Source of the DNA: Pelagomonas calceolata
Taxonomy: Eukaryota
DNA length: 64,000 bases
Assembly (NCBI GenBank): GCA_918797485.1
Contig: CAKKNE010000002.1
Span: 1,550,001 to 1,614,000, forward strand
Direction of reading: 5' to 3'
The position numbers and the translations under genes are program-made. The notes beneath the pieces were generated by a model that saw only the letters and a program-made list of their open reading frames with translations, did not search any database and had not been told where the DNA came from. Shown one piece after another: positions 1 through 64,000 of this stretch (positions are counted from its first letter, which is position 1; each line of letters opens with the position of its first letter).

Positions 1-47
1 CCAATTTTGAAGCTAGACAGATTACTGGTCGAGCGCAGACAGCATAG

Positions 48-3000
48 ATGGAGGAAGACCGCGTCCTCCTGCGCAGCGGCCTCCTGCTCCAATCTCTGAA
101 CGACGAGCATGACTGGGCCTACCGCTACTGCGTCCTCACGACGAAGGACGGCGAGCGCTCGCTTCTCGTCTTCGAGAGTGCTGCCGCCAAGACGCCAGTG
201 CGCACGGTCGCGCTCGCGAACGATGCGAGCGCGCGGCCCTTCGACGCAGCGGAGGCAGAGCGCCTCGGTTCGGGCGGCATCGTGCTCAAGGCCAACGACG
301 CTGCGCCTGAGACTTTCTGGAGGGCTTTGGACGAGCGTGAGGCCTACGACTGGCGCCGCGCGTTGCAAGCGAATTTGCACTTCGACGACACGGACCAGGA
401 GGGCGCCGGCGACGCGCTCATGCCCGACGCGTGCCACGGCGGGCCGCTGCTCGTCTGGGAGATCGGGCGCGGCGGCGAGGACGTCCGTTGGCAAAGGAAG
501 TTTTGCGAATTGGGAGCCGGCCGCGGCGGCCGGCTGCGGCTCCACGCCTGCGAGCCGACGGACGTCGTCAAATGGCGCGACCGCGACCGCGGCGACGTTC
601 TCGCGCCGCTCGCGACTGCGCGGCTGCAGCAGCGCCCCGACGCGTTCGCGACGCCGGGCTTCGAGGTCGCGCTGGCCGACGGGCGGCGCTTCGCCTGCCG
701 CGCCACCGACGTGCTCGACGACTCGGTCGACGCCTGGCTCGCGATCCTGGGCCCGCTCTGCGCGCGGCAGCCGGAGCCCGCCGCCGTTGAGGAGGCCGAG
801 GAGGCCGCCGCGCCCGCGGCGCCGGACGCGGTGACGTACTCGCGCCGCGCGTCCGTGGCGGCCTCGGTGGCCGGCGCGGCCGCTACCGTTGCGGGCGTCG
901 CCGGCGCGGGCGCGACCGTCGCGCTGGGCGCTGGGTGCGTCGTCGGCGCCGGCGCGCTGGCGACGTACAGTTCCGCGGCGGCGGACACGTGCCGCGCGGT
1001 CGTCGACTACGCGCTGGCGCCGCGCCGGCGGTCGTCGTCGTTCATGGGGATTGATGAAGACGCGCGCGCGGCCGCGGCCGCGGCGGACCAAGCTCAAGAC
1101 GACGCCGACGCGGTCGTCGCCGAGGTCGATGTGGACGTGCGGCGGGCGCGGCTGTTGCGGAGCGGCGGCGCGGACGACGCCCTGCCACCTACATTAAAAA
1201 TCGACGGCGACGAAGAAAGTGGAGAGGGGCGTCTCCTCGAGGCGCCCGTTGTTGTGGTGGTGCGCCACGGCGACGCGGCGTTCAGCTCGTCGGTGATAAC
1301 GCGGAGTTCCGGTCTGAGGCGCGTGCAGCTCCGGTGCGCGTTCAAGTGCGCGTCGGCGCGCCAGTCTATTGTCATCGAGGTCCGCGGCGCGGACGCGGCC
1401 GACCCGACGCGCGGACCGCTCTTCGGGCGGCGCGAGCTCTCGCTGTTTGAACTCGCGGAGCGCGACGCTGAGGATGAGTTGAGGCGCCTCCGGGCGCGCC
1501 TGCGCCGGGCCTGGGGGGCGGCGGAGACCCCTGAAGAGTCCTCATCAAGTGACTCCGAGGACGATCCCCTCGAACATAAACGATTCCACGGTAGTGCGCG
1601 GCCCGCAGCTCGATCATCACGCACGGACGGCGCCTGGCTCGCGCTCTTCAAGCCGGGCGAGGAGCCCAAGATCGATGACCATGAGGAACGCACTGATGGG
1701 TTCGCATCCGGGGATGTTGATGACGCGTCCGGTGTCAAGCGCGGCGCGGCCTGCGCGTTAATTGATGCGAAGGTGATCGTGACGCCGACGTCGTCGGTCG
1801 GCACGCTCGCGTTTGCGAATCCGCGCCTGCGGCTCGAGCGCGACCGGCCCGCGCGCGACACGGTGCCGTCGCCGGCCGTGACGCTAGATTTACTGAAGCG
1901 CCTCTTCGCCGTGGCGACGTGGTGCGCCGTGCAGAGCGACCGCATGACGGACATGCTGTACTGGCACGCACCGCTGCAGTCTTTACTGGTTACGGTCGTC
2001 TCAATATTGGTTTGTATCGCGGCAGCAAGGGACCACTGCTGGGTCCTGCCTGCTTTATGTTTTTGGTGCGTCCTGCTCCTCTTCGGCCTCGACCGGCTGA
2101 CGGGCGAGTGGATTCTGCGGAGGGTCGCGCCGGGCGATACTATAAGAGACCGCGACTGCGCAACATTAAGACTCGCGGCGCTGGCCGTCGACGGGCTCGA
2201 CCTCGACGCGGCGCGGCAGCCGTATTTACGGATACGCTACGTGCCGGCCTGCGCGCGGAGCCCGCTCGCGCTGCGCGTCGCCCGCGCGGCCCGCGACTCT
2301 ATAATAGAAAACGACGACGCGCTCGAGGCGGCGCGGCGGGCCTGCGACGACGCGGTCGCGGCTGCAAGCGACGCGTGCCCCGCGGGCCGCGCGCTGCGGG
2401 CCGTGGCCGTCGCCACGGCCCGGTTAGAGGAGGCGCAGAAGGGCACGTGGCGCTGGGATTCCTTGGACGCGACGCCGCACCCGCACCGCCGCGAGAAGCC
2501 GTCGGGGCGCCTGTCGACGTCGGCGCCGCCGCGCATCGGCGTCCGGAGCCGCGCGGCCTACGAGGCCGAGCGCCTCATGCAGTGGGCGACGGGCCGGCCG
2601 TCGGTCACGCCGGTCAAGGCGTCCACCATTTCCCCGGTGCCGGAGCCCGTCGTCCAGACGCCGCCGCCGCCGGGGTCGCCGCGGGCGGTCGACTTAAAGA
2701 AGGAGGTGCCGGCGACGCCGCCACCATCTAAAGCCCCGTTCTTCTCGACGCCGCACCATGCGGAGGCCGACGTTGCTGCGGCAGCGTCGACTCGGTTCCG
2801 GGCGTGCTGGCGACGGAAGGGCGAGAAGGCCTACGCGCGGGCCTGGTCCGTCCCCGTGCTGCGCGAGCTGCGCGTGTCGGCGGGCGCGGGCCCGGCGGCC
2901 GCGCCGCGCGTCGTGCCCTGGGAGAGGGCCGCGGGGCGGCTCCGCGTCGAGCTCTACGCGCCGGAGGCGGCATCAGTAGGGGACGACGCGGCCCGGGACA

Positions 3001-4370
3001 TTTATCGGCGGGCCGTCGAGGGCGACGACCTCGGGCTGGCGCCCGACGGCGCGACGCTGCTCGGCGTCGCCGAGGTGCCCCTTTCGAAAGTGAGCGTCGA
3101 CGACGCGGCGGCCTTCGCCCCGGACGGCTGGGTCCGCCTCAATCCGCCAGGGAGCGACACTGCCGAAGCGCCGACGCCGCGCGTGCGGCTGCGCTGCCTC
3201 CTCGAGCCGGCGCCGCCGACGCCCTCTCTACAATCCGCGTCGCTGCGGCGCCGCGCGCGCGTCGAGGCCCTCGAGGGCGAGCTCGAGGTGCCGCCCTTCG
3301 AGGCGCCGCCGTCGCCGGCCGTCCAGGTCGCCGACGAGGGCGACGACGTCGTCGACGTGGGCGTCCTGTCGCGGCTGCGGCGCGCGCGGGCCACGGCCGT
3401 CGAGTCGCAGAATTTGTTGCGGGACTACGTGCGCCTGGGGGAGCAGTGCCGCGGTTTGGTCGAGTGGTCGCGGCCCGGGGCCTCGCTCGCGGTCTTCGCC
3501 GGGCTGACGTTGTTCCTGGTCGTCGCGGCGCGCATGCGCGCGGACTACCTCGGGGTGTTGGTGGTGCTGGCGACGATGGCGCCGGGGGCCATCTTAAGCG
3601 TGGAGCGGCGCGCCGCGCGAGCGAAGCGGAGCGCGCGGTGCCGCCGCGCGGCGAAGAAGTGCAACGACGCCGAGGCTTCATTAAAACGCGAGGCCGAGGC
3701 CTGCGAGGACGCGGACCGCGCGGCCCTGCTGGCGCGGGCCGCCGTAGCGTTGAACTGCGCGGCGCGCGCGGTCGCCGTCGCGGACGCGCACGCGGACGCG
3801 ACGAACGGGGCCGCCGCGCGGCGCGAGGCGACGCGGCCGGACCCGCTCATCGACCCCGAGGAGGTGACCATCTGGACGCGCTTGCGGGCGTTGCTCGAAG
3901 CCATACCGGCCGAGCCCGAGCTCGAGCGGGTCTTCGTCGAGCGGCGCCGCGCGCAGGAGTGGCGGCGGGCGCGCCGGGCGTGTCGGGCGCGCTTGGGCGC
4001 GACCTGGGCGGGGCCCCTCTGGCGGCGGTCGACGGCGTGGCGGCGGCACTTTGCGTGCGTCCGGCGCGGCGAATTGCAATTCTGGTACTCGGCCTCGCAC
4101 GCTCTGGCCGGCGTGTCGCCGGTCCTCGTCGTGTCTTTGGACAACGCGCGCGTCGTCGACGCGCTGGCGGGCGACGACCTGCCCGTTTTGACCTTGCACG
4201 CGCCCCTTAAATCAGCGCCTGCGGAGCACCGCGAATGGCGCCTCGCGGCCGCGCATTGCAGGGACGCGGACGCGCTGCGGCGGTGCGTCTGCCGCGAGGC
4301 CTCCTTCGCCGGCGACTCTGATGATCGGCCTGTTTCTCCGGCGCTGTCGGGGACTAGTTCGACGTTCTAA
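48..4370 (+). CDS. Large PH/C2-like/transmembrane protein (MCTP-like membrane-contact tether candidate), 1440 aa, intronless
   Basis: N-terminal PH-like segments (WAYRYCVL...EAYDWRRALQ; WQRKFCEL...VDAWLAIL), C2-like strands (IVIEVRG...LFGRRELSL; LRVELYA...LLGVAEVPL), two hydrophobic hairpins each preceded by a W-x-x-P motif, C-terminal PH-like (WRRHFACVRRGELQFW). Confidence 0.6.
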   Translation: MEEDRVLLRSGLLLQSLNDEHDWAYRYCVLTTKDGERSLLVFESAAAKTPVRTVALANDASARPFDAAEAERLGSGGIVLKANDAAPETFWRALDEREAYDWRRALQANLHFDDTDQEGAGDALMPDACHGGPLLVWEIGRGGEDVRWQRKFCELGAGRGGRLRLHACEPTDVVKWRDRDRGDVLAPLATARLQQRPDAFATPGFEVALADGRRFACRATDVLDDSVDAWLAILGPLCARQPEPAAVEEAEEAAAPAAPDAVTYSRRASVAASVAGAAATVAGVAGAGATVALGAGCVVGAGALATYSSAAADTCRAVVDYALAPRRRSSSFMGIDEDARAAAAAADQAQDDADAVVAEVDVDVRRARLLRSGGADDALPPTLKIDGDEESGEGRLLEAPVVVVVRHGDAAFSSSVITRSSGLRRVQLRCAFKCASARQSIVIEVRGADAADPTRGPLFGRRELSLFELAERDAEDELRRLRARLRRAWGAAETPEESSSSDSEDDPLEHKRFHGSARPAARSSRTDGAWLALFKPGEEPKIDDHEERTDGFASGDVDDASGVKRGAACALIDAKVIVTPTSSVGTLAFANPRLRLERDRPARDTVPSPAVTLDLLKRLFAVATWCAVQSDRMTDMLYWHAPLQSLLVTVVSILVCIAAARDHCWVLPALCFWCVLLLFGLDRLTGEWILRRVAPGDTIRDRDCATLRLAALAVDGLDLDAARQPYLRIRYVPACARSPLALRVARAARDSIIENDDALEAARRACDDAVAAASDACPAGRALRAVAVATARLEEAQKGTWRWDSLDATPHPHRREKPSGRLSTSAPPRIGVRSRAAYEAERLMQWATGRPSVTPVKASTISPVPEPVVQTPPPPGSPRAVDLKKEVPATPPPSKAPFFSTPHHAEADVAAAASTRFRACWRRKGEKAYARAWSVPVLRELRVSAGAGPAAAPRVVPWERAAGRLRVELYAPEAASVGDDAARDIYRRAVEGDDLGLAPDGATLLGVAEVPLSKVSVDDAAAFAPDGWVRLNPPGSDTAEAPTPRVRLRCLLEPAPPTPSLQSASLRRRARVEALEGELEVPPFEAPPSPAVQVADEGDDVVDVGVLSRLRRARATAVESQNLLRDYVRLGEQCRGLVEWSRPGASLAVFAGLTLFLVVAARMRADYLGVLVVLATMAPGAILSVERRAARAKRSARCRRAAKKCNDAEASLKREAEACEDADRAALLARAAVALNCAARAVAVADAHADATNGAAARREATRPDPLIDPEEVTIWTRLRALLEAIPAEPELERVFVERRRAQEWRRARRACRARLGATWAGPLWRRSTAWRRHFACVRRGELQFWYSASHALAGVSPVLVVSLDNARVVDALAGDDLPVLTLHAPLKSAPAEHREWRLAAAHCRDADALRRCVCREASFAGDSDDRPVSPALSGTSSTF

Positions 4371-4644
4371 GGCTCTGGTTTTGTGTGTATGTATGTACTG
4401 TAGTTTTTATTGTGATTGTGCGCCCTTATTTATTTACGAGGTCCTACCTGTAGGGTATATGTACATGTTACCATAGGGATAGGACTTACCACATAGGAAT
4501 TAGCCAGGCGCACGGCAATAAAACGCCATCGGCGCCTGGGCGAGTAAAAGACCTATTGACGAGTCCGCTCAACGAGCGCGCGAGTTCGCTCAACGAGCTC
4601 GCGTATGAAGACATACGTCTCTCTTCGACGAGCGCCGATGCCTT

Positions 4645-5382
4645 ATGACCGCCGCCGTGTGGATAGTGTGGTTTGCCTTCGGTCTATTGTACTATGGCAT
4701 CACCCTGCTTGTTACTAGAAGCTACAATGTGAACCGACTGCGTGGAAATCAAATATACAGCGCGTTCGTCCTGAATCGCCGCGTCGACCTCCACGCCATC
4801 GACGCGACACCTGCTCGATGGCGTGGCGATGTCGGTTCATCACCGCTCGACGGAACCAGCGCGGCCACGTCATCGCCGAGAAATGAGCACAAGACACACT
4901 GGTTGATTTCCACACAGGTGACCGACGACGACGACGAATTCAAATGTCGCTTCAAGTTTTGGACGATATTTGCCATCTTCACCAGTGAGTTAGCTGGTGC
5001 TTTGCTCCTGTTCGCGACCATAGATAGATTCGGGCGCGTCAAATGCGCGGTCCTGTCCTATTTGCTCGTTGCGGTGTTCCTCATCCCCGTCGCCCTTGAG
5101 GCGTCCGGGACGTTTGTCTGGCTCTACCTCGCGCTGGCATTTGGAACAGCAGGGTCGTCGACAACGTGGGTGCATACGACGGAACTCTATTCGACAGACA
5201 TCCGGTCGACGGCGCACACGCTCGCCTTCATCGTGGGCCGGTTCGGCGGCTTTGCTTCGGGATACGTCGTCGAGAACGCAAACAGCATACCCTTCGCGAC
5301 GACCGTGCTGATCATCATGGCGGCGCTGAGCGCGTTGGGGACGTTGACGCTGCGCGAGACGATGGGGGAGAGACTCAGTTAA
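4645..5382 (+). pseudogene. C-terminal half of an SV2/SVOP-like MFS transporter, 5'-truncated; one introner (4729-4917)
   Basis: Motifs WFAFGLLYYG, IDRFGR, TTELYSTDIRSTA, LRETMG. In-frame TGA at 4606 and no room upstream for the N-terminal six TMs. Confidence 0.6.
4729..4917 (+). mobile_element. Introner family A intron (189 nt, GT-AG)
   Basis: TIR CTGCGTGGAAATCAA...TTGATTTCCACACAG; TSD GTGAACCGA/GTGACCGA; removal joins SYN|VTDD. Confidence 0.85.
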
Positions 5383-5385
5383 TAC

Positions 5386-6249
5386 TTACGTTTGCGGTTC
5401 GAACAACCCCCCCGCCGTCGCCGCGTCGGGCGCAGGCGGAAGGGGCTGGACCACTGAGCTCGGCGGCGGCCGGACCTGTTGGTGCGAGTAGTGCCGCACG
5501 GAAAAGCGCGAGCGCGGCGCGAGCAGGCCGTATCGATGGAAGACCCATCCGGCTAGCGCGCCGCCGAGGTGTGCCGCGGAGCCCGGGTGGCCGCAGACGG
5601 CCATCAACGAGTCCCACGCGACGAGGGCAGCCCCGACGTGCGACGCCTGAAACGGCCGCGCGACGTAGAAGAGGTGCACCGGCGATGTCGGGTTCTTCAG
5701 GATGAAGACGCAGCCGCAGGCGTAGACGAGCGCGCCCGAGCCCGTCACGCCTCCTGACGCGCCGAGGGATTGTGATACCGCCGTCGCGCAGCCGCCTGCA
5801 ATAATACTCGCCAACGCGAAGCGTGCGAACCGTTGTGACCCCGCGGAAGTCTCCACCGGCTTCGCCACGAGATAGAGTGCCAGTAGACCGAACCCCAGCT
5901 GGGACGGCGTCCCTGTAACAATAGCGTGCGCCGCGAGAGCGTGGAATCGTCGCATCTGTAAGGCGCGGCGGCAGCACACGGCGTGCCCGACGATGGAATG
6001 ACGTAACTTGGGCCGCGTCGACGCGACGAACGTCAGGAGATGCGAAGCCGCCAGCGCGTACGTGATCGGTGCATCCCGTCGAAACGACCGCTGCCAGTCG
6101 CTAAACGCGTTGTTCGCGCCGCCGGCGTGAATTTTGCGGCATCGCTGCGAGGGTTGCAGCGCGCGGACTTTGGTGCATCGCTGCGACGGCTGGCGTGCAC
6201 ATGCGCGCGCGACGAGTAGCACTGCAACAAGGGCTGCTCTGCGCATCAT
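5386..6249 (-). CDS. Rhomboid-family intramembrane protease(-like)
   Basis: Multiple TMs, VTGSGA (GxSG-like), SAAHLGGALAG catalytic-His motif, N-terminal signal-like peptide. Confidence 0.7.
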   Translation of the reverse strand: MMRRAALVAVLLVARACARQPSQRCTKVRALQPSQRCRKIHAGGANNAFSDWQRSFRRDAPITYALAASHLLTFVASTRPKLRHSIVGHAVCCRRALQMRRFHALAAHAIVTGTPSQLGFGLLALYLVAKPVETSAGSQRFARFALASIIAGGCATAVSQSLGASGGVTGSGALVYACGCVFILKNPTSPVHLFYVARPFQASHVGAALVAWDSLMAVCGHPGSAAHLGGALAGWVFHRYGLLAPRSRFSVRHYSHQQVRPPPSSVVQPLPPAPDAATAGGLFEPQT

Positions 6250-6388
6250 CTCTCTGCTTGCTCAGAGTGTGTGCAGCAGTGAAATTACTGTCAGTAATAA
6301 CCGGTGCCACAGGTTTCACCAGCTCTAATGCAATGAAACGAGTCTACGCCACTCGTTTGGTCCCTTGCTTGCGCTGGCTTGGTGGCTT

Positions 6389-6410
6389 GCTAGTGTCTTA
6401 CACCGCTAGC
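6389..6410. promoter_or_regulatory. Recurrent upstream quasi-palindrome GCTAGCGG-N-GTAAGACACTAGC (copy)
   Basis: GCTAGTGTCTTACACCGCTAGC, ~140 bp upstream of the rhomboid ATG; near-identical copies elsewhere in the window. Confidence 0.5.
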
Positions 6411-6428
6411 TGCGCGTTCACGTAAACA

Positions 6429-7493
6429 TTAATCCACACCCCCGTACGACGACGCCGACGACGAAGCAGACGAGTCGTCGAGGCGGCTCCGGCGTACGAG
6501 CTCGTCCAGGCCCCCCGCGTCCGCGATGGCCGCGACGTCGAGCGGCGCGCGGAACGACGACAGAGCCGACGCGCGCACGGCGTCGGAGGCCTCGACGACC
6601 CGCAGCTCGAAGGTTTCAGAAGGCGGCCGCGGTCCAGCCACGTTACGTCGGAGCGCGAGCACGTCGCCCCACTCGAACAGTAAAGGGTCCGTGCGCTGCG
6701 CCGCGACGTTCACGTCCACCAAGTAGGTGGAGCGGCGCTCGATCACGACGTCGACGACGCAGTGCGTCGGGAGACTCAGGGCCCGGTCGAAGAACGCGCG
6801 GAGCCTTGCGCGCATTTCATTGAGAGTGGATTCGTCACTCAGGTCGCGGAAGACCGTGTCGACACGGCGCTGGCACGCCGCGACGAGCCGCCCGTCCAAC
6901 AGAAAGCAGCGGAACTCGCGCGACGGCTCCACACTCACGAACCGCCGCACGGCAAGCACGACATTCAATGCGCGGGCCGCGTCGTCCTTGACCAGGGACG
7001 ACGCCGCGAGCAGCGCGAAGGCGTCGCCGGCCGTCGCGCATTCGAGGGAGCCGAGCCACGCGGCGTCCTTGGGCGCCGACCAGTTGAGCTTCACAAAAGC
7101 CGCGCCGCCGACGGCGGCGATGGCCTCATCAATAGCCGCCTCGATCGCCGGAAAATGCGGCGCAGCGCCGTCGTCGTCCGAGTCGCTCAGCTCGCAGTCG
7201 TCCTCCCTGTTATGGGTCCGCGCCGTGACGCGGGCGCCGCGTTTCGTGCGCGGCAGCACGCAGGGGCCGTCGCTCCGGAGCCATTCCACAAATGGCGCCG
7301 GCAGCGGCACGAGGATCGTTTTGAAGGTCACGTTTTTGTGCGCGTCGTACCAGGCGGCGATGGAGCAGGCGTCCTTTTGGTCGCCGCCGAGCTGTGCGGC
7401 GACAGCGTCTTCGATGCTGCAGGCGTCCGTTTGGTCGCCGCCGAGCTGTGCGGCGACAGCGTCTTCTTCGCTGGATGCTTCGAGGGCGGCCAT
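6429..7493 (-). CDS. CDC123: D123/Cdc123 ATP-grasp eIF2 assembly factor
   Basis: Motifs FVKLNWSAPKDAAW, SREFRCF, DPLLFEW; 54-nt N-terminal tandem duplication. Confidence 0.9.
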   Translation of the reverse strand: MAALEASSEEDAVAAQLGGDQTDACSIEDAVAAQLGGDQKDACSIAAWYDAHKNVTFKTILVPLPAPFVEWLRSDGPCVLPRTKRGARVTARTHNREDDCELSDSDDDGAAPHFPAIEAAIDEAIAAVGGAAFVKLNWSAPKDAAWLGSLECATAGDAFALLAASSLVKDDAARALNVVLAVRRFVSVEPSREFRCFLLDGRLVAACQRRVDTVFRDLSDESTLNEMRARLRAFFDRALSLPTHCVVDVVIERRSTYLVDVNVAAQRTDPLLFEWGDVLALRRNVAGPRPPSETFELRVVEASDAVRASALSSFRAPLDVAAIADAGGLDELVRRSRLDDSSASSSASSYGGVD

Positions 7494-7679
7494 CGGTTTA
7501 GCTGAGTTGTGGTCGAGGCTGTGAGGCTGCAGGCTGCAGCTCCTCTGCCGTCGTAGCGATGCAATAAGATGCAGAGCGATGGTCGCTGCGACTTGTGTGG
7601 ATGGAAGCAGTGGCTGCTGGTGCGTATTGACGAGCGTACGGCCTGTGCTGCTCTCGCCGCAAGTGCTGCTTGCCTGCTT

Positions 7680-7699
7680 GCTAGTGTCTCACAGCTAGC
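7680..7699. promoter_or_regulatory. Recurrent upstream quasi-palindrome (copy)
   Basis: GCTAGTGTCTCACAGCTAGC, ~190 bp upstream of CDC123. Confidence 0.45.
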
Positions 7700-7721
7700 G
7701 GATACCTCAAAAGCAAATAAG

Positions 7722-8480
7722 CTATTCCAACATCCACTTAAACTTCGTCGGCCGCAAAGCCCGCGCGACCTTGTCGTAATTCGAGATGAGACTCCGAACC
7801 GGGAGAGCTCCATGCACGACGTGCGTCGTGTTCTTGAGCGTCATTGTCCGCAGGCGACTCGCGTCCGGCGCCGGCCAGAGCCCCAGCTGGTACATGATCG
7901 TCGCCCACACTTCGGGCCGGTCGACGACTTCCTCGTACCAGTGGAGCCGCGCGTCGCCGCAGCGATTCCGAAACAGCGACGCGAGGCGCTCGTTCTGGTC
8001 GTACTCGTTCGCGATGCGCTCTACGAGCCCGTGGATGCGTATCGACGGCCGGAAGCGCCGGAGGTCGGCTGCAGCGGCGGCCGTCGCGGCGTGCGACGCC
8101 GAGCCGCGCATCTTGGCCGCTTCATTTGATATTTCTCGTCGCAGGACGTTCCGTCTCAAAAGCAGCACATAGGGCAGCTTCATTTCGCAGACGGCAGACG
8201 CTAGCGCCGTCAGCGACGCGAATGGGTGAGTGCCGTGCTGATGGTGGCGCTTCTGGCCCGACCTGTGCGGAAATCACATTCCGTCCCCGACGCCATCGAT
8301 CCGACGTTGATTTCTGCACGGGGCCCAGACGTGTCCAGGTGCGTCATAAACTTGAATCCGAGCGCCGTGCGATAGCTGTTCCGCCGCTCCTCGTGCGCCC
8401 GGGCGAAGACCCGCCGCAGGGCACAGACGCACGCCGGCGACGGCGTCGCGGACGCGCACGCCCCAATCCCTGACTCTCTC
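7722..8480 (-). pseudogene. Stf0/NodH-like sulfotransferase, 3' portion only; 5' end not recoverable
   Basis: After removing intron 8263-8330 the frame reads ...RTALGFKFMTHLD...LLLRRNVLRREIS...WYEEVV...LISNYDKVARAL; no in-frame 5' PAPS-binding loop or ATG found. Confidence 0.55.
8263..8330 (-). mobile_element. Minimal introner family A intron (68 nt)
   Basis: CTGTGCGGAAATCA...TGATTTCTGCACGG TIR; TSD GGCCCGAC/GGCCCAGAC; core ACGCCATCGA; removal restores frame. Confidence 0.75.
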
Positions 8481-8650
8481 TGCTGCGGGTGAAAAACCCG
8501 ATTTGTTGAGTACGTGATCTGCGCAGGTCAAGCTTGTGGGCCAGATTGATCCTCACGAGAAGGATGTATTGCAAAACCGCGCGGTGGGCAACGCGGGGAG
8601 GGGTCATTAGGATCAACCTGGAGACGTTAGGCCGCGCCGTGTGCGTTCGC

Positions 8651-8932
8651 CTAGCCCCGGTTCTTGGGGTTCGCCGGGCCGTCGCCAATCGTCGTGTATC
8701 CGAGAATGCCCGCGATGACGCCGGTCAGCAGGAGCGTGAGGCCGCCGACGGGCAGGATGAGGTCGCCGGAGGAGAGGCCCGCGGCCAGCGCCGGCGCGGG
8801 CGCAGCGGCAACGACGGCCGCCGCAGCAGCGAGCGGGGCCTTCGGCACGGCGGTAGCGAGCTGCGTAGCACGCTGAACGTTCGGCGCGAGAGCGGCGGCA
8901 CCGGAGGCCAAAAGGGCAATGGAGAGCTTCAT
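8651..8932 (-). CDS. Small nucleus-encoded single-span thylakoid membrane protein (93 aa precursor)
   Basis: Signal peptide MKLSIALLASGAAA|LAP (ASAFAP-like), transit region, thylakoid-type cleavage APALA|, ~43-aa mature peptide with one TM. Confidence 0.65.
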   Translation of the reverse strand: MKLSIALLASGAAALAPNVQRATQLATAVPKAPLAAAAAVVAAAPAPALAAGLSSGDLILPVGGLTLLLTGVIAGILGYTTIGDGPANPKNRG

Positions 8933-9173
8933 TGTGTTAAATACCTGCGATGAATGCACGTTTCGCCCAGCACTGATGCGCGACAGGCGATCGCGCGCGA
9001 CGGCAGTGACAGGGGTGCAAAACGGGGTACACGGGTGCGTGCGGCAGACGCTATAGCAGTGATGCGTGCAAGAGATGATTGAGAGCGGACTCCGTGCGAG
9101 AGTCCGTTTTGCGCAAGAAACAGACCTGTCTATCGGTGAATTGACAGGTATAGAGAAATAGGAAATTCCGCGG

Positions 9174-9196
9174 GCTAGCGGCTGTAAGACACTAGC
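9174..9196. promoter_or_regulatory. Recurrent upstream quasi-palindrome (copy)
   Basis: GCTAGCGGCTGTAAGACACTAGC, ~240 bp upstream of ATG 8932. Confidence 0.5.
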
Positions 9197-9471
9197 ACAG
9201 AGGTCTAGCACATGGCCGAGAGACTGCATTTACGTTGGCGACGCACCGACGGACGGCGCAGCGGCTCGCGCCGCCGGCTACGGGTCCGCAATCGGCTGCA
9301 GCTATGGCTCCCATGCCGCGTCGAAGCTGACGGCGTCGGGGCACTTCGACGCCGTCGTGCCCGACGTCGCGGCGCTGGAGAAGGCGTTGTTTCCGGACGG
9401 GTTTGATGACGATGATGAGGCGCTGGCGGGCGTGGTGAGGGGTGGTAAGTCATAGTAACATTAGATCACAA

Positions 9472-12400
9472 CTACACGCGGAGCCCCGCGATAAACTCGG
9501 CGTCGCGGATTCCTCCGAGGATGGCGCGCGCCGCGTCCGAGTCAGAGGGAATCGCCATGTCGTCGAGGTCCGACTCGTTGAGCGACGGCAGCACCTCGTC
9601 ATCGACGTTCTGTGACAGGAACTTCGTGAATAAGTGCGGGCGTTCGAGCTGCGAGAGGAAGCGTGCGACGAGGGCGTAGCCCGCAGGCGCGCCGCCGACG
9701 AGCGCAATCGCCGCGTCGTCGCGTGTCGCGGCGGCAGGCGCGGCGGCAGCGGGCGGCGGCAGCGGCCGCGCGACACCTAACGCGGCGTACGCACGCGCCA
9801 CCTCCTCGTCGATGGCCAAACGTCGTCTCTCCGCGTCGGCCTCTACGGCCTGTAGCGACGCGGCCACCACCGCGTCGTCGATGACCTCGTCCGGCTCGTC
9901 AGCGACCGCCGGTGCCGAGGCCTCGCGCGCACTCAGCGCCAGAACGGCGCGCAGCTGCTCCTCGTCGTCGCCGTGGCGGCAGCTCTCCGCGCGACTAGCC
10001 GCGAGGGCTCGCTCGAGCTCGTCGTCCTTCGCCGAGGTCTCGGCCAGCGAGGCGGCCAGCGCGCGCTCGAGATCGACATCTTCCGTAGAAAAGACGACGC
10101 CCGCGTGCCGGTCCTCCACGGCCCTCGCCGCGTACGTGAGCGCTCCGCCGCCGATGGTCCAAGCCATGGGCCCGGGCTGCAGCATCGCGAGCGGCGCAGC
10201 CTCGTCGTCCTCGTCGTCGCTATAGTCGGTATCCGAGTCGCCGCCCTTCCTCTCTTCGTGACCATAAATGTCGCGCGCGGACAGGGCCGTCGCGCGCGCC
10301 AGATCCTCCGCCTCCCGCTGGCGCGCGACCGCGTCCGCGAGCTTCACTTCGGCCTCATCCCGCGCCTCCATGGTCGCCACGATCAGCTCCGCGCTTCTCC
10401 GCTCGGCCGCCTCCGCAGCCGCGTCTTCGTCCGCGCGCGCCTTACTTTCATCCAATGCGCGCTGCAGGGCCGCGGCCTCCTCCGCGGCGGCGGCATCTCC
10501 CGCCTCGGCGCTCACGTCGTCGACCGCGCGCCGCTCGTCGATCTCGGGCGCCGGCGCGCGGTCGGCAGCGCCCGTCGCGCGGTCGGAGGCGCCCGGTTCC
10601 GGCAGCACCGACACGGCCGGGAGCGCCGCCGCCTCCGACAGGAGCACGTCCGGTAATGATGGAGCCGGCGCGCCCGGCTCGCGCAGGATGCGGATGTGCC
10701 GCTCCGGCGACCGGTCGTAGGACCGCGTGCCCACGCCGTAGACCTCGCAGACGGCGTGCGCCTTGCGGCGCTCGGCGCGCCGCATCGGCCGGAGGCTGTG
10801 GGCCGTCCTCCTTGAATCGGCCACGAACGCGCCGAGCTCCTTTTCTAATCTCTTCACGCGCCGCGGGTCCTTGCGCGCCCACGTCAGGAGCTCGTCGGAC
10901 CAGAGCTGCGCCGCGGCGTGCTTGAGACCGCCCGCGAAGACGTCGACCTTGCGCTTCGCCGCGGCGAGGTCGTCGAGGACGCGGCCCTCGCGCTCGGGGC
11001 TTCTCGAGGTCTCCGGCTGCGGCACACTCGTGCATTTCGAGTACTCTTTCACGGCCTTGAGCTGCTTTTCCACCGCGGCGCTCGCCGCGCGCCGCGAGGC
11101 CTCGTCCCGCACCGCCAGCTGCTTCATGCGCTTCTCGACGGTGTCTTCCGTCACCTGGAGCTGGTGCCAGATCCCCGCCAGTACCAAGTTCTTGCCCGTT
11201 CCTATCTTCATCCACGGCGGGACCTTGCCGGTCGCCGCCCAGGCCGGGCAGACGAGGCCCCTCCTCAAGGGATTCTTCGCCTTGGCAAGGTCCCGCCCCA
11301 GAGCCTCGAGTTCGCCGGTCGCGCGCAAGTCCAACGCCCGCGCGGCCACGCTGCCCATCGCCACCGCCTCCTTCGAGGCGGCGCCGTAGTGGTCGGCCAG
11401 GACCTTCCACGCAAAGGCGGACTCGGCAACGATCGGCCCGGCCTCCAAAATGAGCCGCAGCGACGAGATTGGGCCGTGCAAGTCCGACGACCGCGCCTCC
11501 GTGGCCCGAGGCGAGAACGCGACCTCTGCCACGCGCGCCGCATTTGCCGCGGCCGCGGCCTGCAGCGCGTCGTCGCCCCGGTCGTCGCGCGCCGCGTACG
11601 TCGCCGGCTCGACCGGATTCACGCGCAAGACGATCTCCCTGGCCGTGCCTTCGGCCACAAGGCAATATATTTTGTCCCCGTCATAGTCTCCGCCGGCCAT
11701 CATGTCCGCGACGGGCCGCGGGCCCTCGGCGGAGAGGACCAAGAGGTTCCGCAAAGACCTACAATCCAGGCCGGCCGGCGGCGCGACCGCCGTTAATTTT
11801 CTGACGTCGCCGGGATGCGTGCACGGCGACCGCCAAACGAGGAGCTTGCCGCGATATTCTCCGCCGGCCACGAGACACTCGCCCTCCTTCAATCCAACCC
11901 ACCGGTCGCAGACGCAGAACGCGAGCCACAGGTGGTCGCACGGGATGCTCATCTTGTTTTTCGCTAACGTCAGCTGTGTGGAAATCAACCAGTGAGTCGG
12001 GTACATCGCGTCGATGGCGTGGAGGTCATGATTGAGCCGTGATGAAGACGCGTTGCGACAATTTGATTTCCACACAGAACGTCACCGCCGCCCTGATCGC
12101 TTTCAGCACGCTCGCTTCTTCGGGCTTGCCGTCGACGCCCAGCGGACCGCGCAGCCGCAAGTCGACGAGGTCCTCCTCGTCGTCGCCCTCGAGCTCGAGC
12201 GACTCGTCCACGACCTGCAGCGCCTTCAAGGCGGTAGAGAGGCGGGCGAGCTGCTCGCCGGTCGCGTCTCCGCTGTAGCCGCCGCCGCTGCCGTCCACGT
12301 CGACAGGCGTCCACATGAGCGTCTTTCTGATGAAGACGCGCAGCAATTCGTGCAGGAGGTGCGCCGCGTCGCCCAACAGGTGCTCCAAGCAGACGAGCAC

Positions 12401-14581
12401 CTGGAGGAACAGCATGTTCCCCTCCTTCTTGATGGACGCGAACTCCTTGACCTCGAGGCGCAGGTCGCCCGACGGCGCCTTGACCATGGACGGCGAGAGC
12501 AGCACGCGGCGCACCGTGGGCCCCATCCGGGGGTCGACGACCAGCATGCCCTTGCTTCCGCCGAACCTAACTTGCATGGCGCCACCGCCATCGCTTTCGT
12601 CGTGGCGCGCCCGCCGCGCGGCGTCGCGCGCCAGCGCCGGCGATATCAGGCCGCAGCCGTCGCTAAAGTTGTGGCCGTCGTGGTAGATGTCGGGCGCAAC
12701 CTCGACCTCGTGGCGCTTGAGGCGCGACGTCGGCAGCGTCGTGGAGAAACTGTTCCCGATGTACTTGCCCCTCTTCGCGTCCGGGACCCCTTCAAAATCG
12801 CCCAGCGACGCGATCAGGGCCGGCACCGAGCGGAACGCCGGATCGCTATCGTCGGGCAGCGGCGCCAGGAACGTCGCGACCGGTTTGGGCCCTTTGTCGT
12901 ATACGTAACAATAGACGCGGCCGCAGCAGCGAATCGGCGCCAGCTCGCCGTCGTCCGTCACGAGACGCTCGACGACGTCTACGTCCTTGAAGCCGAACTG
13001 TACATTGGCCCAACGATCCGAGTGTCTGAGGTTGCGGTGCGTCGCTCGCTTGTACTCCGACGCCAGCTTCAAGGACGTCGGCACGAGCCGGAGCTCGTGC
13101 GCCATCGGGTCGCGAGAGAAGGCCGCCCGGTAGTGCGGCACCGGCCAGCGCGCCGCGACGGAGGCGTCCACGCCGCCCGACCTGTGTGGACATCAACCAG
13201 TGAGTTAGGTTACTTGCGGAGACCTTCGTGAACCTCCACGCCATCGAGCAGACGCAGTGGGGCGTCCGAAATTTGATTTCCACACAGCGCCCGACAAGAG
13301 CTCGTGCTCCCTCCTCCCGACAGTCCGCTCCCAGTCCTTCCTAAACTTTTGGGCCTCGCGCAAGGCCTCGCGCACGGCGCGGCGGAAATCATTCAAGGCG
13401 TCGGCGTCCGTCTTGTTGCCGCGTCGTTGCGCGCAGAGCTCCGCGCGGAGCGTCCGCAGCGGCTCGGCGAGCTCGATCGCAGCTTTCTCCGCCTCGAGCC
13501 GCCCGCTTCCCTCGCGGTTCCACGCGCGCGCGAGGATCGCCACGACGTCCGTCTCGAAGGCGCGGAGCACGTTCTCCACCGCGACCGCGTTCGGCAGGGG
13601 CGTGTTCTCCGAGACCACCGCCTCCGTCTGGAAGGTGAACGGGAAGGGGAGCTCGGCCGCCGCCGCGCGCCGGAACGCGGCCAGCCGTTTCTTGCACGTG
13701 TCGTCGAGGATGCACGCCTCGAGCACGCGGACGCCGTGGGCACCAAGCAGCATCCGGTTCTGGTCCCGCCGGACGAATCGCTCCGCCGCAGCGGTAATCT
13801 TCGACTCCTCGAGTCCCTTCTGGTAGTCTTTGTCGTTCACGTCGTACTTGAGCTGCCTCCACTTCTTCATTTCGAGTTGCTGCTCTTCGGTCGGTTCGAT
13901 CGGGGGCGGCTGCCACACCTCGATCTCCTGCGCGGTCCGGCGCCCGGCGCCGCCGATTGCGAACGGCCGCGAGGTAATGCCCTGGCGCAGGCAGCGTCGG
14001 CAGTCGAACATCGTAACCTGCTGCTCGTTCGCCACTAGCCCGTCCGCGAACAAATGTGCTCCGTTGTCGAAGGGCTCGTCTAGACCCGACGCGGGCCGGC
14101 AATACCCGCAGCTGCTGCAGACGGCTATGGGGGCCGAGAAGACGCCGCTTTGTCGGCACTCCCAGACGGCCATCAAACACCCGTCGGCCCCAACCCAGGG
14201 CTTAATGGGAGGCTGTAACGCGCGCCGTAGCGCTAAAGGAGCCCGGACGTCGTCCACCACTTCAGGCGTCGGCTCGCCCTCGTCTCGCGCGTCCCGTAAC
14301 AATTCTTCCGTATCTACGTTGCGTGGATTCGTGCGGCGGAGCGCGGGGTGCCGCGACGCGGGCTGCGGCGGCCGCGGAGGCAGTGGTGCTGGCGTGTCGT
14401 TCGCGAAAGCACCTCCTGTCCGCTGAGGCGTCGTCCTCGCTTCGGCCTCTTGCCGGGCCGCCTCTTCCTTCGCCTTGACCGCCTCCTTTTTGAGGGCCTC
14501 CGCGTGACAGGCCTCGGCACGCCTTGCTGCGGCCTCGCGCTGAATCTGTGCGCGAAGCGCTTTTTGTCTTTGGCTGGGCAT
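9472..14581 (-). CDS. Cellular RNA-dependent RNA polymerase with N-terminal Cys cluster and C-terminal R3H, 3x UIM and SAM; exons 14581-13296, 13181-12086, 11973-9472 (~1627 aa)
   Basis: RdRP motifs SDGCGLIS, QVRFGGSKGML, RSPCTHPGDVR, MAGGDYDGD (11674-11688); R3H-like PMRRAERRKAHAVCEVYG; UIM-like DLERALAAS x2 and EQLRAVLALS; SAM-like terminus. Exon sum 4884 nt is divisible by 3. Confidence 0.9.
11974..12085 (-). mobile_element. Introner family A intron (112 nt)
   Basis: TIRs CTGTGTGGAAATCAA; TSD AACGTCAG/AACGTCAC; joins IRAA|LTLAK. Confidence 0.9.
13182..13295 (-). mobile_element. Introner family A intron (114 nt)
   Basis: Perfect 8-bp TSD CGCCCGAC; TIRs; joins EL-L|SGGVDAS. Confidence 0.92.
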
Positions 14582-14814
14582 TTTGCTTTAGTTGTCTGCG
14601 ACTCGGGCCACAACGTCTTGCGTAAAGCGACGCGTCCCCGCCGCTCCGAGCACTGGTGCAGAGTCCAGCTCTGCTACGGCAAAAAGCTCGCACGCAGCGA
14701 CGCAGTTACGCGGGGCTCAGTGCTGCAAATAATATATTGACTGCTCTATTATAAGATATGCTGCTGCCCGACAACTGCACAAAGCAGTCGAGTGCTCTCC
14801 GCCTGTGAGAGCTA

Positions 14815-14837
14815 GCTAGCGGTTGTAAGATACTAGC
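14815..14837. promoter_or_regulatory. Recurrent upstream quasi-palindrome (copy)
   Basis: GCTAGCGGTTGTAAGATACTAGC in the divergent RdRP/DUF1350 intergenic region. Confidence 0.5.
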
Positions 14838-14922
14838 AAAGCCATCGGAGACGTCCGAGCGCACAAGGTCAACGTGCAAGGCACCTGCTCGCTGGCAAAA
14901 GCTGGCATCGCTGCGAGCCCAC

Positions 14923-15873
14923 ATGATTCTCCTGCTGCGCATTTCTCTGCTGGCCTGCGTGGTGACTGGCTTAAGACCACCATGCAGCCACAGGCCGGCA
15001 CTCACACGCGTTGCCAGCTCCAGCACGGACATCGTCGCGAAAGCCATGGGCCCGAACGCCGACCGCGCGATCCAGCTGCTGCGCGAGGCGGCGGATGACT
15101 TGGAACCACGCGAGGCGTACGTCTTCGAGCCGGAGGGGCCGGTGGAGGGCGTCGCGCATTTCATCGGCGGCGCGGCGCTCGGCACGTTTCCCCAAGTGGC
15201 GTATAAGGCGCTGCTGACGCGCGTCGCGCAAAAGTGCGGCGTCGCGGTGGTGGCCACGCCCTTCGACCTCGGCCTCGACCACGACGCCGCCGCGCGGACG
15301 TGTAGGACGGCGTTCCGCGCCGAGGCCGCGCGGTGGCGCGGGCTCCCTCGCTACGGCATCGGCCACTCGCTCGGCGCCAAATTACTCCTCTTGATAGCGT
15401 GCGACGACGCCGACGCGTACGAGAAGCTGGTCCTGCTCGCACCGAACAACTCCGGCGTCGCGGACTCGGCCCGACTCCTCGAGAGGCTCGTCGACGCAGC
15501 GGGCGGCGGCGCTGGTGAGAAGCGGCCGGCCGAGGGCATCGACTGGGGCGGCGTCCTGGGAGCGGCCTTCTCCATGGCCGGTCTGGAAGTCACGCCGCCG
15601 CCGGCGGAGACGTTGGAGCGCGTCGCGCGACTCCGGAGACCCGCGAGAGGCGTTACGTTCGTGCGCTTCGAGGACGACGACGACCTCGACGCGGCCGCAT
15701 CTCTGGGCCCCGTCATGTCTGGCGCGTCGATCGACTGGCTGGATGGTGGACACCTCGCACCGGTCTTCGTCGAGGCCGGGGGCCTACGGCTCGGTGAGGA
15801 GAACCTCGTCGACGGCGTCGCGGACGCGATCGCTCGCGCGCTCGACGCGAGCGCGGTCGGGCTGCTGGAGTAA
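14923..15873 (+). CDS. DUF1350-type alpha/beta-hydrolase, probably plastid-targeted
   Basis: HFIGGAALGTFPQVAY, GIGHSLGAKL, RFEDDDD, GGHLAP; signal plus transit-like N-terminus. Confidence 0.8.
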   Translation: MILLLRISLLACVVTGLRPPCSHRPALTRVASSSTDIVAKAMGPNADRAIQLLREAADDLEPREAYVFEPEGPVEGVAHFIGGAALGTFPQVAYKALLTRVAQKCGVAVVATPFDLGLDHDAAARTCRTAFRAEAARWRGLPRYGIGHSLGAKLLLLIACDDADAYEKLVLLAPNNSGVADSARLLERLVDAAGGGAGEKRPAEGIDWGGVLGAAFSMAGLEVTPPPAETLERVARLRRPARGVTFVRFEDDDDLDAAASLGPVMSGASIDWLDGGHLAPVFVEAGGLRLGEENLVDGVADAIARALDASAVGLLE

Positions 15874-15884
15874 TTGTGTTGTTG

Positions 15885-16550
15885 TTACCTATCGTGGTCC
15901 TTAGGGTACATGACCCGCCGCTTCTTGAAGTCGAGGTGCGCCTCGGGAACATCATGAGGATAAAGTCGGTTGTTGAGCTGGTCGAAGACGGCGCCGCCGC
16001 CGTCGTCGTCGTGCTCGGCCTGCTTCCCCGTCCGCACCGACCGCGCCACGGTCACGGCCTTGCCCCCGAGCGCGCGGCCCGACCGCTCGAGCGCGCGCTC
16101 GACGGCGCCGACGCCGCCGAACGTCACGATCGCGCACCCGTTGAAGACGCCCCGGTCGCGCACTTTTTTAATCGATTGCAGCACGCCGCAGCCCCGCAGG
16201 AACTGCTGGAGCTCGCTGTCCTTGACCGTCAGCGGGAGACCCGACAAAAACACGGACGTCGGCCGCGCGGCGTCCTCAACCACTACCGTGCGTTTGCGCG
16301 GCGCCTCGTCGGCGGCGCGCGCCTCGGGGTCGTAGTCGGGCCGCATCGACGGGTAGAGCGCGGCCGCGGCGGCGTGCGCGTCTTCTTTAGGCGTGTCGTC
16401 GGCCGGCGCGGGCGGCGGCGGCGGCGGCGGCGGGCCGGGCGGCGGCGGCGGGATCGTTGGTTCCTGCGGCTTTTCTTTTGGCTGCTCTTGCGGCACCTCT
16501 TTGGGCTTCTTGTCCCGCGCCTTGCCCGTGGCTGGGATGCTGAAAAACAT
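15885..16550 (-). CDS. RRM RNA-binding protein with poly-Pro N-terminus
   Basis: RNP2-like SVFLSGLP, RNP1-like NGCAIVTF. Confidence 0.75.
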   Translation of the reverse strand: MFFSIPATGKARDKKPKEVPQEQPKEKPQEPTIPPPPPGPPPPPPPPAPADDTPKEDAHAAAAALYPSMRPDYDPEARAADEAPRKRTVVVEDAARPTSVFLSGLPLTVKDSELQQFLRGCGVLQSIKKVRDRGVFNGCAIVTFGGVGAVERALERSGRALGGKAVTVARSVRTGKQAEHDDDGGGAVFDQLNNRLYPHDVPEAHLDFKKRRVMYPKDHDR

Positions 16551-16881
16551 GGCTGCTGCCTGTCTCGATGTGTGGCAGCGCCGCGCCGCGTAAGCTGCAC
16601 TCGTGCGGTCTGCTTGCTGGATCACAGAAGATCAAATACGTCGAATTAGCTCAGCAGACTCACCGCTGAGGCCTTAAAAGCCGCGCAAAAGATGGGGTGA
16701 GCTAGCGATATACGTGCTAGCCTCAGTCTCATATTAATTTTTGCAGCACAGGTCGGCTAAACAGGCTCTTTCTTTCATTTCGGCATCAATCAAAGATACA
16801 TCTCTATGAATGCTTTGACGCGGTAAACAACTTCGGCTCCTTGGGCACCAATTAAGCACGCTGCACACTGCACACTGAAGC

Positions 16882-18099
16882 ATGCTAGGCACCCTGCAGC
16901 AGCGCCATAAAAGGCAGGACGTCGAGCAGCCGCCGCTGAGCCCGAAAAAAACGACAACAACGCCAGCGAACAAGGGCGCGAACGCGTTAGCATTACTAGC
17001 CCTCGTCTTCTTCGCGAGCGCCGCGCCCGTCGCGACGCAATTGGTAAGACGGCCCGACGGCTCGTACCCCTTTGAAGTGGTCGACGTCGTGCTCCGCGCC
17101 GAAATTTTGAAATTGTGCATCGCATCCACTTGCCTCGCGTACGAGCTCCGCGGTCTAGGAGAGACGGAGCGGCGCGAAAGGGCCCCAACGCCAACCACAA
17201 AAGGGCTGCTCCTGACGCTCGCGGTCGGCGCGGGCTACCAAGCCCTCAACATTTTGGGGGGCTTGGCCATGCGCGTCCTCGACGACCCGACGCTCTTCGC
17301 CGTTATTGTTCAATCAAAAGTCGTCTGGACGGGCGTGCTGGGCGTCTACGCCTTTGGTAGGCGGCTTTCGCCCGCGCGCGTCTTCTCCTTGGTACTGGTC
17401 GCTCTTGGTGCGTCCGTCTGCGCGGCGCCCAAACCTGTGTGGAAATCAAATTTCGGGCGCCCCACGCCATCGACGCGACGTGCCTCCGTAGCTGCGTCTC
17501 TCACTGCATGATTTCCACGCAGGCCCAAGCCGAACACTGATGTGGAGAAGGTGCGCACACGAATAACAGGCTGCCTCCTGGCCGGCGGCGCGGCGCTGCT
17601 GTCTGCTATATTAACCGTGGCCTGCGAGGCCGTGGTGAAGCGCGGCCGCGCGTCGCTGCACTGGCAGAACCTGCAGCTGTACGTTGTCGGCATCCTGGTG
17701 ACGGCGTCGACGCTGACGCGGCCACCATCATTGGTGATCTCCTACGCCATGGGCGCCCTGATCGTGCTCGAGGCCTGCAAGGGCCTCGCCATATCGTTGG
17801 TATTGAAGCGCACCGACGCCGTCGTGAAGACGCTCGCTACCACATTATCGATCCCGGGCGTCGCGGTCATGGAGCGCCTCGTCGTGCCGGGCGTCGCGCC
17901 GATGGCGCTGCCCATGCTATTGGGCGGCGGCGCCGTCGTGTTGGCGATCACGGCGTACCACGAGGGCCCCGACGGCCGCGACAAGCCGTTCCTCGCCGCG
18001 GCGCTCGGGCTGACGCTGTTCGGGGCCGCGACGCTTGTGGTCGACGCGGGGTGGCCGCGCCGCGAGCTCTTGGGTTCCGAGTCGCCGCCGCCGGACTAA
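16882..18099 (+). CDS. Nucleotide-sugar transporter (SLC35A-like); intron 17427-17522
   Basis: AEILKLCIA, QSKVVWTG, LHWQNLQLY, LAISLVLKRTDAVVKT; splicing joins the two ORFs in frame. Confidence 0.8.
17427..17522 (+). mobile_element. Introner family A intron (96 nt, GC-AG)
   Basis: TSD GCCCAAAC/GCCCAAGC; TIRs; joins CAA|PKPNT. Confidence 0.88.
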
Positions 18100-18259
18100 A
18101 TTTTGTTTTGAAATTGCTTTGCTTAGAGCTAGACCGCCTAGCCGCGGAGCCGACGGCGGCGGCGCCTCCCTGCGAAACTTGCTGCGAAATTAGCGCCCGA
18201 GGCTCTTACACAAAGGGGGCGCGCGCTCCCGCCGCCAACGCGGGGAGGGGCAGAATCGC

Positions 18260-19297
18260 TCAGAAGCCGCGCTCCGCCATGCACCGCGCCATGCTGCGCT
18301 CGAAGTCCTTCAGGCCCCTATCGGCCGGACGCGGCGCCCACTCCTCGCCCCACCTTCGGGAGCAGACGCAGGACGCCCCATAACTTTCCATGACGCGCTC
18401 CTCCTCGCAGTCGCGCGCGCGGACGACGAAGGGCCGCGCGTGGCGCCGGAAGCGCTTCGAGTCGACCTCGACCCAGTGCTCCCGCCTCTGGTGTCTCCGC
18501 TCGTCGCGCTTGTTCTGCTTCTTGCGCTCCCTCTTCTCGCGCTTCTTCTTGCGCCTCCGTCGCTGGACCGCGCGGCCCTCGCTCGTCACGGACTCGGCCT
18601 CCGACTCTTCTGAGGAGGACGACGCGTCCTCTGATAATTCAGACTCGGAGTCCGAGTCCGAGCCGGCCTCGTCCGACGCGCTATCGTCGTCGTACTTGTC
18701 GTGGCGGTGGCGGAACGTGCGGTAGTCGCGGGCCTTCGCCTTGCGCTCCCGGACGGGTTTCTCGCGCTTCTCCTTTTCGCGACGAGCCCGCTTCTCGCGG
18801 CGCTTCTTCAGTTTTCTATCTTTTTTCTCCTCGACGACCTCCTTCGGAACGGGAGGAGGCGGCTTGACGTAGCCCGACTCGCGGAAGGCCGTGCCAAAAC
18901 AGTAGTTCCCGGGCTGATAATGCGCGGCAAACGCGTCCGGTAATTCCGGTCCTTGATAATTGATGTGGGCCGGGTCGTCGAGCCGCGGGTAGTCCGGTTC
19001 GCGGTCCGTGCTCCCGATGACGTAGCCGCGGCGCCAGAGCGGCGGCTCAGTATCTTCGCAGAGCGGGCACTGGTTGTAGTTCTGATGCGGGGGTTCGATG
19101 ATCTCCTCCCTGCGCTCCTTGCGCTTGCGGCGCCGGCGTCTGTCATCATCGCTGTAGTCGCTGTAGTCGCTGCGGTCGTCGTCGCTGCGGTCGTCGTCGC
19201 GGCGGCGGCGCCGCTCCTTCTTCTTCTTGCGGAGGGGCCGCCGGTCGTCGCGGTCGTCTCTGTTCCTTGGATGGCGCTTGTAGCGGTCGGTACCCAT
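18260..19297 (-). CDS. Arg/Lys/Asp/Ser-rich low-complexity protein, probably nuclear
   Basis: 345-aa ORF with poly-basic and acidic tracts and a CxxC; no family recognised. Confidence 0.55.
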   Translation of the reverse strand: MGTDRYKRHPRNRDDRDDRRPLRKKKKERRRRRDDDRSDDDRSDYSDYSDDDRRRRRKRKERREEIIEPPHQNYNQCPLCEDTEPPLWRRGYVIGSTDREPDYPRLDDPAHINYQGPELPDAFAAHYQPGNYCFGTAFRESGYVKPPPPVPKEVVEEKKDRKLKKRREKRARREKEKREKPVRERKAKARDYRTFRHRHDKYDDDSASDEAGSDSDSESELSEDASSSSEESEAESVTSEGRAVQRRRRKKKREKRERKKQNKRDERRHQRREHWVEVDSKRFRRHARPFVVRARDCEEERVMESYGASCVCSRRWGEEWAPRPADRGLKDFERSMARCMAERGF

Positions 19298-19827
19298 GGT
19301 CCGTGGCGTCCCGGCCGCGCGTCGCGCGGCGTCGAGGGCGTGGCGGTCTGTTGAGGCTTTGCGCAGCGCGCGTATGCGGCGCGAGCGAAGGGCTGCCCCT
19401 CGTGGAGTGCCGGTGTCCGCTTTAGGCCTGCCTTACGTGCTGCGAGGCCGTGCTGCTGGCGCGTCGGCCGCGCGCGCAGGCTGATCTGCTCTCCGGCGTT
19501 GCAAGCACAGCGCCAGGCACACTGGAGAGGGGAAGTGCACTTCCCCCAAACGTCCGACGCGGCCCGTGGACTTATGTGCTTCCCTATAGGTGATACTGGG
19601 AATGGTCCAACTCTACTCTAGAGTCCTTAAGGCCTAGCCATATGCCATGCAAGCTTTTCAGCCACCTTGCTCCGAGCACGCGAAAGCGATCGCTGTAGCT
19701 GCCATTGCTGCTCACAACTCGTCACGCAAGGGCCTCGCGCCGAACTTGCCAGCGCTCTGTTTGCCAGAGCACTGGCATTGCACACGTTGAGATTGCTGCA
19801 CCACACAGCATTTGTCAGTTTTAGACG

Positions 19828-21282
19828 ATGACCGATGCGGAGGCAACGGGCTCGCGCCGCGAGCGCTGCGCGCTAGCTGCGGCTTTTTTGCTCTCGGAGA
19901 CGACGCAGGACGCGGCGGTCGCGGCGAGCGCTTTGGTGGCGCTCCAGTTGTTCGGAGGCTACGAGGAGTCGCTCTTCATCGTCATCGTCATGACGATGTT
20001 ATTAATTGGCATCCAGCTGTCGCACGTCGTCGGGCGCCGAGGCTGGACGCTGGTCCTCGGCGGCGCGGCGGTCTGCGGCGCGGCCGGGCTTGCGATGCTC
20101 GGTGCGGCGCTTTCATCAAACTTCGGGCCGCGGAACGCTGGGATGTTGGCGATCGCTGGCTCGGTTCTGCTCGGCGCCCACCGCGCGGCGCACATGCTTT
20201 ATAGGTTTGCAGCTTTAGAGATAGGTGGCGTCGCGTGCATGGGCGAGGTCTTCGCGGCGGCGACGTTGGGTGGTTTGCTCGGGCCGCAGTTACTGATAGA
20301 TCTTGGTTTGCAGAAGGGCCTAGTTTGGGCCGCCGTGGCGCAATTGGTCGCCGTGATACCGATCATGCTCGCGACGCGGGGCCGCGACGCCGCGACGGCG
20401 GCCGACCGCGCGACGGCGGAGGACTCCGGGCGCTCGATCACGGCCGCGCTCCGGAAACTGCGCGATGCGGCGCGCGGCGACGCGCTGCTGCGCCTCGCGC
20501 TCATCTGCGGCGTGACGTCGTGGGCGATCATGCTGCTGGTGACCGTGCCGGCCGCGGCCATCGCCGTGGCGTCCTTCAAGATGACCACTTGCGCGGCGAT
20601 CCGCGCGTTGCAGGTGCACATCTGTGTGGAAATCAAATTTCGGGCGCCCCACGCGTCTGCGCGATGGCGTGGCGATTCCACGCTATCGACGCGATGTTGT
20701 CCCCGTGACCGCGTCGACTCCATGGCGTGGAGGCTCGCGAAGGTCCACGGCCTAGCTCACTGGTTGATTTCCGCACAGGTTCACGATTTTCTGATGAACG
20801 CGCCGGGCCCGGCCACGGCCGCCGTCGTCGAGCGCTCCGGCCCGCGCGCGGCCATCGCCTTGGGGCTTTTGATCTACGTCGTGGTCGTGGGCGGCCTATG
20901 GGCCTGCGGGAGCGACGACGCGCTGTATCCTGTGGTGACGGCGGGTGGGCGCGGCGAGCGCTTAGTCCAGCAAGCCTTCTTTGGCCTCGTCGTGGTCTTG
21001 GCCCTAGGCTGGAATTTCATGTGGCTCGCGTCGACGTCGGCGTTGGATGCTGCCGCTCGCGCGGGCGGCGCGACGAGCTGCGGCGAGATAGCGCAGATCC
21101 GCACGGCGAACGAGTTCTGCATCTACTCTGCGTCGGTAGCGTTTCTCCTCGTGTCGATGGTCACGCGCGACCGCTACAAGGACGTCGTCCTCATCAGCGC
21201 GCCGTTCCTCGTGGCAGTGGCCGTGGCAACGGGCCAGGCCAAGTCGCAAGCCTATGGGGTCGTCGAGACGGAGCTCCCGTGA
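19828..21282 (+). CDS. MFS transporter; intron 20614-20778
   Basis: ~12 TMs, VVGRRG loop, YRFAALE, GGLLGP, LGWNF. Confidence 0.75.
   Translation: MTDAEATGSRRERCALAAAFLLSETTQDAAVAASALVALQLFGGYEESLFIVIVMTMLLIGIQLSHVVGRRGWTLVLGGAAVCGAAGLAMLGAALSSNFGPRNAGMLAIAGSVLLGAHRAAHMLYRFAALEIGGVACMGEVFAAATLGGLLGPQLLIDLGLQKGLVWAAVAQLVAVIPIMLATRGRDAATAADRATAEDSGRSITAALRKLRDAARGDALLRLALICGVTSWAIMLLVTVPAAAIAVASFKMTTCAAIRALQVHICVEIKFRAPHASARWRGDSTLSTRCCPRDRVDSMAWRLAKVHGLAHWLISAQVHDFLMNAPGPATAAVVERSGPRAAIALGLLIYVVVVGGLWACGSDDALYPVVTAGGRGERLVQQAFFGLVVVLALGWNFMWLASTSALDAAARAGGATSCGEIAQIRTANEFCIYSASVAFLLVSMVTRDRYKDVVLISAPFLVAVAVATGQAKSQAYGVVETELP
20614..20778 (+). mobile_element. Introner family A intron (165 nt)
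   Basis: TIRs CTGTGTGGAAATCAA/TTGATTTCCGCACAG; degenerate TSD GTGCACAT/GTTCACGA. Confidence 0.85.
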
Positions 21283-21414
21283 GCGTTGTGTGTGTGTCGC
21301 ACCGTGTGTAAGCTATCGAGAATTTATACACCTAACATAGCTAGAACTAGTGGGCGGCCCTGCCCGGCGGGGGGAGACACCGCGCGTTGCCGATTCATCG
21401 ACGGGCGCGTCAGC

Positions 21415-23224
21415 TTAGCAGAGCGGCGAGAAGCCGTACGTCGTCGCGTGGACCACCTGCATAATCCCATCATACGTCATGAGCACCAGCGCGATGAGCA
21501 TGATGCTCGCGATGACAAGAATCACGATCGCGTCCTTTTTGTATTTTCTCACGACCCAATCGATAACCGACTGCCCGAGGAACGTCGAGAACAGGCCGCA
21601 CGCCGCGAAGGCGAAGGCGTAGTCCTTTGGGACCTGTGCGCAAAGCAATCCGTGAGCCGCACCGCCACGCCGTCGAGTAGGCGTCGCGTCGATGGCGTGG
21701 ATGCGCCGCAACCATGTGATTTATGCACTGACGCCGACGAGGCCCATGATCCAGACCTGCGCCAACCCCGACGTCGCCGTGATGAAGACGACGTAGGCCG
21801 ACGTCGCCGCGATCGGCTGGGGGAGGCAGCCCAGCTCGACCAGCAGCGGGCCGAGGACCATGCCGCCCCCAATACCCAATAACCCCGCGGCTATGCCCGC
21901 GAACACACATAACATGGGATACAATGCCGTCGTCCGCCGGTCCCACTGCAAGTCGCCCTCGAGCGGCTCGTGCCCTAGAAACGCCTTCTCCGTGGCCCGG
22001 TCCAGCGTCTTCTTCCTTATCCACGCCGTCGCCGCAATAAGCACCTGTGCGCGAATCAAACCGTGGGTCGGGTGCACCATTTCTCGGCGACGACGCGACC
22101 GTGCTGGTCAAGTCAGAGAACCGCACGGCCAAGCCGTCGAACAGGCGCCGCGTCGATGGCGTGCAGGTCATGGTTCAGCCGTGGTCGGAGAAACGCCGCG
22201 ACATTTGATTCATGCGACATTTGATTCATGCACTGATGAGCACGGCTAAATTGCTGATAAAGAGATACCAGTACAGGAACTGCGAGCAGTCCAAACCCGG
22301 GATCAGCGACGCGCCGCCGCGGCCGCCCCGCAGCAGCGCAAAGACGAAGACGATGAGCCAGATCACGCCGGTGGCCGTCCAGTTCTCGCGCTGCACGAGC
22401 GAGCCCTCCTTGGCGTATATTGCCTCGAGACGCGCCAGTTGATCAGGAGTGGGGTCCTGGCGCGCGATGGGCGGCGCGTCGGCGTGGCCCAGCGGCGTGT
22501 CGATCTCCACGTCCTGCAGGCCCGCCTCGTCGCGCGTCGGCCGCGGACTAAGTTTGTCCTCGCCCGTCCACCGTTTTATCCCCTTGTTTAGAGTGCGTCT
22601 TCCCGAATAGCCGAGCAGCGCTATGAGCAGAACCACCGTGAGCCACGGAGGAAACATGACGCTAAAAACGGAGCCGAACATGGTCCCCGCGAGGAGCGCG
22701 GGGCAGAAGAGCAGGGAAGCCTCGTAGTCGATGAGCGGTCGCTTGATAGTATCGTTCGGGTGGTAGCGCCGCGTATACGTATAGAGGTTCGCGATGGAGC
22801 CCCCCGAGATTGTTGCCAAAGATAACGCCGTCGCTTGCGTGATGGGGAAGCCGGCGACGAGCCGGTAGATGGGCACGAGTAACCCGCCGCCGCCGATGCC
22901 GCCGCCCGCGGCCAGCGCCGTCGCCGCAATCAGTAAAAAGATCGTCGCCCAGTCGTGGCCGTTCGCCGGCACCAGGTCCTTGTGCATACATATGCGCTCC
23001 CGAAAGTCTTCGCCGTCCTCCGTGTCGCGGTCCCATTCACAGCTCGTGCTGAACGGGCACTCCGTCTTGCCGGGGTAGCAGGGGCCGCCCGCGACGCCTT
23101 GCTGTTTCGCCTTGTTCTTGCTGATCGACTCATCCTCTGGTCTCAGCTCTCTGCGGAGCCATGGCTGCTCCTCCAGCGCTGTGGCTGTGCAGCAGAACGC
23201 TACGACAGCAGCGCTTCGACGCAT
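21415..23224 (-). CDS. TauE/SafE (TSUP) family transporter; exons 23224-22244, 22044-21739, 21633-21415 (~501 aa)
   Basis: GGGIGGGGLLVP, RPLIDY, AGLLGIGGGMVLGPLL, AATS; exon sum 1506 nt. Confidence 0.88.
21634..21738 (-). mobile_element. Introner family A intron (105 nt; alternative donor at 21732)
   Basis: Degenerate TIRs, core CGCGTCGATGGCGTGG; TSD eroded. Confidence 0.75.
22045..22243 (-). mobile_element. Introner family A intron (199 nt)
   Basis: TSD ATAAGCAC/ATGAGCAC; internal tandem ACATTTGATTCATGC x2; joins NLA|VLIAA. Confidence 0.88.
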
Positions 23225-23397
23225 GGTGCTGCTCGCCGCAGCAGCAGGAGCAAAGACAGAGGCGCAAAAGAACTAGCTAGCGTACCAACATACTAGAAAG
23301 TTGAAGACTCGTCCTGACGCGCGGTGTCTCCCCCCCAGGGGCCCCGCCCAATAGTCCTATCACCGTAACATCAGAAGACGACTAGTACCCCCCTAAG

Positions 23398-26300
23398 TTA
23401 CACGGTCCCGAAGTCCCCGACGTCCTTCGCCCGCGAGTACGGGCACCGCCCCTCCTTGAGGACGGCGTACTCGAAGTCGTCCTCGTGGAAGAAGCGGTGG
23501 CACGACTGCGAGAGGGCCATGTGCACGTCGGGGATGGCGCTCTTGTAGTACGTCGCTCTCAAACCTTGTTGGCGCGGCTTGCAGCAGAAGACCTCGGCGC
23601 GGTAGAGCGATCTTAATGTTTCGGCGTCGACGGTCACGGGCTTGTACTCGTCGGCGCCGGCTTGCGCCTGGAGCGTGTCGTTGATCGCCCGCGTGAAGCG
23701 GTCCTCGTCGTCGTCGTCGTCGAACACGACGTCAGCTTCCTTCCCTTCACCCGAATTCTTGTCCTCCGGGAACTCCTTGATCAAATCCAAAGCCTCCTCG
23801 TCCGAGATCGACGCCTCCGGCACGAACTCGATGAGCGGCAGCACTTCAAAGTTCAGAAAGCTCCGGACGAACGGGTGGCCGCACGACGTGCAGACGTCGC
23901 GGTGCACGCTCGACCCTTGGCTATGCGATGAAGCAGGGTTCAATAGTGCATTGGAGGCGCCGCAGCGGTAGCAGACCGGCAGCAAGTCGCTCTTATCCCT
24001 TAAAGGCGCCGCATGGATCGTCAACGCCTCCACATCCACTTCATCCCGCCACGCATCCGGTAATTTCATCCTTAATAATTTATCATAAGCATATCTCGCT
24101 AATTTAAAGGCGCCGCAGGTCTTCGCTTGTTTGGCTAGAGTATACAGTATTTTCGCCCGCGAGATACCAAATGGGGCTTCTTTCCCACCCAAGCCATTAA
24201 TTAAGAAGCGAGCGCATTGAAAGAGCACTTCCGGCCGCAACGGCGTATAAGGTAAGAAAAAATCTTCGACATGAGCGTAGGCGTAGTACAAGTCGGCCCT
24301 ATGCAACTGCTCGGTGTACGTAGACATAACTTTCTGTAAGTTATCTTTTTTAGCTGCGACGCGTAACGTCTCGGACGCCAGCAACCAGTAGTAGTAGGAC
24401 GCGTCCTTGAAGCGCGATTCCACGACGGCGTTAAACGTGAGCTCTTGCACCATCCGCGCCGCGCGGTCTTCGCGCCCCGACTTCCTATAAGCTTCCAGCG
24501 CTTCGTCAAATCTGTCGTGGACGGCGAGCCACTCGGCGTAGGGCAGATATAGGGCTTCATCAAATTTCGCTCGAGTTTCTTCGCTGAAGGTCCCGCTCGG
24601 GTCCTCCGCTAATTTGAGGGCCGCCTCCCAGTCCTGCTTTCGGACATATAAGCCTAGTAAAGATTCAACATCATCAAGCTTCACGTAGACCTCTTTGGCC
24701 CGCTCGTCGTCGCCTGCGGGGACATCGACCAGTGTGTCGGGTGCATCGCCACGCCATCGAGCAGTGACAAGCTCTCTCGCGACGCCTCGCGCTGCCCACG
24801 GCGACGACCTGAGGCGCTCATCCACTGATAGGGAGCGTCTCGCAGCACTACTTCCCCACAGTTGAGACTCGCGTCCGGCGACGCGTCGATGGCGTGGAGG
24901 TCGACGCGACGATTTCCACACGGATCGTCGCCGTTCGCCAAAAACGCGCGCGCGCACTGCCGCAGCACATCCTCCGCCGTCACCTGCCGTACTATGAGAG
25001 AAAGTTTCTCGATCCAGCCGTCCGGCTTGTGTTCGTGTAATAGCCTGTGCGCAAATCAACCAGTGAGTCGCGTGCACCGTCGAGCGGCGAGGAACCGGCA
25101 TCGCCACGCCATCGAGCAGGCGTCGCGTCGATGGCGTGGAGGTCGACGCGATGATTCAGCACACAGGTAAGAACCGAACGGCCTGCAGCGCATTCCCGGC
25201 AGACACCTGCAGATCCGCGGCGGCGGACCAGTCCGACGTCTCTTCCGCCCATTCCGCCTGCTTCCTGGTTAATTCGGTCGCGTCGACGTTCTTCGACGCA
25301 GCGGCAAAGGCCTTGGCCTCGTCCCATTGCCGCAAGTCCGCGAATAGGTCGATGGCCTTCTGCGGCTCGCCGGCCTTCGCAAACGCTCTGGCCGCGTCCT
25401 GGTACTTGCCCTGGTAGGCCTGGAGCTCGGCGCGGAAGATGGGCGCTAGTTTCTCGACTTCTTCCGGTAGACCTGCGCGGAGCATCAAATTCGACAAAGA
25501 AACCACCCCCGGCCATCATTCCTGGAAACGAGTGAAGTGGAAGACACCTCAACGCCTCAAAACGCGGCGATCGAACCCTCCGGTTCCGCTTTCTTCCTCT
25601 TGGAGATCTTCTTCGGTTTCGCGACCGGCATCCGCCGCTCCATCGACGTCAGTAACTCGATCCGTCGCAGGTCGTGGACCTTCGCATACGCCGTTTGTGC
25701 TGTGGTCAAATCTAACGCGTTTGCTGCGGAGTCGGCTAAGCTTCTCCAATCCGTCGCCGTCACGCCGAGGCGCGCGCAACTCAACCCTCTAGAATGTTCA
25801 TTCTTGGAGATGAACTGTTTCAGATGATCGGACTGGGGCAGGTCCAGCGACTCGATTTTGAGGTCCCTCGCCACAAATAATTTAGCCCCGACGAATCCGA
25901 CGACTGACCCTGAAACTTTGTGGACCTTGGCGTCGTGGTCGCCCGTCTTCACTAATAATTCATCGCGGTCGTTCCGCGAGTAGCACAGCGTGTCGTCGAA
26001 CTGGGCGTTGAAGCGACACGCCGAGACGCCCTCCGCCTGTGTCGAACGACAGATGGCTGTGTAGACGCTCGCACGGCCGCGTCGATTGTGTGGAGGTGGC
26101 GTGACGTCGTGGCGACGCCCTCGTCCCAAAGTTGAAGTTCATTCATCAAAAACGGACGCCGAGTCGGCACCGAGAACACGAGTTCTTTACTACGAGTGTC
26201 GACCACTTTGAGCTCGTTCTCTTGATTCACGACGGCCAGCTTCCTCCTATCACCCGTCCGATCTAGTAACTTGACCGCGGCTTCACCTGCGCGGAGCGTC

Positions 26301-27972
26301 GCGGTCGCTCGACGCCGACCGAACGGCCTCAAACTCGACAAAGAAACCACCCACTTCATGGTGAGATGGATACGAGTCGCGTCGACGGCGTGAAGGCACC
26401 GAAGCACCGCGGGACGCCGAGATCGCACCTCTCCAGACGTCGACCGGAAACGCGTTGTTCACGTAAATTTTCAGAATGGAACCATCACTACAACCTATCA
26501 GTACGCCCTCCTTGCTTGGTGGACCGCCATCTACTCTCAGACACGTGATATCAGCGTCGAGGATCCATTCTCGCTCCTTCAACTTCGAGAAGCCGTGTAG
26601 AGTTAACTTCGCACCAGAAGCTACCAACACATGTTGCGACGTCACCCCCAAATGATTCGTACGAGAACCGTCGACCCTCAACCTTTCTTTCCGCAAGCGA
26701 TAGTGCATATCAATACTGTTGTCATCCCTCTTATGAAGTTCGTACACATTAATTCGATCCGGCAGTTGGATGGCCAGCCGATCCCGATAGATCGCCACCT
26801 TCCGCACGTAGTCCCTACTCTTAATACGCACGCGCTTCTCGGCGTGCATGTGGTGGACGACCACGTCCGTCAGGTGTTCCCGGACCGCGAACCGGTCGCC
26901 ATCTAATGCGTATATAGGTTCAATTACGACATCCCAGAGCTGGATGGAGCCGCCGTAGGACCCAACCGCTATAGCAGGTTGGCGAGGCCTCACAGCGGTG
27001 GACCAGACCCACTCGTCTATACGACAAACGTCTTTGAGTCGCACGGCTTCCCTCGTACACAAAGTTGTTTTCTTGTCACTGCCACCGACCACTAAATACT
27101 CGCCGTTCGGGTAATAGGAGAGACTGGTCGGATAGCATCCTAATTTTCTCTCTTTCAAATGTTGGGTCCCGGACAGCTGGTAGAACGACAGCGTCTGGTC
27201 CCAGCACCCGACGGCCAGGAGGTCTCCCGGGTCCTCCTTCGCGGGACTCCAGGCCAGGCACCAGACTGGGGCTTTCTTTTCAATCAGCTTGTACTCCTGG
27301 CCACCCTTGTCTCGTATACTAATGCGACCGTCGTACATACCTGTGTGGGAACGATGCCGTCACGAAACCGTCTCCCTCGCGAGACGCGTGGACTCTCTGA
27401 CGGCCACGTCGACGGCGTCGCGGCGGTGCGGTCTCATGAAGACGCCATCGCCGCGACCACGTCAGGTTCAAGTTCATTTTCTGCGCCGAGTCAGCACCAA
27501 GAGCCAAGTACTGCCCGTCGTGCGACCACCTCGCGGACAAAATCTTCGCCCCGACCTTGTGCTTCGTCACGGACTTGGCCGTCGAACTCCACAACCCAAA
27601 ATCACCCTCGGTGCACGACGCGAGCTGGTCGCAGCAGGGGTTGTGCGCGACGACTTGGATGCTATCGCTATGCGTATATTTTAACACTCCTTCTCCTTTG
27701 CTGTTCCAGATAATCACGGTGTTGTCCGCGCCGCCCGACGCAAATTTAGAACCTTCCCTCCCATAACTGACGGTGTACACCAAGTCCTTGTGGCCTCTTA
27801 ATCTGTGTCGCAGGTCGCCGTCTTCAGTAGCGTATACTAACACAAGGTTAGCTACAGCGACCACCAGTTCCGTCCCGGACGGGTTGAAGGCCATGCTGTA
27901 GACCGTGGCCTTGACGTCGTCCTCGCGCCGCGGCGGGAGGCCCGGGTCCGTCCAGAGGAGCTGGGGCCGCAT
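23398..27972 (-). CDS. IFT122: Intraflagellar transport protein 122; 7 exons (27972-27498, 27340-26429, 26286-26171, 26036-25577, 25472-25175, 25044-24932, 24713-23398), ~1229 aa
   Basis: N-terminal WD40s (LRGHKDLVYTVSY, ASGGADNTVIIW, GVLKYTHSDSIQ), PYAEWLAVHDRFDEA, AFKLARYAYDKL, CYRC/CGHPFV, C-terminal RCPY; exon sum 3690 nt. Confidence 0.95.
24714..24931 (-). mobile_element. Introner family A intron (218 nt, GC-AG)
   Basis: TSD GTCGTCGC/ATCGTCGC; joins ANG|DDERAK. Confidence 0.88.
25045..25174 (-). mobile_element. Introner family A intron (130 nt)
   Basis: TSD GTAATAGC/GTAAGAAC; joins AVR|LLHEH. Confidence 0.85.
25473..25576 (-). mobile_element. Introner family C intron (104 nt)
   Basis: GTTCGATCGCCGCGT...GATGCTCCGCGCAG; restores IFT122 frame. 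Confidence 0.82.
26037..26170 (-). mobile_element. Introner family B intron (134 nt)
   Basis: GTGCCGACTCGGCG...ATGAACTTCAAC...CGACACAG. Confidence 0.82.
26287..26428 (-). mobile_element. Introner family C intron (142 nt)
   Basis: GTGCGATCTCGGCGT...CTCCGCGCAG. Confidence 0.85.
27341..27497 (-). mobile_element. Introner family B intron (157 nt)
   Basis: GTGCTGACTCGGCG...CCCACACAG; joins LAL-G|MYDG. Confidence 0.87.
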
Positions 27973-28108
27973 GCTTTTTGTGAGAGGGGGCTGCCCGTAC
28001 CGCTTCGCTGCTGCCCCTGGCCGCTGAAACTGATGGAAGCGGCCCGCGGCGCAGCCCGACGTCGTCGCGTGCGCCCGGCGCAGGCGAGACGGTGTCGCGC
28101 CCAGCTTA

Positions 28109-28235
28109 AAACCTGGGGCTGCCGGCCGCCCGTCGGGCGCGGCGTGACACATCATAACAGAGGCCTCGGGACCGCCGGCCGTATGGCTGACGAGGTCTGG
28201 GAGGGGGATCTCAAATATGAATAAAAAACGGGTTT
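28109..28235 (+). repeat. 127-bp direct repeat, copy 1
   Basis: Identical by eye to 30677-30803 (AAACCTGGGGCTGCC...AATAAAAAACGGGTTT). Confidence 0.95.
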
Positions 28236-28928
28236 GAACTACTAGTGTGTATAGATACTGCTAGCGTCCAAATTCCGAAGCGCGCACCCGCGGTTCTCGG
28301 GGGCCGCCCGGCCCCGCGGGCGCGCCGCGAGACGTCCGCCGGCGTTGCGCTGACAACCCGGGCCCTCGGCCCCGCGCGCCCGGCGCGCGCGGGGCGCGCG
28401 AGTACTACCGCCTGGGCGCCCGGGGGTCGCGTCCCGCTCGGGGCCGCGCGAGTCCATACCGGGCCCCGAGCTCCCCGGGACGAACGCGAAGGGGGTCGCG
28501 CGGCGCGACGGACGCCCCGCGTACCACACGCCGCGCAGGGGGTGACTCGGACCTTGGCCGGGGGGTCTCCGCCGGGCCGCGCAGCGCGGCTCGGAGACTC
28601 CTCTCGGGCGGAGGAGACGCCGCCGCCCGACGCCGCGCGCCGCTCCCGGGACGCGCGCGCGGCCAGAGCCGTCCCGGCGCGGGAACCAGAACATGCAGGG
28701 GTCGCGCCGATGCGTGCGAAACCGGGCCGGCCGCTGCTAGCCGGCACGTGCGCCGGGGCCCTGCCGCCGGGGCTTGTTTTTGGGGCTTGTTTTTGGCAGC
28801 GCCAATCCTTTGCCAGCTGCTCCAGAGGGCGGCCCCGCACCTGTTTGCCCGTCGTTTCCACGCCCGCGGTGTGAGCGCTGAGCTGCCCTTGCTGGCTAAA
28901 CCCCTGCCCTCGCCCGTGGCCGGGGGCC

Positions 28929-30613
28929 ATGCGGTTCCTCGTTCCCGTGGCTGCCCTCTTCGGCGGCGCTGCCGCGCAAATTGGGCGCGTCACCAGCGTC
29001 CGAATTCCGTGCGCCTTGGCCCCACCCCACGCCCCTCCCCCCGCAGCTCGCACCAGATGCTCGCCGGCTACCAGTCGGCCTCGGACGTCGGGCCGCACTC
29101 GATGATCGACCTCGACATGGAGGAGCTTGAAACTAAGGTGGGCGAGTACGCCACCAACGCAAACTGGATCACCGAGGCCATGTTCATCTACGAGAACGGC
29201 GGCGGCGGCTTGTGTTCGCAGGCCGACGTCGACGCGGCGATGACCTCGGACACGACGCCCTGGTGCACGGACACGACTCAGGCCTTCGGCAACTCCCAGA
29301 AGTCCACCTCGATCCGCACGCTCAAGGGCTTCGCGACGAAGAACTACGCTTCGGACAAACTCACCGGCGCGGATGGTGGGAATTACGGCGAGCGGATGCC
29401 CCCGATCTACGCCGGCTACTGGAACGACTGGGCGTGGGCAGACACGTTCATCACGAAGGACTACTCCGCGACAGTCAAACCCTCTGGGTGGAACCAGCTC
29501 ATCAAGAAGGGCGCCAACTACCAGGCGGTCTGGATGTACGTCCTCCACGAGCTTGAGGACGCAATCGGCGACTGCTACGCCGGCGACATCTACGCCAACG
29601 ACGGGACCCCGACCGGCGGCGCGCCGCACGCGTGGGACGAGGGCTGGGCGTTCTACGCCGGCTCTCAGGTCGCGGCGACGGCGGCCGGCGCCGTCACGGA
29701 CGACGGTACGCTGATCTGGGAGCTCGCGGAGAAGCGCGGCAAGGGTTTCGACACCACACACTCCACCGGCCCCGCCACGGTGAACGTCAAGCTCCTCGCC
29801 AAATTCATTGAGGGCCGCGACCTCATCATTGCCGGCAAGTGCGCCGAAGCCGAGTCCCTCGTCGACCCGATCCGCGCTCAGATGACGGTGCCGCTCGTCC
29901 AGGGCACGCTCAATTACGCGTTGAAAGCGGCGGACCCGGCCAACGCCATTAGCGCTTGCGTCGTCGACGCCGGCAAGAACGCCATGACCGCCAGCGACGA
30001 TTGCGTCGAGTCGTGGGCCGATGCCTGGGCCTTCGCCGCGGCCGTGCTCCCGCAGGTCGCCGAGTGCGACTGGGGAGCCGCCGAGACGATCAGGTATAAC
30101 TTAGACATCGAAGCGGCGGCGCCGGTGCAAGGGGGCTTCTACAGCGTCAAGTCGGCGATCGAGTCGACGTACCGGTGCCTGGGCATCACGTGCGCCGACG
30201 TCGGCGCTTACCCGGGCACCATGCCCTGCAGTGAACCCGACGACGATGACGACGACGACGACGACGACGACCTCCTCGACGGCGGCCTAAGGGAGGTCAT
30301 GTCCCTGGCGCCCATGGGCCTCGCGGCGATCGGACTTACGTTCACCGGTATTAGCATCGCTGCGATCGCGAATGCGTTCCAGGAACAGTGCGCCCTGGGC
30401 CCCACGATCATCTTCGAGGCCGGAACCACACATCCCTACTACATCACCCCGAACCTGTGCACGATCGGCGCCCACACGTACTCGTCCAAGAAGACTGTGC
30501 GCGACGCGTCGCCGCGCAAGGTGTGCCGCAAGTTCTGCGAAGCGGCGTCCGCTTCTGGGAAGCTGGCGCTCAAGCAGGTGCACGGCCTGACGTGTTACTG
30601 CAAGAGGAAATGA
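28929..30613 (+). CDS. ISIP2A: Phytotransferrin / iron-starvation-induced protein 2A (FEA1 family); exons 28929-28984 and 29047-30613 (~540 aa; alternative intron 28998-29056)
   Basis: Signal peptide MRFLVPVAALFGGAAA; HSMIDLD, VWMYVLHELEDAIGDC, HAWDEGWAFYAGS, LAEKR, MTVPLVQGTL; poly-Asp linker, TM, Cys-rich tail. Confidence 0.85.
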
Positions 30614-30676
30614 TCAGGGGTCGAACTCTCCTCCTTCTCTGGACCCGCCCGCGAACCTGACCTTTCCCTTCTTTTG

Positions 30677-30803
30677 AAACCTGGGGCTGCCGGCCGCCCG
30701 TCGGGCGCGGCGTGACACATCATAACAGAGGCCTCGGGACCGCCGGCCGTATGGCTGACGAGGTCTGGGAGGGGGATCTCAAATATGAATAAAAAACGGG
30801 TTT
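30677..30803 (+). repeat. 127-bp direct repeat, copy 2 (contains AATAAA, 3' of ISIP2A)
   Basis: Identical by eye to 28109-28235. Confidence 0.95.
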
Positions 30804-30931
30804 TGCTCGATTACACAGATACACAGACCCAAGCTAGCGTAACGCGGTCTCTAGCAAGCTACCGCCGCCGTGACATTTTATTTAGAGTCATACTAGTAGA
30901 CATACTAGCGAAGGGCAAACAGATACATATC

Positions 30932-33900
30932 TTACGCCCGCGCCTCGGTGAGCTCCGAGACGTCGTCGTCCAGGATCACGCGCGGCGAGCCGAGGTCCGA
31001 CACGTCGTCCTCGGCCTCGCCGTCGACGTCGCCAAGCGGCCGCGCGGGCGACGCGGCGCGGTCGTGGACGGAGCCCTCGTCGAGCGCCGAGACCTCGTCG
31101 GGCAGCGGCGAGCAGACGGAGGCGTCGCCCTCCTCGAGGACGGTCCAGAGGTGGGCCGGCGCCGGCGCGGCCCCGGGCGCCGGCGCCGGGCCGGGCGCCG
31201 GGCCCGGCGCGGGCGCGGGCGCCCAGGCCGCGGGCGCCGGCGCGCCGTTTGGAGCCGGCCCCGGCGCCGGCGCCCCCACACATGACCACGCGTCCTCCGC
31301 GATGTACGCCGGCGCGTCGGCCTCGGTCGACGCCCGGGATCTCCGACTCTTCCGTTTCGGCCTCTTCGGCTTTTTATGTTTCGCGGCCACCGGCTCGATC
31401 CACGCCGACGACTTGCCCCACTCCTTGCCCGCCTCGCGCAGGACGTGCGCGACATCTAGGTCTCCGGTCGAACCGTTGCGAGCGTCCGTCAATAAAACGA
31501 ACAGTCGTTGTTGGGCCGGCTCCGGCTCCGGTACCGCCCATTGCCCTTGTCGTAATCGCTCATCTAACTCGGCGGCGATATCCTGCGCGGAGCATCGCGG
31601 TTCGGTCCGAACGGCCTCTTCAGCAAAAAAGAAACGACCCCCGGCATCGTGAGATGGCCACGAGTCGAAGGCACCGTACGGGACGCCGCGAGCGCACCCG
31701 CAAATCCGCCATCGACGTCCTCTCTCGAATTTCGTCGGGGAACTCGCGAGACACCCACTTCTCCCGTTTGTCCGCCTCGATGGCCTCGCGCGTGAACGGT
31801 CGCAGGCGGTCCGGTCGACGCGGCTGGTAGTCCTCGACCTCGCCGCGCAGCAAGCCGTCGTCATCCTCATCATCATCATTGCTCTTCTTCTTCTCCTTCC
31901 CCAGGGCCTGGCGGTAGGTCACGACGACGTTGCCGTGCTCGTCGACGTTCGGCTGCTCGGAGGCGACCTGCGCGGAGCATCGCGGTCGTGGAGTGGTAAG
32001 GGAGGATCGGGCGACGTCGTGTCCGGGAATGGTGGCGGTGGGTCGTTTCTCGTTGAATTTTGAGGCGATTTCGAGGTGATTCGGTCGACGTCGCTCGACG
32101 CGGTCCGAAAGGCCCCAAAATCGGAAAATAAACCACCCACGACCTCCTCTGATGGTCACGAGTCGCGTCGATGGCGTGAAGGCGGACGCAGAGCTCGCAC
32201 CGTGCTCTCGTCGTCCTTCTTGAAGACGTTCTCGTTCTTCTCTTTGGGCGGCGCTCGTCTATTATCCCGCTTTTCAAATTCGTCCATCAACAGTTCGTCG
32301 GCCGAGGGCGCGACGGCCCAGGCCGGCGGCGGCCAGACGTGTAACGATACCGAACCGCCACTTCTCGTCCGTTCGCGTTTCCGAGCTTGTTTTCTGGTGC
32401 GTAACGGGAGGGAGATCTGGGCCGGCTGAGAACTTGTAGGAGCCGTCGCCGCGTCCTTCGGCGGCTTGGGCACGGCTTTGAGCTCCAATAACAAATCCCC
32501 GGCACTTATCCGGGCTTCGCCCAAGCACAGGTCGCCCCGCAGCTCCTTGCGCCAGACTTCGACGATGAGCGTCCACTTCGGGGGTTGCCAGCTTGGCAAC
32601 ACCTCGTACGGGGCCTGCCATTCTCCAGATGCCATCGGCGGCGGCAGGGAGCATAGATAACTAAATGAAGCGGGCGCGCCCTGGACCCTCGTGCGACAGG
32701 GTTTTGTGGTGCCGACCTCCCACTTGATCAAGGAGGCTTCCTCCGCCTCCTGGCGCATGGCCTCGGCCGCGTCCTGGTCGAAGCCCTGTGTGGAACATAT
32801 ACAATCGCGAACCCGTCTCCGTCCACTCACGAGACGCGTGGACTCTCGTGTGATCATGAAGACGCCATCGACGCGAAGCGGCATCGCGAGGACGCCATCG
32901 CCGCGACCACGTCATGTTGAAGCTCATTCTTCACGCTGAGTCAGCACCGGCACGTTCTGCTCGAGCAAGTCAAAGCCCAGATCCGTCAACGCTTGGTCGA
33001 TCTCGGGCTTGACGTCCTCCCTACTCATCAGTAGACACTCGGCGTCTTGGCGCTCCCGCTCCTTCTCTTCGGGAGTCTTCGCGTCCTCCAAAGCTTGTTT
33101 TCGCTGCCTCTCGGCCTCCTCGTACCTGCGCGGAGCATCGCGTTTCGAAGTGTCCATCTCAGCATGACGTGGGTGGGCTCTGGTCCTTCAATGAACCGGT
33201 TCGGACCGAGTCGCGACTCGACGGCGGTCGCGGTCCCGACTCGGTCCGAACGGCCTCAAAATCACAAAAGAAACCAGCCACGTCATCGTGTGTTAGGTAC
33301 GAGTCCCATGGAAGGCGCCGCAACGCCTCAAGACGCCGCGCGCGCGCATGCTGATGCAATACACGAGCTCGTCGTAATCGAGCGTCCGGTCTCCGTCGAC
33401 GTCGAACGCACTGAACACGGTCGACGCGTTCGCCGTGAGCCACGTCACGAAGGGATTCAGGTCCTCGTCGAACAGGGCTCTCTGCAGTTCTTGTATTGTT
33501 AGTTTCCTGTGATCCGTGTCGACGCCTCGCAAACGCTTAGCTGCGACGGCGAGCGCTTCCTCTAACGTCTCCGGCTCCTTCTCCTTCTCTTTGGGCGCGT
33601 TCGGGTCGGGAGCTTCATCGTCGCCCGTGTCGCAGATGTCGAGAATCTTCTTCGCGATCCTATACTTGTTGCCCGTCCCGTCGAAGACGACCAGAGACCG
33701 CTCCGACTCGGTATCTGAAGCATCCTCTACTATTTCGGGCTGTCTTTCCCGCTCTTCGATGCGCAGAACCGCGTAGGTCTCGTTCCTACCAAACACACTT
33801 TTGTGTTTCAACTTGCAGGCCTCATTTAACCTGAGAGGCAGCTCATCCACCCCAATTTCCTGGAGGAACTGCTCGCGATGAGCTTTGGTCTCCTGTCTCT

Positions 33901-36900
33901 GTTGTAATTGTTTTTTACTGATACTTCGAGCCTGCCGCAGAGCCACTGTCTCCAGCGCATTCGCCTCCTTCAATCCTAAAGCGCCGGGGTACTTTGAACA
34001 CCACGCATCGACCACAAACTCGCAGGCCTCGGGGATGACCTGCCGCGTCGTCTTCCTCCGACCCTCGCTGTCCTTCGGTGTGCTATCAGCAATTCTCTCC
34101 ACAGCGTCCGTGTGCAGCTCCAGCGGCTCCAAACCCCTTCGGACCTCGATGGACACCCAGATCTCCTGGGGCAGTTCTTTTACACTTGCCACAGATTCAT
34201 CCTCAGAACTATCCGTGACCCACTCGTAGACCGACTCGTACTCGGGCACGTCGTCCCCGGCCTCGAGCGCCCTCCGCTCCGCCTCTTCCCGCTCCTTGCG
34301 CTCCTCGTCTTCGCGCTGCTTCTTCTTCGCTTCGCGCGACAATGCACTTTTCTCGAAGTCGTCGAACTTGCCGTACCTGCGCGGGGCGGCGGTTTCGCGT
34401 GCCGCGGCCGTCGGCGCGCGTCGCGAGGCGTCGAGGCGTGTCGCCTCCACGAGAGGAGGCGGCCAGTGGTCTTTTTTTCGAGTTTGAGCCGCTTCGGACC
34501 GCGTCGAGCGACCGCGTCCGAATGACCTCGAAGTCGACAAAGAAACGACCCCCAGCATCGCAACACCTCAAGACGCCGCGCGCGCGCAGCTTGTTCATCT
34601 TCTCAATATTCGTGTCGTCTTTCGCGTTGAAGGTCTTCCGCGCGAGCGCCGTCACCTCGTCGACGCCGTCCCAGCCCGCTATTTCGAGCCACTTCTCGTA
34701 CAGAGTCTTGTCGTCGTCCCGCGAACATTCGGCGATCAATGAAGAAAGTACTGCTCGCGCCGGCCGGACGTCGCCGCGCGTCAGATGCGCCTTGGCCAGC
34801 AAAAAGCGCCACTTCGGCGGCCACGGCTCCGGTAGACTTCGTAAACATCTCTTGGCCGCTTGAACAGCTTCCGTGGCCAAACGAGCACCCAAACAAGCTT
34901 CAGCATAACAAGCACACAAGCGAGCGACCTCCACCTGATCGAGGGCCTGGCCCATGGCCTTCTCCTGGGCCTGTATCGCGGCGCGACACGCTCGTAAAGC
35001 GTCGCCCGGCGACCGTGTCAGACGACACTGAGCCATTGTATCCAAAGCGTCGTGGTATTTCGTGCGAGCGTCTCGCTGATTCTTTTCAGATCGATAAATG
35101 GCGTCGTTCTGCCGCGCGTTATCACCCTTGCGCGCGGCGTTCCGCCAGGCCGCCTCCGCATTTTGGACGTTGATAACACCTGTGTGGCACAGACACCGTC
35201 GCGACATTGTCTCCGTGCACTCGCGCGACGCGCAGACTCTCATGTGCTCATGAAGACGCCATCGACGCGACGCGGCATCGCGTCGACGCCGTCGCCGCGA
35301 CCACGTCACGTTGAAGTTCAATGAAGACGCTGAGTCAGCACCAAGATACTTCGGGAAGCACTCGGCGATGGCCACGCCCCGGTGGATGAGCCGCGCCTCC
35401 TTGGCGCGCTGTCTTGCTGAAGCCGCAGCAGAGGGCTTGTTCTCTTCGTCGGAATCGGACGAGTCCGAGTCGCGGCGCTTTTCCTTTGAAGGCGCGGGCG
35501 GCTCCGGTTGCAGACCGAGGGCGATGCGTTCCGCCATGAACGCGGCGTGCGCCCTCAACTGCTCGGTGGGCACGTGCCAGTGCGGGTCGGACAGCGCCGC
35601 CGACGCGTTCGGCCCGCGGCTTCTCTTTAAGCGCGCTTCGCTGTGCGGGTCGCGGCCCCACGGGTTTTGGATTCGATCCGCATCTTCCCTTATTCCCGCG
35701 TTTCTGCCATCTACGAGTGCTGCGGCCGCATCTAGACACCGGTGCATGAACTGACGCCGTTCGAGCGCTCGCGCTAATAAAGGTCGTCGTCTCCGGCCGC
35801 CGTCCGCCGCGTCTCGCGCCATACGAGGATCTTCTCTCTGTAACCAAGTAGTCTTGGCGACGACTTCCCGCCCCAACTCGACGCCGTTCGCATCTCTGGC
35901 AACCACAATCAATCCGTCGCCCGCGTCCAACGCCGTCGAAAAGAAGGCTGCGGCACCACCTCTCGGCCGTCGGACCACCGCCGCGGCGAAGGGTAGCGGC
36001 GCCGGCCGCAACCCGACTTGTAATCGAGTTTTGAACGTTCTATGATTTCTTTCGGCGATACGCTTCAATGGACTTGTACCCTGCTCCGTCTGCCGACAGA
36101 CCCAATGCGACACGCGCACGCAGAGCTCCCTACGCGCGTCGGGCGGCGCGTAGACCCAGTGCAGGTCGGCTTCCGCTCCTGCCCTATCTCTCCATTCATT
36201 TTTATCTACAGACATGGACTCGCCCTCGTCCTCTGAACTCTCGTCCGTGCTCTCGGCACCCGAATGCTCTCGCCTCCTGGCTTGTCTAGTTCGTACTCGT
36301 AGGGAGAAGCCGCAGTCCAACACGTCGCATCGTAACGACGTATCTGAGAGAGATCGCACGCTCCGACAACCAACTGGTGTAGCTAAGTGAGTGAAGCGCA
36401 ACTTCGCGGCCGAAGCCGCCGCCGCGGCCGCGCGATCGCAGTCCCGCGACCGATATCTAATGATAGACGTCGTCAGCCTCGACAAACCCATCTGGTGCTT
36501 GCGCACCTTCTTCAACATCAGTTCCGACCGTCGCTGCAAATCCCCGAGTCGCAACGCCTCCGCGCCGCACGCACACAACGCGCACTCGACCTGGACGCGC
36601 TCCCGCCGCCTCGATTCCTCATTACTCACACCTATTTGGATCTTCTCGCCCAGGTCGTCGGGGTCCCAGGTCTCGGCCTGCGTGTTTCAAACTTCAAGTT
36701 GGGCTTCAACTCGGGGTCTGTCGTGGTCTGAGAGAGGTTCGAGTGTATCTCTCGGAGGTCGTGTCCGAGTTTGGGCCTCTCAGAGGGCCGCGGTGCCGAG
36801 ACCGCTCTCACTCGGCGAGACGCGAGGATCGCATCGATGGCGTCGGACGATGCTCCCAGACGCCGTCGACGCATGGTTGATGTCCACACGGGTCTCCGCG

Positions 36901-39900
36901 AGCGTCGTTGTTTCTTCACTCGACACTTTCGCTTCGGGACTCTCCGGATCTAGTAATTTAAAGGCAGCGACCCACCAGCCCGCGGCCGGCGGCGCGAGAT
37001 CCTGTATTCTAGTCCACAAGACCTCCGCTCGGTCGTGGATGGCTATCAATTGTCTTCCTAAGTCTAAAACTTCTTTCCTCAATGAAGACGCTTCGCTACG
37101 CAGGTCGTTCGCGTCCCTGCCGTCCCTGTGGGCCTGCCGCGCCTCGGGCGTGCCGTAGCGCACCTCGGCAATCCTCACATCTCGCAGGAACGACGCGCGA
37201 CCGATAGCAGGTTTGCACGCCTGATGTTCACGCTGTTCTCGTCTAAGAACGTTCTCAGCGTCCTTTCTTTCGCGTCGGACGGCCATGCCGGCGGCCACGG
37301 CCACGGTGAGCTTGCCCTGGGCCTGTGTGGGAACGGCACCGTCGCGAAACGACCGCGACTCTCTCACGAGGCGCGTGGGCGCTCTGGCGACCGCGTCGAC
37401 GACGTCGAGGCGATGCGGTCTCATGAAGACGCCATCGCCGCGACCACGTCAAGTTCAAGTTCATTTTTCACGCTGAGTCAGTACCGTTTCCGTGGTCCCA
37501 CCCTTGAGAAGCTTTTTCGCTTTTCGAGTCGAGAACAACTCGAGCAGACCCTTTTCTCTTTCTAAAAACACGCGGTGCTGCTGCTTCGATTGAACGCCCG
37601 GTCGCATCGCGTCCTCGACCAGTAAAGTCGCGTCGTTGCGATGTCTATCACATACGCCGAGCTCGTCGTCGTCCCCTTCGTCGTCGGACGGCGGTCGCGC
37701 GCCCCAGGACTCGCCGTCGCTATCGTCCGATGGTAATTCTGCTAGCTCCACCTTCTCCGAGGCCGTCGTAATTAGCGAAGCTGCTTGTAGCGTCTGCACG
37801 GAGCCCTGGTGGAATTGTACTGTAGAGTCCTCCTTGAGCGGGGAGATGTCCGTGTGTAATGTGAGGACCGAGTCCGTTTGTAATCCCGGGGACGCCAGAG
37901 ACTCCGTCTGGAGCGTTCTGGGGGACGCCTGCTCGTCGAGGATCGCCAGTTGTGTAGCACGGGGGCTCGCGTGCGGCGTCGCGTGCGGCGTCGTCTCCCG
38001 CATTTCCACAATTCGCGACGCGCGCGACGGCGCCGTCGCCTCGGAGCGTTGGCCGATCGTGGATTGGGCGAGGTCGTCGTCAATTTTCAAAGCCTTCTGG
38101 ATGGAGACGGGCTTGCTCAGCTGCTTTTTCAACCGTCGCCGCTCCTTCCGGACCCGGCGCAGAGCCTCCCGTTCGACGCGCGTCTTCCGCGCTCGTCTCG
38201 GCTCGTCGTCACTCTCGTTGCGCCGCGGTTCGGCACCAACAATAGAGTCGACCTTCTGTCGCAAACGAGCCGTCGTCGGGTCCGCGAGACCGAGCTCTAC
38301 TAGTCTAGCAGCGACGCCGCGCTGCTGGTCTCTGGAAAGCCACTGCAACGGCGCTCGCAATTGTCCTAATGAGAACCAACTTTCGATGGAAGTGACACAC
38401 AACGCCTTCGCGCCGGACGGCACGTGCCGAGCTTCCAACTCAATTCGGCCGTCAATTCTTCGAGCCGACGCGAGCCACCTCTCCAAGCCCACTCGCCCTT
38501 CCGCATCGTCCTTTAAATCTCTCGAACAGGCCGTGCCGCAGGCCAACTTAATGACGGACCGCCAGAGCATGCGATTCGTATTCGCGAAGTGCCGCGACGT
38601 GACACCTCGTAGGCGCCAGTCACTACCGGAAGTACGAGGGATCCTATCTGTACTACAAGGCAAATCACAGCCGTCATGAGGCAAAGCGCACCATGTCTCA
38701 GCAGTGGGCCACACTAACGCATCGGACGGGTGCACACATAGCACCGGGACGCCGTGGCGCGTCTCGAGTCTTAGAGAAAGGGCTCGACACAATTTCGCCC
38801 TTTCAAGGTCCGCGAGCCACTCCAGCCTCGAACCATAGCCTAACAAGCGCCAGTCGCTCATTTGTAGCGAGTATCTATGAGCTCCTCTCTTCGAAGGAAC
38901 GTGCGCGTCGCACCAAGCTAATACTATACGCAGCTCCTGTTGAGTGGTAGTGAACCGCAGCCGACACGGCACGTCTCTGACAAGGCAGGCCACGTCACAA
39001 CTCCATTGCTCTTCCTCGTCGATGCTGTCCTCGAGGCCGTCGAGTACGAGTCGGCCCCGCTTCACATCGACACAATCGGCGACGGCTTCACACAATGAGG
39101 CGCGCGCTCGAGCCGACCAGACCGCATCCCCTCGGCAGTACTCCTCGAACCCGAGCCCTCGGATGTAGGACGACGGGAGGTCTCGCTCCAGATGATTCGG
39201 CGCGGCCCAGTCGCTCGCCGAGCGCTCGGGCGCCACGCTCCCGTCCTCGGTGCCGACGCGCGACGCCGCGGCCGACGTTGGCCGCGACGTCTCGCGCGAC
39301 GCCGGTCTCGATGTTTCGCGGCTCGCGGGCCGGCTCGTGTTGCGAGAGGACGGCCTCGACACCGAGTTCTCGCGCGACGCCGGGCGCTCCGGCGAGAGGA
39401 GCCGCCGCGTCCCGAAGGCCTTGAAGGCCTCGGCGTCGTCCTTACGGGCTCTGCGCGACGAGCGGCGCCGGGCGAGCGCGTCTCGCGCCCCGCCCCGCTT
39501 CATGGCAGATGAAGTGGCCTCGCGGGCCTTCTCTCTATCAATCAACAACGCGTCGCTCCGGTCCTGGGCCTCATCTCTCCTCGTGCGGCCACACAAGCGC
39601 ACGTGGACCCGCCACCGCAGGTCCTCCGGTGCTGCGCCGCGCGCCTCGTCTTCGTAAGACAATCTAACGATGCAGCGCCGGCCCTTCACGACTCTGATAC
39701 ATGAATAAGGTGGATTGCGCGGCTCTATTCTAGCTAACGCTCTTCTCACTCTGTCTAAAGCTTCCTCTCGCACCTCAAGGACATCAGAACCCTCCTCGTC
39801 ACAAGAGGCCTTCTCGAGCGCGTGCAAAGGTAGCCAGTACCGCTCCGTGCAACACAGGCCGTCCAGCTCCACTTCGGCCGCATCTCTCGCGGGCACGACC

Positions 39901-41091
39901 CTACGAACCGTCCCCGCGGGCCCGATCGCACTCGATCGGCGAGACCAGAACTCCCGCTCGTCCCGCGGCGCCCAGGCGCTCACGACGCGCTGCCCCGCCT
40001 TCACGAAGTCGCCCCGCCGCTTGTTCGCGACGCGAAAGGCCTCGTGGACGTCCATCCTTAGCAGGCGCGGCGACCTGCGCGGAGCATCGCGGTTCGTATC
40101 TCGGTGTGAGATGATCGACGCGCGTCGTGACCACCTCATGATGAAGTGGGCGGTTTCTTTTGTGATTTTGAGTGAATTCGGACGCGATTCGGGGCGGTCG
40201 CGCGACGCGGTCCGAATTCACTCAAAATTCAATATAAAACCACCCCCGGCATCGTGCGATGGACACGAGTCGCGTCGATGGCGTGAAGACGCCGATATCG
40301 CACGTTACGGGAATCCACTTCCACGAGGTGTCGTCTTTCCCGAGCTCCCCAATGAGCACCTCGTCCTCCTCGTTATCCAGTTCTCCTCGCTCTCGGAACG
40401 CCTTAACATGGCCAGGAACCCACTCGCGGTTCTTCCAGCATAATACGGAAGCACCGTTCTCGAGGCCAGGAACGTTCTCGCACGAAGGCGCGTCGAGGCG
40501 CGCCCCCAGATGCTTCTCGAAGCGCTTCGTCGCCTGGGCCTTGCCTCCGGAACTAAATGCTGCTTTGGCCATACTACCTTGCAGTTTCGACTTTAGTAGT
40601 TTGTGGCTGAGGCTCCGCTTTTTTGGCGGTGGGCTCGTGACAGGTACCTTGCGGACGACTTGGGGCGACGCTGCGGCCTTTTGTTTGGCCGTGCGCAGCT
40701 GGATGGCCTCGAGCATCTGGGCCGCGGCTTGCCTCGACTCGACCCTTACTCTAAACCGTTCGTTCGCGCCCTGTCTAGTGGTCCCGCCGCCGCTCACTTC
40801 CGAGCCGCGGCAGCGACATATCGTCTCGTCCTGGGCCAGCAAACGACTGACTAATCGCAACGTGTCGGTGGTCGACGCGTAGCCCCTTGCCTCTGCGATG
40901 CGCTCGGCGGTCTCTTCGACGGCGGCGACGTCTTGTGCGGCCTGGCGCGCGGCGCCGCCGTCGAGCGAGGGCCGTCTTTGTAGTGTGGGGCGTTCCCTGG
41001 TGGAGGGCGGCGGCGGCGGCGGCACTACTACTTTGTCGGTGGGGCTCTGTGCCAGCACGGCGTCGAGGGCCTTGCTATGGGCTGGGTCCAT
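30932..41091 (-). CDS. Giant protein (~2813 aa) with coiled coils, TPR-like helices, an EF-hand and a C2-like domain; 10 exons, 9 introner introns
   Basis: Exons 41091-40304, 40074-37485, 37322-36900, 36677-35342, 35179-34588, 34376-33348, 33125-32948, 32785-32201, 31967-31698, 31582-30932 join in frame (8442 nt); EF loop DVDGDRTLDYDE; C2-like LIVEVW...LGEARI. Confidence 0.75.
31583..31697 (-). mobile_element. Introner family C intron (115 nt)
   Basis: GTGCGCTCGCGGCGT...GATGCTCCGCGCAG. Confidence 0.83.
31968..32200 (-). mobile_element. Introner family C intron (233 nt)
   Basis: GTGCGAGCTCTGCGT...GATGCTCCGCGCAG. Confidence 0.83.
32786..32947 (-). mobile_element. Introner family B intron (162 nt)
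   Basis: GTGCTGACTCAGCG...TTCCACACAG. Confidence 0.85.
33126..33347 (-). mobile_element. Introner family C intron (222 nt, GC-AG)
   Basis: GCGCGCGCGCGGCGT...GATGCTCCGCGCAG; joins CISM|YEEAE. Confidence 0.8.
34377..34587 (-). mobile_element. Introner family C intron (211 nt, GC-AG)
   Basis: GCGCGCGCGCGGCGT...CCCCGCGCAG; joins NKL|YGKF. Confidence 0.8.
35180..35341 (-). mobile_element. Introner family B intron (162 nt)
   Basis: GTGCTGACTCAGCG...GCCACACAG; in frame and stop-free. Confidence 0.85.
36678..36899 (-). mobile_element. Introner family A intron (222 nt, GC-AG, inverted orientation)
   Basis: TSD GTCTCGGC/GTCTCCGC; joins TTL|AETW. Confidence 0.82.
37323..37484 (-). mobile_element. 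Introner family B intron (162 nt)
   Basis: GTACTGACTCAGCG...CCCACACAG. Confidence 0.85.
40075..40303 (-). mobile_element. Introner family C intron (229 nt)
   Basis: GTGCGATATCGGCGT...GATGCTCCGCGCAG. Confidence 0.85.
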
Positions 41092-41343
41092 GCTTTGGCT
41101 GCTGCCCCTGTTGTAGTCTGCTGGTTGGTTTTGTTATTGATCCATGCGACGGATCGATGCGTTTAACCGGTGGTGGCGGCTGCCCGAGCCATGGTCGCGG
41201 CTTGCCTTGTTTGATTGGCAGCTCGCACTCGGCGCTGCCTTGTTTGCTTTGGTCCGCGGGGCGGAGGGCTATGAGGGCGCTGCGAGTCCGTTGCGGGGGC
41301 GCTAGGGACGGCTTGGAGACGTCGCGACTGATACCTTGCTTTC

Positions 41344-41366
41344 CTAGTGTGTTACATGCCGTTAGC
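41344..41366. promoter_or_regulatory. Recurrent upstream quasi-palindrome (degenerate copy)
   Basis: CTAGTGTGTTACATGCCGTTAGC in a divergent intergenic region. Confidence 0.4.
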
Positions 41367-41546
41367 TGTCGCACTTTTTTATGCCGCGAACATTTTTTTG
41401 GCCAGTATTGTGTGCAACCGGGCCAGCGCTCGTGCAAGGTGCCGCCGAGCACTCATAGATTCCACTGCGTTCACCCTGCAACAAATAGAGCTCGCTGCGG
41501 ACGCTCAAGACCGGTTTGGCCACAGGTGACCTGACCTGCAAACGCC

Positions 41547-42970
41547 ATGTGCCCCGCGCCCCCAGCCCCGCCGGCGTCTCCCGACGCCCACTACGTCCGC
41601 CTGGAGGCGCCGCCGACGCCCACCAATGAAGCAACCGACGCAACTGAGGCAACGACGAGCGCCGCCGCGACGGCCGCCGTCCTCGCGAACGCCGTCATGG
41701 GCGCGGGCATCCTCGCGCTACCCTACGCCTACGCGAGGAGCGGCGTCGCCGGCGGCCCGGCGCTCGTACTGTTCGCGGGCCTCACGAACGCGTTCACGAT
41801 GCATTTACTGTCGAGCGTGGGCCGGCGCGTCGCCCAGGACAAGGCTTCGTTCCACGCCGTCGCGTCCGCGACATTGCCTCCATCATTATGGTGGCTCGCC
41901 GATTTTGTAGTTTGTTCCATGATGGCTTTAGTTGCTACTTCGTATCTAATCGTCTTCGCGAACCTGGCGCAAGCGGCACTCGCTAGCAAGAGGAGGTACC
42001 CCTACGTCGTCATAGCCGCAGGCGTCTGCGCGCCCTGGGCCTACGCCGAGAAGCTGGGTGGCATACTGCAGTATACCTCCTATCTAGGTCTGATATTAGC
42101 TATATATGTGGCATTATTATCCATAGCGAATTGGCTCGACGCGGACCAGTTCAAGCCATGTCTGACAGGACACCACTGCGGCGGCACGTATCAATTATTT
42201 GAACTGAACCTAAAGACGCTCGACGCCTTCGCACTGGCGACGTTTGCCTTTACAGCGCAAACGCAAGTACCACAATGTGCCAACGGCCTTGACCAATACA
42301 CCCAGCCGAAGATGGACTTCGTATGTATTTCAGCAGTGCTCTTCTGCGCATTGCTCTATGCAGTGGTAGGACACGCGGGATACGAGACGTTCGGCAGTGA
42401 CGATCTCGGCGTCCCGTCGTGTTGTGGTGGTTTCACTTCTTCAATACGACTCGTCTCCATCAGAGAAGGCGATGGGTGCTTTCTTTGTCGAGTTCGAGGC
42501 CATTCGCGATGCCCCGCGCAGGTCTCGTGAATTCCGATCTACTAGAATCGTACCCCAATGCACCGGAAGTGGTGGCGGCTCGATTATGTGTAGCGGTCGT
42601 CGTCGCTACTTCCTACCCGCTCATGGTCGTGCCGTTTCGGGACTCGCTTCATTCGATACTCATGCATCAGACGCGATCACCGTCAGTGAAGGCGTTCGCT
42701 TCCCATCCACACTTCCGTGTCGTCGTGACGACGGGTTTCGTTCTCATATCTGCCGCGGTTTGCGTCGTTGTAAAGGATCTGGGGATAGTGCTGTCGATCG
42801 TGGGTAGCACGGCCGGGACGACGGTGGCCTACGCCATCCCGTCGTATGCGTATGTGCGCACGTTTTCTGGCGACCCCGACCGGAAGTGTTCCTTGATGCT
42901 CGCGCGGTGCGTCTTCGCGTATTCGGTGGTCGCGGTGCCGGCGTGCCTCTACGCGACGTTCCGGCCGTGA
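41547..42970 (+). CDS. Amino acid transporter (Aa_trans/AAAP, SLC38-like); intron 42397-42521
   Basis: ANAVMGAGILALPYA, FAFTAQ, GYETFG, SYPL, DLGIVLSIVGST. Confidence 0.9.
42397..42521 (+). mobile_element. Introner family C intron (125 nt)
   Basis: GTGACGATCTCGGCGT...GATGCCCCGCGCAG; joins FG-S|LVNSD. Confidence 0.83.
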
Positions 42971-43094
42971 CCCTTCGCTAGCGTGCTTCGCGATCGACAA
43001 GACGTGGTCTCTACGCCGTCGCCGCCGTCGAATGTAATTATATTATTGTGCAAGAAATTAGGTTGCTATGGGGATAGGAATATTGATGGGCCGC

Positions 43095-44378
43095 TCAGCA
43101 CGCCGTCGACACCGTGCAGTCGCAATTCGCGGCTTGCTGGGCGCTGTCCTTCCCAGCCTTGACTAATGTGGAGACGAGGGTATTGACCTGCTTCAAGGAC
43201 GGCGTCCAGGACGTCGAGACCGTCGTCGCTTGGAAGCATTGGTCCGTAAAATCCAAAGCTAAGGCATCATCATAAAACGTCGGCTCGAGCTCGCCCGCGC
43301 CGATGGGGCAGAGGCAGGCCATCTGGCAGCCGTCGGAGTCGTCGCCCATGTTCCCTTCCAGCTTGTAGCAGGGCGCGCCCATGCAGACCTCCACCACGTC
43401 GATCTCCCAGGCGAACCCGGCGTTGCTGTCGTGGGACTGGATATGTGTTTGAGCTTCGGAGTGGGACTCGCCTTTAGCTAAGGCTTTTCTGCGGCACTCT
43501 TCATTGGTGGCGCCCGTGTGGAAGGAGATGAAGTCGCAGCCGAGTCCCGACTCTTCGCAAATCGTGCCGTCGGTCAGCGCCGTGCAGAACGCGGGTAAAT
43601 CGAGGGTCCCGGCGTACTGGGCGGCCACGGCGTTGCGGTACGTTTCACTTTGAGAGAGGTAGATGGTCGACGAGCCCATGCGGAAGGTCGACTCCATGGG
43701 CGTGCCTGCGCGTGATATGACATCGAGTCGCGATCTCGCCCGAAACGCGCTCAAAATCGAAAATGAGACCACCCACTTCCATCATTCCTGGAGACGAGTC
43801 GCGTCGATGGCGTGAACACATCGTAGGACGCCGCGAACACACCCTCGAACATCTCGTTGACCGTCTCCGGGGCGCACTTGCACGCGGCCACGTCCGGGTA
43901 GTCCTCGAGCCCCGAGCACGTCGTCAGCCCGCACAGCGCGTAGGGCTGCGTCCCCGGCGTCGACAGGTCGCAGGTCAGCTGCCAGAACTGGTCCTGCGTG
44001 GGAACGACGCGTCGTATTCACTGGAAACGGTCCGAACGGCCTCTTCAGCAAAAAAGAAACCACCCGCGACCTCGTCTCATGGACACGAGTCGTTTGAATG
44101 AAGTGAAGGCGCCGTAACACGTCAAGACGCCGAGATCGCACCTGCGTGACCGTGAGGTCGTAGACCCAGCTCACCGACGGCGTGCCGCGCGGCGTGCGCA
44201 GCGACGCGCGCAGGTCGGCGTAGCGCTGCGTTTTTGTAAGAGTGGCGGCCATGCAGAGCGTGCCGACGACGGCTGCTGCGGCGTACGGCCTGCGGCGCTT
44301 TTCGGTGAGGAGCGGTGCGCTCTCCATGAGGGGCGTGGTCGCCTCGGCGTCGGTGGCGCCGTAGTTTTTCTCCTCCAT
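43095..44378 (-). CDS. Cys-rich type II membrane protein; exons 44378-44142, 43993-43843, 43705-43095 (~332 aa)
   Basis: N-terminal YGAT and ESAPLL (dileucine-like), one TM, Cys-rich luminal part; exon sum 999 nt. Confidence 0.7.
43706..43842 (-). mobile_element. Introner family C intron (137 nt)
   Basis: GTGTGTTCGCGGCGT...CACGCGCAG, core motif. Confidence 0.8.
43994..44141 (-). mobile_element. Introner family C intron (148 nt)
   Basis: GTGCGATCTCGGCGT...CCCACGCAG. Confidence 0.83.
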
Positions 44379-44727
44379 GGTCGTTGCTCCTGGGAGTTTG
44401 GTGCTGCCCGGGAGCGTCTGCGGGGTGTACGGAGCCCAAAACTCGCTGCTGCCCGAGACTCGGCCCAGGTCCGAAAGGAGAGAAAGATACTTTGAGGAGG
44501 GAGGGGGAGCTTTCGGAGGCGCCGCGCCGCCGCCGGACGTCCGCGCACCACCTCTCCGGCGTGGGGCGTCCGGACCTGTCGCGGAAATGGGGTGATGGCG
44601 CCGCGCGGTGGGGTTCTACAGGCCCGGAGAGCCTCCGGGACCCGGAAAAGCGTGATCCGGGCAGGCGGTCGGTCGTGGGCGAGCTCGTAAGCATCCGGGC
44701 CGGGCGCGCGGGCCCGCTGCCTCCGCA

Positions 44728-45630
44728 ATGTCAATGCTGAAGCCATTCGCAGGCCGGGGCACCTCGGCTCGAGAGACAAAAGGGCTGCCTAAAACACCTA
44801 TAGATATGGAGCCCGCCGACGAGGAGCTCCAGCAGCTGACGGCCCCGCCGGCGCGCGCGCCCACCCACAAGGCGCGCGCGCTCATCGGCTGCGTCGCCCT
44901 CGCCTCGACGGCCCTGCTCGTCGCAGTGACCCAACCACAAACGAAACGCGTTTCACCGGCCGTCCTCGCGGCCCGAGAGATCGTAAGGAAACAGATCAAC
45001 AGCCCGGGCGCCGGCCCCCACGGCCCCGGCGACGCGGACGTTACTCACGACGTCGACAGCTGCAGCGACCCCTGCATCCCGTGCACGAACGCCGGTTCGT
45101 ATTCGAGCTTCCCGACGATCATCCAGCACCTCATGGTCTACAACCGGGAGGCCACGCCCTACGGCGGAGTTATATTTACGGATAGAGGTCAATATGGGGA
45201 TGCGCACCAGGAGGACCCGTACAATGTGAAGGATATGGTTTCCGCTGTTGTCGAGTCGTACGACGAGTTGCTCGAGACGTGTCTGAACTCGGATCCTTCG
45301 GACGGGTCGGACACGTGCTCGCACTACTACGTCAATAGCTGCGAGCTGGACCAATCCTCCAGAAATTCGCAGGTAAGTTGCGTGGAGGCCTGCGTGACGG
45401 ATCGCTTCGCGCAGACGATGAAGGGTGTCATAGATGACGTCTCCGTCTGCGCGTACCCGGTCTCGTCGACGTTTCTCTTGGCCCCAAATGTGGTCAAGAG
45501 CTGCCTGGACCCGACGTACGACGCCAGTGAAGGGGGTCTCTACGACACGGACTCGGACTGCTACGCGTGCATTAGTGGATGCATGGAGGCGCAAGGCGGG
45601 GTGGACGCGTGGGTGCTCGACTGCGAGTAA
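44728..45630 (+). CDS. Cys-rich type II membrane protein
   Basis: Single TM (LIGCVALASTALLVAV) followed by a Cys-rich acidic domain; the start could be a later Met. Confidence 0.6.
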   Translation: MSMLKPFAGRGTSARETKGLPKTPIDMEPADEELQQLTAPPARAPTHKARALIGCVALASTALLVAVTQPQTKRVSPAVLAAREIVRKQINSPGAGPHGPGDADVTHDVDSCSDPCIPCTNAGSYSSFPTIIQHLMVYNREATPYGGVIFTDRGQYGDAHQEDPYNVKDMVSAVVESYDELLETCLNSDPSDGSDTCSHYYVNSCELDQSSRNSQVSCVEACVTDRFAQTMKGVIDDVSVCAYPVSSTFLLAPNVVKSCLDPTYDASEGGLYDTDSDCYACISGCMEAQGGVDAWVLDCE

Positions 45631-45655
45631 ATTTGGAATATAGACAATTAATAAA

Positions 45656-46627
45656 TTAAGCGGTCGGCGTCCGGGCGACCGTCGCGTCGTACGTCTTGAG
45701 TTCGGTAGACGGGGGCGGCGCGGACTGCACGCGGATCGCGCGCGCGGCTGCGGCGGCGGCGGCCTCGCCGGCCGAGCGCGGCGGTCTTAATGGAGACTGC
45801 GCCCGGAGCCGCGCGCGCTCGCCGCGCGGCGGCGAGGCCTCGCCGCGCGGTCTCAATAGAAGCGCCCCGACGAGGCACGGCGCGAGTTCTAGAAGAACGT
45901 TCGCGAGGAGGTCCGCGGCGCACGCGGCGTCGCACGGCAGCGCATTCATCTCCCGGGCCCAGAGCGCGTAGCGCACGCCCTGCGCGAGGCACACCCCAGC
46001 AGAGAGCGCGACGGCGCGGTCCAGCAGTGATAGGAGGGCCGGCGGCGCCTTGGCCCGGCCTTGCCGCGGCGAGTCCCCAAGGGCTCGTAACAAATCAGCG
46101 CGCGTCTTCGCGAGGGCGGCCGCGACGACGGCGCAGCTTATAGCGTATACCACGAGCACGGCCGTGCCGCAGGCTTGGGCAATCGTCACATCGGTCGCCG
46201 TCGCCGCGCGGCCGGCCATCGTTACTACAAGTGCGGCCCACACGGCGACGAGCAAAGAAAATAACGCCGTCGCTCTAGGACAAGGTAAACCATCGACGCC
46301 TCTCCTCAATGCGAACAGAAACACCGCCAACGCCGCGTAGGCGCCCAGGAAGCCGCTCCCCGCCAAAGCTCGCACCATGCGACACGGCCAATCGACCTCT
46401 TCGCAGGCGGGACACGCCAGAATCTGCGCGCCGTCGGCGAGGCCCCGGCCCAAGCAACCTATAGTAACAAGAACCAGCACGAGCGCCCGCGCGGCGGCGC
46501 CCGGCGACTCTCGCCGCTCCTCGGCCGGTTGTTCGTTCGACGGTTTCGGCGCCGTGTTGAGGGAGAAGACCCAGGCGCCCGTCGCGAGGTTGAGGGCGCA
46601 GCCCGCGGCTCTTAGCGGGGTGCACAT
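45656..46627 (-). CDS. Multi-pass membrane protein, THH1/TOM1/GPR137-like
   Basis: About 7 TMs; LAGSGFLGAYAALAVF and LLELAPCLVGALLLR resemble TOM1 motifs. Confidence 0.5.
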   Translation of the reverse strand: MCTPLRAAGCALNLATGAWVFSLNTAPKPSNEQPAEERRESPGAAARALVLVLVTIGCLGRGLADGAQILACPACEEVDWPCRMVRALAGSGFLGAYAALAVFLFALRRGVDGLPCPRATALFSLLVAVWAALVVTMAGRAATATDVTIAQACGTAVLVVYAISCAVVAAALAKTRADLLRALGDSPRQGRAKAPPALLSLLDRAVALSAGVCLAQGVRYALWAREMNALPCDAACAADLLANVLLELAPCLVGALLLRPRGEASPPRGERARLRAQSPLRPPRSAGEAAAAAAARAIRVQSAPPPSTELKTYDATVARTPTA

Positions 46628-46886
46628 CTGATTTTAGTTTACGTCGTGCTACTCTCGGTGGCTGATTTTACGTCACCACTGAGGATGCCTACCGCCTCTC
46701 CATTATGTTTTGCTGGGTGCCGAAGTGCAGGCAACAAAAACTGCCTGGTCACAGTGCGGCGCGCCGAAGCTTTTGGTTTTTCAGCCTGGCGACGAAAGAA
46801 ATCGCACTTTTGCGTCGCGTTGGCCTCCCAGCGCAGCGGGCGGGGCTAAAAAGCACACCGTGCTGCTTTTTGGGCTTGGGATAATG

Positions 46887-46910
46887 GCTAGCGGCCCGTA
46901 AGACACTAGC
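46887..46910. promoter_or_regulatory. Recurrent upstream quasi-palindrome (copy)
   Basis: GCTAGCGGCCCGTAAGACACTAGC, ~260 bp upstream of ATG 46627. Confidence 0.5.
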
Positions 46911-47140
46911 AAGCAGCAATGCATCCTTCCCAGGCCCCGCCCACTAGTCCTAGCACCGTAACAATATACACGCCTCCAATGAATCGGAAGGACGAGCCCG
47001 GGCGGAACATTACCGGTCTAAGACGGCGGAGTGCGAAATAAAATCGCAGCACTAAAACGGGCCCCGTCGAACGTGCGACAGAATCACCGCACTTCTAACC
47101 GCACTAAAACAACGGCTGCGAAGAAAAACAAACACAAAAC

Positions 47141-49403
47141 CTACTGGGACTCGACGGCGGACCCCGGCGCCGACCAGGCAAAACGAGAAAGCCCCTCGGA
47201 CTCGACGACGGCCGCCGCCGACACCGCTGCATCAACAGCATTCTTCTCGAAGTCGCGCCGCAGCCCCAACGCCGCGCGCACGTCGCCTCGACATACGCCC
47301 GCGGCCGACAGCCGCAGCGTCCTCACGTCACTCGGCGCCTCGACGCACAACAACGCCAAAGCGGCCGTCGTGGCCTCGAGCTCGGGACGTAACGTCGCCC
47401 GAAAGACCTCGCCCTCGCCCAGCGACTCCTCGGACGGCAATAACGCGCCCAGCGTCGCGAAGAGCTTCCGCGCGTCGCGCCGTAGCGCGAGGGCCCCCAA
47501 GGCGCCTACGTTGTCGCCGCTCGTGCACCGCGCCAATACCGCATTCGCAGCGTCTTTCGCTAATTTCCGACATAACGCTAATCTAGGCGCGCCCGCCGGC
47601 AGCGCGTCCAAGGCCGCCGTCAAAGCGGCATGATTTAGTACTTTCTCATAGGCGTTGTCCAGCGCCGAGTCGTCGTCACCAAGCACGTCCTGGTCGCCCA
47701 GTTTTGAGTACCTTCCTATTTTATCAGCAACAACATCAGCAAAGAAACTTCTCCGAGAAAGCATCAGACCGGGCTCGTCGAACAAAGCGGATAGTGCACC
47801 TGCGCGGAGGAGCATCGTATTCACTGGAAACGGTCCGAATGGCCTCAAAATCAAAAAAGAAACCAGCCACGACCTCGTCTGATGGACACGAGTCGCGTCG
47901 ATGGCGTGAAGGCGCCGCAACACTTCAAAACGCCGAGATCGCACCGGCCGCGAGCTCGTCGTACTGGTGTGAGGCGTGGTCGAAGTCATCTAGTAGAGGC
48001 ACGGCTAAAGGTACCGACCGCGCGAGCTCGCCCACCACTTCATCCTTCAGCGCCGCCACCGAAGAAGCACAGGCGAAGGCGCCGCCTGCTGCCACTGCTA
48101 AGGATTCGATCGACGCGCCGCGGACCTCCTCATCCACCGCATCAATTAACGACAGCTCCTTCTTCTCGCCCCTTGTAGCTAGTGAAGCCGCTGACTGGAA
48201 GACTTCGGCGTCCAGGGCCAGCGTCGCCAGCGTCCGGTGTAATTCCGCCAGCGCGGCCTGCTCTGATAGCGTCCCGACAGCTCGGTCCACGCCCCTCCGC
48301 AACACGAAGAAGGCGTCCTGCAAGGCAGCCAGCGGGTCGTCCATATCCTCAAGCGCTTCTCGCACGCCCGCATCTCTATACCTATCTTCCAGTTGGATAT
48401 ACAAACCTTCCAAGGTTTGTAAGGATTTCAGGAGAGTAGCCGTAACGGTCTCACCCTCCCCGAGCGCCCCCTCGACGAACCTCGTAAAGCGGTGGCCGAA
48501 CTGCAGCGCGAACGAGCACTCGTCTAGTAAAGCATCAGCTTCAGTTAAGTTGGAAATGGGCTCCCTACTAACAGTTTCCACGGACTTCATCATCGCGAAC
48601 CTTTCCAAAGCGTCGACGCCGGCGTTGACGCCTATTTGTAAAGGTTTTTCGGCGGCCTTTGCGCACCGCGCTTCGCCCAACACCGTACAAGCTTGCGCGA
48701 CCGCCGCCGCGGCACACGCCGCACCCAGCGCATTTCCTAATGCGGTAGCGTGGGCGTGCACGCTGTTCTCCTCCTCGGGTATGGCACCTCTTATCTCAAG
48801 AGTGGCGTGGTTCGCTCGACGATGCGCCGCGGCGGCCAACGCCGTGCCCAGCGCTTCCGTCGCGTCATCACTCAAACCCAAGAACGCGAGGCGCTCGCAG
48901 GCCCTCGATACACTTTCAACAGCGTCGTCCTCGGTCTCGACGCCGCCGTCGCCGACAACTTCGTCGGCACCTCGGGCCGCGACCGTCGCCGCGACTTCCA
49001 GCGACGCGAGCAGCCGCGGTTTTGAACCTTTCAAGGCGGCGTCGGCGAGCGCTTTCACAACATCATCTCCCTGATGACGCGCCGCGTTCAGTAGAGGAAG
49101 TAAAGCGGCCACCACCTGATCGTCGTCGCCTTCTTCCCTTGCCACGTGGCACTGTTCTACCATGAGACCGATTGCTTCCATAGAATCGTCCTGCGGACTT
49201 CGCGGCGGCTTCGGAGGCTTCGGCGGCTGCGGCGGCGAGCGGTGCTTCGCGGCGCGCGCCGCGAACTTGGCGCGCGCCGGCGTGCGTCCCGGCGGCGGCT
49301 GGGGCACGTCCGGCGTCGCATCCGCGACCGGCTCGCCGCCCGCGCGCGCGATCGCCGCATCCATCTTCTCGTCGTAGTTGGGGTTCGCAGGGGGTCTGCT
49401 CAT
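47141..49403 (-). CDS. COG4: Conserved oligomeric Golgi complex subunit 4-like; exons 49403-47945, 47799-47141 (~705 aa)
   Basis: DALLDE, YIQLEDRY, QDAFFVLRRGVDRA, LGALALRRDARKL. Confidence 0.7.
47800..47944 (-). mobile_element. Introner family C intron (145 nt)
   Basis: GTGCGATCTCGGCGT...CTCCTCCGCGCAG. Confidence 0.87.
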
Positions 49404-49845
49404 GATCTCTTTTTGGAGCCTGGCGCACAGCTTACTTTGGCACACAGCTCACTTTTTGGAGCCTTGAGCCTGGTGCAGCAATGAGAAGCGCTGGCGCCCG
49501 TTTTTTTGGAGCCTGGCACGCAGGTTGCTGTGGGTTCGACAAATGCCAGCGCTGGCCCGAAACTGGTTAAGTTTTACTAGCAAACAGGCTTGAAACTGGA
49601 CCAAAAAATGAAAGCCAAGTAGTGAGATAGACACACTAGACATTCGGGTCGAGCTGCTAAAAAGTGCCTGCCTGCCGTCTAGGGACCGTCCCAGTCGCTG
49701 CGCACGCGTTTTCCTGCTTACCGCTGCCTATTATCGTCAGTGTAGGCAAAGCGCGGTACCGCTAACCGCGCCAAAGCCCAATCAGCTCCTGAGACTTCCT
49801 GGTCATCCGCGTCGTTCCGCTGCGAGCCGCTGCACCAACGACACC

Positions 49846-50301
49846 ATGACCTCCCTCCGCCGATTAACGAAGGAGTTCGAGGCCCTCGAGAAGAACCCGC
49901 TCGACTTCTGCGAGGTCGCGCCCGCCGCCGACAAGCTGTCCGCCGAAGCAACACTCCAGGGCCCGCCCGGCACGCCCTACGCGAACGGCGTCTGGACTTT
50001 GGACTTAACCTTCCCCGAGAACTACCCCTTCAAGGCGCCGACCGTCACGTTCCGCACGGAGATCAAGCACCCTAATGTCAAAACCGACACCGGCGAGGTC
50101 TGCCCCGAGGTCTTCTTCCCGAACTGGTCGCCCACCATGAATGTTAGATTAGTCCTCTCGAACGTGCGCGAGGTCCTCAAGAATCCGGTGGTGGAGACGC
50201 CCCTCGAGGCCGAGCTCGCGGAGCTCTTCGCGAACGACCGGCCCAAGTTCGACAAGCTCGTCAAGGACCACGTGAAGGGCCTCGGGAAGAAGAAAAAGTA
50301 G
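49846..50301 (+). CDS. Ubiquitin-conjugating enzyme E2
   Basis: GPPGTPY, FPENYPFKAP, HPNV...GEVC active site, WSP. Confidence 0.95.
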   Translation: MTSLRRLTKEFEALEKNPLDFCEVAPAADKLSAEATLQGPPGTPYANGVWTLDLTFPENYPFKAPTVTFRTEIKHPNVKTDTGEVCPEVFFPNWSPTMNVRLVLSNVREVLKNPVVETPLEAELAELFANDRPKFDKLVKDHVKGLGKKKK

Positions 50302-50335
50302 AGCTGCTGTGTAACCTTGTTCTAGTCTTAAACAA

Positions 50336-52964
50336 TCACATTTTTATGAGCTGCGTGTCCTCGGCCGTCGGCGGGCGCGACCCCGGCGACTCGGACGGCG
50401 CGGCGCCCTCGGCCTTCTTCTTCTTCGAGAGCCGTCCGAACAGCGACAGCTTCGGCGTCGGCTGCCGCTCGGACGGCGCCGGCGCCGGCGCCGGGGCTGG
50501 AGCCGGCTCGTCGACGAGGCCCGCCAGGGAGAGGTCGCCCATCGTGCGCCTCCTAGCTCGTAGTTCTTCGGCCCGCTCCGGCCAGAAGTAGGTCGCGCGG
50601 CCGTCGTGCCCGGCGAACGTGTAGTCGTGGCGCGGATCCAACCATTGGGAGGTGTGCGACGCGACGTGGTAGTGGAACTCGCGCTCCGTCGCGGGATCCG
50701 TAAATTTCTGCCAGCCCAGCGTCATCGCGTCGGCCGGTCTTCTCCGCAGAAAGTCGTCGCCGTCCTGGGGCACGGGCGCGGGCCATTCTCGCACCGGTCG
50801 TCTTCTAGGTGTCGCCGTCGTGTCTCCACTCGGATTCAGGTCCACGCCGCCTGATACCATAGGCACTCGTATCGGCGTATCATAAGCTTTCCAGATTGAA
50901 TCGTGCAGTGCACCAATAGCGAAAGGTTTCTTATCAAATAGTAAATCGGCAAGTAATTTGCCGAACCGCAACCCGTACATGTCTCTCAGCAGATTAGTTG
51001 TGTTGAATATATATATACTATCCGTGAGCACCGTCTCATCGTCCAGGTCGCGACATTCATCCATCTCTAACTCCAGCCAATACGACGACGAACTCTTCGT
51101 ATGTCGAACACGAATCCACCCCAGCAACCGGCGCGCCGTGAGCCGCCAGCTCTTCTCCAGCGTACTATGATTGACCAAGCTTCTTTCTAGTGATGGAGCG
51201 ACCATCAAGCACCCGAACAGCGCCTCGTCCGCCGGATCGAGACACGGTAATTGATGTCTCGACCAGAACTCGCTCCAGAAGAACTTCCGCTGCAGCTGCA
51301 GGTGGAAGAGTCCTGCGTAGCGGCGGTTTCGCGTGTTGCCGCGGTTTTCTGGCTCTCTCGCGGCGTCGACGCGACTCGTTTCCATCAGAGAAGGCGCTGG
51401 GTGGTCTCTATGGCAATTTTGAGTCGATTCGGACGCCGCGCGACGCACGTAATGGTCTGAGTAGTACAGGACAAGCACAGCAAGCTCGTATGAGCTCAGG
51501 AAACCGCACATGTGTCTTCTCCCCGAACAACGATGAAAACAGGTGCAAATGCCCTTTCGGGGTCCCGCCATGCCTGTGTGGGAATCAACCAGTGAGTCGG
51601 GTGCTGGCTCCGTCGAGCGGCGAGGAACCGGCATCGCCACGCCATCGAGTAGGCGTCGCGTCGATGGCGTGGAGGACGACGCGACGATTCAGCAACGCGC
51701 CGTGAAATTTTGATTTCTGCACTGCTCCATGCATGAGTGATACTAAATCCTCAAAGGGCTTGAGGGGCACTAACGCGTTCTCCGCGATCATTTGCGGGTC
51801 CAACAACAGCCGGAAGAACTTGAGGATCACGCCACAAGGACTTTGCCGCGCGAAGTCGTAGCCCGCAATGAGGAAGCGAGGGAACGTAATACACCCAACA
51901 TCGCGCGCCCTTTTGAGACCATGTAATTCTTTGACAAATAACAATGGGATTAGTATGAGTGAAGTGGCTTCGGACGTCTGGTGGTCGAACAAGTCCTGGA
52001 AATAATAAGTAGATATGCGGTTCGGTACCTTATGACCTGCGCGGCGCGTCGCAGTCGTCGACGGCGTCCTGATGGCCACGTAGACTCTCGTGGGATCACG
52101 ACGACGGCGTGACGCCATCGACGCGACCGCTGTCTCTCTGACACGCCGCGACGGCCCCGACGTGGTCCGAACGGCCTCAAACTCGAAAAAGAAACCAGCC
52201 GCGACCTCGTCTCATGGACACGAGTCACATCAACAAAGTGAAGACACCACAACACGACGGGACGCCGAGAACTGACTGTCGTCCGGGTGCTTCTTCGCGT
52301 GCAGATTGTCGTAGTACGCCTCATAAACTTTATACATCTCGCCCTGCGTGATCTTGTGGTGGAGCGCCCAAGCTTCCAAGACCAAGAACGCCTGCTGGTC
52401 CATGAGCGACGGGGGAAACTTGGCGCCGCTCTCGTCCGGCCTTATGACCTCCTTGCCTTTGCTATCGACGGACGTCGTCTGGATGCGATATTCCCTACCT
52501 GCTCTGGTGCCGTCCGCTCGTTTCGAGGCGAGGTACTTCCGATAAGCCGCGACCACCCAAGCTAATTTGCCGCCCCGGGCTTTCGCGGCCGCTCGGCGCA
52601 TGGCCGCGGCCCGCAACTTCCTACGTCTTTTCCGTTCCTTCACCGTTAATTTTCTCATTTTTCCTGTTTTCTCATCTAGTTCTTCGTCGGAAGACTCCTT
52701 GGCCCGGAGACCGGCCGTGAAGGACGCGCGCCAGGACTCAAGAATAGCGTCGGCCTCGGCCTTGATTTCGTTCCTTTTGATTTCTTCGGGCGTCGGGCCC
52801 GGGGGCGGCTGGTTCCGCTGCCGTCGCGCTCGTCGTCGCGCGCGCCGCTCCTGCCGCCTTCTTTCGTCAGCTTCCGCGCGCGTTTCCCGACCTTCCTTCG
52901 GCGCGGCCTCGGCGAGCTTGGCGCGCATCTCCTCCTCCGTGGGTCTCCTCGGTTCGTCGGCCAT
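50336..52964 (-). CDS. Hypothetical protein with C-terminal WW domain; exons 52964-52277, 52036-51733, 51573-51449, 51312-50336 (~697 aa)
   Basis: WW: LGWQKFTDPATEREFHYHVASHTSQWLDP; exon sum 2094 nt. Confidence 0.7.
51313..51448 (-). mobile_element. Introner family C intron (136 nt)
   Basis: GTGCGTCGCGCGGCGT...CGCTACGCAG; restores frame. Confidence 0.75.
51574..51732 (-). mobile_element. Introner family A intron (159 nt, GC-AG)
   Basis: TSD CGCCATGC/CTCCATGC; TIRs. Confidence 0.87.
52037..52276 (-). mobile_element. Introner family C intron with family B-like internal segment (240 nt)
   Basis: GTCAGTTCTCGGCGT...CCGCGCAG; 52081-52125 resembles 32839-32875. Confidence 0.8.
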
Positions 52965-53122
52965 CGTTCCTTGGGGCAGCACTTGGGGCAGCCTGCACCG
53001 CCTCGTCGAGGCTGCGCGACCGCTGAGCGCGTGGATCGAACGCGTGCGCCCTCGATCCGCTGCCCTACTCCTGTCCGGGCGCGTAGGTGTCTCGCGGCGC
53101 GGCGCCGAGCACAGCGCTTTTT

Positions 53123-53145
53123 GCTAGTGTCTTACATCCGCTAGC
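53123..53145. promoter_or_regulatory. Recurrent upstream quasi-palindrome (copy)
   Basis: GCTAGTGTCTTACATCCGCTAGC between divergent genes. Confidence 0.5.
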
Positions 53146-53212
53146 TTGGCTCGAGATCCGGGCTTTTCACGAGCAGACGCGCATTGTTGGTGCAAACGCT
53201 GCCCCTCTACAA

Positions 53213-54211
53213 ATGCAGGAGGAGTGGGGCCATGCGGTGGCCGCGGAGGCGCTGCCCGCGGAAGAAGGAGTAGTTATGGCCGAAGTCCTAGGTGTGGAGG
53301 AAGGTGACAATATGAGGGAGATGATCGTCGGCGAGATCGTGGATGAGCGCCCAACGCAAGATCTTTCTCCGGGTCCGTCGCCGCTGGGCTACATCGTCAA
53401 CCGGTGGAAGGCGCACGACGGTGAGCATCGGGCGGGACGGATGCTGGGTTTTCGGGGTAGAAACGCCTGCCTCGAGGCGACGTGGGGACCCGGCGGAAAC
53501 AAACCGGGCGAAGTGCCGTGGGAGCTTTTCCCCGCAGACGAATGGAACCCAAACACCGGCCAGCGCGTGGCGCGCGGGACGTGGAACCCGCTGCGCGGCA
53601 ACCACGGCAGTCCGGGGACGTTTTCCCACCAGGGCGGCGGCCGGCTGTACTACATCGTCAACAGATGGAAGACGCACGACGGTGAGGGTCGGGCAGGTCT
53701 CATGCTCGGGTTCAATGGTCATAACGCCATCCTCGAGGGGCGGTGGGGGGAGCCGGGGGGCAGGGACAAGGTCGTGTGGGAGCTGTTTCCAGCAGATGAG
53801 TGGGATCCGCACACCGGCAAGCGCGTGGCACGCGGCTCGTGGAACCCGCTGCGCGGCAACCACGGGACGTCGGGAACGTTCGCTCACCAGGGCGGCGGCA
53901 AGCTGTATTACATCGTCAACCGGTGGAAGGCGCACAACGGCGAGCATCGAGCCGGGCGAATGCTCGGTTTCACAGGTGAGAATGCTGTCCTCGAAGGGAC
54001 GTGGGGCCGGCCGGGGGGCAGGGACAAGGTGCCGTGGGAACTATTCCCCGCGGACGAGTGGACTCCAATGGGAAACCGTGTGGAACGCGGGTCGTTTAAT
54101 CCGCTTCGGGGCGGCCATGGTAGGAGCTGTAGTCCCGGGGCGTTCTCGCACAGGCTTGGCGACCTGCCAGTGGTCATACCGCCGGCCACGGAGTGCTGCA
54201 CCCTCATGTAA
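53213..54211 (+). CDS. Protein of three 86-87-aa tandem repeats with C-terminal CaaX (CCTLM)
   Basis: Repeats start at 53390, 53651 and 53909 (YIVNRWK...GRMLGF...WELFPADEW...WNPLRGNHG). Confidence 0.8.
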   Translation: MQEEWGHAVAAEALPAEEGVVMAEVLGVEEGDNMREMIVGEIVDERPTQDLSPGPSPLGYIVNRWKAHDGEHRAGRMLGFRGRNACLEATWGPGGNKPGEVPWELFPADEWNPNTGQRVARGTWNPLRGNHGSPGTFSHQGGGRLYYIVNRWKTHDGEGRAGLMLGFNGHNAILEGRWGEPGGRDKVVWELFPADEWDPHTGKRVARGSWNPLRGNHGTSGTFAHQGGGKLYYIVNRWKAHNGEHRAGRMLGFTGENAVLEGTWGRPGGRDKVPWELFPADEWTPMGNRVERGSFNPLRGGHGRSCSPGAFSHRLGDLPVVIPPATECCTLM

Positions 54212-54230
54212 ACTAAATAAATCTTCTGTC

Positions 54231-56999
54231 TTACCGGCTCCGCGGCGCAGATAAAGGAATTCCAGGAGAAGTCGCCTTCACGAGCGGTCGCAGCGCGCCG
54301 GCCCTCCCGGTCGCGTACGACGCCTGGATGACCACGTTGGCCCGGTGCTCCTGCACCGAGCCCAGGCGCGATGTGCCCTCAGCATGGGTCGCCGACTGGG
54401 CCGACAACGCCCCGTGGATCACTTTTGCTGCTGGTGCCCCATGCACGGAGTCCATGACCGTGTTGCACGCGATGCACCGCACCGGCGCCCGGCCGATCAT
54501 CAGCGCGTCGTCGTGGGGCCGCAACCGGTCCATGGCCTCCCTGAGAGCTTTCGCGATCAACCGCAGCACATCTTCCCTTGCTGTTTTTCGGACGACGTCT
54601 CTCCTCACGCCTTCCAGATTCAGCTTCAGAGCTCCCGTGACCTCGTCGACGAACTCTGACAGTTCGTCTCGGGACGTGTCGATCATTTGGACAACAGTAT
54701 CTGTCGAAGGCAGGCCATTCAGGATCGCCATCGCGTGCTCCAGCGACTCCGTGGCCTTCTCGAGGCCCTGGTGCTGCAATTCGACGGCCTTCTGCAACTC
54801 CGCGTCGATCTTCTTCTGCTTCGCGGCGAAATCCTCGAGGCCCGGGCCGCCGATCTGCCCGCGAATTTCCTCCACGGCCTCCTCGAGGACCTCGATCTTT
54901 TGGCCGTGTTCATCTAACGTACGGTTTGTATTTTCAGACAGCACGGCGAGGTCGCCGTCTACCTTCTGCTTGAGGTCCTCCCTCGCTTGGTCCTGCGTCG
55001 CTACGACTTCGTTCATCGACCGCTCGACGTCTTTTTTATCAGCTTTGGTCTCTCGCAGAACCGTAAGCTGCGCCTCCACAAAATCCAACAAAGGCTTGAG
55101 TGAGGTCTCGCCGCCCGCTATCGATGCCGTGACGATGCCCGCGAACTCCTCCCGTCCCATTCGTTCCGAGACGGCCTGCGAGTTCGCCGCCACTCTCTCT
55201 GAGAGATCATGGAACGGCTTCACGGCATCATCACAATACGCAATACACGTCTCGTTCTTGATGGTCTCCGCCAATACGAACTCCGCGCCGTCCTTCTCCA
55301 CCACACCGACCTCCGCGAGCTTCGCCAGCGTCAACACAGAAGCTTTGGCAATTAACCCGGCCTCGTCGACGTCACCCCCATCGACCACCATGGGCCGGGC
55401 CCGCTGATCCCGCAGCGCCTCCAACGCGTCCTCCAGCGCGTCGACGCGCAGATCCAGGCGCTGGCTCAATTTCTCGAGCTCGGCGTCGAAGTTCATCTTC
55501 GGCGGCGACTTGGGCGGACTGCGCAGGCCCGGCTCGGCCTCCCGCCTGGCTATTTCCGCTATCAAATCGGCCTCGAGCGTGTCGACGCGTTCCGCTAGAG
55601 CCGTGACTTCTTTCATTCTAGCCAGGTCCGCGATGTCGCTCGCGTCGAGGAAGGCGTCTTGACCGGAAGCGATCTTGTCGAGGCTTGCTTCTAATCTCGC
55701 TACTCTTGGTGCAAGGCGATCCTCCAAAGCTGGTGCTCCGGACAGCGTGCCTCCGCGCACGCGCGCGCCCTCCAACCTTGCAAGACCTTCCTCCAACCCT
55801 TTTTCTGAAGTGAACACGACGCGCCCAATCTCGAAGTCGAAGCCGCCCGGGGCCTTCCTTACTTCACATTTCTCTACGTCTCGGAATGCTTTAGCAAGCA
55901 TATCAGAAGACGCGTCCGGTTGCGCGGCCGAGATCACAAGAGTCCTATCTCGAGGCTCAACACCACAGAGCTCGTCGAGGGCCGCCCCCAACCTAAAAAT
56001 GGAGTCCGCGGCGTGCACGGGGCCTGCCTCGACGCGCGCGCCACACACGAAGTGGCCAGCTAAAGCAGAAGCTGCCTTCAGCGCCTCCGCCCGGTCCGGA
56101 AATCTAATGACACGCAACCCAAACCGATCCAGCGACGACGGCTCCGACGCCGGCAGGAACTCGTCGACGATGCCGAGGACTTCGTCCAAAGCTGTTAATG
56201 ACGCGACGTGTCTGACTAAAAGTTGTCTTTCAAACCCGTGGCGCTCGCGGTGGTTGTGCATGATCGTGGCCGTCATCGTCCGCTCGGGGTGGTCCCCTTC
56301 CTCATCTTCCTCCTCGTATTGGACTACAGGTTTTGGCGGGGACTTCGGAGGTGAACTGCCGACGTCCGTGAACGTCGCCGTCGTCTGCTTTTTGAGTTTC
56401 GGGGACGACTTCGGCTTCGGCGGGCCCTTGTGGTGGGCTCTCCCGTGCAAGGCTTCTACCGCTCGTAACGCGGCAGCAGCGGTATCAAAGTGCAGGACCT
56501 GGTGCGCCGCGGCCCACTTCTTCTCGTGGATCGGGTCTTCAATCTCACTGACGGCGTGCTCTTCTCCGGTTTCCGCTTCGTGCTCATCCAGGAGCTTCTT
56601 CATGCACTCATTGCTATGATCAGGAGGTAGGGAACCGACGACGACCGAATAGGGCTTCGTCTCCTCGATGGGCTCGCCCTTCGACACAGCCTGGATCTCG
56701 CCCCGCATGGCGCTCATCTCGTCGCTGAACCGCTGCTTGAGCAGCTCGTGCTCGGCGCGCTGGCGGTCGAGCTCCGCCCTGGTGGAAGCTATGACGACCT
56801 GTTGTTTTTGCACGACGTCGAAGACGACATTAATGACATCCTGGAGGTTCTCGGTCGCGCCGCCGAAGGCGAGGCCCACGCCCGCCGCGAGTCCCGCGGC
56901 CGCGTCTGCTGGGGGCGCCTCGGCCGCTGGTTCGGTCGTGGGCGGCGCCTCGGCCGCGGGCTCGGCTGCTGGTTCGCTCTGTGGCGGCTCGTCGGCCAT
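54231..56999 (-). CDS. Coiled-coil protein with ~3 RRM-like folds and C-terminal CxxC (DUF4795-like end)
   Basis: RRM-like patterns (VVVGSLP...FDTAAAALRAVEALHG; FPDRAEALKAASALAG; VFTSEKGLEEGLARLEG), long heptads, VRCIACN. Confidence 0.55.
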   Translation of the reverse strand: MADEPPQSEPAAEPAAEAPPTTEPAAEAPPADAAAGLAAGVGLAFGGATENLQDVINVVFDVVQKQQVVIASTRAELDRQRAEHELLKQRFSDEMSAMRGEIQAVSKGEPIEETKPYSVVVGSLPPDHSNECMKKLLDEHEAETGEEHAVSEIEDPIHEKKWAAAHQVLHFDTAAAALRAVEALHGRAHHKGPPKPKSSPKLKKQTTATFTDVGSSPPKSPPKPVVQYEEEDEEGDHPERTMTATIMHNHRERHGFERQLLVRHVASLTALDEVLGIVDEFLPASEPSSLDRFGLRVIRFPDRAEALKAASALAGHFVCGARVEAGPVHAADSIFRLGAALDELCGVEPRDRTLVISAAQPDASSDMLAKAFRDVEKCEVRKAPGGFDFEIGRVVFTSEKGLEEGLARLEGARVRGGTLSGAPALEDRLAPRVARLEASLDKIASGQDAFLDASDIADLARMKEVTALAERVDTLEADLIAEIARREAEPGLRSPPKSPPKMNFDAELEKLSQRLDLRVDALEDALEALRDQRARPMVVDGGDVDEAGLIAKASVLTLAKLAEVGVVEKDGAEFVLAETIKNETCIAYCDDAVKPFHDLSERVAANSQAVSERMGREEFAGIVTASIAGGETSLKPLLDFVEAQLTVLRETKADKKDVERSMNEVVATQDQAREDLKQKVDGDLAVLSENTNRTLDEHGQKIEVLEEAVEEIRGQIGGPGLEDFAAKQKKIDAELQKAVELQHQGLEKATESLEHAMAILNGLPSTDTVVQMIDTSRDELSEFVDEVTGALKLNLEGVRRDVVRKTAREDVLRLIAKALREAMDRLRPHDDALMIGRAPVRCIACNTVMDSVHGAPAAKVIHGALSAQSATHAEGTSRLGSVQEHRANVVIQASYATGRAGALRPLVKATSPGIPLSAPRSR

Positions 57000-57335
57000 G
57001 GTCGTGGCGGGCACCGGGCAGCCAAAGCACTGCGTGCGCACCGGGCAGCTCTGGGCCGGCAGTCCCGGGCAGGCGTTGCGCACCGGAGCCCTGGGGCAGC
57101 CCTTTTTAGAGGCAAGCTCTCCGCCGCGTTGCGAGCGCCCCGCACGTATTTCCCCTCGCGCGCGCTTTCACGCGACGGCGAATTTATTAGTGCTACTGTG
57201 GCCCGGACGGGTATGGGCGCGGAATGAGTTTTGCGCGCGGGTCTCACGATGGTCTCACTCTCCCATCGTGCACTGGCTGCCCGGGCAGCACAAACGCCAG
57301 AAGTTGGCCTTTTGGCAGCCTGATTGCTTGCAAAT

Positions 57336-58157
57336 ATGCGTGCGCCGGGCATCGTGCGCGTCCTGCGTGACGTGTCCGACTTTCTGGGCTCTTCCGCGCA
57401 CGCCCGCGACGGTCCGGTCGCAGTGACCCCGGAGGACTACCTCGCGGCCTCGGGTGAGGTTATCGCCTTGGCTATGGCCATGTCATGGATCATGGCCGCG
57501 ATCTGGAGACGCGACGCGATCAGGGACAACCCGCTGCTCGACCGCTTGGGCTATAACAACGTCTGCGTGGCCTGGGACGTGCCGCCCGCGCTGTACCCGG
57601 CGGCCTTCGTCATGCAGTTCGCCATTTACTGCGGTGTGCGCTACTGCGTGCTCGACTACGTCCGCGGCGCGGTCACGCCGGGCCTGTCCCGGCGCAAGGT
57701 GCGGATAATCAAATTCTGCAACACCCTCTACGCCGTGAGCATTATGGCGGTGTCGCTGCTCTTCGTGGTGACGCCCAAGGTCAGTCCCAGCGTGCACACC
57801 ACGTTCTTCGTTCAGCTGATCATCTGCCGGTTCGTCGTCGTCGCGGGCAACTTCGTCGAGGTCGAGCGCATCCCACGCGAGAAGTGGGTCTTCCTTGGCG
57901 TGTACGGGCTGGTCTCGTTACTGCTTCCCGCATGCCTCTTCATCAACTTCGTCACGTACGACTCGAAGAACAAAAAGAAGCCGACCGTTCCCATGGCGCT
58001 CGGCATGATCTTTGACTACTCTTGGTTTGCATGCCTCGCGGTCACGGGCCGTTTTCTACCCGAACAGACGCCGCTGCAAATTACGTATCAATTGCAGCCC
58101 GGAACCGCGGGCGGCGTGGCAGAAAAACCTTCAGAGCGAGTGGCCCCTGCGCCCTAG
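57336..58157 (+). CDS. Multi-pass membrane protein of unknown function
   Basis: About 6 TMs, NPLLDRLGYNNVCVAWDVPPA segment, coding-like codon usage. Confidence 0.65.
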   Translation: MRAPGIVRVLRDVSDFLGSSAHARDGPVAVTPEDYLAASGEVIALAMAMSWIMAAIWRRDAIRDNPLLDRLGYNNVCVAWDVPPALYPAAFVMQFAIYCGVRYCVLDYVRGAVTPGLSRRKVRIIKFCNTLYAVSIMAVSLLFVVTPKVSPSVHTTFFVQLIICRFVVVAGNFVEVERIPREKWVFLGVYGLVSLLLPACLFINFVTYDSKNKKKPTVPMALGMIFDYSWFACLAVTGRFLPEQTPLQITYQLQPGTAGGVAEKPSERVAPAP

Positions 58158-58191
58158 CCCTGAAGGCTCGTACTAAGGTGTGGTGTGCTAC

Positions 58192-59561
58192 TTACGAGGG
58201 GTCGCCGGGGTGGGGATTTTCCGGAGCGACCTTTCCCGGGTTCTCGTGGCGCGGCCCTCGACCCTCACCGTCGCCGTCGCCGCGCGGCTTCGAATCCCAA
58301 TTTCCGGCGCCCTGCGCGATCGGCGTCCAGACCTCGGCGTCCTCCATGAGCATCACCGTGCACAGGAGGGTGACGATCCAGTAGAGCAGCAGGTGGAACT
58401 CGCAGACGATGCGGAGCTGGTTGTCGTGGAGCACGTCGCCGTCCTCGCACTTCGGGTTCACGCACGGGCTCTCGGTCACGAGCGCGGCGTCGTCCCATTC
58501 GCAGGGCCACGCGCCGAGCTCGGCGACGGTCAAATTGTACCAGCGCCGCGGTACGAGCTCGCCGAGGCACGCCGCCCGGCTGTCGTAGAGAATGCACAGG
58601 TGCATGTCCGCGGCCTCCTCCGGGTCGGCCAGGACGACCATAAACGCGACGAGGAAGCCAAGTGCGGCGAGCGCCGCGAGCAGGGCCGAACCGAGGGCGT
58701 AGCGCGCGCGCCGCTTTCCTTTGTCGGTCGTGTAGAGTTCCTTCATGGTCAAAGAACACGAACCGTCCGCGTTGAGTTCCATCGTCGTCAGCACGGCGCG
58801 CGCGAGCGCGGCGAAGAGCGTGATGCTGACGCCCCCGCCGATGCCGATGAAGTGCATCGTCCGCATGTTCCGGTTGTTGCAGGAGCCCGCGCTCGGGTCG
58901 AGGTCGCAGCTGTGTGGAAATCAACCAGTGAGTTACGTTTTCCTGAGGACTATGTGAACCTCCACGCCATCGCGCAGACGCACTCATTGGAACGACGTGT
59001 CGTCGATGGCGTGGGGCGCCTGAAATTTGATTTCCACACAGTTCGCTGCTTGTCGGCGCGGTCGGGCACGACCGCCGTGATGCAGACGAGGATGATGGCG
59101 TAGCGTATGACCATGTCACATCGCTTCCGCGCGACGTCGTCGCTCGCGCAGCATCGTTCTGTGAGCCTCCCCTTCATAGCCTTCACCGCCATCGTGCCCG
59201 ACTTCAGGAGCCGTCCCGCCTTGCGCGGGCGCTTGTCGGCCAGCCGCTGGATCTTGTGGTCCTGGATGAAGTTGATGCGGCCCAGGATGTACACGGCGAC
59301 GGTCACGAGGCTCACGAACATGAAGACGTAGCCCTCGAAGAAGATCGAACCCGACACGCGACTTATGGAGGCCGCGTAGCCGCCCGCAGACGTGCAGTCC
59401 TCGCGGAGCAGATACATGCTCATGATCGCCGCGAGGCAGCCCATGAGTATCGGTACCAAAAGGTACTCGGACTGCTGCGCGCGCACCACATAAGAGCACG
59501 ACTCGAGCATAACTACTGCGATGCAGTACGGCACCCACAGGAGCGCCTGTGAGGACACCAT
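58192..59561 (-). CDS. Multi-pass membrane protein (possibly Frag1/DRAM-like); exons 59561-59050, 58909-58192 (~409 aa)
   Basis: Several TMs; splicing joins the two ORFs in frame (1230 nt). Confidence 0.6.
58910..59049 (-). mobile_element. Introner family A intron (140 nt, GC-AG)
   Basis: Well-preserved TIRs CTGTGTGGAAATCAA; TSD eroded; joins AD-N|CDLD. Confidence 0.83.
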
Positions 59562-59884
59562 GCTGCCCGACGGCTGCCCTCTACGGCGCCTGGCGCAGCG
59601 CGGCTCTGAGCGTGCGATCCCCGCACGTTTTTCGTATCTCTCCGCGACGCGGGCTCCTACTAGCCATGCTATGGCCCGAACGAATGCTGGTGCGGAGCTG
59701 TGAAAGCCGGAAACCCGCGGACTGCCGGCAAGCTTAAAGCGCTGGGAGAGCTGCTCCGAGAGCAGGTACGAGCTTGTAGAGCTAAAAGCTCGCATAGCTG
59801 CCCGACGGTGCTCGTTTGCGCCAAAAAGTCGGGCTTGAGCTCGGGCTGCCCGACTGGTTGAGCTCGGGCTGCCCAACAGCCAAG

Positions 59885-62800
59885 ATGGTGGTCTGCTCGA
59901 GCTGCGCCGAGCTCTTGTACCCGCCCGGCGCCAAGTTCTGTGCCTGGTGCGGCACCGCAGCTCCCCAGTGGGCGGGCTCCTTGGCGGAGGATAGAGAGGC
60001 GCTGCGAGCGCTGCGCGAGGTCGACGCCGCGATCGACGAAGTGCTCGAGAACTCCCAAGTGAACCTGAAGGTTGCCATCGACCACGACTTTATTGATCAG
60101 AGCAACGACTGGGCCGGGATCGCGACGCTCGTGGTGCCGCCCGCGCACGTCGTCCGCGGGGCCACGATCTCCGGGCACTGGTGCGACCAGGGCAGCGGGA
60201 ACCAAAAAGGCCGAGTGCGCTTGGTTCTGCTGCGGGACGGCGCCCTCGTCGCCGATGCGGCAGTCCCAGGCCTCGCCCCGCACGGAAGGGAGTCCTTTTC
60301 CGTCGTGCTTGAAGGTGACGTCATGCTGGCCGGCGACGTGGTCGCGGCGCAGATCATCGTGGGCGGCGGCGGCGGCCACGCGCTCAAGCTGAAGGGCGTG
60401 AAGCTGGTCCTGGACGCGACGCCGACGGAGGCGCTTGCGAAGAGTGGCTACGTGGAGGCGGACGGCCGCGTGACGCAGCTCAGCTTGTACGAATGTGAGA
60501 GCCTCGCGGCGCTGCCGCCCGCGATCTGCGGACTCTTGGCGCTGACGACGCTCAAACTGGAAAAGTGCTCGGGCCTCAGAGCGCTGCCCGACGCCATCTC
60601 CGAGCTTAGCGCGCTGGCCGAGCTCTGCCTGAGCGAGTGCGAAAGCCTCGTCGCGCTCCCAGACGCCATCGGCGAGCTTGGTGCGCTGAAGAGTCTCGAC
60701 CTGTCGTTCTGCCGGAGCCTCGAGGCGCTTCCAGATGCTATCAGTGGCCTAGGCGCGCTGACGACGCTCAACTTGTATCAGTGCGAGAAACTCGTCGCGC
60801 TACCGGACGCGATCGGTGAGCTCGGCGCGTTGACGGAGCTCAAGCTGGATGAGTGCACAAAAATCACAGCGCTACCGGAGACAATTGGCGGGCTCAAGGC
60901 GCTAAAGATGCTCGACATGACCGACTGCTCGCGCCTCACCTCGCTGCCGGCCGCAATCGGCGAGCTTGGCGCGCTAACGAAGCTCGACCTGACCGGGTGC
61001 TCGAGCCTCGCCGCGCTGCCGGCCGCGATTGGCGAGCTCGGCGCGCTGACGGACCTCAACGTGAGTGGCTGCACGAGCCTCGTCGCGCTACCGGACGCGA
61101 TCGGCGAGCTCGGCGCGCTGACGGAGCTCTACTTGAACGGCTGCACGAGTCTTAGCTTCCCGCCGTTGCGCATGCATGAAGACGTTGCGATGGTGAAGCG
61201 CTGCCTCGCGAGCGTCGGGCCGATCGTCGACGGTGCGCTGGCCCTGGAGGACGCGGGAGCCGACGAGCGGGAATTCTTTTTCGCCGACGTCCTCAAGCAT
61301 CCGGCCTACGCAGACCGCCTCGGCGCGCGCGTCCGCAAGGACCCGGCGTTCGCCGACCTCACGAACGACAAGGGCCAGCGCGTCGTCGAGCTCGCGTGCT
61401 TCGAGTGCCGAGCGCAAATGCAAAAGGCCCTCTTCCTCCTCCGGAGGTACGCCGTCGACAAGACGCCGCCGCTGCACTTCTCGGCGACGGCGGCGGTCCT
61501 GGGCGCGACGGACCACGATAAATCCGACGTCAAGCCCCGACGCGCCCTGAAGGCGATGCGACGGGTCGACCAGGTGCTGGCGGAGCTCGAGGGCCGCGCG
61601 GGCCTCGACAGACGGTTCGTGGTCGCCGTCGTCGCCGTGCACGTGAGCGCGACCGTGTCTGCCGTGGACCACGATGAGGTTGCCGCAGCGGCGGGCAAGT
61701 TGGACGGCGTCGTCGTCGAGAGGGCCGAGGGCCTCGGCGAGGACCTGGCGGGTCTGCTCGCGGCGCGCGAGCAGCAGAACGACGCTTCCGCCGGCCGCTT
61801 CATGGGGTACGACTACCTCCTCGTCATGGAGCTCGCCGAGGAGAGCCTGAGCAAGAAAATCATTCACGGCGGCGTCTGCGGCGTCGACCTGGTCGAGATC
61901 CGCAAGATCGCGCGGGAAATGGCAGAGGCCCTGGACCATCTCCATCTGAAGGGCCGGATCCATGCGGACCTCAAGCCGCTGAACGTGGTCCGCGTCGGCA
62001 CAACGTGGCAACTAGTGGATCTTGACGTGTCCTGTGCGATCGGCGATCCCTTTGGCACGAAGAAGCCGTCCCTAGGCTACTGTCCGCCGGAGATGGCTCA
62101 GACCTGTGTGGAAATCAACCAGTGCGTCGGGTGCACCCGACAATTCTTCACTAATTCATTTCTTGGCGACAACGCGGCCGTGCTGGCTCGGTCGAGCGGT
62201 GAGGAACTTGCATCGCTACGCCATCGAGCAGGCGTCGCGTTGATGGCGTGGAGGCCGACGCGACGAGTCAGCACGAACGCGTCGTAAAATTTTGATTTAC
62301 ACACAGGCTCAGACTATCCTCGACGCGATGGATGCCTCAGATCGGCTGGACACGGCCCTACTCAGCGCCTACACCGCGGACAAGGCCTACGACCTCTGGT
62401 CGCTCGGCGTCGTTCTTTTTCATCTTGCCACAGGCACACCCCTGTGGAAGACCGATAAAAATGACGACACGTCCCCGAAAGGCCTGCGCAAGCTGGTCAA
62501 GCGCTGCTTCGACCTCGATCGCAAACTGGCCGTCGCGGCGCCGCGCCCGACGGACGATTTCGATGGTGACCTCCAAATGCTGGCGTTCGACCTCATCCGC
62601 AAGCTTCTGACGCCCGAGCCGGACGAGCGACTCAAGGCCTTCAAGGGGGCCACGCCAATGCGAGGCGTCCTGCAGCACGGCTTCTTTTCCAACGAGCGAG
62701 GCGCGGCCGGGCGGGGAGACGCGGGCCGAGACGACGAGGTGATGAAAGTGTTCGCGGAGGTACGGGCGTCGCAGGCGCAAATCCTTCGGTCGGTCAACGC

Positions 62801-63782
62801 CGTCCGAGACCTGGGCGAAGAACATCGAGACGAGCTCCGGGCGACGGGGAAGTCCCTGCGGAAGGCTATCTTTGAAGCCAGCGAGGTGAAGACACCGACC
62901 GCCTTTGTTGTGCTCAAGGAGAAACTGCCTCCGCTGGAGGAGGACGAGCAGCTACGCGTGAAGGTCAAAGAGGATGGCGAAGTCGTGGCAGGTGGGGCGC
63001 TCCCCGACGAAGTGAACCACCGGGTAAAGCAGGCGAAGGCGTGGCTGAAATTCTGCAGCGAGTGCGTCGAAGGCGTCGCGGAGTGCTCTCCAAAGGCGAT
63101 CGCGGGGGCAGCGAAGGGCGCACCCGAGTGCGTCGAGGACCTTAAGAAAGCCGCCGGAGACCTACTGGTCGGCGAGGAGATGTGGTTCTACCTTATAGAC
63201 GAGCTCACCGGCGAGCCCGTGCGGAGCGCCGGCGGCGTCTACCCCATTCGCATCACCGAGCCCTCGGAGCTCGTCGGAAAACTGCTGCCGGTCATGCAGG
63301 TAGGGCTGCACGCCGCCACTCTCGTGAACGGCGTGTCAGGGGTGGTCCGCCTGTTCGGCTATCCGTTCCCGAGCGTGCCCGAGAAGTTGCGCGAGGGCGC
63401 GGAGCGCTCCGTCGAGGTGCTGAAACAGGAGAGCTCGGTTGAGAAGTTCGGGGCTATCCAAGAGCACGTCGAGACGCAAGACGAGCAGGCCACGAGCGTG
63501 CGCGGCGCGTCGCTCCGGGAGCTGGAGAAGTTCCTAGCAAAAGAGGACCCGCGCGGCACCTACGCCGGGCTCCAGAAAGTCGGCGACGATTCCGACGGCA
63601 CGGCCGTGTGGACGACGCTGACGGACCCCGAGGAGGTACAGGAGGCGCTCAAGACGCGCATAGCGAGTCGGCGCGCCGAGCGGCGTTTCCAGGAGGCGGC
63701 GTCGCTCGGAATGCTCCAGGCGAAGTTCGCGGCGAAGCTGCGCGACGCGGTGCAGGCGATGCGCGCGGAGGACGGTGTGTAA
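59885..63782 (+). CDS. Zn-ribbon, beta-rich domain, LRR, Ser/Thr kinase, C-terminal helical domain protein; exons 59885-62095, 62307-63782 (~1228 aa)
   Basis: CxxC...CxxC; nine-plus 24-aa LRRs; ALKAM, HADLKPLN, DLD, GYCPPE, DLWSLGV. Confidence 0.85.
60479..61165 (+). repeat. LRR tandem array (72-nt period, ~9.5 units)
   Basis: LxLxxCxxLxALPDAIGELGAL repeats. Confidence 0.9.
62096..62306 (+). mobile_element. Introner family A intron (211 nt, GC-AG, inverted orientation)
   Basis: Perfect 8-bp TSD GCTCAGAC; TIRs; joins PPEM|AQTIL. Confidence 0.92.
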
Positions 63783-63803
63783 GACTGTGACATCACACAC
63801 AGA

Positions 63804-64000
63804 TTAAGCACCTAAGAACGCCGGCCCCTCGTCCCGCGCCTGGTCGCTCGCGAAGGAGCTCACGAACACCGTGTGCGCGTCCTCGTTGAGCGTCGCGTGC
63901 CACCAGCTCGGCGGAAAGTAGAGGACCTCGCCGGGCCCGAGGACGCAGTCGTGGCGCGGCCGCTTATGGGGAGGCAGCGTCGGCAGCACGTCGCGGACCC
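63804..64000 (-). CDS. JmjC/cupin-domain protein, 3' end (runs off window)
   Basis: CVLGPGEVLYFPPSWWHATLN. Confidence 0.8.
   Translation of the reverse strand, partial: VRDVLPTLPPHKRPRHDCVLGPGEVLYFPPSWWHATLNEDAHTVFVSSFASDQARDEGPAFLGA

Follow-up and report, generated by a model that had tools for sequence, protein, structure and literature searches.

Three introner types in Pelagomonas calceolata share sequence, including a 15-nucleotide motif, and appear to recombine

The presence of introners in the marine alga Pelagomonas calceolata is already on record. In particular, Guérin et al. (2022; PMC9481584) described 956 repeat-overlapping introns as putative introners, with GT or GC donors, AG acceptors, conserved terminal inverted repeats (TIRs) and a length peak near 210 bp (Supplementary Note 3); the sections of that account cited here contain no sub-families, shared internal motif, duplication-less types or mosaics. 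Aureococcus anophagefferens has introner MITEs of about 200 bp that move by DNA transposition, insert in both orientations and co-opt a splice site (Huff et al. 2016; PMC9860276, PMC10228655, PMC9481584), and an introner family of an Aureococcus sp. has an 8-bp target duplication (PMC9860276). In Micromonas pusilla, the families IE-A1 to IE-A4 are built from universal and family-specific motifs and include nested or merged elements (Verhelst et al. 2013; PMC3879977), and this species has families that bear a duplication and TIRs alongside families that do not (PMC9860276).

Here we analyzed 64,000 nucleotides of P. calceolata DNA (the window, numbered from its first letter), which holds 32 repeat introns of three types, A, B and C. 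They are listed below by coordinates and strand, together with the positions of the 15-nucleotide motif that the types have in common.

4729..4917, +: A1 intron, target duplication copy plus TIR element; motif 4792-4806
8263..8330, -: A2 intron, 68 nt, deleted; just a 3-mismatch inverse motif arm
11974..12085, -: A3 intron, perfect TIRs; motif 12007-12021
13182..13295, -: A4 intron, perfect 8-bp target duplication; of the motif, just the inverse arm is left
17427..17522, +: A5 intron, GC donor; motif 17463-17477
20614..20778, +: A6 intron, part of the interior duplicated in tandem; motif 20679-20693
21634..21738, -: A7 intron, sequence left of the motif C-like (28/30 nt to C11)
22045..22243, -: A8 intron, motif 22149-22163
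24714..24931, -: A9 intron (IFT122), ~100-nt unrelated filler; motif 24882-24896; site common to P0001 and P0146
25045..25174, -: A10 intron (IFT122), motif 25124-25138
25473..25576, -: C1 intron (IFT122), no motif, no target duplication
26037..26170, -: B1 intron (IFT122), B 5' half; sense motif 26078-26092, left flank A-like
26287..26428, -: C2 intron (IFT122), motif 26378-26392
27341..27497, -: B2 intron (IFT122), antisense motif 27441-27455
31583..31697, -: C3 intron, motif deleted; spliced
31968..32200, -: C4 intron, inverted duplication of C body; motif 32164-32178; spliced
32786..32947, -: B3 intron, antisense motif twice (32861-32875, 32891-32905); nearest to the B patch of C13
33126..33351, -: C5 intron, GC donor; inverted duplication; no motif
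34377..34590, -: C6 intron, GC donor; inverted duplication; no motif
35180..35341, -: B4 intron, antisense motif 35255-35269
36678..36899, -: A11 intron, target duplication and left TIR, remainder largely unrelated; motif 36830-36844 (2 mismatches)
37323..37484, -: B5 intron, antisense motif 37428-37442
40075..40303, -: C7 intron, long inverted duplication (folding z -7.7); motif 40271-40285
42397..42521, +: C8 intron, AT-richer variant in the motif's place; spliced
43706..43842, -: C9 intron, motif 43800-43814; spliced
43994..44141, -: C10 intron, C body with B-like acceptor end (last ~17 nt); no motif; spliced
47800..47944, -: C11 intron, motif 47894-47908; spliced
51313..51448, -: C12 intron, inverted C body between C ends; motif at 3 mismatches; spliced
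51574..51732, -: A12 intron, GC donor; target duplication matching at 7/8 bases; motif 51657-51671; spliced
52037..52276, -: C13 mosaic intron, a C body (nt 4-118) followed by a B patch and a C acceptor end; spliced; found in some relatives, missing in others
52077..52147, -: B-derived patch of ~70 nt in C13; antisense motif 52111-52125
58910..59049, -: A13 intron, perfect TIRs; target duplication aligns only when shifted by one base; motif 58999-59013
62096..62306, +: A14 intron, near full-length reversed element; perfect 8-bp duplication; GC donor; motif 62236-62250

As is characteristic of introners, introns of unrelated genes are similar end to end here, the 32 copies falling into three groups, and they excise exactly with restoration of the reading frame, as judged from RNA reads, open frames and IFT122. 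All have GT or GC donors and AG acceptors, and the reading frame stays open for 40 codons or more on either side. Junction reads were found for at least nine of the 32 (C3, C4, C8-C13 and A12), among them C3 (503 and 111 reads), C8 (34 and 25), C11 (7 and 16), C12 (6 and 5), A12 (9 and 6) and the mosaic C13 (11 and 9). Moreover, when six introns are removed, the predicted protein equals the annotated IFT122 of P. calceolata, and comparison with orthologues shows no extra residues.

Type A is a TIR/MITE introner. Its elements have 15-bp TIRs (perfect in A3 and A13, the right one lost in A11) and an 8-bp target duplication, which gave 59 matches compared to 25.6 upon permutation (0 of 20,000 permutations as high) and is also present, partly degenerate, in nine metagenome copies for which both TIRs were found. 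An 8-bp target duplication is compatible with the hAT, P or Merlin superfamilies. The first duplication copy supplies the donor GT or GC and the terminal repeat supplies the acceptor AG; therefore splicing restores the gene. Insertion occurs in both orientations, with one of the 14 elements (A14) reversed relative to its gene. Viral contigs and prokaryote genomes, scanned separately, gave 0 matches. Type A agrees with the putative introners described by Guérin et al. (2022; PMC9481584) in the same species, and its co-opted splice site, 8-bp duplication and use of both orientations liken it in these features to the Aureococcus introners; a search for the motif and TIR strings in part of the PMC9860276 supplement found neither.

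Types B and C differ from the Aureococcus introners in having neither a duplication nor long terminal repeats. For the 18 B and C introns, we counted 32 target-duplication matches on the donor side compared to 29.4 upon permutation (p=0.27), and there was no duplication on the acceptor side (p=0.38; a lone 7/8 match in C10); these two tests revealed no hidden duplication on either side. Comparison of each B and C element with itself also gave no inverted alignment of the termini at E<=0.01. Both splice sites are carried by the element and no residues are added, unlike in the Aureococcus sp. family of PMC9860276 (Fig. 2F). In lacking a duplication and TIRs, and in their direct genic insertion, B and C resemble the introner-like elements of ascomycete fungi (PMC9860276), and all 18 are like these elements duplication-less, TIR-less and sense-only in genes. 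They are unlike the fungal elements in that they share sequence with a TIR- and duplication-bearing element of the same genome, and in that B is not strongly structured (mean folding z of -2.7 for A, -0.7 for B and -2.1 for C, the last driven by C4, C5, C7 and C12; controls -0.04±0.84).

We entertained the idea that B and C spread via RNA, by reverse splicing into transcripts and then reverse transcription, in which case the motif and the A-like ends would be relics of an A origin. This is how the duplication-less, TIR-less fungal elements are interpreted in PMC9860276 and how the Micromonas elements were formerly interpreted (PMC3879977), and it would account for the lack of a target duplication and for exact insertion without added residues. 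The sense orientation of all 18 introns, and a downstream exon that begins with G in 18/18 and with GT in 11 (p=3e-5), fit reverse splicing as well; however, selection would impose sense-only orientation under any route. Moreover, the upstream exon ends in AG in just 2/18, the folding of B is no better than that of shuffles, and the inversion of whole bodies, the inverted duplications and the mosaics of several patches resemble DNA template switches. We therefore consider spread through RNA unlikely.

Presence or absence of the introns in relatives was derived from protein sequences, not DNA. The IFT122 proteins of two relatives (P0001, 93.5% identical, and P0146, 92.4%) pass into A-element sequence at the site of A9 and are continuous through the sites of C2, B1, C1 and A10, that of P0146 also through the B2 site. 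In P0164, A12 is identical over 28 residues and C13 is absent. By protein read-through, P0001, P0146, P0164 and P0165 thus lack introns found here. Note that because the evidence is from proteins only and the branching order of the relatives came out unresolved, absence may reflect loss instead of gain. Since several B and C introns are absent where relatives keep a duplication-bearing A, age is likely not the reason that B and C lack a target duplication. In DNA run X13 no empty sites were seen at a depth of about 6, a result that carries no weight. The N-terminal tail of P0160 looked C-like by eye and gave no match to C when compared. Element read-through places the same spurious peptides in many database proteins; nearly all of the best 120 among 424 protein database matches were to elements.

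The preliminary description had reported that one motif of about 15 nucleotides occurs in all three types, and this was confirmed: the 15-mer is exact at 4792-4806 (+, type A) and 40271-40285 (-, type C), and the B site at 32861-32875 has one mismatch and an exact 14-nt core (32862-32875). There are 12 exact copies in the window compared to 0.00 expected (eight in A, four in C, none in B) and 25 matches with at most two mismatches compared to 0.95 expected, 24 of them inside the 32 repeat introns, which make up 7.97% of the window (p=1e-25); shuffled introns yield 0.085 matches. The motif is therefore not equally frequent outside introns, even though CpG density is 0.136 both within the elements and elsewhere in the window, and these numbers rule out chance or GC/CpG bias as its source. 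At up to two mismatches it is carried by 12/14 A, 5/5 B and 6/13 C introns (A versus C, p=0.046), leaving 9 of the 32 introns, including 7/13 of C, without it. Relative to the transcript, the motif is sense in 11 A introns, 5 C introns and B1, and antisense in the other four B introns, in C13 and in A14, where the element is inserted backwards. The further claim that both orientations often occur within one intron held for 10/32 introns at up to three mismatches and for 0/32 at up to two, the second, opposite copy being a shorter, imperfect arm. The shortened form noted in the 68-nt copy (8263-8330) was likewise borne out, as just a 3-mismatch antisense arm. Rfam gave no match. In the protein P0166, the unit of motif plus arm is translated five times in tandem.

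To what extent is the motif maintained? In six long A copies it is the best-conserved 15-nt window (0.99 versus 0.90) and, with gaps counted, none of the 157 windows ranks above it, while in four short A copies its conservation is no better than average (0.93 versus 0.91) and in C it is below average (0.77 versus 0.82). (Note that 19 metagenome element copies were excluded from the conservation and CpG counts, having been picked by exact motif.) These values do not favor the proposal that the motif is one common functional cis-element, as it is gone in 7/13 C introns, conserved below average in that type and inverted in 4/5 B introns. Nor is it a required splicing enhancer, because at least four of the nine introns that lack it at up to two mismatches (C3, C8, C10 and C12) show spliced RNA reads; in the same gene, the motif-less C10 has 495 and 535 junction reads and the motif-bearing C9 has 717 and 670. 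A signal selected by the host in all three types, whether a splicing enhancer or a CpG-methylation or nucleosome-linker mark, would be consistent with the confinement of the motif to introns and with its exact preservation in 4/13 C introns despite a divergence of about 18% within C. Orthologous A9 copies in three lineages, at 7–9% protein divergence, have all kept the motif while their interiors differ, and this retention after insertion fits homogenization, but host-level function too. In Aureococcus, DNMT5 methylates CpG in linkers. Here CpG transitions are slightly elevated (7.4% versus 4.7%, p=0.015), but A/T sites also reach 7.4% and the CpG density of the introns equals that of the rest of the window. 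Given in addition the variable strand and position of the motif and the splicing of introns that lack it, we regard a host-selected signal as highly improbable.

In type A the motif sits 28–73 nt inward of the left end and is accompanied by its inverse arm. The subterminal sites of hAT-type elements resemble such an arrangement. Transposase binding, which had been among the roles suggested, is plausible for type A alone, where the conservation in six copies suggests that the motif is likely part of an end signal read by a transposase. In B and C the motif is likely a dispensable passenger, and the types likely have it in common by descent or capture from A. Alternatively, A, B and C could be independent transposon families with a MITE-like shared interior, cross-mobilized by one motif-binding transposase. 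The subterminal position of the motif with its arm and a locus with A ends and a C core (L105, E 1.5e-8) speak for such an arrangement, as does the precedent of the coral CMITE families, in which a common interior lies under different TIRs (PMC2872659). A single transposase, however, predicts the 8-bp duplication in all types, and this is absent from B and C, even from apparently young insertions; with the motif lost in 7/13 C introns as well, cross-mobilization has little to recommend it. Note that in the coral families, too, the interior is more conserved across families than the ends and new elements are assembled from parts, as here, whereas their duplications are of the piggyBac type (TTAA) throughout, they are not introns, and the shared interior is 75 nt long compared to 15–45 here (PMC2872659).

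The ends of the three types had been taken to be unrelated, and this view did not hold. The donor ends of B and C (nt 7–18) outscore all 500 shuffles, and the acceptor ends, which are similar to the A terminal repeat, outscore all 300 shuffles, although the latter likeness may be convergence on splice signals. Similarity between A and C reaches past the motif and is collinear over 28–47 nt, whereas that between A and B hardly exceeds it (15–18 nt). The best score of the B donor end against an internal A segment was 23 compared to a shuffle maximum of 22, which is suggestive of a derivation of that end from A; the other B ends scored under their shuffle maxima. A PHI-type recombination test was significant for C (p=0.0004) and for the long A copies (p<=0.0006), though it may be inflated by misalignment near indels; clonal simulations, which did not include star-like trees, were significant in 0/12 cases, with a mean incompatibility of 0–0.14 compared to 0.46–0.47 in the data.

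Element copies have a patchwork structure that includes deletions, duplications (tandem as well as inverted) and mosaics of different types. The clearest case is the spliced C intron at 52037-52276 (C13), in which a B-like segment had been recognized and was verified here. In particular, 52079-52126 matches B3 at 32837-32876 (BLAST, E 1.4e-5), profiles assign nt 4–118 to C (E 1e-27) and nt 130–200 to B (E 4.6e-7), and a B-specific 21-mer outside the motif occurs in C13 and B3 alone (0 expected). An assembly artefact is ruled out by exact RNA joints; an independent DNA contig (run X13) spans 51665-52105 with no differences, and the proteins P0162 and P0163 of relatives share the 3' part of C13. 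At a further locus (L041), a C body is joined with an A module. Taken together, C13, L105 and the incompatibility within A and C support, from sequence comparison, the view that A, B and C are linked and recombining, as the preliminary description proposed. The part of that proposal that was not upheld is that of the motif as a free hub: flank typing of 44 motif copies gave mostly fixed lineage pairs, with one likely switch (A7) and one ambiguous case (C4), so that the motif was rejected as a frequent crossover point. (The metagenome scan behind the additional copies returned at least 120 loci, of which visual inspection assigned 19 to element copies and the others to chance.)

We think it probable, on balance, that A, B and C form one recombining introner pool, with a motif that derives from A, serves there as a transposase end signal and is a passenger in B and C. 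Under this account, a break in or at an element, from transposon excision or a stalled hairpin, would be repaired by synthesis off other dispersed copies, and jumps of the synthesis between templates, at brief stretches of common sequence like the motif hairpin, would leave a patchwork. The same repair copying might also place B and C at new sites without duplication, which is the least certain of these steps. A more specific and rather doubtful version holds that introners without duplication arise as a side effect of a cut-and-paste introner: A excises, the gap is refilled with template switching, and selection favors clean splicing. If so, B, C and the mosaics would arise at or beside former A sites. 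Two hints, both decoded from protein only, point this way, namely a C11-type intron of P0163 at the A12 site or no more than about 9 nt from it, and a C-type acceptor of P0001 about 4 nt from the B2 site.

The shared motif is the lesser point, as shared motifs and merged copies are already known in Micromonas introners, which belong to another lineage and have another sequence; in the parts of the Micromonas account cited here (PMC3879977), families that have a duplication are not tied by sequence to those that lack one, and copies are not tested for recombination. What matters more is how duplication-less, TIR-less introners spread, which for the fungal ones has been attributed to reverse splicing without direct proof. 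Here, scar-bearing and scarless elements share sequence, recombine and vary among close relatives of an abundant, cultured and sequenced alga, so that a comparison of empty and filled alleles can decide between an RNA and a DNA-repair route. If true, excision and refilling would constitute a DNA-repair route to the 'scarless' intron gain that is usually ascribed to reverse splicing.

Self-comparison and end searches identified 32 repeat introns (introners) of three types, numbered along the window (14 A, 5 B and 13 C), which together make up 5,099 nt, or 8% of it; counts given here are for this window only, unless stated otherwise. All 32 begin with GT or GC and end with AG, and removing any of them leaves both sides with an open frame of 40 codons or more. 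RNA junction reads support at least nine of the 32 (C3, C4, C8, C9, C10, C11, C12, A12 and C13), and in one RNA-examined stretch all seven elements have such reads (C8 to C13 and A12). Removal of the six repeat introns of IFT122 (A9, A10, B1, B2, C1 and C2), a gene that starts at 27972 on the minus strand, yields a 1229-residue protein that is 100% identical to database record P0151, named P. calceolata at its source. The window comes from this species, a pelagophyte, whose genome paper counts 956 putative introner elements that have terminal inverted repeats, GT/GC donors and AG acceptors, and describes more introns in low-GC regions (PMC9481584). All 18 B and C introns of the window lie within 25473-52276, a central stretch of lower GC, and A copies occur across the whole window. 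Other A copies are the source of hundreds to more than 1,000 poly(A) RNA reads that stack on 25079-25162 and 51601-51694, both within A introns; some A copies elsewhere are therefore likely retained in abundant mature RNA.

24714-24931: A9, type A intron of IFT122
28106-28235 and 30674-30803: near-exact direct duplicate of 130 bp, outside the introner families
42397-42521: C8, type C intron
43994-44141: C10, type C intron
51574-51732: A12, type A intron
52037-52276, minus strand: C13, mosaic intron with a C body and a B patch
53383-54123 and 60467-61165: coding regions with internal repeats (tandem repeat proteins), from self-comparison
54120-54153: candidate 34-nt GT-AG intron without similarity to introner elements
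62096-62306: A14, the one reversed A copy

The preliminary description had reported a 15-nt word (the motif) common to A, B and C introns, and this feature is real and was correctly seen. The exact 15-mer occurs 12 times in the window, with 0 expected, and 25 times at up to two mismatches, with 0.95 expected; its carriers are 12 of the 14 A, all five B and six of the 13 C introns. Enrichment relative to non-element DNA holds with CpG considered, as 24 of the 25 matches lie inside elements (p=1e-25) and CpG density is equal within elements and outside. The B introns never contain the exact 15-mer, and four of the five carry the motif antisense. That the motif often occurs in both orientations within one intron held in part at three mismatches (10 of 32 introns) and not at two (0 of 32). 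Several A copies have, just downstream, a shorter, imperfect antisense copy (the inverse arm) with which the motif pairs, and mean folding z was -2.7 for A, -0.7 for B and -2.1 for C, compared to -0.04 for 30 control windows. In A9, approximately 100 nt of unrelated filler separate the motif from its inverse arm; the same site in relatives holds an element that is either canonical or heavily deleted.

One function that had been suggested for the motif is that of a splicing enhancer. Splicing does not depend on the motif, because C3, C8, C10 and C12 lack it, yet are spliced according to RNA junction reads; within the same gene, motif-less C10 has 495/535 junction reads and C9 has 717/670. When measured from window copies only, conservation of the motif exceeds that of every other 15-nt window in six long A elements (0.99 vs 0.90), is average in four short A copies, and falls below average in eleven C copies (0.77 vs 0.82). 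This pattern would fit a constraint linked to A mobility, such as a putative subterminal transposase site; that the A9 orthologues in three lineages all retain the motif counts against a purely mobility-linked role. Transitions at CpGs were slightly raised, at 7.4% vs 4.7% (p=0.015, with copies that are not independent), but did not exceed the rate at A/T sites. In C13, the decayed motif (52223-52232) has CpG-to-TpG changes from the consensus at three CpGs, and C8 has CpG-to-CpA/TpA changes at the matching place.

Type A is a MITE-type introner with transposon anatomy: its terminal repeats are 15 bp long and its target duplication 8 bp (59 matches, compared with 25.6 after permutation), with the donor supplied by this duplication and the acceptor by the terminal repeat. 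Introns of types B and C have family-specific donors and are inserted without duplication, none being detected on their donor side (p=0.27) or acceptor side (p=0.38), and in IFT122 the four such introns contribute no extra residues relative to orthologues. An 8-nt direct repeat across both junctions of C10, on the acceptor side (43993-44000 and 44141-44148), is unique among the 18 B and C introns. The ends of the three types had been regarded as unrelated, which is contradicted by the donor ends of B and C at nt 7-18 (score 3.3 vs -5.8 for shuffles, beating all 500) and by the acceptor ends, which beat all 300 shuffles in every type pairing. Micromonas uses GTGCGT as its ordinary donor (PMC3879977), so the likeness of the first bases and of the acceptor may partly reflect splice consensus. 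Similarity between A and C spans 28-47 nt around the motif, in the same orientation, and that between A and B mostly 15-18 nt.

The view of C13 as a C-ended intron with a B-like segment was borne out. The C profile matches nt 4-118 at E 1e-27 and the B profile nt 130-200 at E 4.6e-7, masking of the motif leaves 67 positions painted B (maximum of 64 in 1,500 random windows), and a B-specific 21-mer is found in B3 and C13 only. Copies are patchworks within type C too, with conflicts between alignment blocks in C13 (5' end with C8, middle with C10) and in C10 (both ends with C11, motif with C8, further on with C3). Among C copies (p=0.0004) and long A copies (p<=0.0006), compatibility is higher between nearby than between distant sites, a pattern seen in 0 of 12 clonal simulations. 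C4, C5, C6 and C7 contain inverted duplications, C12 has an inverted body, and the reading frame of one database protein runs through five tandem copies of the motif unit. Nineteen of the 120 metagenome motif matches listed are element-like loci, and among these one (L105) combines A ends with a C core, and in another (L041) an A module accompanies a C body. Left and right flanks, compared in 44 motif copies, are mostly lineage-paired, and exchange is therefore general and not motif-centred. Of the modular, recombining system that had been proposed, exchange between copies and types stands.

Site states in relatives were deduced from ORFs of database proteins that read into introns. At the A9 site, P0001 and P0146 run into an A element, and both are unbroken through C2, B1, C1 and A10; P0146, on contigs of up to 17 kb, is also unbroken through B2, and P0001 has a C-type acceptor approximately 4 nt from B2. 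The A9 site is passed unbroken by P0149, P0155 and P0159 as well, and therefore either A9 is itself polymorphic or these three records derive from transcripts. In a lineage at 88% identity, IFT122 calls of full length lie on 19-95 kb contigs and are likely without introns. P0162 and P0163 have C13, and P0164, P0165 and P0249 do not; in P0164, A12 is identical over 28 residues. Judging from these protein-derived states at C13 and in IFT122, some duplication-less introns appear to be no older than A introns that retain 7 of the 8 duplicated bases. At the A12 site, or just behind it, P0163 carries an element of C11 type (E 1e-14). Separately, the ORFs of three IFT122 relatives (P0150, P0153 and P0159) end near residues 1119 and 1192, where the window genome is intronless; the tail of P0159 runs clearly into an A element, and those of P0150 and P0153 are short.

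In Micromonas, IE-A introners have universal and family-specific motifs and include merged elements (PMC3879977), and in M. pusilla families with and without duplication coexist (PMC9860276); the supplement to the latter enters four Pelagomonas MAG families with a "?" for duplication and TIR status. A term search of the main text of PMC12130899 returned no mention of pelagophytes, and the open-access passages searched contain no description of these Pelagomonas sub-types, the motif or mosaics. The A, B and C introns of Pelagomonas represent a variant within an already known class of elements.

We infer that patchwork introns would arise through repair synthesis that switches template from one dispersed copy to another, and that this synthesis could also have carried the motif between types. 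A preprint on the P. calceolata genome suggests that synthesis-dependent repair is frequent, since MSH4 and MSH5 are missing. More tentatively, repair synthesis might also insert B and C at new sites, for which the main alternative is insertion by reverse splicing. The motif itself is most simply explained by shared ancestry inside one recombining pool. Of greater interest than the motif is that introners with a transposon scar and introners lacking one are linked.

Follow-up and report, generated by a model that had tools for sequence, protein, structure and literature searches.

The repeated introns of families B and C in Pelagomonas calceolata are, on balance, probably non-autonomous DNA elements that inserted with a short (likely 4-5 nt) duplication starting with G, the scar of which was overwritten by exchange between copies. 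The sequence-only reading of this DNA had suggested that B and C spread by another route than the neighbouring family A, which has terminal inverted repeats (TIRs) and an 8-bp target-site duplication (TSD), possibly through another transposase or an RNA or single-stranded DNA intermediate. That interpretation was partly supported, and an RNA or single-stranded DNA route is not needed by the data. New here are the likely erasure of the scar and the shuffling of modules; the TSD-less Pelagomonas families themselves have already been catalogued.

Repeated introns in the window

The window, i.e. the whole stretch of DNA analysed, is 64,000 nt long, and between positions 25473 and 52276 it contains 5 B and 13 C intron copies, three of the B copies being exactly 162 nt (32786-32947, 35180-35341 and 37323-37484). 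The recount thus agreed with the sequence-only reading. The C-core pattern matched nine times in the window and never in 100 shuffles. All 18 B and C copies are spliced out at their predicted GT/GC..AG ends, as seen in stranded raw RNA reads, and the strand of the joints was that of the host transcript for every copy; B and C are thus real introner families, as had been proposed. Exact joints were obtained for nine copies from run X21 (31-719 reads each) and for the other nine from runs X22-X24 of one sample, in both cases among the 15 best joints listed, the low-share seawater runs X17-X20 being outside the data used. The introns, with one hybrid, are as follows.

25473..25576, minus strand: C intron, short form, 104 nt, GT-AG; RNA joint, 53 reads
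26037..26170, minus strand: B intron, diverged, 134 nt, without the TGACGTGGTCGCGGCG motif; RNA joint, 51 reads
26287..26428, minus strand: C intron of modal length, 142 nt; RNA joint, 43 reads
27341..27497, minus strand: B intron, 157 nt; RNA joint, 31 reads
31583..31697, minus strand: C intron, 115 nt; RNA joint, 504 reads
31968..32200, minus strand: C intron, fold-back (core and inverted core), self-inverted repeat, 233 nt; RNA joint, 539 reads
32786..32947, minus strand: B intron, 162 nt; RNA joint, 130 reads
33126..33347, minus strand: C intron, fold-back, GC donor at 33347, 222 nt; RNA joint, 73/53/97 reads
34377..34587, minus strand: C intron, fold-back, GC donor at 34587, 211 nt; RNA joint, 27/12/58 reads
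35180..35341, minus strand: B intron, 162 nt; RNA joint, 4/12/29 reads
36678..36899, minus strand: hybrid intron by sequence, GC donor at an 8-bp TSD (7/8 match), A-type left TIR, non-A right end, 222 nt; RNA joint, 35/17/48 reads
37323..37484, minus strand: B intron, 162 nt; RNA joint, 13/15/31 reads
40075..40303, minus strand: C intron, nearly full-length hairpin (fold z = -8.4), 229 nt; RNA joint, 11/1/15 reads
42397..42521, plus strand: C intron, host gene on plus strand, 125 nt; RNA joint, 25/32/33 reads, opposite mate strand
43706..43842, minus strand: C intron, 137 nt; RNA joint, 719 reads (run X21), also seen in runs X22-X24
43994..44141, minus strand: C intron, B-like acceptor end, 148 nt; RNA joint, 497 reads (run X21), also in runs X22-X24
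47800..47944, minus strand: C intron, first 4 nt equal to the downstream exon start, 145 nt; RNA joint, 16/11/20 reads
51313..51448, minus strand: C intron, core inverted relative to the transcript (core match on plus strand), splice ends in sense, 136 nt; RNA joint, 5/21/22 reads
52037..52276, minus strand: C+B chimeric intron, B-profile match inside, non-consensus start GTCA identical to the 4 nt that open the downstream exon, 240 nt; RNA joint, 9/12/14 reads

Four long C copies hold an inverted second core.

Curated sites

The target-site analyses were made on 128 unique, curated sites (111 of C and 17 of B) from the window and marine metagenomes, taken among the matches listed. The metagenome copies were chosen by the C-core pattern, come from several lineages and have the reading frame as their sole support; conclusions on B come from 17 sites. 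In agreement with the introner definition of Gozashti 2022, similarity between introns of unrelated genes extends to both boundaries over the 128 sites, the introns are removed at standard GT/GC-AG sites (18/18 RNA joints), and orthologous sites in metagenome loci differ in presence or absence (13 filled/empty coding-site pairs, unpolarised, so that gain and loss are undirected). Identity to the closest non-allelic copy has a median of 0.88 and a maximum of 0.94.

Most core matches are sense introns, and 3 of the 143 listed (L024, L033, L094) lack clear splice ends. L135 (one prokaryotic match) and L017, which are without family flanks, were dropped. The core pattern gave no matches in viral contigs, and Rfam gave none; a 17-nt acceptor motif occurred at 8 loci in viral contigs, with no family profile match listed, and was treated as chance. 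Among the joints listed from the public DNA runs X14 and X3 none skipped a B or C copy as an empty site would, the contigs showing presence, not absence.

Target-site signature

The downstream exon starts with G at all 128 curated sites (GT 75, GC 37, GA 11, GG 5, and thus GH at 123); in a first set of 80 it did so at 79, the exception (L116, A at +1) lying outside the curated set. In the window G follows 18 of 18 copies and GT 9 of the 13 C copies, just as the sequence-only reading had counted. Its conclusion from this, a duplication of only 1-2 nt, was not supported. The contiguous match between intron start and exon start was at least 2 nt at 83 sites (69.0 expected), at least 3 nt at 34 (16.6 expected), at least 4 nt at 17 (7.0 expected) and at least 5 nt at 7 (2.7 expected), with p 0.0002-0.007 in 5000 permutations, so that the target-matching prefix exceeds chance up to 4-5 nt. 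We read this excess as an eroded target duplication of 4-5 nt. There was no excess of single-position matches at positions 6-10 of the 128 sites and the longest matching prefix, found at two sites, is 6 nt; the absence of an 8-bp TSD was correctly noted before.

The match is specific to individual copies. A GC target was found with 13 of 20 GC donors compared to 24 of 108 other introns (p=3e-4), and GTC (p=0.003) and GTA (p=0.002) starts also track the target. At three shared sites (L037/L071, L088/L011, L134/L062) the allele of one lineage matches the target (GCA, GTC and GC, respectively) and the other carries the GTG consensus of the family, although same-site pairs may include parallel insertions. 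The donor dinucleotide follows the target, and ends and cores are swapped among A, B and C, so the description of B and C as having family-specific ends at both splice sites was not supported.

The 13 filled/empty pairs are collinear, with zero net exon gain, and splicing restores the exon exactly; the length of the duplication (4, 5 or an overwritten 8 nt) is still inferred, because only 17/128 sites keep at least 4 nt and in 45/128 the match is limited to the first G. According to our own reading +1 is not G in 4 of the 13 empty alleles, compared to 0/128 filled sites. G at +1 thus seems constrained once an intron is in place, and the target signal may in part be kept up by splicing or conversion rather than stem from insertion.

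Upstream of the intron, G occupies -1 at 68/128 sites (14/17 B and 54/111 C; 42/80 in the first set) and the exon ends with AG at 15/128. For C, TG...CA termini with a GG duplication were ruled out by the low frequency of -1 G (42/80 and 54/111). A TSD on the acceptor side, in the style of Micromonas, was also ruled out, since the match of the upstream exon to the intron end is not in excess. The acceptor is carried by the element and has a conserved CRCAG-type end.

Termini and orientation

The local scores for terminal inverted repeats were at shuffled level in C (11.0 vs 10.8, n=111) and B (9.4 vs 9.7, n=17), and positive in family A (22.6 vs 10.0, n=11), which served as the positive contrast. 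The earlier statements that B and C are without TIRs and differ from family A in their insertion signature therefore stand. Cryptic TIRs were considered and rejected: only some 4-5 terminal pairs were seen in folds, not above shuffles. Among the window and 135 loci no element had C-type TIRs at both ends. Of six short copies four did not fold more stably than shuffles (z -1.4 to +0.3), and z was -1.95 and -2.4 in the remaining two.

The sense frame is open across the junction in 109/128 sites and the antisense frame alone in 1/128. At 9 sites, of which one lies in the window, the core has the inverse orientation. Fixed sense orientation is thus limited to the splice ends, unlike in the Aureococcus type of family A, where either orientation can make an intron. 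The earlier view that copies are always in sense was thus correct for the splice ends and incorrect for the core, and the selection for spliceable orientation that it offered as a fallback fits the data.

Exchange between families

Modules pass between families A, B and C. Of the 154 substitutions in ten same-site pairs from related lineages, 97 (32 expected) were between states common in the family, multi-base block swaps included; hypermutable sites inflate this test. Such swaps to variants of other family members at one site point to ectopic gene conversion among copies. Fifteen combinations of three blocks were found; no linkage was detected for blocks 2-3 and 1-3 (p 0.16 and 0.23, respectively), while blocks 1-2 are still linked (p=6e-4). 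C cores lie within A ends in L032/L097 (A-type TIRs and a perfect 8-bp TSD, 8/8), L111, L093, L091 and L010. Chimeras of C and B are L014, L028, L056, L090, L106, L116 and the window copy at 52037. A and C also share a module of 33-68 nt (scores 44-49 vs a shuffle maximum of 32-38).

Alternatively, B and C could themselves be immobile: family A would found the intron and break repair or conversion would rewrite it nearly end to end, with 1-6 nt of the original TSD surviving. Possible intermediates are of three forms: a C core enclosed by A ends (L032/L097, L093, L111), A sequence at the left end but not at the right (36678-36899 in the window, L091), and C starts combined with A-like acceptors (L072, L054, L107). 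In addition, two A copies (21633 in the window, L051) keep three of the eight TSD bases, namely the first three. The module common to A and C is in line with this, the G/GY rule would follow directly and a second transposase would be unnecessary. We nevertheless consider this origin unlikely, as A ends are found in 0/13 lineage-specific coding-sequence insertions, the A-ended copy common to two lineages (L032/L097) retains its TSD 8/8, no same-site pair combines A ends in one lineage with C ends in another, the match excess is absent at positions 6-8, and most window A copies retain 5-8 of 8 TSD bases.

Origin and spread

In the favoured reading, short duplication followed by overwriting, an element would insert at a G-H-N-N site in an exon, the left copy of the duplication serving as 5' splice site and the CAG acceptor coming from the element. 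Splicing then yields the exact exon, as observed at the 13 pairs, and one orientation of the ends alone would survive. Ectopic gene conversion would subsequently trade blocks among resident copies, probably helped by selection for GTGCG donors; the swaps themselves are seen in the same-site pairs. This would bring positions 2-5 to the family consensus, shuffle the internal modules and carry cores between A-type and B/C-type ends. Finally, fold-back copies that lose one arm may give rise to introns with sense or inverted cores. As neither TIRs nor a mobilising transposase for B and C were found, the enzyme is hypothetical.

Spread through RNA, with an excised intron reverse-spliced at G sites into mRNA or into the single-stranded DNA of an R-loop and then copied into DNA, error-prone repair producing the target-like 5' bases, appears quite unlikely. 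It would account for the lack of TIRs, the sense-fixed ends, the exact exon restoration and the frame open in sense (109/128, antisense only 1/128), and in the available portions of the literature such a model is presented for Micromonas (PMC4540971; PMC10996645) and heterogeneous 5' junctions for retrohoming of linear group II introns (PMC3280974). However, under clean reverse splicing no target duplication, whatever its length, would be expected, and a copy-specific target prefix is seen; the upstream exon resembles a protosplice site only weakly (-1 G 68/128, AG 15/128), the available part of PMC3280974 describes deletions and microhomology rather than target duplication, and recombination at DNA level is needed anyway for the inverted cores and A-ended chimeras.

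It is very unlikely that B alone is a solo-LTR-like TG...CA element with a 5-bp duplication G|GHNN across both splice sites, or that new copies come from break repair in which a resident intron is copied by way of 1-5-nt microhomology: the B form G|GTGC-TGACTC...CACA-G|G, the -1 G (14/17 B vs 54/111 C) and the rarity of 1-nt-only junction ambiguity (15 vs 21 permuted, p=0.02) are in favour, but -1 G is missing in 3/17 B sites and is also favoured by splicing, the C start after the 4-nt slot is not TG, and no retroelement body was found.

If the scar was likely overwritten by exchange between copies, its absence may not mean an RNA route, which bears on how TIR-less, TSD-less introners spread. 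Approximately 72% of catalogued introner families are unclassified (PMC12130899), and reverse splicing is argued for mainly from the absence of a scar (PMC10996645). It is possible, though we hold it only tentatively, that TIR-less, TSD-less families can arise immobile or scar-erased, a transposase founding the intron and ectopic repair rewriting it nearly end to end; with such rewriting the introns of the alga would form one recombining pool. If true, the signature of no TIR, no TSD and sense-only orientation in fungi and Micromonas could reflect concerted evolution, not reverse splicing. A scar that no single copy reveals can still show statistically, and copies at one site can be rewritten with blocks of other copies. 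Estimates drawn from consensus sequences, be it the number of families, their ages or 'direct insertion' calls, can mislead. Permuting intron starts against downstream exons and comparing orthologous copies offers an inexpensive check on families of this kind.

Relation to known introners

B and C are probably among the P. calceolata families of PMC12130899, judging from description rather than sequence comparison. In 10 of 11 rows of its Dataset S2 (Gozashti et al. 2025) are fam1 (83 copies, GT 68/GC 15) and fam30, both called 'direct insertion', and several 2-nt-TSD 'unknown' families. The donor mix of fam1 (18% GC) resembles that of C (18/111 GC). These rows, like B and C, are repeated pelagophyte introns with no called TSD; the calls are automated and carry no mechanism.

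Family A of the window corresponds to the Aureococcus-type TIR introners with 8-bp TSD attributed to Huff et al. (2016), and P. calceolata fam2 (hAT, 340 copies, co-opting the 5' and carrying the 3' splice site; PMC12130899, same part of Dataset S2) may be set beside it. B and C share with this type the donor from a G-starting target, the carried CAG acceptor and the exact exon restoration, and with family A the CACGCCATCGACGCGAC module and a similar end over the last 8 nt. Unlike the Aureococcus type, they have neither terminal inverted repeat nor 8-bp TSD, and the orientation of their ends is fixed.

By description only, and from the available part of the source, B and C work like the dinoflagellate introners of classes 4/5 of the Polarella glacialis ILEs and like the Symbiodinium ILEs, whose 4-nt GHNN TSD provides the donor with its 5' copy and whose element provides the acceptor; in Polarella these one-orientation classes occur alongside 8-nt two-orientation classes (bioRxiv 10.1101/2020.10.14.339549), and the donors shift once inserted (GA to GC/GT). 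B and C likewise have targets beginning with GH (123/128), an element-borne acceptor and an antisense-only frame in 1/128. A match of at least 4 nt at the intron start is seen in 17/128 sites (7.0 expected). Unlike the ILEs, in which the TSD is described as intact, the putative TSD of B and C survives only as a decaying prefix, the copies are block mosaics and cores cross between end types.

The TIR-less, TSD-less introners of ascomycetes (PMC9860276) and Micromonas (PMC4540971, PMC3879977) are, in the portions available, similarly below 250 nt, non-coding, in sense and seamless. Fold-back and cropped forms are described also in TIR-less introners and internally symmetrical stwintrons (available part of PMC8469720), and merged copies have been noted in Micromonas. 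Unlike these introners as described, B and C carry a copy-specific remnant of the target and exchange sequence with a family that has TIRs and a TSD.

Mechanism of B/C insertion

The reading we favour, with confidence somewhat above even, is that the B and C introners were inserted at the DNA level with a short G-H-N-N duplication, followed by scar-erasing ectopic conversion. Insertion would produce the duplication, the donor site being co-opted from the target and the acceptor brought by the element, and ectopic conversion would later erase the scar. What the data show is splicing, block swaps, chimeras, empty sites that are clean and a residual target-matching prefix. The TSD length, conversion as a process and the enzyme are what we infer in this scheme.

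Copies in the window

The five B and 13 C copies claimed by the sequence-only reading of the window (64 % GC, zero N) were recovered with motif scans and frame tests. The pattern of the C core, the internal module of that family, matched nine times in the window and never in 100 shuffles. Exact splice joints of nine B/C copies were seen in stranded raw RNA reads of run X21 and the remaining nine in those of runs X22-X24 (one sample), every joint lying on the strand of the host transcript, with intron ends of the GT..AG or GC..AG type. The length of three B copies was 162 nt, as had been stated, and the downstream exon began with G at 18/18 copies (GT at 9/13 C copies). Terminal complementarity was at shuffle level for B and C, in line with the reported absence of TIRs, and high for family A, whose copies carry TIRs and 8-bp TSDs and occur in either orientation. 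The earlier description of B/C is therefore right; refinements are two GC donors, one inverted core (51313-51448), four fold-back copies and one C+B chimera.

B/C copies are clustered at 25-52 kb and A copies lie mostly outside. Exons flanking the 18 B/C introns had a lower GC content than those flanking 12 A-type introns (mean 0.586 vs 0.628, p=0.03), the points not being independent as several introns share genes.

Copies in marine metagenomes

The B/C family recurs in marine metagenomes, and one protein of the window is present in NCBI and MMETSP collections. One C-core pattern scan of JGI metagenome contigs gave at least 130 loci, 126 of which are designated L009-L134. A first automatic set held 80 unique sense sites and the curated set 128 (111 C, 17 B), both including the window copies. 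Curation removed 16 of 161 automatic rows (chimera sub-hits, antisense calls with a low score and, as doubtful, L035, L067, L086 and L115), shifted three donors by hand and added window copy 51313-51448; one false merge, of window 32200 with a B site of L015, is still contained. Support for the metagenome copies as introns is the reading frame only: the sense frame was open at 109 of the 128 curated sites and the antisense frame alone at one, with intron phases of 52/27/49.

Curated introns contained 110 of 143 C-core pattern hits. By eye, most of the other 33 were sense introns whose ends varied or were truncated; six inverted cores and one A-ended fold-back were also among them, and three hits had no clear splice ends (L024, L033, L094). 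In one gene, two lineages have separate C insertions at a distance of 100 nt (L052:2354-2493 and L110:251-392), and between L030 and L080 four sites differ over 1.6 kb and none is common to both, which suggests insertion-prone genes.

Links among the families

The core was inverted at nine sites (window 51313-51448, L010, L012, L029, L034, L041, L091, L093, L119), so the claim that B/C are always in sense applies only to the splice ends. Seven C+B chimeras were found. A module common to A and C scored above shuffles, and one metagenome copy (L032, also in L097) combined A TIRs and a perfect 8-bp TSD with a C core; L111, L093, L091 and L010 are alike with decayed TSDs. With such hybrids at hand, B/C could be family A insertions rewritten wholesale, which we consider unlikely. 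That A, B and C resemble one another in their last 8 nt may partly reflect the acceptor consensus of the species.

The RNA-confirmed window intron 36678-36899 (minus strand, 222 nt) has an A-type left TIR and a TSD matching at 7/8, but its right end is unrelated. A further internal module is common to this intron and L091 and may represent a fourth family.

Probable residual target duplication

At the 128 curated sites the downstream exon started with GT (75), GC (37), GA (11) or GG (5); in the first set +1 G was present at 79/80, the exception being L116. The intron start repeated the exon start more often than by permutation (n=128): over at least 2 nt at 83 sites vs 69.0, 3 nt at 34 vs 16.6, 4 nt at 17 vs 7.0 and 5 nt at 7 vs 2.7, with no excess at single positions 6-10. 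Intron starts GC, GTC and GTA were associated with the same target start (p 3e-4, 3e-3 and 2e-3). On the acceptor side, no match of intron to exon was seen in the first set (80 sites). A GG duplication for C was excluded because -1 G occurred in only 68/128 curated sites.

Thirteen coding-site pairs, in each of which one lineage has an intron that the other lacks, were collinear with zero net exon-base gain. Read by eye, 4/13 empty alleles were without +1 G, so this G is also held by intron presence, or marks insertion, and is weakened as stand-alone proof of target duplication. Reverse splicing with sloppy 5' junctions is a rival mechanism for B/C that we regard as doubtful, a little more so than rewriting of A. 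In B alone, prefix matches of at least 3 nt numbered 7 vs 1.6 permuted (n=17). A further rival, in which B is a TG..CA element or new copies come from break repair on a template, appears improbable.

In three same-site pairs the intron of one lineage starts with bases that match the target and that of the other with consensus GTG; they are most simply read as a duplication being overwritten.

Sequence exchange among C copies

C copies are mosaics built from alternative blocks, and fifteen three-block types were observed. Blocks 1 and 2 were linked; linkage was not detectable for blocks 2-3 and 1-3. No non-allelic copies were more than 94 % identical, the 0.94 pair (L102/L126) being allelic. 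At ten shared sites, 97/154 substitutions were between family-common states vs 32 expected, a figure that hypermutable sites can inflate; several were multi-base block swaps inside otherwise idiosyncratic copies, and whole-block swaps are not explained by such sites. Some same-site pairs may stem from parallel insertion.

Relation to published introners

Family A resembles the Aureococcus introners; this resemblance, the GC content and known motifs suggest that the host may be a pelagophyte related to Pelagomonas. In extracts, PMC9481584 reports 956 putative introner elements with GT/GC donors and a conserved TIR, PMC12130899 catalogues 11 P. calceolata families, among them fam2 (hAT) and fam1 ('direct insertion'), and PMC9860276 describes TIR/TSD families coexisting with non-TIR/non-TSD families in M. 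pusilla and scores Pelagomonas MAG families '?'. The exchange described in the part of PMC5647799 consulted is allelic, between strains. Related literature, likewise in part, comprises bioRxiv 2020.10.14.339549, PMC11282704, PMC4457414, PMC4540971, PMC10996645, PMC3879977, PMC3280974 and PMC8469720. B/C are a real feature and an already-known kind of element, and an automated catalogue probably counts them already. The literature searched yielded no description of introner TSDs being erased by ectopic conversion, and subscription journals, supplements or GitHub sequences may hold one. New here are the proposed scar erasure and the shuffling across families, with a testable bearing on the origin of scarless introners.

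Family A variants and other features

Family A variants in the window, with a left TIR that starts CAG or CCG instead of CTG
21633-21731, variant A copy
22044-22236, variant A copy
51574-51732, variant A copy, RNA-confirmed, GC donor at the start of the TSD
8263, variant A copy
24714, variant A copy

In A copy 25044-25166 an internal deletion fuses the TIR start to a subterminal GTGCTGA motif resembling the start of family B. Hundreds of opposite-strand RNA reads from another A copy map to 51601-51694, and an A copy at another place must therefore be abundant in polyA RNA, either through retention or as part of a UTR. L043:2381-2529 is a 140-nt A-like fragment without TIRs, in a TC-rich tract near a gene start and missing from L059, and could be an insertion that forms no intron or one of a non-canonical kind.

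A 130-nt direct repeat, 99 % identical (28106-28235 and 30674-30803), lies on either side of a plus-strand gene at about 28.9-30.6 kb, an arrangement that would fit a gene recently duplicated or inserted there. A 258-nt tandem repeat of about three units lies within an open reading frame at 53383-54068.

What the first reader, a model, noticed from the sequence alone, without database searches (positions are those of the whole stretch)
28109..30803. Phytotransferrin (ISIP2A) gene in a 2568-bp unit bounded by a perfect 127-bp direct repeat
Seen: 28109-28235 and 30677-30803 are identical. The repeat contains AATAAA, and copy 2 sits 64 bp after the ISIP2A stop. There are no TG...CA ends and no outer TSD. 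The unit includes an extremely GC-rich non-coding stretch (~28270-28690) and has no introner, unlike both neighbouring genes. Inference: recent integration of a circular DNA by homology, or one unit of a tandem array that may be collapsed in the assembly. Either would allow copy-number gain or loss of an iron-uptake gene by recombination between the repeats, which matters in low-iron oceans.
Basis: partly seen in the sequence, partly recalled or inferred. Interest (0 to 1): 0.75.

Follow-up and report, generated by a model that had tools for sequence, protein, structure and literature searches.

The report
Iron-uptake gene inserted with 127-bp duplication
An already annotated iron-uptake gene of the ocean alga Pelagomonas sits between two identical copies of a 127-base stretch that a related alga carries only once and without the gene, so it likely landed there by a DNA insertion that duplicated its landing site, a rarely documented way for such algae to gain copies of this gene.

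Summary
The repeat is real: 127 bp, identical, and the longest exact repeat in the window (next 40 bp). The enclosed gene is a Fea1/ISIP2A protein identical to Pelagomonas calceolata CAH0367801.1. A syntenic metagenome contig from a diverged relative (L001) has the same two neighbours, one copy of the 127-mer with copy 1's left flank and copy 2's right flank, and no ISIP2A. Two protein read-throughs from other records point to the same empty state. So the repeat is native intergenic DNA, duplicated on both sides of a 2441-bp insert. It is not an LTR or a repeat carried by other ISIP2A loci, as far as tested. The copies' identity dates little, because the block differs at only 2 of 173 bases between lineages whose silent sites differ about 62%. 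The gene keeps its intron and upstream region, so the move was likely DNA-level. It is a mosaic that ends in an unannotated cysteine-rich module shared by many unrelated proteins. Both break points read A^AAACC on opposite strands (P about 0.003, post hoc). Read depth, circles and empty alleles within the species were not tested.

The parts
23398..27972 (-). Left neighbour IFT122 (start ATG ending at 27972); the 127-mer lies 137-263 bp upstream of it
   Evidence: Pfam PF23381 E 6e-51; syntenic in L001; gene order TauE, IFT122, Fea1, EF-hand matches the published gene table
28063..28235 (.). Highly conserved native non-coding block (173 bp) that includes copy 1 and 46 bp to its left
   Evidence: 2 differences against L001; longest identical run (108 bp) of the 12-kb comparison, next 53 and 50
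28109..28235 (.). Copy 1 of the 127-bp duplication; keeps the native left flank (IFT122 promoter side)
28236..28270 (.). First bases of the insert: AT-rich CTAG cluster of the kind usually found behind stop codons in this window, here with no stop beside it
   Evidence: 11 of 16 CTAG clusters lie within 200 bp of the end of a coding-like frame; this is one of the 5 that do not
28271..28928 (+). GC-rich upstream region of ISIP2A (likely promoter and 5' UTR), with the palindrome GCACGTGC at 28744-28751, 185 bp before the ATG
   Evidence: GC peak 82%; no Pfam hit for the one + strand ORF tested; no Rfam match at gathering score; 7 of 8 match to the diatom low-iron motif ACACGTGC described near -200
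28929..28984 (+). ISIP2A exon 1 (hydrophobic N-terminus, likely signal peptide)
   Evidence: spliced frame identical to CAH0367801.1; hydropathy
28985..29046 (+). 62-bp GC-AG intron, shared with other Pelagomonas-type ISIP2A genes
   Evidence: read-through peptides of other ISIP2A types match it at 86%
29047..30613 (+). ISIP2A exon 2: Fea1 domain (about 29057-30214), poly-Asp linker, C-terminal module, stop 30611-30613
30299..30613 (+). About 104-aa C-terminal module (hydrophobic stretch plus six-cysteine domain) found on many unrelated proteins
   Evidence: 61 clusters at E<=0.01; 50 representatives; N-termini include DUF285; no Pfam family; no clear fold match
30614..30676 (+). 63-bp remnant of the ISIP2A 3' UTR, ending at the junction with copy 2
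   Evidence: similar to the read-through of P0315, which then continues with other sequence
30677..30803 (.). Copy 2 of the 127-bp duplication; keeps the native right flank; its AATAAA (30788) may serve ISIP2A
   Evidence: use as a poly(A) signal is inferred
30815..30927 (.). Separate 104-bp length difference against L001, bounded by a 9-bp direct repeat (30815-30823, 30919-30927); carries 4 CTAG and a minus-strand AATAAA (30877)
30932..37976 (-). Right neighbour, EF-hand gene (stop at 30932; extends at least to 37976)
   Evidence: syntenic in L001; EF-hand entry next to the ISIP2A gene in the published table

Best explanation
The unit is a 2441-bp insert carrying a complete Fea1/ISIP2A gene, flanked by two copies of a 127-bp stretch that a related lineage has once at the same site with no gene, and it most likely arose as a DNA-level insertion with an unusually long target-site duplication. 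Shown: the empty orthologous site, the native and conserved nature of the 127-mer, the retained intron, and the mosaic protein. Inferred mechanism: the short spacer between the EF-hand gene's end and the IFT122 start was nicked on opposite strands 127 bp apart, both nicks at A^AAACC. A DNA copy of an ISIP2A gene with its upstream region was joined into the break, and fill-in of the gaps duplicated the spacer. A replication template switch that left at one A-tract and returned 127 bp back gives the same product. The duplication would leave IFT122 its promoter side and the EF-hand gene its downstream side, which likely made the insertion harmless, and copy 2 may supply the ISIP2A 3' end. The protein likely works as a secreted, surface-held phytotransferrin (family inference; iron binding untested). 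The direct repeats would allow later loss or tandem gain by recombination, but that was not observed.
For: L001 is collinear with window 21016-37976 and has one 127-mer, copy 1's left flank, copy 2's right flank and no ISIP2A by tblastn. Of 44 IFT122-start proteins examined, 5 read through upstream and 2 reach the far end of the block; both (P0319, P0321) show the copy-2-type flank joined through one block to the IFT122 start. Conservation runs 46 bp past the left end of the repeat, so the repeat is not a self-contained element. The ISIP2A intron matches those of other ISIP2A types at 86% in translation, and long blocks of the protein are 97-100% identical to other types, while the window and L001 differ at 61-64% of four-fold sites. 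This fits a gain after the split. The intron and about 690 bp upstream are retained and there is no poly(A) tract at either junction. Both break points share the context A^AAACC on opposite strands; random break pairs reach this symmetry at 0.002-0.003. A similar 3' UTR in another record continues with other sequence at the point where the window enters copy 2 (P0315).
Against: Only one empty site is seen as DNA, and it belongs to a deeply diverged relative. The two protein read-throughs rest on one diagnostic residue each plus context, and a filled allele would not be visible in that assay. No donor locus DNA was obtained, so junction microhomology could not be tested. The symmetry of the break points was noticed after the fact, and both ends are conserved A-tract motifs that may simply be fragile. 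No outgroup with DNA polarises gain against loss. Assembly error was not excluded with reads.
Confidence: 0.6

Rival explanations
1. The filled state is ancestral, and L001 and the other relatives lost the gene by recombination between the two copies.
For: The empty site has exactly the structure such a deletion leaves. The block evolves so slowly that two old copies could stay identical: P about 0.14 even if they were as old as the split (rough Poisson estimate).
Against: Three records from at least two differing lineages are empty. The gene's intron and coding blocks are nearly identical to other ISIP2A types despite near-saturated silent sites between lineages, although gene conversion could also do this.
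Confidence: 0.1
2. A DNA circle that already carried the 127-mer integrated by homologous recombination.
For: The repeat-gene-repeat geometry fits. There are weak hints that the insert is circularly permuted: it starts with 3'-end-type sequence, and its first bases, placed after its last bases, agree for about five nucleotides with the continuation implied by P0315.
Against: The 127-mer is native DNA of this site, and no evidence places it at any other ISIP2A locus. The permutation match does not extend beyond two residues. A circle joined without homology into a staggered break falls under the best explanation.
Confidence: 0.08
3. A LINE-type enzyme made the long target-site duplication while reverse-transcribing an unspliced ISIP2A transcript, as R9 (126 bp) and Dualen elements do for themselves.
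For: The length is close to R9's 126 bp, and Dualen duplications are longer still (passage in 10.1101/2022.05.23.493040). The gene's 3' end abuts copy 2 at an A-tract.
Against: The intron and about 690 bp of upstream DNA are present. There is no poly(A) tail, and the insert codes for nothing except Fea1 in the frames tested.
Confidence: 0.08
4. The unit is one repeat of a tandem array collapsed in the assembly, or an assembly error.
For: The structure equals one unit of an array, and depth could not be checked here.
Against: The named record with the identical protein lies on a 6.14-Mb contig. The published assembly of that species used nanopore reads and names only one collapsed region, 150 kb on another contig (a coarse check). 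The same protein from Met23 on is found on 3 independent JGI contigs (P0123).
Confidence: 0.07
5. The 127-mers are two copies of a small transposon or LTR that bracket and carry the gene.
For: The ends are 5-bp inverted (AAACC..GGTTT).
Against: No TG..CA, no outer duplication, no transposase or gag/pol found in the unit. There is no third copy in the window, one hit in metagenomes, and the sequence is conserved in place with its flank.
Confidence: 0.05

Closest known systems
ISIP2A / phytotransferrin (Fea1 family, PF07692), five genes in P. calceolata (PMC9481584)
   Same: Fea1 domain above the Pfam cut-off and a hydrophobic N-terminus. The protein is identical to CAH0367801.1, and by neighbour order it is the gene listed as Pca_2p08400.
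   Different: It has one Fea1 domain, not two. It ends in poly-Asp plus a hydrophobic stretch and a six-cysteine module, where the paralogue CAH0367865.1 ends in a short Ala-rich hydrophobic tail. The flanking duplication and the module did not appear in the passages I read.
Long target-site duplications of non-LTR elements (R9 in rotifers, 126 bp; Dualen in Chlamydomonas, median 900 bp)
   Same: Native target DNA of over 100 bp duplicated on both sides of an insert, explained by two nicks far apart (passage).
   Different: The insert here is a host gene with intron and upstream DNA, with no retroelement coding and no poly(A).
Templated insertions by replication template switching (MMBIR/FoSTeS)
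   Same: A segment copied from elsewhere, with a duplicated flank and a mosaic insert. I saw the search listing and abstracts only; the details are recalled.
   Different: Microhomology at the junctions could not be tested without the donor. The symmetric break context fits nicking better.
Extrachromosomal circle re-integration and repeat-bounded amplicons (e.g. yeast LTR-bounded gene circles; recalled)
   Same: A gene between direct repeats can loop out or amplify.
   Different: Here the repeats were made from the target site, and no circle or copy variation was observed.

Membership tests
ISIP2A/Fea1 phytotransferrin | Fea1 domain PF07692 | tested here: met
   61.2 bits against cut-off 25, profile 24-338 of 359
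ISIP2A/Fea1 phytotransferrin | Signal peptide and membrane anchor | tested here: inconclusive
   Hydrophobic N-terminus (mean 1.38) and one hydrophobic stretch at aa 442-460 (mean 1.89) by Kyte-Doolittle only; no dedicated predictor was run
ISIP2A/Fea1 phytotransferrin | R/K-E/D-x-x-E/D motifs reported for Ostreococcus Fea1 | tested here: not met
   0 matches. The motif is described for OtFea1 only (passage), not as a family requirement
ISIP2A/Fea1 phytotransferrin | Carbonate-dependent Fe(III) binding and low-iron induction of this paralogue | not testable with these tools
   Three of five ISIP2A genes are induced at low iron. The table naming which ones was cut from the held supplement
Insertion with target-site duplication | Empty orthologous site with one copy and both outer flanks | tested here: met
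   L001; P0319 and P0321 at protein level
Insertion with target-site duplication | Gain rather than loss, polarised by an outgroup | tested here: inconclusive
   Indirect only
LTR retrotransposon / solo LTR | TG..CA ends, short outer TSD, gag/pol inside | tested here: not met
Processed retrocopy (LINE-mediated) | Intron loss and poly(A) tail | tested here: not met
   62-bp intron present, no tail
Helitron capture | TC..CTRR ends, no target duplication (recalled) | tested here: not met
   The insert begins GAAC and ends TTTG, with a 127-bp duplication
MITE / composite transposon | Dispersed copies of the bounding element | tested here: inconclusive
   None in the window, 1 hit in metagenomes; the whole genome was not available
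Collapsed tandem array | Raised read depth or reads with more than one unit | not testable with these tools
   No reads were obtained
Known RNA family in the conserved block | Rfam match at gathering score | tested here: not met
   5 matches at E<=5, all far below gathering score; none covers the block beyond a 20-nt fragment; fold z -2.5 and -2.0

The most novel reading that the evidence does not exclude
Pelagomonas actively shuffles its surface-protein genes at the DNA level. ISIP2A domains and a shared, unannotated C-terminal cysteine-rich module are recombined into mosaics. Whole gene units, possibly as circles opened in the 3' UTR, are dropped into intergenic spacers by a nuclease that nicks A^AAACC on both strands about 127 bp apart. 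This would leave repeat-bounded iron-uptake cassettes that are present, absent or amplified in wild populations according to iron supply.
Probability: 0.15. Interest if true: 0.78.

Novelty: new variant of a known kind. Interest (0 to 1): 0.5.

Why it matters
P. calceolata is abundant in iron-poor water, and its phytotransferrin family is expanded and iron-regulated (PMC9481584, PMC13284251; passages read). This locus gives a base-exact filled and empty pair that shows how one member was likely gained. It makes three questions directly testable with existing ocean metagenomes: whether the cassette is present, absent or amplified across iron gradients; what produces 127-bp target duplications around an intron-bearing host gene; and what the shared C-terminal module does on so many unrelated proteins. 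The gene itself is already annotated and no copy variation within the species is shown, which limits the score.

Tried and rejected
No whole genome is held for the window, no sequencing runs were obtained, and the rest of L001's record is not held. Depth, circles, within-species empty alleles and genome-wide copy number therefore remain open. Scans that found nothing: the repeat 20-mer in viral and prokaryotic contigs, 0 hits each; ISIP2A or its tail in viral contigs (one search reported one related stretch but returned no locus) and in prokaryotic contigs. A 20-mer of the insert start hit L002, a 39% GC phage-like contig with only 22 matching bases; this is chance. The idea that the block codes for an N-terminal extension of IFT122 looked attractive, because the frame is open in the window and L001 and both differences are silent in it. 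It was rejected because other records read the block in different frames or are frameshifted (P0319, P0321, P0328, P0355), though long-read errors may account for some of this. An RNA gene in the block: no Rfam support. The two-hairpin fold with an ANANNA hinge resembles an H/ACA RNA (recalled pattern) but z is only -2.5. Tail fold: model mean pLDDT 74; Foldseek best E 0.31; VIA best Z 4.3; Atlas best score 0.76; none is a match. No PDB sequence relative of the whole protein at E<=1. Bacterial promoter scan uninformative. Three look-ups of earlier findings returned nothing. Literature searches showed no paper on this repeat or on ISIP2A mosaicism in pelagophytes; subscription papers, cut supplements and bioRxiv supplements were not seen.

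Full report
Observation. The two 127-bp stretches are identical. They are the longest exact repeat in the window (next 40 bp) and have no third copy there. The unit from copy 1 to copy 2 is 2568 bp, so the inner segment is 2441 bp (28236-30676). The gene starts at ATG 28929, has a 62-bp GC-AG intron (28985-29046) and stops at 30613. The 540-aa product carries Fea1 PF07692 and is letter for letter Pelagomonas calceolata CAH0367801.1. The neighbour order TauE, IFT122, Fea1, EF-hand matches Pca_2p08380-08410 in the supplementary gene table of PMC9481584. That table lists 5 PF07692 genes in the part held, two of them adjacent and 64 genes away. I read passages, section 10 and supplement search hits of that paper. 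The gene is therefore already known as one of five ISIP2A genes.

The empty site. A 26-mer from the repeat, scanned against the JGI metagenome collection, gave 1 hit, L001. L001 is collinear with window 21016-37976 at about 71-91% identity per block and lacks most of the window's introner-like introns. Between IFT122 and the EF-hand gene it has one copy of the 127-mer, preceded by copy 1's left flank and followed by copy 2's right flank. tblastn finds no ISIP2A in its 12 kb. Among 44 proteins with the IFT122 start region, 5 were called from further upstream, and 2 of them reach the far end of the block. Both (P0319, P0321) show the copy-2-type flank running through one block into IFT122. That evidence is thin, one diagnostic residue each plus context, and a filled allele would be invisible to it. 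All three empties come from relatives, not demonstrably from P. calceolata itself.

What the repeat is. It is native spacer DNA between the end of the EF-hand gene and the start of IFT122. Window 28063-28235 differs from L001 at 2 of 173 bases, while four-fold sites of IFT122 differ at 68 of 112 and 42 of 66. The 108-bp identical run there is the longest of the comparison. The conservation extends 46 bp beyond the repeat's left end. The one other spacer covered (23230-23398) is also conserved in blocks but has indels, and read-throughs from other lineages show the block's two ends kept and its middle changed. So strong regulatory constraint is the simplest reading; a recent exchange of this tract between lineages is not excluded. 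It is not a coding extension of IFT122 (frames differ among records), and Rfam has no match. The consequence for dating is that identical copies are expected even for a fairly old duplication (P about 0.14-0.8 depending on age).

The insert. It begins with an AT-rich CTAG cluster. In this window 11 of 16 such clusters lie near the end of a coding-like frame, and this one does not, so it looks like displaced 3'-end sequence. A GC-rich stretch follows, the richest 400 bp of the window, with GCACGTGC 185 bp before the ATG. This is a 7-of-8 match to the diatom low-iron motif described near -200 (passage of PMC3491386). The palindrome occurs 3 times in the window, so this is only a lead. The intron matches those of other ISIP2A types (86% in translation). 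The protein is a patchwork: aa 61-180 are 97-100% identical to the P0013 type, which falls to 30-67% over aa 181-420, and aa 341-420 and 461-540 are 95-100% identical to the P0363/P0365 type (87% between them), against 62% or less for most other types (18 types compared). A transcriptome protein, P0001, carries a 20-aa patch of the paralogue CAH0367865.1. Some of this could be assembly chimerism in short-read data. The last 104 aa form a module found in 61 clusters of 57-182 aa and 50 representatives of any length. It sits behind unrelated N-termini, including DUF285 in 3 of 26 tested, stalk-like and Cys-rich regions, usually after a poly-Asp run. It has no Pfam family and no clear fold match. 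A record with the same type of tail has a similar 3' UTR up to the point where the window enters copy 2, and other sequence beyond it (P0315, frameshifted read-through).

Mechanism. Shown: one native copy in the empty state, two copies around an intron-bearing gene in the filled state. Inferred: gain after the split from L001's lineage, because the gene's parts are far closer to other ISIP2A types than the two lineages are to each other. A retained intron, about 690 bp of upstream DNA and no poly(A) argue for DNA-level movement. In the native site the left break on the top strand and the right break on the bottom strand both read A^AAACC; random break pairs reach that symmetry at 0.002-0.003 (post hoc). 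I therefore favour two staggered nicks 127 bp apart, joining of an ISIP2A-bearing fragment and gap filling; a template switch is the close alternative (together 0.6). Duplicating the spacer would leave each neighbour its own side. Long target duplications are known for R9 (126 bp) and Dualen LINEs (passage of 10.1101/2022.05.23.493040), but those inserts are the retroelements themselves. Hints of circular permutation (terminator-like start, about five matching nucleotides to P0315's continuation) are too short to rely on.

Against and open. There were no reads, no genome and no donor DNA. Loss in relatives (0.10), circle integration by homology (0.08), LINE-assisted insertion (0.08), a collapsed array or error (0.07) and a transposon-bounded unit (0.05) remain. 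The supplement notes of PMC9481584 mention only one collapsed 150-kb region on another contig, which is too coarse to exclude a 2.6-kb array. Which ISIP2A paralogues are iron-induced could not be read: the table was cut from the held file, and PMC13284251 uses other gene ids (passages and 11 of 17 supplements searched).

Verdict. This is a real insertion of a known iron-uptake gene with an unusually long target-site duplication: a new variant of a known kind, interest 0.5. It would deserve about 0.78 if presence, absence or amplification in wild populations, or a recurring nick motif, were shown.

Noticed in passing
window 30299-30613: An unannotated C-terminal module of about 100 aa (hydrophobic stretch, six invariant cysteines including CxxxC and CxC, basic end) is attached to many unrelated proteins; distant relatives at 33-41% exist (P0404, P0406, P0408). 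It may be a shared anchoring or sorting tag (inference).
   Followed up: partly
window 28063-28235; L001 5920-6092: A non-coding block with 2 differences in 173 bp between lineages whose silent sites are near saturation; function unexplained. It folds as two hairpins with an ANANNA hinge (z -2.5).
   Followed up: partly
window 30815-30927: A second, 104-bp length difference against L001 bounded by a 9-bp direct repeat, with terminator-like CTAG motifs and a minus-strand AATAAA. P0321 appears to have a different insertion at about the same spot.
   Followed up: partly
window 23330-23370 and 46925-46965; L001 near 2070-2110: The same motif of about 30 bp (a GGCCCCGCCC run, then ACTAGTCCTAGCACCGTAA-like sequence) occurs in two unrelated intergenic regions; a candidate shared regulatory element.
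   Followed up: no
window 21016-37976 vs L001: Most introner-like introns in IFT122, the EF-hand gene and TauE are absent from L001, which has a few of its own at other positions: lineage-specific introner gain with clean empty sites.
   Followed up: no
proteins P0001-P0256: Pelagomonas-type ISIP2A proteins share sequence patches in many combinations, suggesting frequent gene conversion or recombination, or assembly chimeras.
   Followed up: partly
P0319 and P0166: An empty IFT122 site and a different ISIP2A type are both listed on an ENA contig of 358,384 bp, possibly the same contig. This fits ISIP2A paralogues lying nearby in the empty lineage.
   Followed up: no
window 53383-54033 and 60646-61107: A 258-bp tandem repeat (79% identity) and 72-bp periodic repeats, probably LRR-like coding repeats.
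   Followed up: no
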